DNA from: Rhynchobatus australiae
Taxonomy: Eukaryota
Length of the DNA stretch: 64,000 nucleotides
Direction: 5' to 3'
NCBI GenBank assembly: GCA_034780895.1
Contig: JAUZTB010000077.1
Location: 85,782-149,781, forward strand
Part shown: piece after piece, positions 1-64,000 of the stretch
Position numbering within the stretch: position 1 is the stretch's first letter
How the letters are laid out: each line of letters starts with the position of its first letter
Translations under genes and position numbers: made by a program
Notes under the pieces: generated by a model
Databases searched by the model: none
What the model was told of the DNA's origin: nothing
What the model saw: the letters and a program-made list of their open reading frames with translations, nothing else

Positions 1-149
1 GCCGTGACCACACTGTCTGTTCTCCAGAAGAAAAACCGCGGAAACCCATAAATATACACCTTTAGATGGACCACTTCTAAGTTAGGATGCAACTCAGTGA
101 CACCGTATGTGCTTCACAGTTACCATCTCCATCCAGGTGCAGATATTGG

Positions 150-780
150 GGCAGCCGTAGAAAGGGCGAGAAGCTTCAAGTTTCTGGGCACAAAAACTCG
201 GAGGATCGCTCCTGGACCCAAATATTAGTGCAATCACGTAGAAGTCATGCCGGCGACTCTACTATGTTTAGAATTTGACAAAATTTGGAATGTCACAAAA
301 GATTCTTGCAAATGTCTGCAGATGTCCGATGGACGGCATTAGGACTGGTTGCATCACAGAATTTTATGGAGTCTCCAATATACACAATCGCAAGGGGCTG
401 CAGAGGGTTGTAGATTCTGCCAGCTCCATCACGGGAACACCGCTCCCCAGTATCGAGGATATATTCAGGAGACGGTGCCTCAAGAACGTGGCATCTATCA
501 CCAAGGACCTCCACGGTCCAGAGCATGCTCTCTTTTCATTATCACCATCGGGGAGGAGGTAAAGGAGCCTGAAGACGCAGACTCAACGACTTAGAAATAG
601 TTTCCGCCTGCAGATTTCTGAACAGTTCAACAGGACCGCGTTATTATTTTTGCACTATTTATTTACCTCATAATTTCTAGTATTTTTTTTAACGTCTTGC
701 ACTGTACTGCTGCCGCAAAACAGCAATCACAAATCTCACGACATAGAAGACAGTGAGAGTAAATCTGATTCTAATTCTTC
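150..780 (+). mobile_element. Rex1/Babar-type LINE 3' fragment
   Basis: GCIT.FYG...LQRVV..ASSITGTPLPSIEDIFRRRCLK..ASI.KD..HALFSLSPSGRR, followed by a tail ending ctgattctaattct. Confidence 0.75.
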
Positions 781-1404
781 TGGTTGAAAGTTTCAAACAT
801 GATTGCCCTTTTGTGGAGAATCAACGGACTCTGCCAGAGAAGGTGGATATTCACGGCACGCAACCATGTTAGCTCGGAGCAATATAATCCAAGAAATCCC
901 ACGCTGTCCCCATATACCTGAAGACGATTTTCTTGCCTGAGTCGATTTTATTAATCGTAGGAAGTTCGAAATGATTCACATACCTACAAAAAGTCAGGCA
1001 GAGATTTCCTGATGATAGCTGCCTCCCCCACATCCCTTTATTGATTAACAGGAAATTTCACACTTGCGCCTCTTGGTTATTCTTGCAGAACCCGCTGAGC
1101 GGAACCGCTCCCCCTGTTTATCCAAATTGCAAACATCTGTCAACCGTCAGTAAATTACTGTAGGAATTAATTCCCGGCGCTACTCAGTGTGCCAAAAGCC
1201 CTCGTTCTATGCTGTTTCTGTCGATGACCTTAAAAGTTGGTTAAATCTATCTAGTCGTGGACTAGGACAAATTCACAATATGATGATAGATTCTAGTTAT
1301 ATAAAGGTGATTTTTTTCAGGACAAAAACGGAACACGAAAAGTTGGATGGCAGTGCCACTTCAAGATATTTTGCAATTGGATTGAATTGAGGACACGGTA
1401 CGAT

Positions 1405-1540
1405 GAAGACACAGGTAACTGCAGATGTTGGAATCTGGAGCAACAAGCAACCTGCTTGAGTAACTCATCATGTCGAGCAGCATCTGTGGCGGGAAGGAGT
1501 TGTCGACATTTTGGGTCGAAGCCCTGCATCATGATACGAA
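1405..1540 (+). repeat. Interspersed repeat (Penelope terminal-repeat-like or MITE-like)
   Basis: ctgcagatgttggaatctggagcaacaa...gggtcgaagccctgcatca. Related copies at ~14905-15060 and ~42630-42805. Confidence 0.55.
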
Positions 1541-3554
1541 GTATTCGGATTTGCATGCTCTCATGAACGGAAATGTGTGAGGACAAACGTTATAATCCCA
1601 CGGTTGACAAGGCCTCAGTTTGGTGAGGGGACACGATAAAATAAATTTTGAGTTTGATACGTAAAACTTAATATAGCATGGAGAACTGAAGCGCATTGAA
1701 AGCGCACGCGTGCTATTGGAGCAGTAAACAGGCGAGCTAAGGGCGTGGGAAAAACCCGTCGCGTTAAGTCAAAGAAAATCCACATATCTTCTGAAATGGA
1801 TCAGACACGCGGTACAACAAGATAGTGAAGGCAAAGTCAGACCTGTTAGAGAGGAAGAAAGATGGTGCAGGTATTGAGGTGGAGTGTGGCGAAAACGCTC
1901 ACTGATTATTGTCTTGATAAAGCGGTGGTTGGGTGAACCATTGCGAAAGATGTGTGAAACGTTTCAGAGAATAAAGCAGGAAATATTAAAAGGTTCGCAG
2001 TTTTGTTATCGGGTAGGTCACGAAGTCTCTATTTCAGTCTGTTCAAAGAAGCAAGAATATAAATCGCAGGTGCCTTGATGATTCATTTTTTAAATTACTC
2101 CAAAATTACGATCTTTGCCAAATAGTCGTAGGACTGTTAACCACGTTCTGTCGATAAAAGCGTGATATATTGTTAAACCAATGAATTACCGATCACGTCG
2201 TTGGCTGGAAAATTTCTGGTATCTATTCCTAGATACAGTGTAGGCATTAAAGTGAGAATAAACCTTACAAGTTGACGACAGTCAGGTGGAATCAAATTTT
2301 GAACTGTAGGTGGTGATGAACAAACGGCGGCTTCTCTCAGGTGCTGGAAAGATCAGGTCAATGAGGATCTTCTGTGTGATTTAATCTGCCTAGATTTTAG
2401 AAAGCCTCTTGGAAATGGATGCCCACATCCTTTGTACAACAGTGATCATTATCCGAAGTCATCTTCAATGATAAGTAGTTAATGTAAAGTATTTATTCAT
2501 GGTTTAGAGGGGAAAAGTGGAAAAAGATCGTTTGTGCATGAAAAAAAATGGGAGTGGTAAAAAATCGGGCGGAGCCTGGACAGGCGTATTTCGGCCCGCA
2601 TTCTTAGCTCAAGTACGAGATAACTCGAAGGAGAACACAACCCGACAATTTCATTGCACCCAACGAAACTTCAATCAGCAATGCCGTATTGCAATGACTG
2701 TATTGATTTTCACGTCGCTAGCGTATCTTGATACCACACCTCCCAAGCTACATGTGCGCGAAAATCTGCAAAACGCAAGCAGTTCAGGGTTAGACGGGCT
2801 TCTGGTTTTGAAGCTCTTTAATATTTCGGCTGTCTGAGGAAGAACGTTAGCCAAAACCATGTGAACTATTTCCATGAATACAATGTATTCCGACACGCTT
2901 CGCCTGACAGCAGAACTTTGAGTTACATTTCTCCAGGAACCACAAATGAATATGCACTCATGTTCCAGAACTCGATAATCCAGTAATTCGGAATGTTATT
3001 CTAATAATGCAACAATCACATCGCCAGCACTTAGCTCTTTGCCCAGTTTCGTAACGCAGCTGTATCAATGATGCCCACTTCGGTGGAGATAACAGGTTGC
3101 CGATGGTCAAGCACGTGCCTTGATGATTTACCATTTTTACCGTGGAGAAGGACACGTAATCTCGTGAGTTCAGGAACAACAGTGACATGCTGAACCATAC
3201 CGACATTTGAATTTAACAGGGAACTAAGGAACATGAATTTCACACTGAAGTCGGTGGTTGTAGCAGTGAGCTGGCGCAGGTGGTGGAGACGCGTATAATT
3301 GCATTGTTTAAAAGATATTTTTACTGGTTCATAGAGAGGAAAGGTTGAGATGGATATGGTCAAAACGCAGGCAAATGGTATCAGCGGCGATAGGCATCCC
3401 TGCCGATATGGAAGAGTTGGACGGAAAGGCTAGTTTAGCTCTGTATAACCCCGTGAATACACGACTCTAACACTAAGTGCAATATTCGCCAAACCCACTC
3501 ATATTATCGGACTTTAATTTCAAAACCATGTCAAGTTGCAACTAGACTTGCACG

Positions 3555-4453
3555 TTATCTACACAGCAGCCCATTTAATGTAAATAAATATTTCACTCCA
3601 TTCTGCAGTTCCTTCCTGAATTTCCTCTGTGTCAGTATATAGATACATGTGTTGGTACACATACTGAGCATCTGCAACATATATCCGAACTGTTCCAGAA
3701 TATATGTTGGGGTATTCAAATATTTGTCTGTGTAAGAATAGTTTTGTGCTTGCCATCTCATCGAAGACACCACATAGGGTATCCAAAATAAAACAAAATT
3801 GGCGGATATAGCGAACAACAAAATCATTGACTTCCTCCGCATCTCCACCTCCTCATCCTTTTGTTTCTCGCTGTTGTTACGAAGTCCTTTGCGGACTTTA
3901 TTTGCCGCTATGATATGCCTGACTGTTATCCCATTGAATAATAGAATAAAACAGATTGGTAAGAGCGGTGTTAAGATACTCTCAAATAGCTCGTATCCTT
4001 TCCACGCCGATGAAGTAAGGTTTTCATCCGTAAAGACGCAAAGCCATGGCACGTTGTCTATGATGACTTCAGGTTCCAATGCGAAGTACAACGGGGTACA
4101 TCTCGCGCAGCTCACTACAACCACCGTCACTGTAACCACAGTCGCTGTTCTCTCGGTGCAGTATCGCTCCCGTAGCTTTTGACAACAGATTACGATAAAC
4201 CGATCGAAAGTGAAACACACAGTTAGCCAAACAGAACAGTCCCTGGTTACAATCCTCAGTACGTTAGTCAGAGCGCAAATTGGAGTAATCAGTAAGAACT
4301 TAGCATAAATATAGATATAATTGGTCTGTTCCACTAATGCAACAACGAGAACCACCATTAGATCTGCTGCTGCCATTCCCACCAGATACCGGGTAGTGGA
4401 TTTGGACAGTCCTCCTTTTGCCCGGGAGACGATGACAATCGCCGTGAAATTAA
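3555..4453 (-). CDS. GPCR gene A, exon 2: class A 7TM receptor, GPR139/GPR142-like (apparently intact, 322 aa when spliced)
   Basis: Open frame with 7TM pattern: N-x-x-AIVI (TM1), YLVGMAAADL (TM2), SVWLTVCFTFDRF (TM3), LLFN (TM5), KSMILLFAISANFVLFWIP (TM6), CTNTCIY (TM7). Acceptor ttctttgcAG at 4454-4455. 70+899 nt = 323 codons including stop. Confidence 0.9.
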
Positions 4454-5408
4454 CTGCAAAGAACAAAAGCAAAGGTTATTATCATTCCGCGTTTCACTTG
4501 AAAAATCCGCTAGAACTTGCCGCATAGTCCCGTTCCTCTGAGCCTACGATGCTATTGGCCGGCTTGGATCTTATAGAGGAAGTACAGTCCGTCCACACTA
4601 CATCTGGAGGACAGCGGTGGACCGGAGTGATTATTGCGTCAGCATTCTTCAGCAGTTTTCGATGGAGGATTTGAAATCCACAATGTTCTTACTGGTTAGT
4701 GGTTTATCCACTCAGTCTTCAAACTGGTGTTCATCAATGGAGCTGAAAATGCTGAAGGGAACATTGACAGTGGTGATAAAATGGACACAGGGAAGAAGTT
4801 TGATTAAACACGGTATATTAAAGAAGTGGAACCAGAGATGTCAAATCAAAACTGGTAAAAGAACGCCCACGGGGAAACCAAGAGTTTTTTTCACGTTATT
4901 GTTGACATTTAATAGACACTTAGATGATGTGTTCTCAATTGGTTCTCAGTTGCGGATTTATGTGAGGAAAGACCGGCGTGTCGAACACAAAGTAGAAAGT
5001 CGATTGAAAGCTGTCAAGTTGTTGTTGTAAAATTCCAAGTGAACCATAGAACCATAGAACAACACAGCACAATCCAGGCCCTTCGGCTCACCATGTTGTA
5101 TCTTCTTTCCGAATTCAGACTCCGACACAGAACGAAACATGCCTGAAATCTTTAGGGAAGTCCAACAGGTAAAATGTTGGAACCATGTCAATATCAGCAC
5201 CAACGTAATTAACACAAGAATCGGATGTTAAACAGATCAAAATACGCTAAAAATAGAAATCAATCAGCTGCTTGAAGCCTCTTCATTCTGAAAACTCTCG
5301 CCAGGTGAGGGAACATCTACCCTGGGTATCAAGACGACTATTCTACAGCGCAGCGAATCCAACAAAACACGGGACACGCAGATATGGCAGGCAAGTCCAT
5401 TATCTTAC

Positions 5409-5478
5409 CTGGGATACCAATAGCTGCAAGTGCAGGATAGAAAATGCTCGCTATGTAGTAAATTGTTGCATATCCCAT
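5409..5478 (-). CDS. GPCR gene A, exon 1 (MGYATIYYIASIFYPALAAIGIP, phase 1)
   Basis: Read by hand: ATG at 5478, 70 bp, donor G|GTAAGA. Joins exon 2 in frame to give GIPVN. Same structure in paralogs. Confidence 0.88.
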
Positions 5479-5539
5479 TTTTATGAGAAGCAGGGGTCCG
5501 TTGTGCCGAACGTCCCAGCTGCCCGTGTTCTGGTGATTT

Positions 5540-5700
5540 GTTCAACAAACTCTTATATTAGAGATGTTAATTCCACCGAGACAATTAGTGTGACCATCTC
5601 CTCAGTCTCATCAGCTACAATCCACGGAACAAACACTTAGAGAAAATTAATTTTTACTCATTGTATCTTTGTGTAATGAATTTGCTTCCTCAAGGGATAT
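5540..5700 (-). promoter_or_regulatory. Conserved proximal promoter block of gene A
   Basis: Minus strand: TATAAGAG ~75 nt upstream of ATG, CTAATTG, GAGTAAAAAT, TCCCTTGAGG. Alignable with upstream regions at ~9940-10100, ~22450-22600 and ~58225-58380. Confidence 0.6.
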
Positions 5701-7559
5701 ATATGGTAACCTTTTTCGAAGGAAAATATTGCAAGTTCAATTTCTATGACGTGATGTTTAGGCTGTTAAATTGAACAGCAGATCGGTATTATTTATAACG
5801 TGGACATTCAACTTGAAATATGCATCATTCGTAACACTATGCGGAGGACTTTGGGCCTCTTAAATTAAGAAAGGGAGTTCTGTTTGGCAGGTGAAGTGAA
5901 GTAGACGTCGACATTGAAGGGGAAGCTTCATTCCTCCCTTTGGCTTTCGGGAAGTTTTCATACTGGAAATCACAGGAACATGTCGGGACACGATGTAATA
6001 AAAACGATACTGTGTTCACTTATCCCTGAATAAATTCACAAATCCACACCTGCACTGGTGTCACCTGTGATGAACACACAGAATCATTATTCAGAAAACT
6101 GGACATGTGGAAGACGTACAGTTAATCTAACAGAAACGAGCCGTTCGGTTACTAGCACCCGGACCTCTACAACAGAGAGACCGGACCACCTCACCTCGTT
6201 CGATTGCCGCTTTTTGCAATCTTTCTTTTTATTGTCAATTGTTAATTACGATTCTTTATGTTATTCCTCCAAGGTCCTGATAGGATCTCAATTGTTGTCA
6301 GGTCATATCCTGCCTGAACGTAGCTCAAAACAAGGATCCATATGGAGTTTCCTCCGTCGATCTCTTTCAGCACCAAATAGCCGTGGTACTGTTCCCTTAT
6401 TTACTCGAAGGTATTTTGTCTTTAAGTTGTCAACTATATGATCATCCAACCGCATTGCCAATCAACAAAACCAAGCGGCATGAAATTACAACCTTATATC
6501 GTCGCGCTCTACTTATTTGAGAAGGCCGGGGCCAGAATTAAATCTTCATGAAACCCTGCCGGGCCAGTCCTTGTTGTTTCCAGGTTACAATCCCACGTTT
6601 TTTTCACTGGTCCCCGTGTCTCATAATCATGAAACATCCCGGGCCCCTTTCCCCTTTCAATGCCCTCTCGCTTTCCTGTTCCTTACCAATCCAATTGTAT
6701 TGAAGAGGTGCGAATGTGTTCAAATTACTTCGCTCATGCGTCAGTACATTTCAATAGCATTTCCTTCTGCTAATACAGTACAACATCCCGCATCTATTGG
6801 GGAACCCGTGCTGATCTACAGCCCTCGGCATGTTGGAGAAAGTCCCACCATGGATACCACTCTTTCGGCACTCACACCGTTGAACACTTAGAATGTGAGC
6901 TGCTCTCCTCCAGACATGCATTTCCTCTTGACTCCATTTTCCTGTGAATTGATTTTATCCACAATGTGCCACTTGGTCTGATAGCGTTTCATCCTGATTC
7001 CTACTCCGCCATTCTTATTGTAACAGCTCCCTCGTTCGCCCTGACAGGACACTTGACACTCGCATTGGTTTTATTTGCTGATTTGTTTAGGATCTGCGTT
7101 TTGCTGCAAAGCAGCATTTATTACCAACCGCACATTGCTCCTGAGAATGTAATGTTTATCTTCTCTCTTGTGGCGGTGTATGAAAAGACTTAATCTGAAG
7201 AAATATGGAAGGCGGTGTGTGAATTTCACAGTGGTGCTGTTTCTCTGCTCCCACTGTCATTGTCCTTGGTGGGGGAGGTGCTGCTCGGACAAGGATTGCA
7301 CAAGGTTACGCTGCATACACTGCACCCTTGTGGGGAGTGAAATGAAAATTTGATGGTGCTCCAATCAAGCGGTCTTCCTCTTCTGGATTGTATGAAGCTT
7401 CCTATGAGTTGTTGACGAGTTTTTACCCTCGTTAGAGGGTAAAATTATATTAACCACCAGTTCTTTTCTCGTTCGAAGATGGTACGAAAAGAGGTTTTAA
7501 GTGGTTAATCACAGAGCAGTTTTCACCACAATCTCTGCCTTATGTTGTAAACCAGTTTG

Positions 7560-8420
7560 GAACTCAATTTGCTAAACTGCCTTGAATCCCATGGGTTTCA
7601 TCCTTTGAGACGGGTTTCCTGTACAGTTGCATTAAAACAGAGAGCGTTAGAATGAAGAGCACGACTGGAAAGTCAGTTTTCCGGGGTGCAGACACCATGC
7701 ATGGTGTGGGGGGATTGAGTTTGATGGGTGCAATATCTGAGGGGGTATTTCGATGTTGCTTGCATAGATCTATTTTTGGAAAACGGGGAGGATATTCAAA
7801 CATCGTCAAATGAGGCCAGATGAGGAGAACTCAGGAACACGGGCGGAGGGGCAATTACTTTGCCAACGGAAAAGGTAAGATGAACAACTGGCTTCCTAAT
7901 GCCAGAATAGATGGAAGAACAAATATTTAACGAAATCACAGAGAAGTAGGAGAAATTGGTTATGGTTCTGGTGATTTGAACTTGTCCCGCATTAACTAAC
8001 ATTGTTTCAACGTGAAAGCTTCGAATGATGGTGGAATGTTTTGAGGGAATGTCAGAAGATTTTTCAAAATGACAGAATGGAGAAGAGATGGAGAAGAGGG
8101 CCGAGCAGAAAATCTCAGAAGATGCCAAAGATAATTCCGATGTTGCAGGAAGAGAAGTGTTATGTTTGTTTACCTTTGACTGCAGATAAACCAGCGCAGT
8201 TCTATAAAGCTGCAATGGCCGACAGAGTGGTCACCTGCGCGAGAATCTGCGTGAATAAAAAGGGAAAGATTTCATTCATCACTCTCATTTAAGATGCCAT
8301 TGAACAATGTAAGTATCATATCTTGAACTGGAGAGTCGCGTTCTCGAAGGACAGAAGAACTGGATAATTATTTGCTGCGTATAAGGCTTCCGGCGTGCAC
8401 AACACAATTAGAAATGCTTC
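7560..8420 (+). mobile_element. Highly decayed CR1 LINE ORF2 fragments
   Basis: Patchy similarity to CR1 ORF2 (gatctatttttggaaa..., tgtaagtatcata..., ggagagtcg). No intact ORF. Confidence 0.4.
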
Positions 8421-9939
8421 CCTTGGCATTTCTCGTTATAAACTGGAAGATATATTGAAATATAAGTTTGTCTATTTTCCCTATGCAGCAATTTTGAAAC
8501 ATATCAAGCGAGAATTAGATGCACCACTTATTCTAATCCCGGCACGCTAATCCCCGGCACTTCCTACCAGCGTTGCCAAGAATTCTTTCTAAGGGAAGTA
8601 CGACTGGAATTCACACATTCGTACTCTGTCCTGGATTCTCAGGCAGACTGGACAGACTTCCTGGCGCTAAATGGCAATGCCTGGGAGATTCCAGTGCAAA
8701 GCTCTACCAGCTCTAAGCTTCGCTTTTAAAACAAAATAGAACGTAGAACTTTAGTGAAGATTTAGAGTGTTTGCTGTGGTAATGTAACAGTATTGAAACT
8801 GTGAAACAGATGTGCCAATCCCCACAAAGCAAAGAATAACTTGGTTGTACATGAAATTCAAATGTGTCAATTGTTTTCGTGGTTACAGGGTAAGGTTCCG
8901 AGTTGTTCCATGCTGATGAGACAGAGCGACTGGAGGACGCAAATGCAGGAAGCAGCAAAGAATGGCCTGGAATTGGATCACAGTGATGTAATCAGTGCCT
9001 GGGACTTCGCACGCAAAATGTTTATCTGACAGAAATTCTGGAAGACAATTGGTAGGATTGTCACATGGTGCAATACGTACCGGCGATCCCAGTGTTTCCT
9101 GGAAATATAATATAGCCGTAGAATTTACCACACACAAGGACAGGTCAAGCATCACGTTTTTCTGTTTTGCTTTGGCGATGATCAATGCAGTTGAATTAAA
9201 TGCAAGGCACCTTAAAGCAAATAAGAACAATATCTCCAACAGCGTAAGAACCCATGGATAGATCACCTTTTTAACCAACATCGTGTTTCAGACAGGATGG
9301 GAATTAACAAAATCTGTGGTAAACTCAGAGCCTCGTGAAATCTGCAAAAAATAACAGTGCTTAATATCTTAAAATAAAACAAATATAAGAGACAGCATCA
9401 AATGTCATTGCTGTGATGTGAGATGGTCGGGTATTTCCGTGTGTAAGGTCCGGGTGCATCAGCTCTCTGCTGGAACGTGTCGATATTCCACCTGTCCATG
9501 TGCTCCAGGTAGTTTCTGGAAACAGACTGCTTTAACTCTTCACGGATAGCCGCCGTATTGATGTGGATGTGACGATGTCCTTCGAGCAACATAAATTAAG
9601 TAATAGTTTGTCAAGTTATTTCTCATCCGCTGTGACTATTACTTGCCACAGTAAACCCAACTGAAGGCAAAATGGAGGTGTGAATCTTCCCGTTCCAGGA
9701 AAAGGTTCACTTAATTTAATTGTCAAACTAAATTGAGAAGCCTTTCTGCTGGGTCTGCTGTTACAAACGATACTTATTCCAAATGATGAATGATGCAGTC
9801 CACTATACAAAAATATTGAGCCAAAGAATTGTTTCATTTGAAGTAGCTCAAAGTTTGTGTGACAGCGAAGAAGTGTGCAACATTCTCCTTTGAAAATGAT
9901 TAAAAAAAGAGTAATGTTTAAACGAATTGTTTCTGTAAT

Positions 9940-10100
9940 TTCCTCGAGCAGCGAAATTCATTGCACGGTGAAATAATGCATGAAAATAGTTTACTTGTAG
10001 TGTTTGTTCGGTTGGATACGCCTAATGTGACTGAGGAGGCGGTCATAATAATTGGCTCAGTGAACTTTCCATCTCCTGCACAAGAGCTTTCAAACCAATC
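9940..10100 (+). promoter_or_regulatory. Decayed promoter block of pseudogene B
   Basis: gaaaatagt...gtgtttgttc...atgtgactgaggag...TAATTGG, homologous to the other paralog promoters. TATA position reads GCACAAGAG. Confidence 0.5.
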
Positions 10101-10159
10101 ACCAGTACATATGGGTACTAGGAGCATATTGATCAGCTTATTATTGCTTCACACGGAAA

Positions 10160-10229
10160 ATGGGATATTTAGCAATTTAATACAGAGAAAGGATTTTTTA
10201 TCCTGTATTGGAAGCCATTGGTATCCCTG
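10160..10229 (+). pseudogene. GPCR pseudogene B, exon 1 (MGYLAI*YRERIFYPVLEAIGIP)
   Basis: 70-bp exon homologous to the other exon 1s, donor G|GTAAAT, in-frame TAA at codon 7. Confidence 0.88.
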
Positions 10230-11172
10230 GTAAATCACAGGAGCTGCCTGTTATACATGAACTTCCTTCTTCTTGCTGTACCTGCTGTATACCTGTGGAA
10301 TAGTCGCCCTCAATTGCATTACAATTGCAGCCTCGCCTGATCAGTTCGTTCAGACTGTTGAGGTATTTTTTCAGGTATTGTTGATCGTGTTTAATATCTG
10401 TTTTTTTTGTCAATTGCAGCAATTGAATTCGTGTTAATAATGACGTTGTTACAGCATTTACATTTGCTCGATTTCCAATGCATTACCGGTCTATATTGTT
10501 CTAGATCTGAGTCTACATCAATATAGAAACTTGGAATTTTACAGAGGAGAAAACCTTACCGTCGCCAGAGCTATTTCAGGGAGTGCTTCCGTTTATCTGC
10601 GACACGCAGGTCATTTTTTGTAACAACGAAGCAGCAAAGATGAACTCCTGTTCTCAGATACCTGTCTAAATATCTGTCTTAACTTCAACAATAACATGAA
10701 AATGTCTCGTTTCCACTCTTGCCCTTCCTTTGTTAGTTTTAATTTTAAATCTGGATCCTTTCCCAAAATATGCCACGACTGTTCCATAGGAACAGCCTCC
10801 ATGAACCCATTTTATCAGAACTCTCCACACTCCCTTTGTCTTCTCGGTTTCCATGATGGTCCAAGTGTCTGTAACGGAAGCGATCAGACCCTAACAGGGA
10901 AGTGTGCCGTGGATTTCCGTATCCCCCTGTAAACTATTGAAAGGCTGTCGACTCAACCGCCACTCCGGCCAGGCCTTGTCCTCCAGCTGCAGTGCAACGG
11001 CCGAATTCGGACCTGTTGGATATCCGCTATCCAATTCAAAGCGATTAGGATCCAACATGAGATCATAAGAATGGGAACCAGTCAGCACGGTGCAGCGCAC
11101 TGTTTTCGCATGGAAATCAGAAAATCCGGATCAGGTTTTGTGCACTTGAAATGAACTTTTTTTTCCTTGTTG

Positions 11173-11410
11173 TTAATTTAATAGCGATTGTTATACTGTC
11201 TCGGTAAAAGTACGGACTCTCCAAATGCAGTATGCGTTACCTGGTGGGAGAGGCAACATCAGATTTCATTGACATTATCTTTGCTGTTGGACTTGGGCAG
11301 ATTAATAATATTTATATTTATGCCCCTGCTTTGGTCATTACTCCGATTTTCAATGTGGCACGTCCTGAGGCTCGCAACTCTGGACTTTTCTGTTTGGGTT
11401 ACGGTGTCAT
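11173..11410 (+). pseudogene. GPCR pseudogene B, truncated exon 2 (TM1-TM3)
   Basis: NLIAIVILSR*KYGLSKCSMRYLVGEATSD...QINNIYIYA, then frameshift to VLRLATLDFSVWVTV. Acceptor reads TG instead of AG. Homology stops at the ERV LTR edge. Confidence 0.85.
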
Positions 11411-11996
11411 TCCGAAATTCATTTACCCTTCTGTCCGCCGCAAGAAACACAGTGCCACGAGGTCTAGTCGAACTCATGGCACTGTGTTTTATTTAGCAGC
11501 ACTGCTAGGAGAGTCCCTTCAGCACTCACTCAGAGTCGCTTCCCAAGGTATCTTCCCGAGCAGCGGGTCAGACAGAAATTCATACAGCTTTTCTCACACA
11601 ATCGCCATACAGCAGGCGCCGTGAGTTTCGGGCCATCTGTACAAATGTTAAAAACAGCAATCTGATTCCTTGTCCAGCATAAACAGTTGCAATCAGGAAA
11701 TACAAAGGTGGGTATCACCCCTCATTGTTCAATTTGAGCTTCCCCTGCAATGTTAATCTCATTGCCGTCTGTTCCCACCCTGGTGTTAATTTCACCCATT
11801 ACTGCTGTCTGTTACAATGTTAATTTCACTGACTACTGTTAGCTCAGTGTGTTTCAATACCTGGACAAAGGCAATTAACATACTTTGAGTTCCAACCCAG
11901 CCAGTGTCCCTGCCAGTTTAGTTTTGGGAGAAGTGTGTCTGTCTTTTTTTGATAGTTATGAAGATGACTGCAATTGTTTAACCCTTTAATTCTAAA
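11405..11996 (-). mobile_element. 3' LTR of endogenous retrovirus (boundaries approximate)
   Basis: Minus strand: purine tract AAAATGGAGGGAA just upstream (~11997-12009), U3 with repeated TGTTAAT motifs, AATAAA ~11490, R-region hairpin, terminal ...GAATGACA. Confidence 0.6.
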
Positions 11997-12009
11997 TTCC
12001 CTCCATTTT

Positions 12010-13369
12010 ATCATTAAATGATAAACCAGAGTGGGACTGAGAACGGGGCTGTGAGTCTGCTGATCAGGACATTGCAACAAGTATTCAGACAGGTCAATAC
12101 CACACAGAACACTATCACCATAACGATTAGCCCCGCTGCTCCTTGTAACAGGACCACGACCCCCTAGCAGCCATCCCCACCATTCCGTCCCTCCTTGAAA
12201 TCGCTGTCTGAAGCTTTCTACCTGCTTCTGAATATCCTGAATGGCATGGGAGTTGTTGTAGGACTCAAACTCTTACATTAGTGATGCACTTCCCCCTACT
12301 ATGGCGCACACTCCCCCTTTCTGGGCCAGCTGGTAGTCCACAGCATACCGGGTCTGATGGGCATACAGTCGGAGCTCTGCCGCTTCCTGGTTTACTTACG
12401 TCAGGGCCTTCACAGTGCTGTTTCCCAGTGCGGCCAGTCCGCAGATAAGGTAGTTCCGGTTCTTCGCAGTTATGGTTCCTGTCGAACCCCTCAGAGAGAG
12501 AGTACTCAGGAATCCAAAGCCCAACGACGCTAAGGGGAACCCCAAGGACATGGGATACCTCCACTCATCACAGAACTCCTCACCAACTGACCACACCACA
12601 AGCCTCCATCGGACATGAGCCCTCTGCGGGCAGGGGACTGTGACTGGCCCAATCATTCCCATCGCAAAACAGGCTGGCAGAGTGGGGGTGGCAGTGGTGT
12701 ATGTGCCGTTAACGAGGATCACATACTCTTCCTTGGCCCCGTTGCAAGTTACCCGACCCGGCTGCCGTGGACTGGGCACTGGGGAGTACCAAGAGATTCC
12801 TGCAAAATCTTTCCCACACTCCCGTAGGTAATTCTCCCTGGTGAGCCATTCTAAAGAGACATTAGACACTCTTACATGGGTCCCGTTCCCTTCCCCACAA
12901 ACCCATCGCTCTCCCGCAAGTAACGCAACACACCTAGTGGCAGCGCACTCACACCTAAACCATCTGCCCTTAAACCTGCAGTCCCTCTCTGTGCAAGTAG
13001 TGGTGGCACATGCAGTACAATCGCTATCCCGCAACCCCATCCTTTGCCGGTGAAGCAGCGGGAGAAGGACGGGTGGTGGGTTCTACTACTAGGACCTGTT
13101 ACTGTTCCTAGCAAGCATTTACCCTGTAGCACCCTCCTGTAAGTTCCTGTCTGCCCAACACACTTTGCTTTTGAGAATTCATACTTTAAGAGGGCCCTGG
13201 GGCTCCAGCTTGGGGTGGCTACAAAAAGACCGTCCACTGACTCTGCCAAGGGGTAACAGACAGTGCGATTCCCATGTAACTACGGATGTACTTTGTAAAA
13301 CAAATTATCCTCTATTGCCCGCATGAAGTCAATAACAACTGTGAGAAGTCTGTTTTTGATAAGTATCAT
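12010..13369 (-). mobile_element. env: Degenerate ERV env (SU + TM)
   Basis: ATG overlaps the pol stop (ATGA). MILIK...NLFYKVHP*LHGNRTVCYP; fusion-peptide-like LGFPLASLGFGFLSTL; heptad NYLICGLAALGNSTVKAL; ISD-like LYAHQTRYAVDYQLAQKGGVCAIVG.KCI; WWGWL then hydrophobic anchor. Contains stops and frameshifts. Confidence 0.8.
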
Positions 13370-14250
13370 CTTCCCCCAGGTGGCCACCGTTTACAGTCAC
13401 TTAGGTGAATCCAGCGTTCCTGGCCTTTCACTTTCACCGCTGTCGGGGTCTGGAGTAGTATGTGGAAGGGCCCTTTCCACCGAGGACCTAGTTTAGGGAG
13501 CTCCCAATCTCCTACCAGCACCGAGTCCCCAATTTCCAGGTCAGGCAGATCCGCGCTCTGTTCTCCAGTTGGCTTGAAGGCTCTCTCCACCTGTGAATGA
13601 AGGAACTTTAAAGAAGATGTAAGTTGCCTGAAATACTTCTGTACCTCGTCCCCCATGACATTAAGGTCCACCTGTGTGGGGGGCTGAGTGTCAACGTCCC
13701 ATGGGGTTCTTCCTGGATGCCCATAGACCATTTCAGCAGCTGATATCCCAGTGGCCGAGTGGGGGGTGATTCTCATGTGGTATAATGCCAAAGGGAGAAC
13801 CTTTAGCCAGTTCAGCCCCGTCTCTGATGTTAGTTTGTTCTTAAGGGTGCCGTTAGCTCTCTCTACTATCCCTGCTGCATGAGGGTGGTGGGTGCAGTGG
13901 AACCGCTGCTCGATATGCAGTGCCTCACACAATTCTTTGTTTATTTTTCCTATGAAGTGGGGGTCATTGTAGGAACTTATTTTTTGTGGCACTCCGAACC
14001 TGGGTATGATTTCCGTGAGCAATAGCTTTACTACTGTTGAGGCCTTATTGTTAGTGGTCGGGAAGGCTCCAATCCACCTGCTAAATATGTCGACAATAAC
14101 GAGACAGCACTTGTAACAATTTACACGTGGTAATTCAATAAAGTCAAGTTGTATACATTCGAAAGGACCTTCTGGCAAGGGAGTTTTGCCTGGGGTACAC
14201 CTCACCCCTTTCCCAGTGTTGGTTTGTTGACATATCAAGCATGACCGTAT
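13366..14250 (-). mobile_element. pol: ERV pol integrase (class I, gamma/epsilon-like), cut off by assembly gap
   Basis: GPFECIQLDFIELP, LVIVDIFSRW, EIIPRFGVP, AAGIVERANGTLK, GPRWKGPFHILLQTPTAVKV..WIHLSDCK. Confidence 0.92.
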
Positions 14251-14904
14251 TTTNNNNNNNNNNNNNNNNNNNNNNNNNNNNNNNNNNNNNNNNNNNNNNN
14301 NNNNNNNNNNNNNNNNNNNNNNNNNNNNNNNNNNNNNNNNNNNNNNNNNNNNNCCTATACAAATCCCTTCATTTATGCAGGAACTCAGAAAAAAAAATCA
14401 GAGAGGAATTAAAGAGTGGGGCAAAATATCCACTGAATCTAATTGTTATTTTAACTAAATTCTACTAACTTCCCTCTATTTACTCGCCTCGTAATGAATA
14501 AGTACAATTGATTTGGATGCTGTCTTCATTTCCAGACATGCAGTGAATCAATTTAACGTCTTCCGCTTTCCGTAAATTCACAGCTAGAGGACGAACACGG
14601 AACATGCAACGCGGGGACCTGATTATTTAAAGGATAAAGTCACCGTGGCTGATTTCCGAATGACATATCCCATGCCTCTTGCCCCACATAGAAGAATAGA
14701 AGTTGAGGCAAGTGTTGAACACTCAGCCACTCGAACCCTATCCGTCAGGCAGCACAATGATTGATATCATTGTAAGCACCATATCTCCGTCTTCCCGTGC
14801 TCGCATGCGCCCGTTGCTCATCGATCATCCATCGAGCTGCATCTTCGTTGTTTTAAATACTATTCATTCACAGTTAATTCAAGGAGAACCTCTAGCGATA
14901 AACA

Positions 14905-15180
14905 AAGGAGACACAGGCGTCTTCAGATGCTGGAACCTGGAGCAACAAACAAGGCACTGGAGGATTTCAGCGGGACAAAAAGTATCTGTTGGAGGAAAAA
15001 ATTTGTGGAGGTTTCGGGTCGAAAACCTGACCCAGGACTGAGACTGGAGAGGCGACATGGTGAGCATAAAGAAGAGAAGAGGATTGTCGAGAAAGATTCC
15101 CAGCTGATTGGTGACAGAGGACGAGTACAAAATGACAGGCATGTTATGCCAGGTAGCGGAGGTGAGTGGGGTTGGTTGGA
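14905..15180 (+). repeat. Penelope-like terminal repeat copy
   Basis: Similar to 1405-1540, continuing into purine-rich sequence. Confidence 0.5.
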
Positions 15181-16210
15181 AGACTACTTGTCTTTTTGTA
15201 TGCCTTTATCTGTCTTTCACCTGCCACAATATGTCGGCAATATCTTGGTATTCTCCTTTCATCTGTAATCAACGGCTAGTAAGCCACTAAGAAACAAAAC
15301 CGGTATCATCCTAGACACCGGATATGACTGTGCTCTGAATTTCGCAAAGTCTTCCAAAAGAAACATCTGTTTTCACGATCAAGTACAAAGTGAAATTTTA
15401 TACAGGTATATTCCAGTGAGACTGCTCTTTCAAGGAAAAAAATAGAACTGATTTTAGAAGAAGTGCGCCCTAAGGATTCATATTTACATATGAAGTGGGG
15501 GAAAAGGGGGCTGATGTGCTTTTGGTGAATACGGACGGACCTAAATATATGTGGCAGCCTTAGCAATAACTTGCAAAATTCCTTTGTATAAAGGGCATAA
15601 AATTTAGTCAGGTCCGGTTTATTATCATGTGCACAAGTATAGCGAGGTGAAGTNNNNNNNNNNNNNNNNNNNNNNNNNNNNNNNNNNNNNNNNNNNNNNN
15701 NNNNNNNNNNNNNNNNNNNNNNNNNNNNNNNNNNNNNNNNNNNNNNNNNNNNNNNNNNNNNNNNNNNNNNNNNNNNNNNNNNNNNNNNNNNNNNNNNNNN
15801 NNNNNNNNNTGAACGATAATATTAGAGAAATGTCCACGATGGTGCAAGAGATCGTCTGTGGTGTTCCGTTGCTGAGGAAGGTTGGGTTTCTGCGGTTGGG
15901 TTGAAAAACCTGATTTTTGCAGGAAAGTTCCTGAACAGTGGTGTTTAATGATTGTCTTCAGATGTTTCGAACCGTTCAACTTACTTAATTCCCAGAAGTA
16001 TATCATATTTTATTTCTGAGCTGATTCAAAATGTGCTGTCCGTCCCGTGAGCCTTAAAATGTTGCATGTGGTTTTGCAGCTTCCTGTTTTTTATTTATTT
16101 CCCTAAATAGTTCGAAATAAAGCAAGAGAGGGGAGATGGGGGGAGGAGGAGAGAGAAAGACAGACAGATACATTGGTTGATAAATAGATAGAGAGATAGA
16201 TATAAACGTA

Positions 16211-16212
<2 letters not shown>

Positions 16213-16241
<29 letters not shown>
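16213..16241. repeat. (GA)n microsatellite
   Basis: Directly visible. Confidence 0.9.
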
Positions 16242-16246
<5 letters not shown>

Positions 16247-16419
16247 TGAATTGGAAGTGTAGTTTCAAGACTGTTCCGCGTTTGGAATGGAATGTCAAAG
16301 TATATTTATGAAAGAGTAGTTTTATTTTCTAACAAGCCAATTTTTTTGGTAAATGCCCTTTAAACTTCTGTTGATTTTCCCATTGGTCAGCTATGTTAGG
16401 CATAATTTTCAGCAAGCAG

Positions 16420-16851
16420 TTCTTTCTTTCTTTTTCAATCTTTTTATTGAATTTCAAATTAATTCAAATTAATATACATAACATCAATGATTATACATAT
16501 TGTGCGAAGAGATTGAGATAACAATAATAACAGTTATATATACTCACAAGGAGCAAATAAATAATCTGGACCCCCCGCTCTCTTGCCAAGTGAGCATTGT
16601 ACAAAAATAGAAAAGAAATGTAATTGCATGAAAAGAGAACCCCCAAATAAAAAAAAGAATAATAATGAAAAAATACAAACCAAACACTTCAAAAACTGGA
16701 CTGATATTTCTTCGGTGAAAAGTAAAACATTATTATGTCGTTAGCTCCGCTCCTCTATATTCAAAGGTTAATGAAATGGATACAAAAAAGGTCAACTTCG
16801 ATCATACGAAAACACTCAATAAATGGACTACAAAATTCCTCAAATTTAAAA
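16420..16851 (-). mobile_element. L1-like LINE 3' end (ORF2 C-terminus, 3' UTR, A-rich tail)
   Basis: FKFEEFCSPFIECF resembles the KFxxxWxPFI end of L1 ORF2. AATAAA and A-rich tail at ~16420-16450. Abuts a gap. Confidence 0.55.
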
Positions 16852-18169
16852 NNNNNNNNNNNNNNNNNNNNNNNNNNNNNNNNNNNNNNNNNNNNNNNNN
16901 NNNNNNNNNNNNNNNNNNNNNNNNNNNNNNNNNNNNNNNNNNNNNNNNNNNGTCAGCGTCCTCTTTGAAGGAGGAAATAGTTTGATGGCAATTCAGTAAA
17001 AGTTTACTGAGCTGATTCGGAGTCTTCGGAATAAATGTTGAGAATATGAGTTTGTACGAATTGAAACTCAGAACGTAAAGCAATCATCTTGAAATATATA
17101 CACACACACTCACATGTCACAGCAGATGCATTAACTCTACAATATATACTGCAATACACAGATACACACGCATGTCGCTTCCGCCTAATTATCGAGAATG
17201 TTTGGTCTTTGTTCGCTGAGATCTATATACTTCCCTGCTTCAACAAAATATTATTCCTCATTATGTTACGGTCTCCTCCGTATCAGTCAAGTCAAATGTG
17301 AACATGGGTCGCCCAATATTCCGTTTATATCTTTGTAAGACGTGATTAGTGTAACATTCTTTCGTGATCTGTGCTTTTTTTGTATTTTACGGTTCAATTG
17401 CATGAAAGAATACGATATTCATATGAAAACGGTAGCTTCCAACTGACACTGCAACATCATCTAAATTCAATAAATCCATTTATTATGCTCCTGTAGATGA
17501 ACTGAGCTGAACTGAGAGAGCACATTTGCAACCATCACTCTCATTCCAAAATCGCCACAGGAAGTATTTGAGAAAAATTGCACAGGAAGTCTGGGATACA
17601 CACTCTAACAGTGCACATAGCGGGAGGCAGCGTGGATTGGGAACAACACCTAAAAGATTGTTTTTTTGACGATTCGTACTCAAGGTAACTTCACCACCTG
17701 CCTGCCATATTAATTCGGCGGACATCCGGACAGTGAACATTCATGGCTGGTGTAAAATGTGCAAACAATCCCACCGTAACAGTACTCTCACATTGACATT
17801 GAAGTCAGATCATCCCTTTCCCAATGAAAACTGCCACAACTGAAAGGAATCACCCGTCTGTCTGCGAACGGTGGAGACAACCGCAATATTCCTAAAACAA
17901 AGCGAAGTGCATTGCTTCTCTGCTGATTTCCCTGATCAGGATCAGTGAGACAGAGAAAGAGGTTAGGGACCTTGTCGGATGTCTTGCTGTATTTATATTG
18001 AACCAGTGTTGCCATGTATTGTTCGGATTGGTTTGACGACCGTTGGCGTGTGACGAGTGTTGGTCAGTGTTCGCTTTGGATTGTCAGCTGGCGTCGGTCA
18101 CTCTGATGCAGACTAAAGTGTTGCGATTGCAGGGAATGTGCAGCGCAGGCAGACAACGTGGTTCAAGAC

Positions 18170-21050
18170 CATAACAATATAGATTGTGAGATCAAGAGTT
18201 CAACTTGTTGCACAAGAGTCCGATTGGACACAGCGATGTGAAGTTGTTCTTGAATCCGCTGGTAGGTGCTTTCAGGCGTTTGTATTTTCTGCCCAATCGG
18301 TTGAGGAATACAAGAGTTCCTGGTTTTGGAGGGGCATTACGGTGGCAGCGAGGTGCATAGAACATGGAATTGTGGCTGGCTTTCGTGAATTGGTTAACTG
18401 TGTCCGCAACTCTGCAGTTCCTTGCGGTTTCGGATACTGCTGCCATCCCAACACATGGTGCATCGGGATAGGATGCTTTCTGTGGTGCATCTGTAAAGAT
18501 TGGTAACGGTCAATGGAACAAGCTGAATTTTCTTAGCCTCCTGAGGAAGTAAAGGCGCCGGTCATGGCGTTCACGTGGTTGAAGCAACACAGGTTCTTGG
18601 AGATGTTTACTTCCCAGAAATTGAATTAGTCAGCCATCTCGACATCAGCACTATTGATTAAATAGGAGTGGGGGCACCGGACCCACTTCCTCAAGGCAAT
18701 GATAGGTTTTATTGTCTTGCTGCTATTCCAAAGAAGGTGGTTTTCATAACGCCTACCAGTAAGCTTCATATCTTTCATTCCGACTCATCAATATTTGAAA
18801 TTCGGCCCTTCACCGTGTTGTTGTCTGCAAGCTTGTAGACGAAGTTAGAACAGAATCTGGCCACACAGTCGTGAGTGTAGAGCGAGTAAAGTACAGGCCG
18901 AGAACGCAGCCTTTTGCGGCACCAGTGTTTTAACAATCGTGGCGAAGGAGTTCCTGCCTCTCATTAATCATTGCTGTCTGTTAGTCAGGAACTCAAAGAT
19001 ACAATTGCAAAGGAAGATGTTGTGTCCCAGGTTAAGAAGTTTGGAGATGACTTTGCATGAAATCATGAAATTGAAGTCGGATCTGTAGTCAATAAATAGT
19101 ATTCCGACATAGGTGTCCGTATTATCCAGATGCTACACAGATGAGTGAAGGGCCAGAAACACGTCGTCCGCCGTGGACCTGTTTCTGTGGTCGGAGAAGG
19201 CGAATTGAAGTGGGTCGAAGTTGCCTTAGATGCAGGAATTAATGTATGCCATGATAGGCCTCTCGATGGGACAATGCCAGGACCAATTCGAGGCCCAGAC
19301 CAGACATCAGTTGCGGCAGGACTTCCATGCCATAATGGGCAACATTACGGACCAGCATCCCTTGCCAATGAGAACGGATTGACATGAGTATTAAATCCAC
19401 GCTGATGGATATCAGACCACTTAGCGAAAGTCATTCAGGCACGTTATATTGTTTTTTTTTGGTATAGATATGATATTGGTCTACCTAAAGCAGGTGGGAA
19501 CCTCAGAATGAAGTGGACAGAGGTGAAAATATTTACAAATATCGCCGTCAACTTATCTGCGTAGTATCGAAGGACATGGCCATGGACCATATTCGACAGA
19601 TGGTTAACTGAAGTCCCTTCTCTCTGTGATTGACACGCTGCTGATGTGTACAACAGTAATTATGGATTAGCTGCCTTGGAGTCTGTTGAGGCTAATAGTG
19701 ACAACCCTTTGCCATTCTGTTCAAATCGAACAAACAATCCGTTCTCATTGGCAAGGGATGCTGGTCCACTTCGTAATGTTGCCCATTATGGCATGGAAGT
19801 CCTGCCGCAACTGATGTCTGGTCTGGGCCTCGAATTGGTCCTGGCATTGTCCTTTGACATACCCATCTCAGCTTGCTGCTAATTCTTTTAACATGGACCA
19901 GTCTACCGTCTCAAGGCGGTCATGTGGAAGCTCATCTGTTAACTCAGATCAGCACTGGACAACTTCCTCCACTCGAACCTGACGTTTCAGTTTTCGTTTA
20001 TACGCAGAGAGAAAAGCGCATCCTGATGGGCTGATTTTCTATAATGTGGGGGGCAGATGGTTCGTTGGATGTCTCTGATGGCAGCACAGCCATAGTCAAG
20101 TGGACTTGGGCTCTTCGTGGGACAGGATATGTGCTGGTATATCTTGTTAGCACTCTCATTAAGTTTCCCTTGTTGAAGTCACCGGATGTAATGAACGGTG
20201 CCTAAGGCCGTTGATCGGGAAATGTAGTTCATTCAATTGATGTCCGCTTGGGGTGGAATGTATACTGCCGTCAGGGTAGTTGAAGTAAACTCCCATGGCA
20301 GATAAAGTGGGCTGCATTGAATCTTTAGATATTCCAAGTGAGGAGGAAATCGCCAGGGCGGTCACGNNNNNNNNNNCCGAGCACCACGTGGGATTGATTG
20401 GAAAACAGAGTTCTTACTTTCCCAGGGGACACTGTATTGTCCGTTGGGTGATTTGAGAAGTCCTCAGATTGTTTGATGCAGCCAAGTGAAACAGTACTGA
20501 GATACGTTTCGGTGATACAGAGCAAGAAATTTTCGCATAGATCTTTTGATAGGTCACTGCAGCGTTAAGTCCGTCTGCTTTATTTTTAATGTCCTGGATT
20601 TTTTCTAGAATCCTGGGGACTGAGTATTAAAACCGCACTCTTTTAATCTCACCGCAGGCCAGCTCATGCACCACGTTTCCGAAGTAGGTACCTGCTTCTG
20701 TTCGGTCCTGCGAGTATTAGTGTGCAGTTACTGGTACCATAAAGGGCGTCCAGTGGGGCCTCATATTCAGTTATGTCCTCTGGTGCTTGTGTGGTCTTCT
20801 TTTGGGTGGGTCCTCGTAATTCGGCAGCTTCAGGTCTGGTGGGTCTGGCCTCGATATGAGGTGGGGTGCTCCGGGGAATTGAGTCACAGGGTCGAGTTCT
20901 CCTGCGGGGTCTAGAGTCGGGACTCGGCGTCAGCGGCTCCCTGTGGTCGGTCCTTCACTCTGCTCAGCTTTCCACGTGGACGGAACCGTCCTCGGCCTCT
21001 TTCATTGTGTCCAATCGGGTCCAAGAGTAGGGTCAGCAGATCCAAAATGA
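18170..21050 (-). mobile_element. Long degenerate Rex1/Babar-type LINE
   Basis: Endonuclease motif LCITETYL (~20500), RT-region remnants (ADKLTAIFVNIF), and 3' GRKYKRLKAPTSGFKNNF. Confidence 0.75.
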
Positions 21051-22449
21051 AGGAAGTTCGCTAGATCTATGAGCAGATGTAAAATATCGTCAGTAATTCT
21101 TAACGTCATAAAATTCAGACGTCAGGTAACAGAATGCTCCTTCCCTCTGTTTAAAGCGCATAAAAAGAAGGCATCGTTCAAATAGAGTTACAGAGAATGT
21201 CTGGAACACTGTAGAGACTCTGCCTTCATGGCGTAAAATAGATTTTGTCCAATTCTTCCACTTCATGATTCCCCAGTATTGCATGTCCTACTCCAATCTG
21301 TGAAGGATTACGGGTGAAAGCGAGACGTCAATGCTGATATTTCCTGTTTGTCCACGACTGACTTCATGATAAGTGCTGATTAAACAATGAATAGGGGAAA
21401 TGGTTCCTGACGAGCTCACGGAAATTCAAACGGAAGCTGATAAAACAAATGAGAAATACACAATTAATATAACCAAAACATTTTGTTTCAGAAATGAACT
21501 TTTAAATGAGAGGGAAATGTTTGGCCAAATCACAAGATGTGGCATGCCAGATGCTCGGTGATTGGAGGTCGACAATGAAGAACAGCCAGTGAGTGAATGA
21601 ATGAATTAGTTTCACAGAGAGTGTAAAGGAGGTGTGCAGTGTTGCAAAATTCGTCATCATTTGATGCTTGTCTTTTGCGTATGTGTGATTGGCAGTATTT
21701 TGAATGAGTAGTTCGTTGACACAATAAAGTCATGAAAATTGTTTTCCGAGCAAATAAAATAAACATAGAAAGTTATTTGTGTGTTTGGGGTCAGACTTGG
21801 GGATACAGTCATCAGTAAGANNNNNNNNNNNNNNNNNNNNNNNNNNNNNNNNNNNNNNNNNNNNNNNNNNNNNNNNNNNNNNNNNNNNNNNNNNNNNNNN
21901 NNNNNNNNNNNNNNNNNNNNNNNNNNNNNAAATGTATACAAAAGCCTGAAGTAAATTAACAGGATATTAAAATAGTTTTTAAGAGAAAAGTAAAGGTTTT
22001 TCAAAAGTACAGTAAATGTAGATCAGTCTGTGTGCAAACTGCACACTGCAATTTCTTGTCAACTGGATTACTGTACGGATCATCACAGGCGGTGCTCAGA
22101 TTGTTGATGTTAGGAGCGTACGTGGATGCAATAAAACTTTCACTTTACATCTCATCCGACAGTGGCTGTGGCTTCCAGCATTAAACCTTCCATAAAGACA
22201 AGAGGTCAGCTAAACTACCCCCTCACAGGAAAGCCTATCGCTGTGACATTAAACTTACTTCATCGTACTAGCACATATGATACTACCATGGTACAATTGA
22301 TCGGTAATTAAAGGCGCCGGTGATTGTTGTAAAAAAATTGAACAGACAAATGTAAAAAAACATGTTTGTTCAAACAGTTTAATACAGAATAGAACTTTCG
22401 AAGTTTTCCACTGAAACTCTTTCCAAACAACATTAAATTATATCGCTTA

Positions 22450-22600
22450 CAATATCCCCCAAAGAGTTAAATCTGTTGCACAATGAAACTGTGAGTAAAA
22501 ATAGTTCACGCCAAGTGTTTGTTCAATGGCTTGGGGCTGATGGGACAGAGGCCTGCACTAATTAGCTCACTGCCGTTTCTCCTGGTGTATAACAGTTCCT
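22450..22600 (+). promoter_or_regulatory. Conserved promoter block of gene C
   Basis: TCCCCCAAAGAG, GAGTAAAAAT, CTAATTAG and GTATAACAG ~70 nt before the ATG, collinear with paralog promoters. Confidence 0.6.
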
Positions 22601-22661
22601 GAATCAGTGCATGTTTACAGCTTGAACGATTTGTACAATTGATCGTTGTTCAAGGTAGAAT

Positions 22662-22731
22662 ATGGGATATCCAGCAATTTACAATGTCGTCAGAATTTAT
22701 TATCCCGTACTAGCCGCGGTCGGTATTGCTG
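22662..22731 (+). pseudogene. GPCR gene C, exon 1 (MGYPAIYNVVRIYYPVLAAVGIA); exon itself intact
   Basis: 70 bp, ATG at 22662, donor G|GTAAGG. Confidence 0.85.
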
Positions 22732-23750
22732 GTAAGGTGCTGAAACTAACTGCCATTGGTGGGACTCCGTTTTTGTTTTAGACTTGTAGCATCGTGGACT
22801 CGCCGCATTTTGTTGTCTGGGTGTTCAGACTAGTGCATCATTTCAGACATTTGGCATTGCAAATAACACTGTGCTGTTATTTCAATTTAAAATGTAATGT
22901 ATGATACTTTACCGTTGTCGTTATATATGGAAATTTGAGTGAGGTTTCGGTATATCTACATATTTTAACATATAACTAATTTAAGCACATCAGGCAATTC
23001 TTTTTTGTTGTTGTTAACGCCGACGAATACCCGGATATTGAAGGTTTCTTGCAATGTCTACATCAGAAAGACTCCGCAGCGACATTACCCCCGCAGCGTT
23101 CGATTCAGCCCCAAACTATTGCCACCTATTTTTGACTCTCAATGTAAAGAGGTTGTTCTTCTGTTGCCATCCCAAGCTGAGAGAACTATAAATATTCCAT
23201 CACTCGCAAATCCTTGTCGTTAAAAAAAAACAATTTCGATTGTCTGGCAGAAGACTCGAAATGCGCCTTGTCAAACAGAGGAAATAAATACAGTTTCAGC
23301 AGTCTTTCAAACCATCGTACAATCACGTCCCAATCTTATCGTCATTCCGAAGTACCTCTGCTTTGAATGCTAACTCTGTGCCACCTTGATATTTATCATG
23401 TGGTGTTCCATCAACAAACATAATCTGTTGATTTGAGTCTTTGCTGACAGCGGACAAATCAAATAAATCCAATCAAAAATTATATTTTTGTCTTTAAAGA
23501 ATTAGTTTTGTTTATTATTTATCTGTAAAAATGCTCTTTCTTCTGAACATTTTGCTGCTTTTTCCGTATCACTGACGCCAGCATTCTCAACGCGACTTTC
23601 AGCTCTTTCTCCCTTCAGCAGTGGGGAGTATAATTTGGATTCAAGTACATCAGTCTTCGCATTTAGTGGATACCTCTTCACTACTTTTTCCATCTAACTC
23701 ATTAATTTGGGATCTTTTAAACTAACTTACTATTTTCTGATTTTACCCAG

Positions 23751-24771
23751 TTAATTCAACGGCGATTGTCATCCTGACCCGCGGAAACTGTGGGCTGTCC
23801 AAATGCGTCTCTCGGTACCTGGTGCCATGGCGGCAGCAGATCTGATGGTGGTTGTCGCTGGTGTTGTATTGGAACAGATCACACTTATCTATTTATTTGC
23901 TCCTTTCTTATTCACAACTCCTGTATGTTCTGTGATTCTTGTCCTGAGTGTCGCAACCATGGACTGTTCCGTTTGGTTGACGGTCGCTTTCACATTCGAT
24001 CGCTACATCGTCATCTGCTGTCAAAACCTACGGAAACGATATTGTACGGAGAGATTAGCGACGGTGGTGGTGGGGACAGTTTGTGCAGTGATTTATGGCA
24101 AGTCCATTCCTTGTTACTTTCAAGTAGATCCATCGCGCTGCGTCCCAAAAGCTGAATACTTTACTTCGCCTTTGTGGAGAGCCTTCGAGTTATTTGACAC
24201 CATCCTGACNNNNNNNNNNNNNNNNNNNNNNNNNNNNNNNNNNNNNNNNNNNNNNNNNNNNNNNNNNNNNNNNNNNNNNNNNNNNNNNNNNNNNNNNNNN
24301 NNNNNNNNNAATTCGCCTTTGTGGAGAGCCTTCGTGTTATTTGACACCATCCTGACTAAGATATTACCAATTTGTTTAATTTTGCTGTTCAATACGTTAA
24401 CTGTCAGACATATTATAGCAGCAAACAGAGTCCGCCAAGGACTCCGGAACAGCAGCGAGAATCAGAAGGACCTAGAGGTGGAGTGCCGGAGAAAGTCAAT
24501 GATTTTGTTGTTCGCTCTATCAGCAAATTTTATTTTACTATGGATGCCCATTGTTGTATATTCTATTAACTGGCAAGCTGAAAACTATTCCTACACAGAC
24601 AGATATTTCAGCACGCCGAAATATATCCTACAGCAGTGCGGGTATATGCTGGAGTTCCTCAGTACCTGCACCAACACGTGTATATATGGACTGACACAGA
24701 GGAAATTCAGGGAGGAGCTGAAGAATGGAGTGAAATATCTGTTTACCTTAAATGGAAGGTTCTGCAAATAA
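23751..24771 (+). pseudogene. GPCR gene C, exon 2: GPR139/142-like, one 1-bp frameshift (young pseudogene or assembly error)
   Basis: Acceptor ttttacccAG. Reads NSTAIVILTRGNCGLSKCVSRYLV, then GTG-CCATG (one G missing, ~23824). Remainder is open with DRY and CTNTCIY. The internal 100-N gap is flanked by a ~45-bp duplicated overlap. Confidence 0.8.
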
Positions 24772-25439
24772 AACTCAAATACGATTATCCCTTCGTTCAT
24801 CGCGGACGATTTTTCTGGCACACGAGGTTGCTGTTTCCAGAGGCTACTGCTGAATACATTAGTTTTATTCCAGGAAACTGATTCTGCACATGCGGGAACG
24901 GCGATACAGCATGAGATTAAAGTTTACTGTGAATGATAAACAAAAATTTTGCCGAATTTAGGATGTGAACTGCGATCCATATGAACTATACATTAAACAA
25001 CGCTGTCTCAATAAAGAAACTTAAATACAACTAGATTATCAAAAAGAAAACAATATCCTTGTCTGATCGTAAAATAGACCGTACAATTTTACCTCTCATA
25101 TTCCTTCTGTGTTCCAGCCTTCCAGACTCCATATCGTAATCTCCAACATTAGGCAACACGCCTTTTGTTCCCATATCTAATAGAAAAGACTACTTCCATC
25201 TCTCATTCATCTGTAATTTTAGCTTGGATTTATTTTGTGTCTGCATTGGTATGGCTCGTTTCTTGGTGTCATTTCCTGTTTTCATTTCCGACTTTGATCA
25301 TTTCCTTTTCTGTATTTTTTTTCCAGTCTGACTTCATTCTTCCCATTTATTTCTTTCTCTGTTTTCCTTTCTTTGATTCTTAATTTCCGCACCATGCGTT
25401 TATTCTCGCAGCACTGTCTGTTCTCGCTCCAATTCAGAT

Positions 25440-27835
25440 ATTCCTTCCCAACATTGTGATGATCGGACGTGACGTTCCGGGTGAGTTCTTCTTCACCAAC
25501 TGGGTGTATCGAACGGTGAAATGCCGCCGATATTATCCGTCATGGGAATTCATTTCAGCTACCCTGACGGCAGTGCACAGCACACACCAAGCAGACGTGA
25601 AGCCCGCACGCAATTAACTACACTTCGGTCAACGGGCTTGGACCGTTGAACCCTGTGGCCCAGTTCACCACAGCCGGTGACTTCAACCATGCATCTTCAC
25701 GAGTCTGCTCGCAACACAACACCAACACGTCTCTTATCCCAAGGAGACCCCAAATACACTTGACCATTGCTGGACAACCATCAAAGACGCCCACCGATCA
25801 ACCCATCGCCCACACTTTGGTAAATCAGACTGTGCTCCTTCTCCATGGGTACAAACAAAAACAGAAGCGCAGGGTTCCGGAACAGGAAGTTCTACACTGC
25901 TGGTCTGAGAAAATAATGTGCCTCCACGCAAAGTATGTGGAGGACTTTGTCCCAGAGTGGTCAATCTGTAAGTTCCATAACCGAAAACCAAAAAATTAAC
26001 CGGGAGATCCACTCCCTGTTGAAGTCCAGGTCTGCAGCGTTCAAACATGCCGACCCTGACATGTACAAGAAATCAAGATACGACCTCTATTAAAGTATCA
26101 GGGACACCAGGAGAAAATACCAGTCCAAAATCGTCCAAAAACAGCCGTCAATTGTGACGGAGGTTATGTTCTTTAACGGGCTACAAAACGAAGTCCGACA
26201 GTATTGCCGACAACAGCGCATTCCCTCCTGATGAGCTTAATGTTTTGAACAGAAGAGCAATGGAATGTCACCACACGCCCAGACTACCTCTAAGCACGTG
26301 AACCCACAGTTACCGCTGCAGACGTCAGATCAGTCTTCTGGATAGTGAACCTATAGAAATCGACTGGCCCGGATTCAATCACCTCCGTGTCCTTAGATCA
26401 TGCGCAGAATTGCTGTCAGGGGCATTTGCAGCATTTTTTACTACTCCATATTTAAATCTAGGTTTCTCAGCACGATGAGCCCAGTGCCAAATAAACTGAA
26501 GATAACGTGCCTTAATGACAATCGCCCAGTTGCTCTGACATCCACCAGCATGAAATGCATCGAGAGGCTGCTCATTGCACACATAGGCTCAAGCCTCCCA
26601 GGCGACTTCGACCCAGTGCAATTCGCCTACCGCTAAAACAGGACCACGGCGTACGCCATTTTCCTGGCCTTCTGGAACATTTGGACAGTATAAAATACTT
26701 CTATTCATTGACGACAACTCGGAATTCCATACCACAAATCTAAGCAAAATCATCTCTTAACCTTCTGGACCTCGGCCTGAACATCTCCCTTTGTAACTAA
26801 ATCATTGTCGTCCTGATCAACAAACTGATAACAGTCAAGACAGACAGCAATACCACCGCCACGATTATTCTCATCGCTTGTGCCCAACAAAGCTGCGTAA
26901 TCAACCCCCTATGATACTCCTTATACACTGATGACTACGTGGCCAGATTCTACTTTAACTCCATCTCAAGCTTACAGGTGACACCTCTGTAGTGGGGTGA
27001 ATGTCAAATAACGAGGAGTGAGAGTGCTGGAGTGTGACATGGTGTCAAGACAATAATATTTGTCGTAATTTTCAGCAAAACAAAAGAGCTGGTCCTTGAC
27101 ACAATGAAGCGAGCATTGCACACGTTCCTTGTTAGATCAAAATTGCTGAGCTTGAGATGGTTCATAACTTCAATTCCGAGGAATTAACATCACCAAAAGC
27201 CTGTCCGAATTCAACCACGTCGACGCCAAGGTAAGAAAAGCACAAGCGCTCCCACTTCCACAGGGGTCTGAATAAATTTCGCATGCCTCCGTTAACGTAA
27301 GCTATTTCTTTCAGATGCACTCCAGAAAATATCCAATACGGATGCATCGCGGCTTGGTATGGGAACTACTCTGCTGTAAACCCAAGTACAGACAGTTGTG
27401 GACACAGTTGAGCACATCATGGAAACCAGTCTGCCCTCCATAGACTCTGTCTTGGTAAGGCAGCAACCATAATAAAAGACCTTACCCACACCAGACATTC
27501 TCTTTTCTCCTCAGTTCCACCCAGTACATCGAAAAGACTCAAAGCACTTCCCACCAGTCTCAAGGACAGCCACTATCCTGTTGTAAGATTATTGAACGGT
27601 CCACTTCCACCGAAAATGGAATCTTGACCTCACAATCTGCTTCGTCATGGCCTCGAACTTTCATGTCTGTCTGCACTGCGCTTTTTCTTTCACTGTTATA
27701 CTTCATTCTGCACTCTTTTATTGCTTTCCTCTTGTACTGCATCAAGTTCCTGATGTGCTGAAATGAATTGCATGGATGGCATGCAAAACAAAATTTTCAT
27801 TGTACCTCAGTCCATGTGACAACAGTAAACCAATT
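25440..27835 (+). mobile_element. Degenerate Rex1/Babar-type LINE (EN + RT)
   Basis: AGDFNHA, TLDHCWTTIKDA, KITCLNDNRPVALTSTSMKCIERL, DPVQFAYR, GCIAAWYGN. Confidence 0.85.
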
Positions 27836-29763
27836 GTCCCAGTGACCACGAACGCTGAAGCGAGACGTCAGTTATGACGAGTTTGGGTGGTGGTCCATTG
27901 TAGTGTTCCCAATGCACTATTCTAGCTTATATTTCAAGACTTCTCAACAGATTAAAGGAATGGTTCAGATACATGGACTAAAAAATTAGAATCGTCCAGT
28001 CAGACTACCAAGTANNNNNNNNNNNNNNNNNNNNNNNNNNNNNNNNNNNNNNNNNNNNNNNNNNNNNNNNNNNNNNNNNNNNNNNNNNNNNNNNNNNNNN
28101 NNNNNNNNNNNNNNGTGAACAGCCGTACGGAGACAAAGAGAGAAAGGAGAGTATCTTAGCGGAGGTCTCATCAAGGTTGAACAGTTGCAAATTAATTAAC
28201 TTAAGGGCCTTCGATTGATAATGTTGATAAAAAGAGTGGAAAAACGGAATATTTCTGAAATACATTTACAAGAACTCTTTGCTTTCTTCTGACCGCCGCG
28301 CAAGATGAGAGTCATTTGTTCACTCGGCACAGAGTCAAGGGCTACGAACAACAGACAGAAATAGACCGAGTGGTGTGAGAAAAAAAAACACTGGGACACA
28401 TCATGCCGGAGTCTTGATCGTGGCCACAGAATCTCCTGTCTGCCCCCTACCTTTCGAGTCTCCTTTCACAACAGAACTCTCTCTGTCTCTACTCTCCCCA
28501 ACTGTACATTACAGCAAGGTTGATTTACCACAGACCTGGCTGATGCTGCTGCTCTCCTCTGGAAGGCCATCCCACCAAGAATATCTAAATCTATCTTCTT
28601 GTTACTGAGAGGAATTCCCACTGGAAACCTCTGCACTACCTGTCTCTCCCTTTTGCCTTTTCTGGTGGTCGCCGAACTTCTTGCTGCTTGTCCCTTTGTA
28701 GTGAGCAACTCACTGGTTCAATTCTGTGAAGTTCTCTGCACGAAGGGTGTTCCTAATTACATTTAACTGCAGCTTCAGTCCCTCGATGCTGTCAGTCAAA
28801 TGTGGCAGCCGGATATACTCTCCGCAGCTATACTCATCAGAGACACTGGAAGTTCACCCTGATCTCTCACATTCTGCAAGAGGAGAAGGCACCGGCGTGC
28901 TGAAAACAATAACACTCCACCGGAGAGTAAAAAAATCTTACCTTATCTTACTTTACCACTGCTCAGCTTCCGCGCTGAATCTTTTCGAGAAAATTCATCA
29001 GCACCTACACCTTAAACATGGCCTTTGACCTCAACAACAGTCACTCTCACAGTGGCCGCTTCGCTGCAGCTCAACTCTAATTTAAATATTCGCTGAATTT
29101 CTCCTGCCTGACCTGTCAGGACCAACCAGTAAAATTTTGCCACAGTATGTTTAACGGGAGAGCATGTTCTTGTTAAATTAACATGGGATGGCGTGAAGTT
29201 TAACATTCTTCACTTACGTTGCATGTGAATGTATCGTTGAGTTAACGTCAGATTTAACAAGGGACGATGAAAGCGACTGAATTGAAATCAGATCCGAGCT
29301 TTGAATTCTGAATTGAATGAAATGAACAAACCAACGTGGCATCCACATCTCTGAGAATATCCTGTATCGTGGAAGGAGGGAAACGTCGTCTCTTCTTATT
29401 CTTTCAATTTTGTCCCTGTTATATGAGCTCACAGACAAATACTCATCATATGGTAAGAATTCATTGCATGGGATAAGCCGCAATGTTCCGGCTAAAATGA
29501 CGTTCGAAAATAATAAGATCCCTGAGAGAATATGCTCATGTCACTTAACCACTCAATTCTCAGAATCTGTTTCGTAACCCGTTTGTTTTTCTTGCTCCCA
29601 GATTGGGATTTATGTTCTATTGTTTTTTTTAATGAATGCATCATCCGTGTTTTGTTTATAACCATGGTTACCAGGAATATATTGGAGTCACTGGGGAGTC
29701 GCATACAAAATAAAGGTGGGAACAATTAGTTGCTTGGAAAATCCCGATCATTTATCGACGAAA

Positions 29764-29833
29764 ATGCACGGGCCAGCGCGTGGGTTGGTGTTTGCCATTT
29801 ATTATCCCTTACTTGCAATCATTGGGTTACCGT
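29764..29833 (+). CDS. GPCR gene D, exon 1 (MHGPARGLVFAIYYPLLAIIGLP, phase 1)
   Basis: 70 bp, AAAATG start, donor T|GTAAGT. In frame with the exon at 32815. Confidence 0.82.
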
Positions 29834-30730
29834 GTAAGTTGATCTTTATTTTAATTGCAAACAATATCTAAAATCGTTTACCTGACTTTTAGCGTCTCCA
29901 GAGCTCGGGATCTTAAATTGGATCTCCTTTTGTCTTTCACCGACAGTTGTGCTTGTGATTAACTATCTCATCCGAAAATGTAATCCGCAGAAGTACATTT
30001 TTTTGTGATCAGCGTGGAATGCTGTTGATTCTCCTTGTCTTTCTCCGATTGCTCGTGAGATTTTTGAAAGTTTTCAGCTGAAACAATACAGACTTTGTCT
30101 AAAGAATGAAGGTGGTGTGAACATTTCTGTTCACCTTCTCCTTAAACCTTAAAGCGTAATTTCTGAGTGTGTTGTAATATAAAGCACTGGCAATCGTTAG
30201 TTTGTAACTGTGTGTGATAACAAAATGATGTTAAACTGCATTACTGCTCATTATGTGGCATGTCAGTGCAATGATACATACATGATGCGATATATTGAAT
30301 TGCAGAATACTTTTAACATTAGTAATTTGATATTTCTTTATATTTTATATGCAAATGCATCAATACAACAGATTACATTCAAAACATTATGTTACCTTGT
30401 TCTTGGACTAAGAAGTTGGACATTACATTGTCTGATATGATGCTGATTTTTTCATGTTGTACTCCAGTCACCACAGCACAAGTATATTATTTCAGCAAGT
30501 GTAGGTCAGTACATTAATAGTTCTTCTCTATTTGACCGTATTTCACAGCAGATTGATGGTCCATCCGTTCCACAAATGCTTACACGCTACGACACAAATA
30601 ACAGACCAAATTGCATTTTTTTTTCCAGAATTGTCTGTGTCAACCGTATGGGAATTTTAGAGCTCATCCAGAGAACAGGGGCCGGAATTTCTGAACAAAA
30701 ACAACAATTTCCTGTTCCATCTCATGTTGA

Positions 30731-30765
30731 GATATATATATATATATAATATATACATACATATA
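30731..30765. repeat. (TA)n microsatellite
   Basis: Directly visible. Confidence 0.8.
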
Positions 30766-30789
30766 TCATTTTGCGTTCTAATTTATAAT

Positions 30790-31214
30790 TCACTGGGAGG
30801 TGACCAGTGGTTTTCAACAGGGATCTGTTCTGGGACCCCTGCTCTTTATGATTTGTATAAACAACTTGGATGAAGAAGGGTTCGTAAGTTTGAAGATGAC
30901 ACGAAGGTTGATGGTGTTGTGGATAGTGCAGAGAATTTATGTAGGTTATAACAAGACATTAATAGGATGCATGGCTGGGCTGAAAAGTGTCAGATGAAGT
31001 TTAACCCGGAAAAATGTGAACTGATACACATTGGAAGATAACATTTCAATGCAGAATACAAGGTTAATTTCAGGACTCTCGGCAGTGTGGAAGAACAGAG
31101 GGATCTTGGGGTCCACGTCCATCGATCCCTCAAGGTTTCCGCGCAGGTTGATAAAGTTGTTAAAATGGCGTATTGTGTGTTGACTTTCATTAATCTGGGT
31201 ATCAGGTTCATGAG
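30790..31214 (+). mobile_element. CR1 LINE reverse transcriptase fragment in the gene D intron
   Basis: VTSGFQQGSVLGPLLFMICINNLD; EEQRDLGVHVHRSLKVSAQVDKVVK. Confidence 0.9.
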
Positions 31215-32199
31215 NNNNNNNNNNNNNNNNNNNNNNNNNNNNNNNNNNNNNNNNNNNNNNNNNNNNNNNNNNNNNNNNNNNNNNNNNNNNNNNNNNNNNN
31301 NNNNNNNNNNNNNNNNNNNNNNNNNNNNNNNNNNNNNNNNNNNNNNNNNNNNNNNNNNNNNNNNNNNNNNNNNNNNNNNNNNNNNNNNNNNNNNNNNNNN
31401 NNNNNNNNNNNNNNNNNNNNNNNNNNNNNNNNNNNNNNNNNNNNNNNNNNNNNNNNNNNNNNNNNNNNNNNNNNNNNNNNNNNNNNNNNNNNNNNNNNNN
31501 NNNNNNNNNNNNNNNNNNNNNNNNNNNNNNNNNNNNNNNNNNNNNNNNNNNNNNNNNNNNNNNNNNNNNNNNNNNNNNNNNNNNNNNNNNNNNNNNNNNN
31601 NNNNNNNNNNNNNNNNNNNNNNNNNNNNNNNNNNNNNNNNNNNNNNNNNNNNNNNNNNNNNNNNNNNNNNNNNNNNNNNNNNNNNNNNNNNNNNNNNNNN
31701 NNNNNNNNNNNNNNNNNNNNNNNNNNNNNNNNNNNNNNNNNNNNNNNNNNNNNNNNNNNNNNNNNNNNNNNNNNNNNNNNNNNNNNNNNNNNNNNNNNNN
31801 NNNNNNNNNNNNNNNNNNNNNNNNNNNNNNNNNNNNNNNNNNNNNNNNNNNNNNNNNNNNNNNNNNNNNNNNNNNNNNNNNNNNNNNNNNNNNNNNNNNN
31901 NNNNNNNNNNNNNNNNNNNNNNNNNNNNNNNNNNNNNNNNNNNNNNNNNNNNNNNNNNNNNNNNNNNNNNNNNNNNNNNNNNNNNNNNNNNNNNNNNNNN
32001 NNNNNNNNNNNNNNNNNNNNNNNNNNNNNNNNNNNNNNNNNNNNNNNNNNNNNNNNNNNNNNNNNNNNNNNNNNNNNNNNNNNNNNNNNNNNNNNNNNNN
32101 NNNNNNNNNNNNNNNNNNNNNNNNNNNNNNNNNNNNNNNNNNNNNNNNNNNNNNNNNNNNNNNNNNNNNNNNNNNNNNNNNNNNNNNNNNNNNNNNNNN

Positions 32200-32720
32200 N
32201 CTGTCGAACACTGCGTTCATTATGCTGAACTCAATATGATCGAAAATCTTTGTCTCACGTCCACTCTGCTGCTTCACACGAGTACTGAATGGGCTTGACA
32301 TTCGTTTGCCTCCCATTCAACACGGTCATGGTTGATCATCCATTTCCAGACTTGCCCTCGATTATCCCTTTGGCATGAAGGGTTGTATTTGCCTCTTTCT
32401 TGAGTATATTGAATGGCTTGATATTCATTGCCTTCTGTGGGGGAGAATTCCACCAGCTCATCGTCCGCTGCGTGACAACGTTTTCAAACAGTATTCCATA
32501 TCTCCTGAGGCAGTGAATCTTAATTCTGTATTTTCTTGCCAGTGGAAACATCTTCCCCAAATCTTACCTGCCGACTTGAGTTAGAATTTTGAAATTTCCT
32601 GTAAGTTCATTTTTAGTCATTCTAAACTTTAGTGAACATCCAGCCAATTGACCCAATCTCACCTCGTACAGTCCTGCAATCTAATAAATCAAACGCGTGA
32701 ACCTTCGTTGCAGTCCCTCC
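32200..32720 (-). mobile_element. CR1 LINE 3' fragment
   Basis: MFPLARKYRIKIHCL...TQRTMSWWNSPPQKA resembles the CR1 ORF2 C-terminus. Confidence 0.6.
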
Positions 32721-32814
32721 GTAGCATCTCTTTAGAACATTTTATTGTCAATTGCCCTTTGTGTTGTAACCAGCTGCATTCATTCCATTGCATTTCTCAT
32801 TGTGTCATTAACAG

Positions 32815-33728
32815 CAAACTTGGCAGCAGTTGTGATACTATCCCGAGGAAAGTGTGGTCTCTCCAAGTGCGTCACCTATTATCTGGTGGGAATGGCGGTG
32901 ATGGATCTTCTCGTCATCGTCACCGCCGTGATACTGAATCGAATAACCGGTATCTATTTCGTGAACAGTTTGCTCTCCACCACTCCCGGCTGCAGTCTCA
33001 GCACGGTGCTAATTTACACAAGCAGAGATTGCTCGGTGTGGATAACGGTCGCATTCACGTTGGACCGTTTGGTTGCAATTTGTTGCCAGGAGCTGAAGCG
33101 AAGATATTGCACAGAGAAAACCTCGACTGTGGTTCTAGCTGTTGTCTGTGTCCTGAGCGGTATGAAGAACGTTCCCTTTTACTTCGTGTACCGTCCGTTG
33201 TATGTGGTCAACGGCGTGCCCTGGTTTTGTGACTATAAATCAAGCTTCTTCACTGAACCTGTCTGGAAAGCGTATGATTGGCTGGACCACATTGTAACAC
33301 CGTGTATTCCTTTCCTTCTGATCCTACTGTTCAATGTTCTGACCATCAGACATATTTTCCTGTCCAGCAGAGTCCGCAGGGGACTTCGGTGTAACAGGCA
33401 GGGGGGTGAGTATCGCAGAGATCCAGAAATGGAAAACAGAAAAAAATCCATCATTTTACTTTTCACCATCTCCGCCAGTTTTATGCTCTTGTGGATAACG
33501 TGTGTTTCTAATTTTGTCTACATTCGAATTAAAGGCAGTTCTTATTTCACGGGTTTCACTTTCAAAGATCCACATTACGTTCTGCAAGAAAGCGGCCACA
33601 TGCTTTCCACAATGAGTTTCTGCACGAACTCCTTTATTTACGCAGTGACCCAAACAAACTTCAGAGAAGAGTTGAAGAAGGCGGTGAAGTGGCCCATAAC
33701 TCTGATAGTTAATTGCTTTAATCGGTAA
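32815..33728 (+). CDS. GPCR gene D, exon 2: GPR139/142-like, divergent subfamily (apparently intact, 327 aa when spliced)
   Basis: Acceptor ttaacAG. NLAAVVILSRGKCGLSKCVTYYLVGMA, TLDRL, VPWFC, RKKSIILLF, CTNSFIY. 70+914 nt = 328 codons including stop. Confidence 0.9.
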
Positions 33729-36700
33729 AAACGAATTATTCCTGCAATATTGATGTTTTTCGTCTTCTTTTTATTCTTAATTGGTTTTAAAAGTGTGTCT
33801 TCCACTTGCCAGTATCCCATAGGGAATGACATACACCACACCCAAATCTCCACTCCATCCGGCTTCCCCAGGGTTAAAAGAAAACCACGTGTAGTTACAG
33901 TCCTTGCCGCTCTGCAGTCCACAAATTAAACGAGTTACGCTGCCCTGACTACATGCAGAAACTCCTGTCAGAATGATACGTATCTTACGTATCAATATAT
34001 TTTCGTATATTCGAATTTAAGTGGAGGTAGCATGTGTTTAAGGAATGATTTCGGGTCAAGTGGACAAATAACGATTATTAATAACAAATATTGATGCGGG
34101 TGTCATTTTTCCCGTCGTGGAAATACCAAGGACTATCACCATGAGGGCATTGCCATGTGGGCAAAGAGGGAATCCTTTAATAACAAATATTAAAGGTAAC
34201 AATTAACACTGGAACGCGTGAATGTACCTGACGACTGAAGCCCCATGTGTAGAAATTGCGAAATAATTATGTAGCGAGTTGCTGAGATTTTATTAATAGG
34301 ACAGCGTTCCGTTCATGTCACCTCAGTTCAAGGATCATGTTGAGGGTTAATTATCCACCGATGCCGTTTTAAGTAAGACCATATTCAGAGAATGGCTGGG
34401 ATCTTTTCCTCATAGTATTGTAGCTACACCTTCCCAAAGCACAGAAAGAAACCGGGTTTCGCTGTCTTTTTTTNNNNNNNNNNNNNNNNNNNNNNNNNNN
34501 NNNNNNNNNNNNNNNNNNNNNNNNNNNNNNNNNNNNNNNNNNNNNNNNNNNNNNNNNNNNNNNNNNNNNNNNNCAAAAAACAGCCAGTCTCCCATCACGA
34601 AAAGTCGCTGCGAAACGTACCTCTACCCCAGAAGGATTCAAGTAGAAGCGCAATTGCGCCACAATGTTAATGAGAACGGTGAAAGGATGTATAAGGCAGG
34701 GAGTTCGTCACCATGGGATGGGGAGGTGAGCCAGAGATCGGTATTTATAATTACAGTCAGAGAGAAATGCAGCACGGAATAAGGACCTTCGGACCGAATC
34801 CGAGCCGAGCATCGGCCACCCATTAATGGCGATTGATTGTCCATTATTGATGGTCACAAGGACTCTTATCTGCTGGTTTAAGGAGGCTGGCCTACGAACA
34901 CGATGTCTGACAGTAAATGTGTTCACATGAGCAAACATTGTCATCGAAGACATTTCTTTGTCTATTTTCGGCGTCCCTTTAAAATTGTTCCTTCCATCCG
35001 GCCTGCCGTGTTGAGTTAGATCTTACACCGAGGTAAATGTGAGGTACACAATGTCCAAAAGATGGATCGCTGTGATGCAGGAATGATGTTACCGGTTCAA
35101 CCCGATCTCTCCGCTGGGACTTCAAGTTCTATCCGTGAACTTTCAACCCAAAGGGCTCGCGTCAAATAATTATTCGGGGTTTAGACTGGGACTAATACAG
35201 TGTGTGACGCAAAATCATAATAAACATTTCTTCGGGATGCAGTCGAGTATTACCTGTCGTTCTGTTCGGGGAGAAAGTGTTGGCGGAGAAATTTAAAACC
35301 TTGCACAGGTTGGTTCAGCGACCTGAATGTGCCCTATTTCTGTCTCCAGCGGTGCCGCATGATATTTGAATATTTCGAACATTCTTTGCGTTTTGTTGTC
35401 CAAAAAACTCTTTTGGACGCCTTAGATATTAACTGGACTGGCCTTCTGACATTGACACCAGCCGCCTCCGGCTGAAAGAGATGAATAACATTAACCATGC
35501 TGCTTGGAACGAGGTTAATGATACCTATACACCGTCATTGTGATTGTCGAAAGAAAAAAAATCTACTGATTGGAATGTAGGTTCTAAACAGCGCGAAGTG
35601 AACATATTCGTTAACATGAAAATAGGCAAGAAGATATAAAGAATCAGAAGAAACTTCCAACACGCCTTTGGATATGGATCAAAATCTTGGAAAGAGGATA
35701 TTTAAAGAGTTAAACTAGCAATGCCGTACGGAACAAACACTCGAGCAATTCGTCAGAATTAACAATTGAGGTGGCTTATCCTCACCAGTAAATAGTCCGA
35801 ACTCACAGCAGTCCCGCGGTACAAAACTTTCATTATATTTATAGCACCTCATCCATGTGAATTCTTTGGGGTGACACAGGCATTCTGTAAACTGGTTGGT
35901 CAACTTCTGTGGTGTCCAACGGAGAATTCAGAACAGGGTTAACTGTGAAATCGGAGCTAAATCACACAGTTGAGATCTCAGGAAGTATTTTTTTCTCCAA
36001 AGCAGTGGATGTAATTCTGGAATATGTGCATCTGAGGTGCTGGTAAATGTATGAATGTTTTTTTACACAATTTAAAATAAATATCCTTGTTTATCGCTTT
36101 CCATCGTTGTTTTGTTTTAACTTTGGTACAGTATGAAATTATTTAATTTGTACCTCGCCCATGCGGCATTTATTGCTTAAGAGTCCGATGAGTCTCTGAG
36201 TGAAGTCCTTTGAAAGACACGAAACAGAATCAGGTTGAGTCCATTCGGCCCTCGTGACTGCTCCGCCACTCAGTGAAACTGCGGAAGATGAAGTATTTCA
36301 CTGCCACTATTCATTGATTCTCTTGAGCTCTGAAATATTTCAATGCCCGTCCTCAACATTCATAGCAGCTGAGTGTACATTAGTTCATTGCATCGTGTCA
36401 TCGCACGATTCACTGCACTAGGGTGACAGAAAGCATTCCTTCTTTGCCCACATGGCAATGCCCTCATGTTGATAGTCCTTGGTATTTCCACGACGGGAAA
36501 AATGTCACCCGCATCTATTCCGTGAAAAAATAATGTCTGTGTTTCAGTTCCATGTCTTTCTCGAAAAATCTGGGGAGTCTTCTCCCAAACTACCTCATCT
36601 GTTCTCACAGAACAAACGCTCGAAACCAGGAATCAATCCGACAGTCCTTCCTTTGACTGGATCTGAATACAATACTCCTAAATCGGTGTCATCAAATGAA

Positions 36701-38055
36701 CTTTATATGACAGGGACTTGCCAACACACATGTAGATGTAAATACATCATCACGATAATGACCAACGGTCTTCCTTCCTCAACATGTAGATTAACTTTTA
36801 ATGTGCTTTGTATAAGGATCCCCAGTTGCATTGAAGACCAACATCAATGTATTTAGCACAAGTAAATACATGCGGCTTTTTAAAACGTTTTATTTCTCAA
36901 AGAAGATAGCCTCGAATTTTATCGTTGTATCCTATCTACCACTGTCTCCTCATTTCATATAATCTATCAATAGCCGATACAAAGATCTCTAAATCCTCCT
37001 CACAATCCATAACACCACTCAGTTTATGATATCAGGAAAGCTTGCAGATACTGCGGATTATCGCCCATATAAATCATCCACGAAGTTGTGAACTTCTGGA
37101 GTCCTGCACCGTTGCCTCCCACAGCCTCCCATTAGAAAATGCCCAAGTAAGAACATAGAACAGTGTAGTACAGTACGTCCCTTTGGCTCATGATGCTGTT
37201 CCGACCTATATAATCCTACTCCAAGATCAATTGCACCCTTCCTTGCTTCACAGCACATAATCCTCCATTTTCTTACATGCATTTGGCGATCTCAGTCTAT
37301 TAAATACCCCTGCTTTATGCAACTCCGGCAGTGCATTCTAGGCATCCAGCTTTCTCTGTGGAAAAAACTCTACCTCTGACTTCTCCCCTACACTTCCAAC
37401 TTTCGCCCCACCCTTCGTTTTATGAACATGACCCAGCTTACTCCAGGCCACAAAACCACCTGTTATACTTGTGCGTAATGGCCTCTAATATAGCACTTCC
37501 ATAAGACCAAGTGATCCCACCGCATTTATACTGGTCGTTACAAATAGAATACAGACCAAGAGACTTACCGAACACCATCTCTCTTTCCTGAATGGATTCT
37601 GACACCGGCCAATCATACTATTTGTTTCCAAGTGTCCTATTGCTTCTTCCTTTATATTAGTGCCAGAATTATCGCTACAACTGATATAAAGAAATCTGAT
37701 CTGCCGATCTGCAGATTCCTCGTTTCTCGATCCATTCTACCTGCTCTCAGGATCCAAAATTGGCGAGGATTTTCCCGACTTGTTACCGATTGACCCGAAC
37801 TTCATTGAGACCTGAACTCTCGGCACCGTCTGGTATAGCGCCCAATTTCTAAAACGGTAGAAATAAATTTCAACATGAATGTTTTCTTTGGAATTGTCGA
37901 ATGTTAATGCTCAGAGATGTCATTCTTTGTGGATCATCCAGTGAGACCATATGGCNNNNNNNNNNNNNNNNNNNNNNNNNNNNNNNNNNNNNNNNNNNNN
38001 NNNNNNNNNNNNNNNNNNNNNNNNNNNNNNNNNNNNNNNNNNNNNNNNNNNNNNN

Positions 38056-38610
38056 GGCTAGAGGGAGCAGAACACCCGTTCATCGTTTGGACAGACCATC
38101 AGAACCTGGAATATATACGGACTGCAAAACGCATGAATTCCCGTCAGGCATTATTCTTTGCCAGGTTCTGGTTTACACTAACATATCGTCCTGGGTCCAA
38201 GAACGGGAAGCTCGATGCTCTCTCTCTGGGAAATACCCTACAGAAGAGGACCATCCTGACCCCGAGATTATCCTTCTCCAGTCCTGTGTGGTGGTGGCCC
38301 TCACCTGGGAGATTGAGGCTGCAGTGAAGAGAGCCCAACAGACCCAACCTGATCCAGGCAATGGGTCACCCAACCGCCTTTTTGTACCAGAGTCTGTGCG
38401 GTCTCAGGTCCTGCAGTGGGGACATTCTTCTCGTTTCGTCTGCCATCCAGGGGTTGATAAGACGCTTTTCCTCCTGAGGAAACACTCCTGGTGGCCCTCC
38501 ATGGACGCGGATACTCGTTCCTTTGTATCTGCCTGTACTGTCTGCGCCCGTGGAAAAACATCCCACCAACCACCTGCTGGACTGCTTCGCCCCTTACCTA
38601 TACCTGATTC
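38056..38610 (+). mobile_element. Ty3/gypsy (Sushi/chromovirus-type) pol remnant: RNase H end and integrase zinc finger
   Basis: [48 protein letters not shown]...HPG...WWPSM...CTVCARGK...[11 protein letters not shown], with a frameshift. Confidence 0.92.
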
Positions 38611-40050
38611 ACTCACTGTGCTGAAGAAAATAGTTTTAAAACAGAACTCGTAGAAGTGTACGCTGTTCAACTAAGCGCAGGTCTTGCACCCCTTTGTGTT
38701 GCTCCTGGCAACGGCAGATGGACGTGGATTAAAAAAAAACCTCGACCACGACTAAAATTTGATGTAAAATCTGTTTTACCAATACAAGGAACATAATATT
38801 TCTCGATAGCCGAACACGATGCTCTCTCGTCCCTGTTGTACTTTACGAAGAGCCCGCGCCGACATTTAATACCGTAGGTTCTCTGTTATGGTCCTGAAAA
38901 TCATTCACGTTTCTACTCCAAATTTCTCCTCATAAATGGCACTCACCTTTTAAAACACAGACGAAACGCATTCCTTTTGCATGACCAGTATTTCCTGTCA
39001 CATGACATCCCTTTTGCACGTGGTTTAATCAGTGGACAAAACAGAATATTGATTGCTCAATTCAAACCCACTTGTAAACATGTTGCTCTCTTCAGCAAAA
39101 TACGACAATCCCATCCTCACCAGCTGGTTTGTTTTCATCAGAACTGCAGGGAGTGCAGCATGATCACACGTGGACATTCTATTTGAATTTATTTCCGTTT
39201 ACATCCAGTCCGCTTGATTGACAGTTGACTCCGTTGAAAACGTTCACTTGGCCTCGGAGCGTCAACATAACTGCAAATTGCAAAAGAGAAAACAGTGATG
39301 AGGTCAAAGAAAGTTCAACACCATACCAGAGTTCACTGACGATCAGCGAAAAGCATGGAAGTCGCCCCCCCCCCATAATTACCAAAGAAACATGCAGACG
39401 TATGACCGGCATTCCAGAATATTAAGGGCGACATGTTATTTAAGGATTTTAAGGGCGTCAGTCTTATTAAGGACGACCCGTGGTTCAATGGGCAATCCTC
39501 AACTGAAGACCTCACATCACTCACAGGCCGGTATACTGGAACCCTTGATGCTTCACTGTTCCGGAACACAGGGGCTTATCTACCCGGCACAGAAATGTTG
39601 CTGTGAGCAATATAGAAGCCGTTAAATCGACAATTATTTTAGCCCCGTCAACATCAAATGCTGCAAATATGAAATGATAAAAAATTGCAAAAACAATTTT
39701 GGATTAGACGGCAATTTATTTTTATTTTTGGTAAACCAGTAATGCTTCTTCAGTATGAAGAAGGCATTGGTCAGTCGTTTGTTTATTGAGATACGATGTT
39801 CCCGTTTAAATTCTCACTTCTGTGTTCTTTTTTTTATGAACCCCAGTGGAATGTAATCGCATGATATTTGGTCATTAATCCTGCAGTGAAAAATAACAAT
39901 TAAATCGCTATTACCTCATCTGCTAAATCAGTTCCCCGTATTCAAACTAATCAATATGCTCTCGGATCTGGAAACAACAGTCTGCTCAACAACAAATGAA
40001 ACGGACTTCCGACAAGTTGTTTCAAGGATCAACGATTCGGGTTTTTTATT

Positions 40051-40924
40051 TCATTTACAGAGCTTTCCATTTAATGTAAACACATATTTCACTCCATTCT
40101 CCACCTCCTCCCTAAACTTCCTCTGTGTCAGTCCATAGATACACGTGTTCTTGCAGGTACAGAGAAACTGCAAAATATACCCAAACTGTTGTAAGATATA
40201 TCTCGGCGTGCTGAAGTATCTGTCTGGGTAGGAGTAGTTTTCCGGCTGCCAATTCAGAGTGAATACAAAATAGGGTATCCACAATAAAATGAAATTGGCT
40301 GAGAGAACGAACAGCAAAATCATTGACTTTCTCCGGCTCTCCACCTCTGGATCTCTCTTATTCTAGCTGCTGTTACGAAGTCCCCGGCGGACTCGATTTG
40401 CCGCTATAATGTGTCTAACTTTTAAAGTATTGAACAGCAGAATTAAACTACTGGTAAAACCGGAGTTAAGAAACTGTCACATAACTTGTGGATTCTCCAC
40501 ACGGGTGACGTTAAGTATGCGGTTGTGGCAACGCAGCGCCTTGGATCCACTGCAAAGTAAAAGGGAATAGCCCCAGCACAGCTCCCTGCACACACCATCA
40601 CTGTTACCACGGTTGCTATTCTCTCCGTGCAATAGCGGTTCCGCAGCTTCTGACAGCAGATGGCAACGTAACGATGGAAAGTGAAAACAATCGTCAACCA
40701 AACGGAACACTCTGCGATTGCAACCCGCAGGACAAGTATCACAGCACGCACCGGAGTTCTCAACAAGAAAGTTGCAAATAGATGGATCAAATTAATTTGC
40801 TCCATTGTCACAGCGACGATAACCACCATCAGATCTGTTGCCGCCATGGCCACCAGGTAGCGGGTGATGCATTTTGAGAGACCACATATTCCGCGGGACA
40901 GGATTACAATCGCTAATAAATTAA
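40051..40924 (-). pseudogene. GPCR pseudogene E, exon 2
   Basis: Acceptor tttgcAG. DRY changed to HRY, 1-bp deletion ~40447 in TM5, nonsense TAG at 40363-40365. No matching exon 1 found upstream. Confidence 0.88.
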
Positions 40925-41027
40925 CTGCAAAATATTATTAAATATGATGTTACCTCCCAGCGGATCTAGATTGTTCTATTGATTTGTACAGTAAAATTAA
41001 TATTCGAATCGGGCCAGTGCCTGGCGC

Positions 41028-41370
41028 TGTCGTCAGGCGATCAGTCCGACTGCGCTTACGAAATGGGAGGCGGATGGCCGATCAGACTGACACTCAGCAA
41101 GAAATGTACAACTGAGTTCTCTCAAGTTTCACGCTCTGAAGTCAACCTACAGGAGGGACAGCTTGAGGCTGAGCTCAGTGGGCAGATGGGCGGATACAAA
41201 AGGGAGGACATCCAGCGCAGTCCCTATGGTTTTAATGGGCTTGGCGACTTCCGAGGAGTGGCACATGCATTGGAATGTTTTGTTTTATTTTGCCATTGCT
41301 TTAAGTTATTAAACCGATTTAGATGAACTGCCCTCAGTTGGGTCCCTTCTTGAAATTAATATATTTGACA
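41028..41370 (+). mobile_element. Candidate solo LTR in the gene E intron
   Basis: TGTC...GACA termini, TATA-like GATACAAAAG, ATTAAA signal ~41308. No clear target-site duplication. Confidence 0.35.
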
Positions 41371-41649
41371 ACTGCATCTGTAAAACATCTTGTTGGCATT
41401 ACAAGTGATTCCAAGAGATATTTCGAGACGACATGGAAAGCCTTATGAAGTCACAAGATGTGAAACAAGTCCCAGACATAATCAGGGACAGGGAGTCACA
41501 TTACCCTTGTTAAAGTGAGCCGTCATTCTCTGACCACTCTGCCTTGAAGGACGGCGATACCAGCGAGGTGTGTAGGACGCGGAAATCCACAGTGCAGAAG
41601 AGATTAATCGCGCAGGACGTGAATAGCAGAAGTTGCCGGGACAGGCGTG

Positions 41650-41910
41650 ATTCGTGAAACAACAATGTGGATTAACACAGTCAAAGAAAATTGTGGAATA
41701 CACTGCCTCAGAGGGCAGTCGAGGTCACTTCTCTGGGCACTTTCAAGAAGGAGCTAGATAGGTTTCTTATAGATAGAGGAATCAAGGGATATGGGGACAA
41801 GTCAGGAACAGGATATTGATTGTTGAGGATCAGCCAAGATCTCAAAATGGTGGTGCAGACTCGAAGGGCCGAATGGTTTACTTATGCTCCTATTGTCTAT
41901 TGTCTATTGA
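41650..41910 (+). mobile_element. CR1-clade LINE 3' end with tandem tail
   Basis: WNTLPQRAVE..SLGTFKKELDRFL, then gactcgaagggccgaatgg and a (ctattgt)n tail. Confidence 0.8.
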
Positions 41911-44900
41911 AAGTGTACATGGGTGGGTAAGTAACCTATCAATCCCAGCATCGATTCCTGCGGAACACCGCTGGTCATGGATCTTTCACCACTACCCCCT
42001 GTCTTCTCTGTACAAGCTGATTCTGAATCCAAACTACCATGTTACCGTGGATCCGACGAATCTTAATTTCCTGGATCTGCCGACCATGAACTATCTTGTA
42101 AAATGGTCCATGCAGACAACATCGACTGTCCAACTTTCATCGATCACCTTTATCACGTGCTCAGAAAATCTCAGGTAATTTTGTAAGGGAGGATCTGACC
42201 TGCAGAAAGCCACGCTGACCTGTTATCAGTGGGCCATACTTGCATTGTACATCTTACGTTGCAGACTTTTTTAATGTATGGTTCATAGTTCATCCATGCT
42301 ACTCGTCAGGGATGTTCAACAGCGTAGCATTTCCCATTGATGCCAAACAAGTGCGTTGCATGACTTCCCGCATGATGAATGCTCTGGTCAGAATCGATAC
42401 CATGGAGTAATCTCCAACAACCTAAAATCTGAAAAAAATTGTGCTGTAACTGTTGGTATGTTAATTATTGTGCGAAAAGCCTCCATCCATTTCGTGAAGG
42501 CATCCACAAAAATACAGAACATGTTTATCAACCTTCACAACGCGGGGGTGTGGTGCAATATAATTATTACAGTGCAGTCCGTGGACCTCAAACAGGTTGT
42601 ATGTGCTGCTGCTCCGCTTCATTAGTTATACACGCAAAATTCTGGAGAAACTTAGCAGGTCAGGCAACATCTATAGAGGGAAATTAACAGTCGACGTTTC
42701 GGGTGGAGACGCTTCATAACGACTCCGTGTTCATTTCATTTCACTTCTTAGATGCGTTTCACCTACTGAGTTCCTCCAGAATTGTGTATGTGTTGCTCCA
42801 GATCCCATTTATCCTGAGAATTTCTCGTGTCCCCTTCATCAGTGCACTGCTCAAGGTTATTTTTGATCATGGACGCTGCAATCCCATCCATAATCGTGCA
42901 GGTTAGCTTTCATATCAGGCCACCGGAGCAAACTATTAAACGTTTAGTATCTGGCTTTTATTCGCTGACATCCAAGAACATCGTGACACGGATAGATCAT
43001 CTGTTTAAAATCTTGGGCTGGCATGAAGTAACTTTATTTTAAGAAAACGTCACCATCCTGAAAACGCAAGTTATTAGCCCACTGGCGATAAATGTTGGGA
43101 GCAGTACGTTATTGAAAACAAGTTCAATATCAATCTTGTCTTTGGTTCGAATCAAACTGATAAATGTCAATTTGGTTAATCGTGCACTGATTCATTTAAC
43201 TGTGGAGCCCATGTCTCACATGTTCTTGCCCTTAACGTTGCCAATTCATCATCCCTACATTCTCTGGCGGGGATGTTCGACGGTGCACTTTGTCTTGTCA
43301 CTTCTGAGCATTTTGGAAACTGTATAAATCAGAGGGCCGAGGGAAGGGGCCTGCAAACATCGGAGACAAAACCACTAATCTCCCATAACCGAAGACAAAC
43401 AGTACGATTATGATACGCGCACACACTGTAAATATCATCAGGAGATGGAACAACAGCTGTGCGGAGAGCTCAGTAGATTTTGACCAATGATGCTCGGTAA
43501 TCTGAAGTTTATTAAATCATCCATCATTGACCATGGACGATTCTTCAACATAAATTGTCATGGATTCCGAGGGTGAATTTATATTCTTCCCTTTGGGGTA
43601 GAAAGGTCTCGCCAGAGATACGTTAGCAATAATGGAACACTCGTGTGTCTTGCCGCCAAAGTTCAAACCGACAGCTAATAAATCAGGAGTACAAATATGG
43701 TTTGAAGAAATATATCGTCTTTGTAGCAAAAGTAGTCAAGGGGCGAGATGGGACGCTGACAGAACCGTCTTTAATTTGACCATGCAACAGCAACTGAATT
43801 GGCGTGTCATGTTCTGAGATGGTTGGTGGTGAGAAGGTAGGGACGATGATAATGGTAAAATGTTGATCTGCTGTCCTACCCTAATACCTGATTAAAATTG
43901 AACTCAAATTTATATTTTACAACAATCGCAGTACTTATATCGAAAACAAGTTTTCAAAGTTCCTCCAAAACCCAAAAACAGCAGGTTAAAAAGTCATGAG
44001 CAACAGCCTCTAATCTTCGAAAAACTTTCTTGTTAGCAAAAAATAACCCTGAACCGGCAGTGAGTACCTCAATGCCAGTGAATAAGAGTACAAAGATAAC
44101 ATTGACACAGCAAGAGACCGTGAAGAAGAAGGTTGTGGTGAACGGGACCCTGCGGCGTGCTGGACTGGGAGAGAGGCGATTTGGATCTGCTACCATTTAA
44201 CAAAGGTGGAGAGTGGGTCAGCGTCCCGGAGGGAGCTGAAAGACTGAAGGAAGGCGGTGCACTGTTCTAAATGGGGGATTGCGGGGAAGATGGGAGGACT
44301 CATAAGTGTCGGTAAATTCCCTGTGCACTCGGGAGAAATCGGCGCCATATACAGATTAATCTGTTGCTGCGACAAGTGAATGAAGATTGTTAGACCATTC
44401 TCTTATGATAACAGTTTTTAGTCTTATTCTTGACGGCGGTCCTATTAAGGTAATGCCGAGGCCTTTGACGTGTTTGTAGTAAGTCGCCCACGTTTACGCT
44501 AGCGACGATGGTGTTGATGTAATATGTTTTTTTTCCAAGCGACTGTAACGAAGAGGAATTTTCAGGGGTATTACCGTGTCACTGGGGACTGATCCTCTGT
44601 ATAACTCTGATCCTGTTGGAGAACATCAGCCCAGAGTGTCTGCCGAAGCTGTGGATTCCAGAGTAAACCCTTGGGGAGAAGCCATGACATTTTCAATCGT
44701 ACTCTGCACACAGCGAGCCTCAGAAATGAACAGGGAATTCAGCAATTCATGATAACTAACATTTCCAGTCTGTTTCAGAAATGGATATCTCGGGAAAAGT
44801 ACAAGCACAAAATGCCGTGCAGTCAGCAGGCGAACCTGGGCTTTCAGGCTGCTGCTATGTTATTACTGTATCCCGTTCCCACGTGTTGATCTCTTGCACT

Positions 44901-46404
44901 GCTATAACAAGGCTCGAGGAAATATCTGGCTTGAGTAAATTTCCAGCCTTTCAGGGCTTCCTGTCGAATTGAATAACTTCAGGTAACGTCACTCACATTT
45001 TCTGTGATATTGACTCAGTTTCTTACTCTTCACTCGCACGGACCGGCAGGTTGGCCATTTCGTACGGTGCCACAGTTGACTGTTTCACACATGTTTTTCT
45101 TGTCATAGAGTCATCGAGATATCGACTGATACAATGGAGTATCAAGCCATGCGGACCACTAACTAACTATTCATATTATTTTCACCTACCAACACTTATT
45201 CCACAGGATTCTATTCCTTAGCGGTTCAGTTGCTTGTCTGGATACTTGTGATAAATTGTGAGAGCCTTCGTCTTCACGACACACTGGTGTAGTCGTTACC
45301 AGATTCCAAACATACCCACCTTCAAAATCCTCAGATCTCCCCTGTTTTCCGTGAACCTCAGTATAAAGTTATGTCCTCCTAGCATATCCGGGCTCACATA
45401 TTTTTTTCTGTATCTGCCAAGTTCACTTAGCCTCCCCAGTTCCAATGTTTGAGTGCAAGACAACGTTTTTCTGAAGGAGCAATCTGTCTTGGGAATGTAC
45501 AAAATGTAAGAATGTTGCGTGGTACGATGGACACAAAAGGATGATTGTCGAGTATGGGTTCTGATCGTTTCAGGTAACCGGAGGGGATCAAATCAGAGTT
45601 TTAAAATCAAAGAGGATATGTACATCATCAACTGCGACGAACAGAGAGGTTACTCCGGAAATGTTAGCAACTCCAGCAAAACCACATCATGAGTACTCTG
45701 TACACTTCGGGTCACAATATTGCTAAAATGACGAGGTTGTTCCGGAGGTTTGCAAAGAAAATTACTGAGAATGTTGAAAGAATTTGTTTGGGAAACAAGA
45801 ATAAATAAAAACAGACAACCAAGATTAATTGTGTCATCCAGAAGTTTTTGCAATAAGGAGCGCTGGAAACAGAGTGAAATCTGAAGGACAAGGTTCCTTC
45901 AACGGAGTAACAAAAATAAAACGTAGAAAGTAATTTAATGTCATTGGTAGCAGGAGTAGAAGGAAGAGGAGGGTTCAGTTTATAACTAGACGATCGCAGG
46001 GGTCCGCACTCGCTGCGTGAATGGGTGTTGGATGAGAACCCCTGGACAACTCAGCCGATACTTGGAATCGTTACTCGAAAAGTTCTGACTTGCGGTGCTG
46101 CAGACCATGCGCTTGGAAGTGCAGTCAGGCTTGGTATTCGTTCAGCACAGGCAGGGCGGTTATGGACTGATGTTATATCTCTGTAATGCATCTTCGTCCA
46201 CGATTCTCTGAGGAAAGCCGATGTAAAGCTACTGGAAACAGACATTGTGCCCGGAAACCTGCTAATCATCAATGTTTGCGTTCCTACTGAACCAGTTTTG
46301 GATCTAATCTACCGCTCACATTAAAAAAAAACAGAGTACGAAGTCGTTAAGGGATTTGTATGAATTGTATTGATGGAGTTTACACAACTCCATTGAGAGT
46401 TGAA

Positions 46405-47296
46405 CTCATTTAATAATTCACTCCAGCGGGTATTTAACCGCGTTCTTCAGGTCCTCGCGGAATTTTCTGTGGGTCACGGCGTAAGTACACGTGTTGCTTC
46501 AGGAATTGAGAGCTTGCAGCATGTATCCCGTTTCATCCGCGATGAAACGAGGGTCACGGAAAGAAGCGTATCGGCGGACGTTAGGAATTCGACCATAAAT
46601 GTTGCACCGAACCCGCGTCACCTAGAATACCATGAAACTGCCGATTAAACTGAAGAGTAAAACGATAGATTGCCTCCGCTTTGCCATCACCGGGTCCTTG
46701 TCATTCTCTCCATTGCTGCGGTCCTGGAGCCCCCTGCGGACTCTACTGGCTGCTGAAATCCTTCTTAATATCGAGAATATTGAGCAGTAAAAATCAAAAC
46801 AAATGGGAAACAAGGGATTAAAATGACATTAAGCTCTTCGAGTGCTGCCCATGCGGGAGAAGTGAAAAGCGGTCTTGAGGAGAATAGCTCCATGGAATAT
46901 TGGCAATGATGTATTCAAATTCAAGTATGAAAAAGCAGGGGACACTCTCTGAACATCCCACCACATTCACTTTCCCGATAACCACAGCCGCCGTTCTCCC
47001 GGTGCAATATGTTGTTTTCAGTTTCTCACAATATCTGGCCACAAATTGATGAAAGGTGAAAGCGACTGTCAGCCAGACAGAGACCGCAGTTCTGGCACTG
47101 TCCAGGACTGCAATGAGACGACATACTGGAGTGATGCGCAGGGATGGAAGGGAGAAATTAATCAAACCAATCCAAGTCAATACAAGAATTGATAGAACGA
47201 CCAGGAGATCGAATGCTGCCAGTCCCACCAGGTAGCGAGTGATGCATTTGGAAAGGCTGCACTTTCCTTGGGCAATCATAATTGCCGCCAATTTCA
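46405..47296 (-). pseudogene. GPCR pseudogene F, exon 2 (divergent subfamily)
   Basis: KLAAIMIAQGKCSLSKCITRYLVGLAAFDL, FTFHQF, several frameshifts in 46760-46880, stops in TM6 (TAG) and TM7 (TGA), then NTCTYAVTHRKFREDLK. Confidence 0.88.
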
Positions 47297-49984
47297 CTGC
47301 AACAGACAGAAAAAGAAGTAGATAAATTACTGACCGGATTCGGAGCTAACGCTGTGACTTCAGAGGCTCAGTTGCATTTCCAGCTCTATTCCTGCTAGGA
47401 CTGGAACAAAACACATTGACCCGGTAACGCATTGGTGCAGAGAGGTGTTCAAAATAATTAACAACACTTCAGGAAACATCAATGCAGCAAACGAACAGAA
47501 AGACAACCAGAGGGATTGAGAAAATGAGAAGGAAATAAACGGAGTGAGGTGGAGTCATGAGCTAATTTGGAACCAGAGACAGTGAAGGCAATATGAGGAA
47601 GCAAAATATTTAACGTAGTTATAAGAGAGGAAGCGATGCCCACGGAGGCACTGCAGCGGAGAATTTGAGGAGCTCTGATGCAGTACTCGCACCGACACAG
47701 CCAATTAACTCATGCAAAACCTATTCAGCTTCCAACTTCTCGGAACAAATGAATCCACACAGAATGTATTCAAGGGAAAATAATACCATTTCCTGGAATA
47801 ATGAATTCTAAAATCGTGGTCAGTTCAATCCCGTTCCGCATTGAAACTGAGTTTAGAATACATGAGTTTACAAAACCCAGAACATCGGAGAGTTTTAGCA
47901 AGTGGCCGGAGGTCCTGGTTGCCATACACATCCAGAGCCAGTAAGCTAAATCTCCAAACTTGAGTTCACCCTCAGAAACTTCTGATTGAAATTTCCTCAC
48001 CGTCATTGCTGGAAGTTATGTTGATCACTTTTGCAGAAGGGCTCACATCGCTGTCTGTCTCCCTCTCACACTTACTCTCTATCACCTCCGTTTACTTTTC
48101 CCTCCGTTTTGTTTCTCTCTCCCTACCTCATTCCACTGCTCCCAGTGGTTCCCCAATACATTGTTCGGTCTCATCTAGCCTTAACAGCCAGCGACTAACA
48201 TTCACAGAACCATGCAAATGTATGGAAGCAAAGGATGCTATTTGTCAATTCACGTCCCGGCCAGTCGGACATAGTACAAGATATCATTATCCGAATATTG
48301 CAGCACTTGACGCATGGCAATGGGAAATCAATAGGTGATTCTTCCTTTCTCTTTCTCAGCCCAAAGACACTTACCTCAGCCTCCTAAAAAGGAAATACCA
48401 TTATGGGTTCATTCCTGAAGAATGCAATTCTCTGCAATCCCATTACCCTGTCATTCTTCAATTGCCATTGCCCTATCATTCTTGTAGAATGGCGTCTTCC
48501 CTTGATGCTGTGATTTGCAGTGCTGAGTCCTCTAGGTAAATTTCATCTGCGTGCTCTCCAGAGCGATCGTAAAATTGAATATGTACAAGTACTGAAAAAA
48601 ATTTCCTCAATTGAACTGTTTGTCCTTATCTTCCTATAATCTGTATTGCCTATTTCATCTGTAATGCGACAATAACGGTATAAAATTCAACCGGACCTGA
48701 TCACAGTTCACATTCCTCCTGCTGTAACTACAAAACACGCCAAATGACGACATTGTTCAAATAACAACGCGCAAACATTTGTACCGTTCTAAGAAACCTG
48801 CAGATTAATGGAAGGATACCTGGTTGTCACAGGTATAGTGAAAACTACATCAACGTGTAAACATTTCACTTTCTTCTGACGTCATCATGGAGAAGGGTAA
48901 ACAGATATGTGACGTCAAGAGCAAACTCCGTTTTTCTGTCAGACTTTACCATGAATTCACAATGCAGTAATAAATCACAACGACAGCGAGTGCTAAACGC
49001 GGGTTAAGAAATTGCCGGTTCTGATAAAACATATTGTGGGAATAAGATGATACTATACAGAACACTATCCCCGGAAACTGCCTGATCATTTCGGGGTTCA
49101 CGGAGTTTGAGTTTAGAGAGCCCAATACCCTGGATCCAGACGAGGAAAACACTCTGAACTGACCAACAAGATGTGGAAAAGCGGGGGAGCGACAGATGGT
49201 TAAAGTTCTGCTCAAAGGCGACAAGAGAGAGACAGCGAATGTTAGTTTTACTGATTCTGTCCTCACCTGTGGTGGATGATTAATGCTGGTGGCTGGATGG
49301 CATCATTGTTCCATCCATCAAACGCTCACTTTCTTTCTGTTCCTTTTTCGCCAAGCAGCAAAAAAGAACGGATGACTGCGACAGATGCAGGGCAGTCTAA
49401 CAGAACGTCATATTGAGACATGTTCATTCACAAAAAAATCCATCGCAATGAGGCAGAGGTGAGGATTTCAAAGGAAAGCAGCAACTCAGCTCCATTGTGA
49501 GATCTCTGGAGCAGTGTCAGGAGGAGACATAATGAAGTTGTTTTTTCACTGGAGTCATAACTATTGTAATCTCTGTTAAAGGAATCTCGAGTAATGGACT
49601 TGAAGAATTTCACCGACACCTCCACAAACTGCCTCACATTCAACCACAAAATGGGTATTTATTACAAGTGTCCCAGAGCAGGTTCATTCCAGATGTCGAA
49701 ACACTTCACAACGGTTCGTGTATAAACGGCCACTTTTGGCGTAATTATTGCCTCAAGCAAGACAATAGATAATAGACCAGCATTAATATGCAGGCTGCAT
49801 AAACAGGATCATTGCAAATGCAATGTAGCTGTTAAAAGAGTAAAAGCGCCGAGAACGCGGTCATCTGATTAGTGAAATGTTGGGACTGGGAAAGTGGCGG
49901 TGGAAAGAAGCAACGAGCGAACCAATTCCCATCATTGAAACCAGACATCAGATTCCAACATCGGCAGCTCAGACAGCAGTTTAC

Positions 49985-50054
49985 CGGGAATTCCAACGGC
50001 TGAAATAACAGGATAGTAAACGTCTTCTATTCGGTATATTACTGGATATCCCAT
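49985..50054 (-). pseudogene. GPCR pseudogene F, exon 1 (MGYPVIYRIEDVYYPVISAVGIP)
   Basis: 70 bp, donor G|GTAAAC. The nearest downstream exon 2 on this strand is F. Confidence 0.82.
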
Positions 50055-50629
50055 TTCAGTGTGAGAAGCTGTGTAAATGTAAGTGCCGGACAAGGGCTTC
50101 TCAAGTTCAGAAAGAGGATTTCGTTCGCAGCTACATGAGGTAAACCTTTTTCTTGCTGAGGGTGTATTCACGACCCCCTTTTGCCTTCAGCTAGGTTTCG
50201 TGCGGTAAGTTATAAGCACAGCTGATGAAAAATAACTTAATAAACGGTTACTGTATTTATGTATTTCGAAGGACATTATCACATCCACACGGATCTGGGG
50301 CCATCTGTGAAGACTGCAAAAACTCTGCTTCTTAAAACTACACGGAGCATGTGCACAAATTGAGTATCAACACTTCCCAGCACGGAAACGCACCGGAAGA
50401 CCTGCAGTGCCCATAACTGTCCCACTGAATGATACGACCTTCTCAACTCGCAGCATTGATACTTGGTACCGTCTCTAGTATTTGTGTTATTCCTTGTGCT
50501 GTTCGGGCCTTCGGAGCAGGTTAGTATTTTCTTATTAGGGGTTTTATTATAAGGGTTAGTTTCTATATGTTTCTTTTTTAAGTGTTTTATAAGTTTTAAT
50601 CGGGAATACTGGGGGCTAGACAACGCAGG

Positions 50630-50950
50630 CGCGTGACCTCGGCAGATAGGCGCGCGCAGTTTAAAAAGTAAACCACCAAATCCAGCGGGAAGCATCGGAG
50701 CGGGAAACTGAGTGAGGTGGAGCAGAGTGGTAGGGCTTTGGCTTAAGGGGCTTCAGCGCAAAGCAGCAAGGCAGGCGAGCAGCTGGTAGGAAGGTGAAGG
50801 TCAGGTTTACCTGTTATCTGTTATAAATATTTAAGCAGGAAAATCTGGCGAGAAAAAAAAAATTCGTTCAGATGGAGGACATGACAGTGTGCTGCAGCTG
50901 CCTGATATGGGAGCCCGTGAACCTTGCTGTAGGCCACGATAGCCACTTCT
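50630..50950 (+). mobile_element. CR1 5' UTR and ORF1 start fragment
   Basis: MEDMTVCCSCLIWEPVNLAVGHDSHFC, homologous to the ORF at 60049. Confidence 0.6.
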
Positions 50951-50954
50951 GCAC

Positions 50955-51280
50955 ATCCCATGCATACGGCGCCGCGAGTTTCAACCAAACTATAGAAATA
51001 CCGAGAGAGCTATCACACTTTTTGTCTCAGAATAATTAAGTGAAAATCACGACATTCAACGGCAGGTATCACCCTTTATTGTTTGGACCAAGCTTCCATC
51101 TGGATGTTAATTACACCCAGTATCGCTACCGTCTGACAGATCGGGATGGTCCATTACCCGAAACACTTTAAATTCCAATTTAACTAGTGGGCCAGCAGCT
51201 TGCTCGTCCTTGCTAGAGAAATATGTTTTTTATAACCAGATATAGGTATGGTTGGAATTCTTAACCTTTTACTTCCTCAC
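50955..51280 (-). mobile_element. LTR fragment related to the ERV LTR at 11405-11996
   Basis: Shares ggcgccg.gagtttc, ggtatcaccc.t.attgtt, agcttcc and tgttaat..caccc with the 11.6-11.8 kb region. Confidence 0.55.
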
Positions 51281-52329
51281 ACTGACACAGGCTGTGCCTT
51301 AGTGATGCCTCCACGATCGGAGAAATTCACTGTAAAACTACATTTATAGATCCCCAAATATATTCACGGGTTTCTCAGATGTGTTTTTCACGATCGAAGC
51401 TCACCTCTCGCCGTATCTCAGAACTGACCTATGTTAATATTTCAGATCTTGACTGTATGATACTACATCTCATTTGATTAATATCTTTGAACCCTGACGT
51501 TAATATGATGACAAAATATGTAAAATAATCCAGAATAGAGCATAGGGAACACCATAACATGATCACCCCTCAAAAAAATCATCATCTCTGATATCTCACA
51601 ATAGTGTTTTGTTCCGCTCGGGGCCCTATCATTTCTAATTCTTCACAATTGGCTCATTTCATCTTCTGCCAAATTGTATCGGTGCTGATTTTTCCACACC
51701 TTGCTCTATATTTCATGTTCTGCTTCATTCGAAGTTCGGTTCTCTGCCCCTGAAGACCTCCTTCGGGCTCCTGGAAATTCGGCTTTTCTCTCACCCTTCG
51801 GCCAGAAGCAGATCTGACGATCCCTTCCTCCACATGGTTGATGGAGGGGAGACAAGGTAAAATAATTTAGGGACCCCAAAAATATGTTTCACTTACCCCC
51901 AAGACACCCGTGAGCTTCCGTATGAATGAAGGATCGTCAGTGTGATTACCAGAACAAGAACGACAGCAGAGCTGAGGCAGGTAATGACAGGTTTCTCAGT
52001 GTCAAATCATCGAGAGTAAAGATAATGAAAAAAATGTCTTACGGAGACATTTGTCTTAATCCGCATTTGGACCGGCACGGATTAATCTGTGATAGGCAGG
52101 ATGTTTCAGTTTCCCCAAACGCTGGGCTGCAGCCTCTCCATGTTACTTACAATCTCCCAGAACTGGTTATTCTGCATCATCAAGCTTTACTTTAGTTTGT
52201 TTCACATTCCAAAATCATCTCCTCCTGTCTCTCCTCCAGCCGCATCCTCCCCAATATCGGTGACTTGACCTCCAATTTTCACTCCAATTCAACTGGGTCT
52301 TCCAACCCGATCGTAAGCAACAAACGGGA

Positions 52330-52860
52330 ATAGAATATATTCAATTACTTGGGAAAGATCTGACAAATGGTCATTAATGTGGAACAGTAAATAATTTTTG
52401 CAGAAAAATTAAAGAACTATTTGATCTAAATGGAGAGAGATTGCAGCGTACCGAGGTACAAATGGAACTGGATTTATTTGGGCGTGGTCCTGAAAAGGCT
52501 TGAACGTATTTATATAAAGTAATTGGGCAAACAAATAACGATTATTGCTAGGAGAATTATACGCACTAATCCAGATTCTGTGCTTCAGTTACGTGGAGCC
52601 TTGGTAATTCGACACGTGGATCATTATTTACAGTATCTTACTTTTTAAAGGAATGGTGTTAATGGGTGGAAGCATTTCCGAAAATATATGCAGAGTAATA
52701 CCAAGAGTGGCCGGGTTTCTTGATGAGGAAAGTTGTATCCGGAAAGTATGGCTTTTGCTGAGATTTAGAAGAGTGAGATGGGACGTTCGGAAGGTGTAAG
52801 TTCCCGAGTGGCCTTATCGTTGTGAACGTGGAGACGATGTTTCTTGTCGGAAAATCGAAA
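52330..52860 (+). mobile_element. Decayed CR1 RT 3' fragment
   Basis: tggcaaatg-like ...aatgtggaa, ctaaatggagagagattgcagc, tttagaagagtgagatggga. Confidence 0.5.
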
Positions 52861-55597
52861 TGGTGTTGAACATAAAAGAGTACAGGAAAGGATCAAGTCC
52901 CTCTGCCCACGATGTCTGTGCCATCATGATGCCAAATAAAATCAAATCAATGGACATGAGCCATATCACTTCAATGTTTTCATGTTCCTGTCTGTCTAAA
53001 TGCCTTTTGAACGCGACTAACATATTCGCTCCACCAGAACATCTAGAAGAGCCTTCCAGTCACGTACCACTTTCGGGGGAAATAACTTACCGGCTCATCT
53101 TCCTTCAACTTTCCCCTTCTCACAAAGCTATGTCTCTACTATTTGACATTTCTACCCTGAGAAAAGTTATAAAGACCCACTGCTGATACTTCATAAAGTT
53201 TCACAGATCAGCACGATTTCATTAAATGGTTGAACAAGCTTAAGTAACCAGTATCGAAAATACAGAATTGAGGTTACAATCAGATAAGAGTACAATGCTA
53301 ACACCTGCCAGAGGGGCGCAGTGGCTAACTCCTGCTCTTAATTGGTATATTCACAGACAACACTTCCAGCTGAGTGCAGACCACTGCGAGAATTCCAACC
53401 AAGAGAATAGATCAGCTGCTCCCTTCCCCGGCCCATCAGTATGGAGCCACATCCGGGTCTCACTCATCAGATTCCTCTCGATAAAATCGGGCAATACTTC
53501 TTCGACAGCACTGTCCGGCTCTCCGCCCTTCTTCTAAAGTAAATTCTCACTTCATAAATCGATACTCCGGTTCAGGCAAGGCCATATATTTTAAGACAAT
53601 TTATCTGGTTGAAAGCAGAGCTCAAGTCAATGCCTCGGTTTCCGTCGTGACTCACGCATGAAATTTTTAAAAAAGCACTCAGATTCAGTAATTCTGTGAT
53701 TTTGCTTCTTTTACTGTCAGTGGTTTAGTCACAAAATCAAAGAGTCATAATCACAGAAATAGGGACTTCTGCCCAACTCGTCCATGTCGACCACGGTGAC
53801 TGTTGGAGATGGTACCATTTGCCAGTTTGGGGCCATGTCCCTATAAACCTTTCCAATACATGTACCTGTCCAAATGATTTTTAACGTTTTAATTCATTCA
53901 CATGTCTCCCACTTTTTTACAGTTAACTTGTAGGCTATTGTTATGTGGTCCCGAGGAGACTGCATTTTCTCCAAGTAAATGACTTGACCTCGTGGTCAAG
54001 ATAATGTTGGATCTCCTCGGCATCATCACTGATCAGTTATTTTCACGGATTACTAAAATATATTACCCAGGATCATTCCCAGTGTAATATCTCCTTTACC
54101 TCGTGATTTAACCAGTCACTGAGGCTTTTGTCTGCTTTGCAGTTACTTTAAGCAGAGTTCACTTTTTCATTGAGATTCAACCGCATAAATAATACCACAG
54201 TACTTTAATTTGCCTTCGGAGAGGCAAGATACCAATCGACTGTTACTGTAAGGCAAAGGATCACCTTTGATTAAAATATGGTTTTTACTTTCGATTCCCA
54301 TGATATATTTTAATGCGTGTTCTCAGTTTTAATGTGATGAATCAATTTTAAATTTTGTTCTCCGGACACATTTCCCCGAATACCCTCGAACATTCTCAGA
54401 GGCGGAGATAAGGATTCCAACATATCAGCTGGCTTTCCTTCACCTAAATCTTTTCACAATGAAGGCCAGCATGCCTTCAACATTTATACTTTCTCGCTGA
54501 ACCAAATGCTGCATTCGTGAGTTTTGAGTACAAGGCACTGATCTTCCTCAGAGCACCAAGACTTTACAATCGCTCACCACTGGAATGAAATAGCGACTCT
54601 AAAGTGGCCAAAGTATATTCCACATTGCACACTCGCATCCCGTATGTAATACTGATATCCCTCTGCATATTTGATGTGACAACCATCCAGCCCGCTCCCC
54701 TGATTCAAGTCACCGATACAGATTATGCAAAACTGGTTCGCAACACCGAACGCTGAATAGGCTATCGAACCCACGAATCTCCCATTTATTCCCGTTTTGG
54801 GCGGGTGTCTCTCTGTAGAATCGGTAAGTGCGTTCAGTTGTTAACTGGAAGGTTGGTTGTTCGGCCCAACCATTGACGCTGTGTGTATAATTTTCATTTA
54901 AATAACATTGTACTCTCCGAGTCGGGTGCTCACTGCTGGTTTAGTTTAAGTGATGTTATGAAGCCTGAAAAAGCGACGCAGGCCGAAATTCCTGGCCACG
55001 ATCCGACAAGCGATAAACTTCAATGACGGAAAGTTGACGGAAAGTATCGTATTCTCCACTCTAAAGGATGTATTCATATTCCAGTTGGGCATTGCTTTGC
55101 AGGTGAGAGAGACACTCCGTATTTCAAGCATACTCAAAAGGCTAGCAGGCACTTCAAATAAGACCAATTTCCGGATGAACCACGATTTTATTTTGTTACT
55201 TTTGTATTCTTTATTTCTGTTTAGGTCGCAATTTTCCTTGATGAAAAGGTCATCAGTGAACCATTTAAGATAAAGCCCATGGAAATGCTTAAGGTTGTGG
55301 CTCGCATTTACTGACACAAATTTTAGATTTCTTACATATATTTCTACATCTGCAACAATGAAAGTTAACCTCACGTTTTACCGTTCAATAATCCTGTGGT
55401 GTAAACCTGGGAAATTAATAGTTATGTCGATGGTGTTGAACTCTCTGAAGTCGTTTTCGTATTAAATCAAATCAAAGAGAAAGTAAGAGCTGAGAACGGA
55501 AAGCACCTGATTATCAAGAACCTGCCCACAGGATGACAGTTTATTGTTTTCCTCATTTTAATGCAAATCTCAATTAGGTTACAATCGAATATACATT

Positions 55598-56464
55598 TTA
55601 TTTGCAGAGCTTCCCATTTAGCGTAAATAGGTTTTCCACTTCATCTTTCAGTTCCTCTCTGAATTTCCTCTGTGTCAGCCCATAGATATGGGTGCAGGTA
55701 CTGAGCATCTGCAACATGTATCCGATCTGTTGCAGGATATATATGGGTGTGCTGTAATATCTGTCTGTGTAGGAGTAGTTTTCAGTTTGCCAGGTCATTG
55801 CATGTACGACATAGGGCATCCACAGTACTACGAAATTGGCTGATAGGGCGAACAACAAAACCATTGACTTTCTCCGGTTCTCCACCTCTGGATCTTTCTC
55901 ACTCTCGCTGCTGTTCCGAAGACCCCGGCGGACTCTGTTTGTCGCTATAATCCGTCTAACGGTTAAAGCATTGAACAGCAGAATTAAACCGATTGGTACC
56001 ACCGGTGTTGTGAAACTGTAAAATAACCTGTACCCTCTCCACACCGATGACGATAAGTATTCTGCTGCGGCGACGCAGCGTCGTGGATCCACTGTAAAGT
56101 AAAACGGAATAGACTTGGCACAGCCCGCTGCACCCAATATTACAGTTACCACAGTCGCTGTTCTCTCGGTGTAATATCGTTTCTGCCGCTTGTGACAGCA
56201 GATGGCTGCGTATCGGTCGAAGGTAAAAGCAACCGTCAACGAAACGGAACAGTCCGTGGTTGTGATCCGTAGGAAATGTATCACCGTGCACACCGGAGTT
56301 CTGAGCAAGAAATTAGCAAACATAAAGATAAAATTAATCCGTTGCAGCAGAACAGCAAGGAAAACCACCATTAAATCCGCTGCCGCCATCGCCACCAGGT
56401 AGCGAGTGATACATTTGGAGAGACCGCATTTTCCGCGGGATAGGATCACAATCGCAGTTGTTAA
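55598..56464 (-). pseudogene. GPCR gene G, exon 2: open frame but splice acceptor destroyed (probable pseudogene)
   Basis: Full TM1-TM7 ORF with DRY, but the acceptor region reads ttctttgTTAACAACTGCG with no AG. TM7 CTNTCIY is reduced to CTHIY. Confidence 0.75.
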
Positions 56465-58107
56465 CAAAGAAAGGATATCGTAAGCAGTTAGTTGGTATCG
56501 TTCCCAAATTGGGTAGTATGACTTCATTTCTATGGTCAGAGGTCGAGCCCGGTTCTGCCACAGTCTGAGATCCCCGCCAATATGAAGATTCATGTCTGCT
56601 GGCCGAAATTTGAAGCCGGTCACCGATCAACTTGAAACTGCACCATGATGTGCATCCGAGAACCCGTCATTTTCACTCCATGAAGCGAACCAAACTGGAT
56701 AATCTGGAAGCCGAACTTTGCCTCGAATAAAATCAGGGCGCTCTCGGGGTACCCTGACAGGTGGTGAACGACGGGCCGGAAACATTTGCATCTGGCCGCG
56801 AATGTGAGGATCGCAGTCGCTGTTGTTTTAATGGGCGGGGCGACCTTTGGGGAACGACACATGCAGTGGAGTGGTTGGTCTTCATTTCACATTGCTTGAC
56901 GTAGCTCTCCTGCTTTAATTTCACTTACTTCAGTTTGGTGACTTTCGAAATGATTATCTTTGAAAATCACATTTTAAAAAATCTAAATGGTTTTAAACCT
57001 CATCAGAAAGCAATTTGTGGACGACGGAGAAGTCAAAATCTCAGGATTATCGGTGACTGGGACTCATCATCCGTATAAAGTGAATCGTCACTATTTGACT
57101 GCTCCTGCTCACGGAAAATCGAGGAGTCCCAGGCGCGGGAAGCCCAGGATGGGAAAGAAAACAAGTTAATTAATGTTTGATTGGGCTGATCGTGATTTTC
57201 AATAATCACGAAGTACCCGATTAAAGTGGTCATGTTTGTCGATGGAACACCAAATGTCCGATAGCAAGGTAACACAGAATCCAAAATGAAGTACTTCGGA
57301 ATGACGGTTAAATTGTTTCATAATCTTAAGGTAGGTTAAAGACATGATTAATTTATTTTGCTATGTATTTCTTCTAACTCTGACCGACATGCTAACTTTT
57401 GTGTATTCCACCAGACAAAGGAATTCAGTAATCGCTTTTTATCCTTGCACCGTAATGACACAGTCCTGCGTGGAGACAGTAGGAAAATGGTTTTGCACGG
57501 GAAAACACCAGAGAAAATGAACTTCATTGAACTGTAGATACCAAATAAGATGGTGATAGTTTGGGGCCCAAGCGAGCGCTGCCATGAATCGCCCTCCTGC
57601 ATTCTCTACAACCATTCACGGTATGTGGGCACAAATGTTCTGGTATTGCCCAACTCCATAGCTGGGTAGCGCTGCGCAGAATGGACCCAGCAGTGACCTG
57701 TACTCAGCTGCAAAACCACCCATCAACGCTTGACAGTCTTTTAAGTGTGTAATGTGGGTGAGGAATCTGCAGACTGTTATTAATGTAAGGAAACCCAAAT
57801 ATTCTGGTGTTTGACGGCCTTCATAACAGCATTGGATCCATATGATAGATAGAAATTAATAACAAATTGACATATTTAAATGCATTGACAATTTCATTCA
57901 AAGCCCCTTGTCAAATCACACCATTAAAGTAACGTTAATTACATCGTAACAATTAAGTGAAAATAATTTATTTCCCTCACTATGCCTACTGAATATCATG
58001 ATTCAATGGACGGAGGACTTGGAGCATTATGCACGAGTAATCTACGGTATATCAAGTGTAATGCAAAGACGGAGACATATAAATAGCTGTCAGGTCCAGC
58101 ACCTTAC

Positions 58108-58172
58108 CAGGAATACCGACCGCTGCAAGTACAGGAAAGTAAATGCTCGCAATAAATTGTTGGATATCCCAT
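58108..58172 (-). pseudogene. GPCR gene G, exon 1 with 5-bp frameshifting deletion
   Basis: 65 bp instead of 70: MGYPTI-(deletion)-IASIYFPVLAAVGIP, donor G|GTAAGG. Confidence 0.85.
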
Positions 58173-58224
58173 TTTCTTCCCGAAGAAGTGATCATTTGAT
58201 CTACAAACTGCTCACAAACACTAG

Positions 58225-58380
58225 TTCAAGGAGCTCTTATACATCAGATGGAACTTCCATTAAGCCAATCAGTGCTCTCCTCAGTCACATTATCGACAAA
58301 CCACTGAAAAAAACACCTAGTGGGGACTATTTTTACTCATTGTGTCAGTGTACAATATGTTTAACTCTTTGAGGGACATG
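58225..58380 (-). promoter_or_regulatory. Conserved promoter block of gene G
   Basis: Minus strand: TCCCTCAAAGAG, GAGTAAAAAT, CTGATTGG, GTATAAGAG. Confidence 0.6.
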
Positions 58381-59129
58381 CAATTTGTTTTCATGTCATT
58401 ACGATAGAATTTCAGAGGATAATTTTGCAAGATTTGTTCTGTCATGAGGTTTGATCCGCTTAAACAAAGCAACTCACGTTATTGTTAATGCATGTTAGAA
58501 AGATACAACGCTTGTTTATTTTTATTTAAAAGAAGTGCTGCCTCTTTCAAACACGTATTAATAATATTGTTCGTATAATATGTTCCTTTATTTTAAAGAA
58601 AAGGTAGTTAATTTCGCAGGTGCAATGTGCGATAAGCCTAACCAGGAGGGGATAGTTTACCCCCGCCCGTGTTACTGCATCACGATAGCCATGGCTGGAT
58701 GAGATGTAAGATAACGGAGGTTTACTGCATCTCCGTACATTCCGTGACATTAAGGGCAAACGAATATCTCAACCGCCTGCGATTCCAAAGCACCCACTTG
58801 ACAGGAAGCAGCTGCAGATTGTACACTGACTGAGAACAGCGAATTCACGGCACAGAAATAGTCTATTTGGCCCTAAAAATCGGAGCTTGGCCATTAAAAG
58901 CCTTGGTCACCTCGGAAAAAGTCGAAAGACGATTCAAAAATTGAGCTTACTATCATATGGACAAGTCCATGTATGCACAGGAGCCATGAAAAAAAAAACT
59001 TACGTGCAACAGCATCACAGGCACATGAAATTAAAGACATAAAATTAAGGTGAAAACATAAATTAAATATGTTCCGCAAAATTATGCAAGAAAGAACACA
59101 ATTAGAACAAAACAAACGTTTGAGTTGTG

Positions 59130-59985
59130 CCATTGTGGACCAGTCTGCCCAGATATGTTGCACTACCCTTCCCCCTGATGAACCTGACTTCAGCGCCCGA
59201 GCTGCATGGACGCACCGTTGGAGTTGCAACCTCGGGACCTCCGGTACACGCCGCTGGGCATAACGGTTTTGGGCCGCCCTTACTATGGACCAGTATAAGA
59301 CCACGGTCGTGAAGAAGGCCAGGGTATCTTCTCCGTCCCACTTTACCATCTGCTAGCAGATGAAACCACGAGGTTAGCCGACCGGGCCAGCGGCCACATT
59401 CGCCGCGGCAAGGGAGCAGGTCGCGTGTGGTAGATAGATTACATCGGACGACTCCCACGCCATAACAGAAAGAAGTATGCCATAACGAAGGTGAACGCGT
59501 ACTCAGGTGTCCTGGTAGCACCATCAAGGGATTGCATTACCTCTCCTCCATCTATGGAGTACCATGTCAGGTACAGTCCGATCAGAGCTCCCATTTCGCG
59601 GGGGCCAATGTACAAAACTGGGCGGTGGAGGAGATCTCCTGGCTGTTTCACATCCCCTGCCATCCCCAGGCATCGAGTCTGATCGAGAGGATGAACGGCC
59701 TGCTGAAGGAGACAAGTCGCACGCTGACACCCTCCCGCACACTGCAGAGGAGGTCAGGCTTGTTACTGCAGGCTGTCGATCACACGGTCCACTGGCCAAA
59801 TGGGGTCTCCACTATCCCGTCATCTAGCTTAGTCCCCAGCATCCGACTTGCAAAACCCCGAATCCGGCGGAATCGAGGAGTCTGGGAGAGTCAGGGTCCG
59901 ACAGCCACAAGAACCCCCTCAGTAGGGAGAAGTCGTTGCGATCGGTCCTGGAGACACTCGTTGGGTCGCGATTCCGGGTCGAACT
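59130..59985 (+). mobile_element. ERV-L-like (class III) integrase remnant
   Basis: AAWTHRWSCNLG..GTRRWA; GHIRRG..GRVW*IDYIGRLP; VNAYSG; YGVP.QVQSDQSSHF; WLFHIPCHPQASSLIERMNGLLK; GEVVAIGPGDTRWV. Confidence 0.8.
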
Positions 59986-60039
59986 GACCTGCCCTATCTC
60001 TTGTAGACTTGTAGGTGATATTAGCTAGAGGGTTAAAAG

Positions 60040-60730
60040 GATAGTGAGATGGAGGACAAAGTCGTATGCTGCAGCTGTCTGATGTGGGAGTCCGTGGACC
60101 TTGCTGTGGTCCATGATGACCACCTCTGCAGCAAGTGCTTGAGGCTGGAGGAACTTCAGCTCAGAGTAGATGAGCATGAGTTCCATCTACAAACGCTGAG
60201 CAGCATCAGGCAGGGGAGAAGTTATGTAGACGCGGTACATCAGGAGACAGTCGCCCCCCCCCCTTAAAGCAGGTACTTCTGGGGTTCAGGTGTCAGATAG
60301 AAAGATGACTGTCAGGGGAGGGAAGAGGAAGAAGAAGTCAGACAGGCAGGCAGACCAGGGAACCACGTAGGTTGTTCCCCTAAGAAACAGGTTTTCCGCC
60401 TTGGAGGCTGTTGAGGGGACGGGATCCAGGGGCCTAGCTGCAGTAACCAGGTTGCTGGCACTGGGACTGGTACTGCTGCTCAGAAGGGAAGGGTGGGAAA
60501 GACNNNNNNNNNNNNNNNNNNNNNNNNNNNNNNNNNNNNNNNNNNNNNNNNNNNNNNNNNNNNNNNNNNNNNNNNNNNNNNNNNNNNNNNNNNNNNNNNN
60601 NNNTGGAGCTTAGAAAAATAGAGGGCTATGGGTAAGTCCGTAATTTCTAACGTAGCGACATATTCGGCACAACGTTGTGGTCCGCAGGGCCTATATTGTG
60701 CTGTAGGTTTTCTATATTTCTATGCTTCTA
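60040..60730 (+). mobile_element. CR1 element: ORF1 zinc finger/leucine zipper, gap, 3' tail
   Basis: CCSCLMWE...HLCSKCLRLEELQLRVDE; VPLRNRFSALE; after the gap, ggcacaacgttgtggtccgcagggcct...tttctat. Confidence 0.7.
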
Positions 60731-63139
60731 AATGCATTCTGCATCGCACATTGTTACAGATGACATTTTTGGCGAGAAACTGCAATCAGTTGTTTGATAC
60801 GTCCCAACTGTCCCATTTATTGCCAAATAGTGGAAGAAACTGTGAACTGGGAGTGTGAAGATCCACTAGGATAATTAGTGCGATCATCTCCTTCTTCCCA
60901 ACAGCCGGAACCCAATGAATGGACACTAACAGTGAACTATATTACTCATTGTGCCTTTGCGCATTGGATTTCACTCCTCGATAGATGTTACAAACACTTG
61001 CTTGTGCAGCTTGTTCGAACATTGTGTTACAAGTTTTATGTTTCCAACACTAGGTTTTAACTGCTTAAATAAAAGTTTTCATGGCATCAATATCAGTTAG
61101 AACACGGCAATCACCTACAAATAACAGTCGTTATTACAATAGGCGCAGCACATGGTCTCGTACAAGAATGGAACGGTGATCAATGTGACAGGGAAATGAA
61201 GATACAACAATACGACAATGTTAATGAAGCTTAGCAGAGGCAGAATCTTGCCGTGCACCTCCCGCACGGGCGGATTTCGTCCTGAAATTTATCGCGACGA
61301 ATGGGATTTAACTTAATACCGCATGTTTCCTGTGCTACGTATCTCTCATAGCATTAATCCAGTAAATCCGATAGTTTAAATGGCTTTTAAAATCAAAATC
61401 AGCCAGTTTGTTTTTGTGGGCCAGCTGGACATTGTAAATGGATCGAAGTACGGTATTGTCCAGTACATAACTGAACCACTCCGCCAGAAGCAAAGGACCT
61501 CTTCCACTGAAAGAGCTGCCCGCCGAAGCCACATTTTCAGCATTGATGTACTTCCTCGCGTGGTTAATTTACAGAAAATTAACTGATACCTCCGCAGTAT
61601 TTGCTATTCTGGTTCCCCATGAATCTCAATGTTTTTCCTGTATATGATGTCCCCCATTTCTCTATATTGCGATCTATTCACCACTGAGTACGACATTATT
61701 ATGCCTTAGTTTCTTATTGCAACTGATAATTTCTTTAAATACGCCATTTAATCGTCTGGCGTGTTGACAATTCCCGGAGGAAAACATTCTCGCGTCTTCC
61801 AACCAATCGCTGAATCTAACTGTTATTCGATCACAGATGTTATTTTATGAGAATGTACTGGATAATCCAGGACACATTGGATAATATCTCATCATTCATG
61901 TTACAATTTCACCAGTCCGTGTTTGACTCCTACGGATATGATCCATCGGCTGGTTGCTATGCAGTGATTTCTAACTGCAATGGATGAAAAGCTAGTTCCT
62001 GCCAGATGCTGCTCTGTGGATTGATGTTCGTTTTATGTCCCTTTTCGTTTTCTCTTTCTCAGTGTTAACGAAGTGTCTCAGACCAGAGGGTTTAATTGCT
62101 TCTTTCCGCAGACGCTGTCTGACCTGTCGATTTTGCAGCATTTTCTTCTATCCATGACGGGGCACTGGGTAAAGATGGGCGGTTGGACTCTCCTTCATTG
62201 AAGATGACCATTGCCTGGAACGTCCGTGGCGCGAATATCAACTTGAATCACATAACCCCCCTCGCACCCCACATGGCCTCAGAAACAGGGCCTTTGGTGC
62301 ACCGTATCCATGCCAAACCAGAAGTAACCATTTGGTTTATCCGGAATCTCAATCACTTCATCAGTGGCCCACTATGCCTTCACGAGTCATTTGTTTCTCC
62401 AGTGTGTCTTACCCGTTGATGGATTATATGCCTTCAACACATGCTGAAGCAGGAATTCCAGATTTGAAAGATTTGGGGCTGAAAAAAATCTTCCTCAGAT
62501 CCGAACCGTCTCGCACTTCTCGCCATAAACCTTTGGCCTCTGGTCTTAGGTGCTTCTGTTATGAAGTAAAATGTATCTTGTTCTGGTACTATTTGTGCCT
62601 CTCATAATTGTATACACCTTTGGCAAGACGCCTCGCCCACCCCCCGGCCTGCTCTTTTCCAATGAAAATAATCTCTACCTATCCAATCACTGCACACAGC
62701 TGAGGCATTCCATCGTAGATAACATCGTAGAGAAATTCCGCTGCTCCTTTCCTGTGCAACCGTGCCCTAAATTGTTGCGACTAGAACTATGCAAATTATC
62801 CAGTGGTGGCCAAAACAAAACTTTATTAAGTTGCAACTAGAATTCACCGCTCTCAGCCTTGCTGACCCAGCTAACGAGGTTAAGGAATTCCGCATGCTTT
62901 CTTCAGCAGACGAGTGTTGCACCATCAGTATTCCATTGACTTTTGCACAAGGTTGCTTCGTGCTCATAAAACTTACTGTTTATGGCATGTGTCCTACCAA
63001 TATCAGGTGCTGCACAATGCAATACTTAGCACTTATATGGATTACATCCCATCTGTCCTTGCCTCGCGAAACGTATAAGCTGATCAAGAACATTCTGTAC
63101 CCTAAGACTGGCCTTCCCACTATCCATAAAACCACCAAA

Positions 63140-64000
63140 ATCAGAATAGGAATCATATTTATTATTACGGACATATGTCGTGAAGTTTGTTGTTTTGCGT
63201 CAGCAGTGGAGTGAAAGACAAAAAAATACTGTAGGTTACAAAACTAAATAAGAGTTACAAAAACAGAGCAATGATGAGGTAGTGTTCATGGGTTCATGGA
63301 CCTTTTATAAATCTGATGGCGCAAGGGAGAGAGCTGTTACTGAAGCGTTCAGTGCTGGTCTTCAGGCTTCTGTACCTCCTCCTCAATGGCAATAACGTGA
63401 AGAAGTCATGGCCCGAGTGGTAATGGTCCTGAATGATGGATGCCGCCTTCTTGAGGCACGAACTCCTCGATGGCGGAGAGGATTGTATCCGGGAAGGAGT
63501 TGGATGAGTCTACACCGCGCTGCAGCCTATTGCCGCCATGTACATTGGAACCTCCATAAAAGAATTATGCACCTTCTCCCTGCTTCCCCTTCCTGAATTC
63601 CACAATCAATTCCTTAGTTTTGCTGATGTTGACTGCGAGGCTGTTGTTGCGGCACCACTCAACCAGCTGACGATCTCAGTCTTGTCTACCGCCTCATTGT
63701 CATCTGATATTTTCCAGCACTGTGTTGTCATCTGCGAATTTATAACTTGCATTTTAGCTGTGCTTAGCCACACTGTAAGTAATGCAGAGAGCAGTGCATT
63801 GGCCGATGCATGTATTCTTGAGGTGCGTCTGTGTTGACTGTCAGCGAGGTGGAGATGTTCTCACCGATCTGTGCTGATCGTGGTTTCCGATGAGAAAGCA
63901 GAGAATGCAGTTGAAGAGGGAGGTACAAAGGCCCAGGTTTAGGAACCTGGTGATTAATACTGAAGAAACAATGGTATAGGATACCAAGCTGTAATCGACA
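63140..64000 (-). mobile_element. Rex1-type LINE 3' fragment
   Basis: Tail atcagaat...tttattatt...gtcgtgaagtttgttgttttgcg; caggcttctgtacctcc; gttgtcatctgcgaatttata reads KFADDNT on the minus strand. Confidence 0.7.

Follow-up and report, generated by a model that had tools for sequence, protein, structure and literature searches.

A group of class A GPCR genes in Rhynchobatus australiae carries a database name derived from GPR139, a receptor that is single-copy where the group is multi-copy, which raises the question of what family these genes belong to and what such a family might do. The window analysed here, i.e., the whole stretch of DNA under study, comprises 64,000 nt (GCA_034780895.1, contig JAUZTB010000077.1, positions 85,782-149,781, forward strand), and the gene cluster it contains is one locus of an elasmobranch-wide receptor repertoire.

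Genes and remnants in the window

Scans with tblastn and profiles identified seven paralogous class A GPCR loci, A(-), B(+), C(+), D(+), E(-), F(-), and G(-), all placed and stranded as an earlier note on this DNA had them, along with two remnants (H and I) beyond that list, which brings the number of dead loci in the window to seven of nine. The proposed division into two intact genes (A and D) and five decayed ones (B, C, E, F, and G, with stops, frameshifts, or lost acceptors) was likewise recovered. The two-exon structure ascribed to all seven held for six, which have a 70-nt exon 1 and a phase-1 intron, and failed for E, for which no exon 1 was found. Four near-full-length ORFs (A, C, D, and G) passed the Pfam 7tm_1 cut-off (E 1.6e-16 to 1.7e-25), the gene E fragment was borderline at this cut-off, and no Pfam match was found for the gene F fragment. 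The encoded receptors are short class A GPCRs of about 325 aa, with 24 residues ahead of N1.50, and lack an N-terminal glycosylation site.

Spliced translation across GT-AG introns gave intact proteins of 322 aa for A and 327 aa for D. Gene A comprises a 70-nt exon 1 (5409..5478, -) running from the ATG to a phase-1 GT donor, and an exon 2 (3555..4453, -) intact from the second half of TM1 to the stop, while both exons of gene D (29764..29833 and 32815..33728, +) are intact and its subfamily has relatives in skates, stingrays, and sharks. Gene C also has an intact exon 1 (22662..22731, +), and the sole real lesion of its exon 2 (23751..24771, +) is a 1-nt deletion near 23824; an apparent 147-nt insertion, made up of a 100-N gap (24210-24309) beside a 45-nt near-duplicate, is probably an assembly artefact. 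In gene B, exon 1 (10160..10229, +) has a stop at codon 7, and the 5' part of exon 2 (11173..11412, +) shows a TG acceptor, a stop at 11205, and frameshifts. This gene is split by a retrovirus-like insert (11413..14253, -; approximate boundaries, with the right junction inside an N gap) carrying an integrase core and an MLV-type integrase C-terminal domain within 13369-14247, and a 3' remnant (14355..14452, +, E 3.4e-7) preserves the last ~32 codons, covering the end of TM7 and helix 8.

Gene E consists of an exon 2 (40051..40924, -) with a 1-nt deletion near 40449, a stop at 40365, and D3.49H; neither its exon 1 nor a promoter was found in the window, and the site contains no N gap. Gene F pairs an open exon 1 (49985..50054, -) with an exon 2 (46400..47296, -) bearing three frameshifts, two stops, C3.25R, and a DRY motif changed to HQF. 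In gene G, a 5-nt deletion affects exon 1 (58108..58172, -), and exon 2 (55598..56464, -) has lost its acceptor and 2 nt in an otherwise open frame, with a further 6-nt deletion hitting the TM7 NxxxY motif. A 24-nt ECL2 deletion is common to C, E, and G. Remnant H is a decayed exon 2 start (53880..54078, +, nhmmer E 7.5e-11), and remnant I (60729..61074, -, E 4e-36) is an A-type promoter with an exon-1 stub (ATG at 60766), followed by unrelated sequence and located outside the 3555..58380 span of the cluster. Elsewhere in the window, 1 of 14 further ORFs matched Pfam, tandem repeats were limited to four trivial rows, and a comparison with Rfam gave no matches.

The proximal promoter of gene A (5479..5760, -) has conserved counterparts in B, C, and G as well as in remnant I. 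Its 280 nt give better alignments between A, B, C, and G than their introns or 3' flanks do (A-G score 73 versus 16-21), and B and I have this promoter in common. Gene A carries a TATA-like site at -79, a TAATTG at -109, and an O/E-like site at -218; C and G have an O/E-like site at the position homologous to that in A, and TAATKR sites occur in remnant I as well as in A, B, C, and G. The gene D promoter does not align with these and has both types of site, and the gene F promoter has neither. Background rates for O/E-like and homeodomain look-alikes are 0.33 and 0.38, with both present in 13% of random 300-nt windows. The window's one TTTTTAATGA lies 129-138 nt upstream of the gene D ATG, and 27 of 100 shuffles contain one; with two mismatches allowed, a 13-mer occurs 4 times against 4.0 expected by chance. 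The promoter motifs might thus serve as a weak lead, chosen post hoc.

Descent of the family and its relation to GPR139

In the tree, the family forms one clade (support 97/97) with many deep subfamilies retained, and its sister is an amphibian/sturgeon "probable GPR139" gene (P0223 group, support 98/88). Grouping the family with a conserved GPR139-like gene (P0234) instead was rejected (p-AU 0.026 under LG+G4, with long outgroup branches). The amphibian/sturgeon gene resembles the family in length and loop motifs and is 34% identical to D, but it shows no expansion, with one entry per genus in 20 amphibian genera plus one sturgeon protein (66-100% identity to the query), and, unlike in the family, its pocket is near-invariant (F3.33, Q5.42, W6.48, K6.51, N7.39). 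The gene may correspond to one of the fish/coelacanth subtypes of GPR139/142 (GPR210A/B) described in PMC6504862. The P0234 gene, next clade out and 31% identical to D, bears the same automatic name as the family and occurs in sharks, bony fishes, amphibians, and reptiles, with some entries misnamed TMEM183A; its pocket is conserved, and the sharks Scyliorhinus, Stegostoma, and Pristiophorus have members of it that fall outside the expanded family. Most likely, the family would have arisen when one GPR139-related gene, apparently single-copy in amphibians and sturgeon, was duplicated repeatedly. The local clade formed by A, C, E, and G, together with the promoter common to B and I, demonstrates tandem duplication in the cluster. 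The branching of gene D relatives tracks the ray/shark split, and the subfamilies predate that split.

Of 4252 candidates from the searches, 1818 proteins reached E<=0.001, a number that may take in relatives from outside the family. Among the 120 best matches, 117 were named elasmobranch proteins from 17 genera; 39 of these came from the horn shark (Heterodontus), on 10 scaffolds of differing length, with 26 on one. Atlas clusters with 82, 154, and 190 members also share the automatic "probable GPR139" name. The matches, the Atlas clusters, and the tree thus support the earlier proposal of a distinct, expanded birth-and-death family hidden behind this name. A family with at least 39 members in one horn shark has been concealed behind a name that belongs to a single-copy orphan receptor, and the mislabel affects any study counting such entries as GPR139. 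No published description of the family was found in the searched literature, which took in part of the supplements; across 24 whale-shark supplementary files, GPR139 was not found and GPR142 appeared as one orthogroup line.

On bit scores and pocket residues, GPR139 orthology was rejected for the cluster genes. Against human GPR139, gene D reaches 39.6 bits, compared with 134 and 112 bits against other GPR139-like clades, and human and zebrafish GPR139 are 70% identical (PMC7318219). GPR139 (PDB 7VUG/9M42) is the nearest solved relative (97.9 bits to the family profile), has the class A 7TM fold in common with the family and, according to PMC7318219, has two exons like the family genes. It lacks C3.25 in the alignment, whereas the family has both C3.25 and the ECL2 cysteine, and GPR139 motifs occurred in none of the 412 proteins retrieved for tree work. 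The GPR139 pocket set F109/H187/W241/R244/N271 corresponds in D to Y/D/W/C/H and in A to I/E/W/Y/Y, and the pocket of the amphibian sister gene is far closer to it than either. Of these five residues W6.48 is the sole one identical in A and D, which weakens the analogy with Trp/Phe (amino-acid) ligands initially drawn for the cluster.

Both A and D carry the class A residues D2.50, C3.25, DRx, P5.50, W6.48, and NxxxY, and P6.50 and P7.50 are frequently substituted across the family. An AlphaFold model of gene D exon 2 (pLDDT 92.7) predicts a helical bundle with an ECL2 hairpin; Foldseek matched it to peptide receptors at a TM of about 0.7, with GPR139 at rank 25, so that the search with this predicted structure supports the fold alone and does not single out GPR139. 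All 73 aligned proteins matched 7tm_1, three matched 7tm_4 weakly (best E 5.7e-5), and none of the 73 matched the V1R or TAS2R models, a family-profile comparison that rules out OR, V1R, and T2R membership. TAARs are of aminergic descent, with D3.32 as the defining residue. Gene D has I and gene A has R at this position, which varies across the family, and the best 60 of 156 solved-structure matches included no aminergic receptors, so that TAAR membership is excluded. Arrays of OR, TAAR, V1R/ORA, T2R, and FPR/MRGPR genes resemble the family genomically, in tandem clusters with many pseudogenes, and also in a short N-terminus, a variable pocket, and a conserved G-protein face. The family does not descend from these arrays; its genes, as candidate sensory receptors, have a coding intron inside TM1.

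Pocket variability and selection

Among 52 diverse family representatives, entropy reached 2.36 bits in the pocket, 2.06 bits at other extracellular TM positions, and 1.19 bits at intracellular TM positions, with the pocket exceeding extracellular positions at p 0.02 (p 0.05 when limited to the 38 motif-intact ones among the 52). The corresponding values were 0.11, 0.48, and 0.48 for the single-copy amphibian gene and 0.68, 1.17, and 0.89 for the conserved GPR139-like gene. Variability in the family is thus highest in the pocket and outer loops while the G-protein face is conserved, and this pattern is reversed in single-copy relatives. At matched depth (65% versus 62% mean identity), the family pocket was still more variable than that of the conserved gene (1.11 versus 0.68, paired p 0.011). 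A diversified pocket next to a conserved signalling face is present; the pocket excess over other extracellular positions is modest (p 0.02-0.05) and absent in the D-like subset, since across 117 D-like named proteins the pocket was no more variable than other outer positions (1.11 versus 1.33).

The DNA-level comparison (pairwise NG86) covered six genes from the window, including four pseudogenes. In all 15 pairs, dN was higher in the outer than in the inner half, by about twofold, which bears out the strong extracellular divergence noticed at the outset. No pair of the 15 had dN/dS >1 (range 0.17-0.39; 0.20-0.65 in the pocket), and copies have diverged to dS 0.5-2.6 under a constraint that falls mainly on the inner face. 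The mutual dN/dS of pseudogenes C, E, and G is 0.28-0.35; they were therefore functional through most of their history, i.e., long purifying selection was followed by recent inactivation.

Candidate functions

The cluster shows the multigene organisation and birth-and-death turnover by which chemosensory repertoires are recognised, and lineage-specific class A expansions with variable pockets have been taken as chemoreceptors in other phyla (PMC11886862). Our leading interpretation, held at somewhat under even confidence, is that these genes form a birth-and-death repertoire for diverse outside ligands with a chemosensory role, the choice between sensory and immune use being one we infer from sequence. 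Each receptor would have its own water-soluble ligand, a small molecule or a peptide, bound in the orthosteric pocket, all would couple to one common G protein (possibly Gq/11, by analogy with GPR139), and copy turnover would resemble that of OR, TAAR, V1R, or T2R arrays. The cells involved would most likely be chemosensory ones in contact with the outside or the gut lumen (nose, taste or skin cells, gut), and with such a role the family would add one more independent origin to the chemoreceptor repertoires of vertebrates.

A stronger version appears more doubtful, namely a new vertebrate chemoreceptor family from the GPR139/142 branch, with an origin separate from OR/TAAR/V1R/V2R/T2R, sparse sensory-cell expression, promoters of the O/E-plus-homeodomain type, and a size at least that of the V2R set. 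If true, it would bridge the small known repertoire and elasmobranch chemosensory ability: cartilaginous fishes are described as GPCR-poor in PMC8455134, and PMC11979771 gives the catshark 2 ORs, 6 OR-like genes, 32 canonical V2Rs, and 2-3 genes each for ORA, TAAR, and TARL. The catshark OR genes are described as unexpressed in the nose (PMC11979771), which we count against a chemosensory role, together with the chance frequency of the promoter look-alikes, a dN/dS never above 1 in the 15 pairs, and the modest pocket excess. Paralogues of any receptor family, endogenous-ligand ones included, have more variable pockets than orthologues, which counts the same way.

An immune or irritant repertoire like formyl-peptide receptors or MRGPRs, expressed in leukocytes, mast-like cells, or somatosensory neurons, is a less probable alternative that we nevertheless rank next. 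Such receptors would detect microbial or parasite peptides, with turnover driven by host-pathogen pressure, and would form a shark counterpart of FPR/MRGPR arrays. The clusters, pseudogenes, variable pocket, and conserved inner face fit equally well here, the predicted peptide-receptor-like fold with its ECL2 hairpin is compatible, and the role may be vacant, as MAS1 and its relatives are listed as absent from cartilaginous fishes in PMC8455134. However, pairwise tests gave no positive selection, and GPR139 ranks ahead of chemokine receptors (69.5 bits) as the nearest solved relative, which therefore argues against descent from immune receptors.

Compared to the chemosensory interpretation, it seems improbable that the ligands of the family are peptides or metabolites of endogenous origin (brain, endocrine, reproductive) and that its receptors diversified along with them. 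A precedent exists in the protostome sister group of GPR139/142 (MIP, proctolin, FMRFamide, and myosuppressin receptors), described as an expanded Wamide/RFamide receptor clade in PMC8557429. Gene D relatives, in tracking the ray/shark split, suggest a fixed job, and D-like proteins retain Y/F3.33 (92%) and N7.39 (65%). Yet receptors with a fixed internal ligand usually resemble the single-copy relatives with nearly invariant pockets, whereas here seven of nine loci are dead and A, C, E, and G represent a local radiation. Just as improbable is a copy number that drifted in a mostly neutral way within repeat-rich DNA, so that a few functional genes sit among many copies that are redundant, decaying, and without repertoire function: such drift would account for the high pseudogene share, the retroelement inserts, and a dN/dS never above 1, and batoid tandem arrays scale with genome size according to bioRxiv 10.1101/2025.06.08.657570, but copies this divergent in dS remain constrained on the inner face, promoters are conserved beyond introns, and many deep subfamilies persist.

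Gene content of the cluster

Using two long ORFs as tblastn queries, we recovered all seven class A GPCR loci (A to G) in the orientations given by the earlier note, so that the cluster observation is real. The window is eukaryotic DNA with a GC content of about 42% and contains 11 N gaps. Exon 1 is 70 nt long and ends in a phase-1 GT donor in A, B, C, D, and F. Genes A (intron of 955 nt) and D (intron of 2981 nt, including a 986-N gap) splice into intact proteins of 322 and 327 aa, respectively. The remaining loci carry lesions: stops at 10178 and 11205, a TG acceptor, and frameshifts in B, whose 3' end is found again at 14355-14452; a single 1-nt deletion in C, along with a duplication at an N gap that is probably an assembly artefact; a 1-nt deletion, a stop, and D3.49H in E, for which no exon 1 was detectable in the window; three frameshifts and two stops in F; and, in G, a 5-nt deletion in exon 1 (65 nt), a lost acceptor, and a damaged TM7 motif. 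Two further loci, remnants H (53880-54078, +) and I (61074-60729, -), emerged from profile scans, hence two of nine loci are intact. The exon-2 frame of G (55598-56626, -) is open, with in-frame ATGs upstream, within the intron, so annotation pipelines could call G as a single-exon gene; similarly odd N-termini occur in several database homologues, meaning that some pseudogenes are included in database counts.

An elasmobranch receptor family and its relatives

Searching with gene D exon 2 returned 1818 proteins at E<=0.001 among 4252 candidates, and 107 at E<=1e-30 in a search of 50%-identity representatives. The best 120 of the 1818 matches comprised 117 named elasmobranch proteins and 3 unnamed ones, mostly labeled 'probable GPR139', with a few GPR15-, galanin-, capa-, or sex-peptide-receptor-like names; none of the named proteins in these 120 came from chimaera. 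Heterodontus contributed at least 39 of the best 120 (spread over 10 scaffolds that differ in length, one of which carries 26) and Heptranchias at least 18, these counts being lower bounds as they cover the 120 nearest of the 90%-identity clusters. Among 86 full-length named proteins, 24 residues precede N1.50 in 82, and an N-terminal sequon was found in none.

Two distant full-length matches define related genes. The first, a newt protein, has one relative per genus in 20 amphibian genera, plus sturgeon, and apparently lacks a name of its own; the second, a coelacanth protein, has relatives in sharks, bony fishes, amphibians, and reptiles (hereafter the conserved gene). In a tree of 49 rows hand-picked from 412 proteins (LG+G4, 326 columns), with long outgroup branches and true GPR139 and GPR142 sequences absent from the rows, the family was supported at 97/97, the amphibian/sturgeon gene was its sister (98/88), and the conserved gene (100/99) fell outside. 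A quick tree of 83 rows agreed, with weaker family support (80), and a forced topology grouping family and conserved gene was rejected (p-AU 0.026). Within the family, A, C, E, and G form a local clade (100/99), three of whose members (C, E, and G) lack the same 24 nt of ECL2, and F is placed outside this clade. Skate and stingray proteins cluster with gene D (100/100) next to shark relatives; this makes a batoid the probable host and dates the subfamily of D to before the shark/ray split.

Orthology with GPR139 itself was rejected: D matched the human protein at just 39.6 bits, while human and zebrafish GPR139 are 70% identical (PMC7318219). A vertebrate GPCR survey that did not include sharks reports additional GPR139/142 subtypes in fishes and coelacanth (PMC6504862). 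We found no published description of this family in the literature searched, subscription papers lying outside it; 'gpr' is absent from the main text, as distinct from the supplement, of the catshark sensory paper, and occurs once, as GPR91, in the text of the Squalomix preprint on tandem clusters, which names Pcdh, V2R, SUCNR1, and others and whose figure labels and supplements could include the family. The family is already in plain sight in NCBI annotation, so what is new is the recognition of a distinct repertoire.

Pocket variation and possible function

GPR139 activation requires F109, H187, W241, and N271 (PMC5430874), and R244 contacts a synthetic agonist (PMC8807744). In alignments, the F109/H187/W241/R244/N271 equivalents are Y/D/W/C/H in D and I/E/W/Y/Y in A, and F/Q/W/K/N in 20/20 amphibian proteins; the ancestral pocket was thus largely retained in the single-copy sister and remodeled in the family. 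C3.25 and an ECL2 cysteine are present in the family, and the predicted model of D exon 2 (pLDDT 92.7) shows a bundle resembling peptide receptors, including an ECL2 hairpin. The amphibian/sturgeon gene, with its near-invariant GPR139-like pocket, carries N at 2.50 and S at 1.50, where D and N, respectively, are usual. At positions 6.50 and 7.50, where class A receptors almost always have P, the family and the conserved gene mostly carry T, V, or M; P6.50 is present in A, C, E, and G.

Entropy was compared between the pocket (32 generic class A positions rather than positions computed from the D model), other extracellular TM, and intracellular TM positions. These values were 2.36/2.06/1.19 in 52 representatives (of the first 74 of 150, kept at 90% coverage), 1.11/1.33/0.76 in 117 D-like named proteins (of 120 matches), 0.11/0.48/0.48 in the 20 amphibian proteins, and 0.68/1.17/0.89 in 82 of 87 conserved-gene proteins (33 unnamed dropped beforehand). 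In the single-copy relatives, no part is more conserved than the pocket (p 0.0002 and 0.002). Across the family it is the part that varies most (p 0.02; p 0.05 in 38 motif-intact representatives); the D-like set taken alone shows no hypervariable pocket. Loop variability in the family is higher on the outer side than on the inner side (2.47 vs 1.60), a pattern reversed in the amphibian proteins (0.39 vs 0.86). Pairwise dN/dS among six window genes was 0.17-0.39 (outer half 0.24-0.52, inner half 0.12-0.30, pocket 0.20-0.65), which shows that function was held long, death was recent, and constraint was uneven, but does not show positive selection.

In the likeliest reading, this repertoire would receive diverse outside ligands and feed one common signaling route. 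The chemosensory use proposed by the earlier note is the reading we tentatively favor, at somewhat under even odds; immune or irritant sensing is a less likely alternative. Protostome Wamide/RFamide receptors are sister to GPR139/142 (PMC8557429), making peptide or amino-acid-derived ligands the best first guess. Many members have acidic residues at 3.37, 5.39, and 5.42, a hint of cationic ligands. Internal peptide signaling appears improbable, as does drift. We infer the ligand class, G protein, and tissue alike.

Promoters and mobile elements

Among A, B, C, and G, alignment is better over the 280 nt upstream of the ATG than over introns or 3' flanks (6/6 pairs; introns also align well in the A-B pair only). 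The D and F promoters show no such alignment with them. In A, C, and G, a TATA-like element is located 69-79 nt upstream of the ATG. Sites of two kinds defined in PMC5638857, O/E-like (YYYCARRRR) and homeodomain (TAATKR), are present in A, B, C, G, and D, remnant I has the homeodomain site only, and neither was found in the F promoter; since 13% of random windows contain both, these motifs are a weak lead. A 327-nt element (69% identical) lies upstream of both B (9373-9685) and F (50166-50491) in the same orientation relative to each gene, even though the two proximal promoters show no alignment, and may be either a shared regulatory element or a repeat.

A retrovirus-like insert within B (11413-14253, -) encodes rve and MLVIN_C integrase domains; adjoining ORFs at 11844-13279 had no Pfam match, and an imperfect 45-nt palindrome lies at 11445-11489. 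An LTR-retrotransposon pol fragment with an Integrase_H2C2 domain was identified at 37853-38653 (+). Directly downstream of remnant I, ORFs at 58894-59987 had no Pfam match and by eye resemble a second decayed retroelement integrase, which may have displaced exon 2 of I. Two young inverted repeat pairs, at 19269-19381 / 19735-19852 (96% identical) and 34090-34178 / 36430-36518 (94% identical), are possibly DNA transposon ends.
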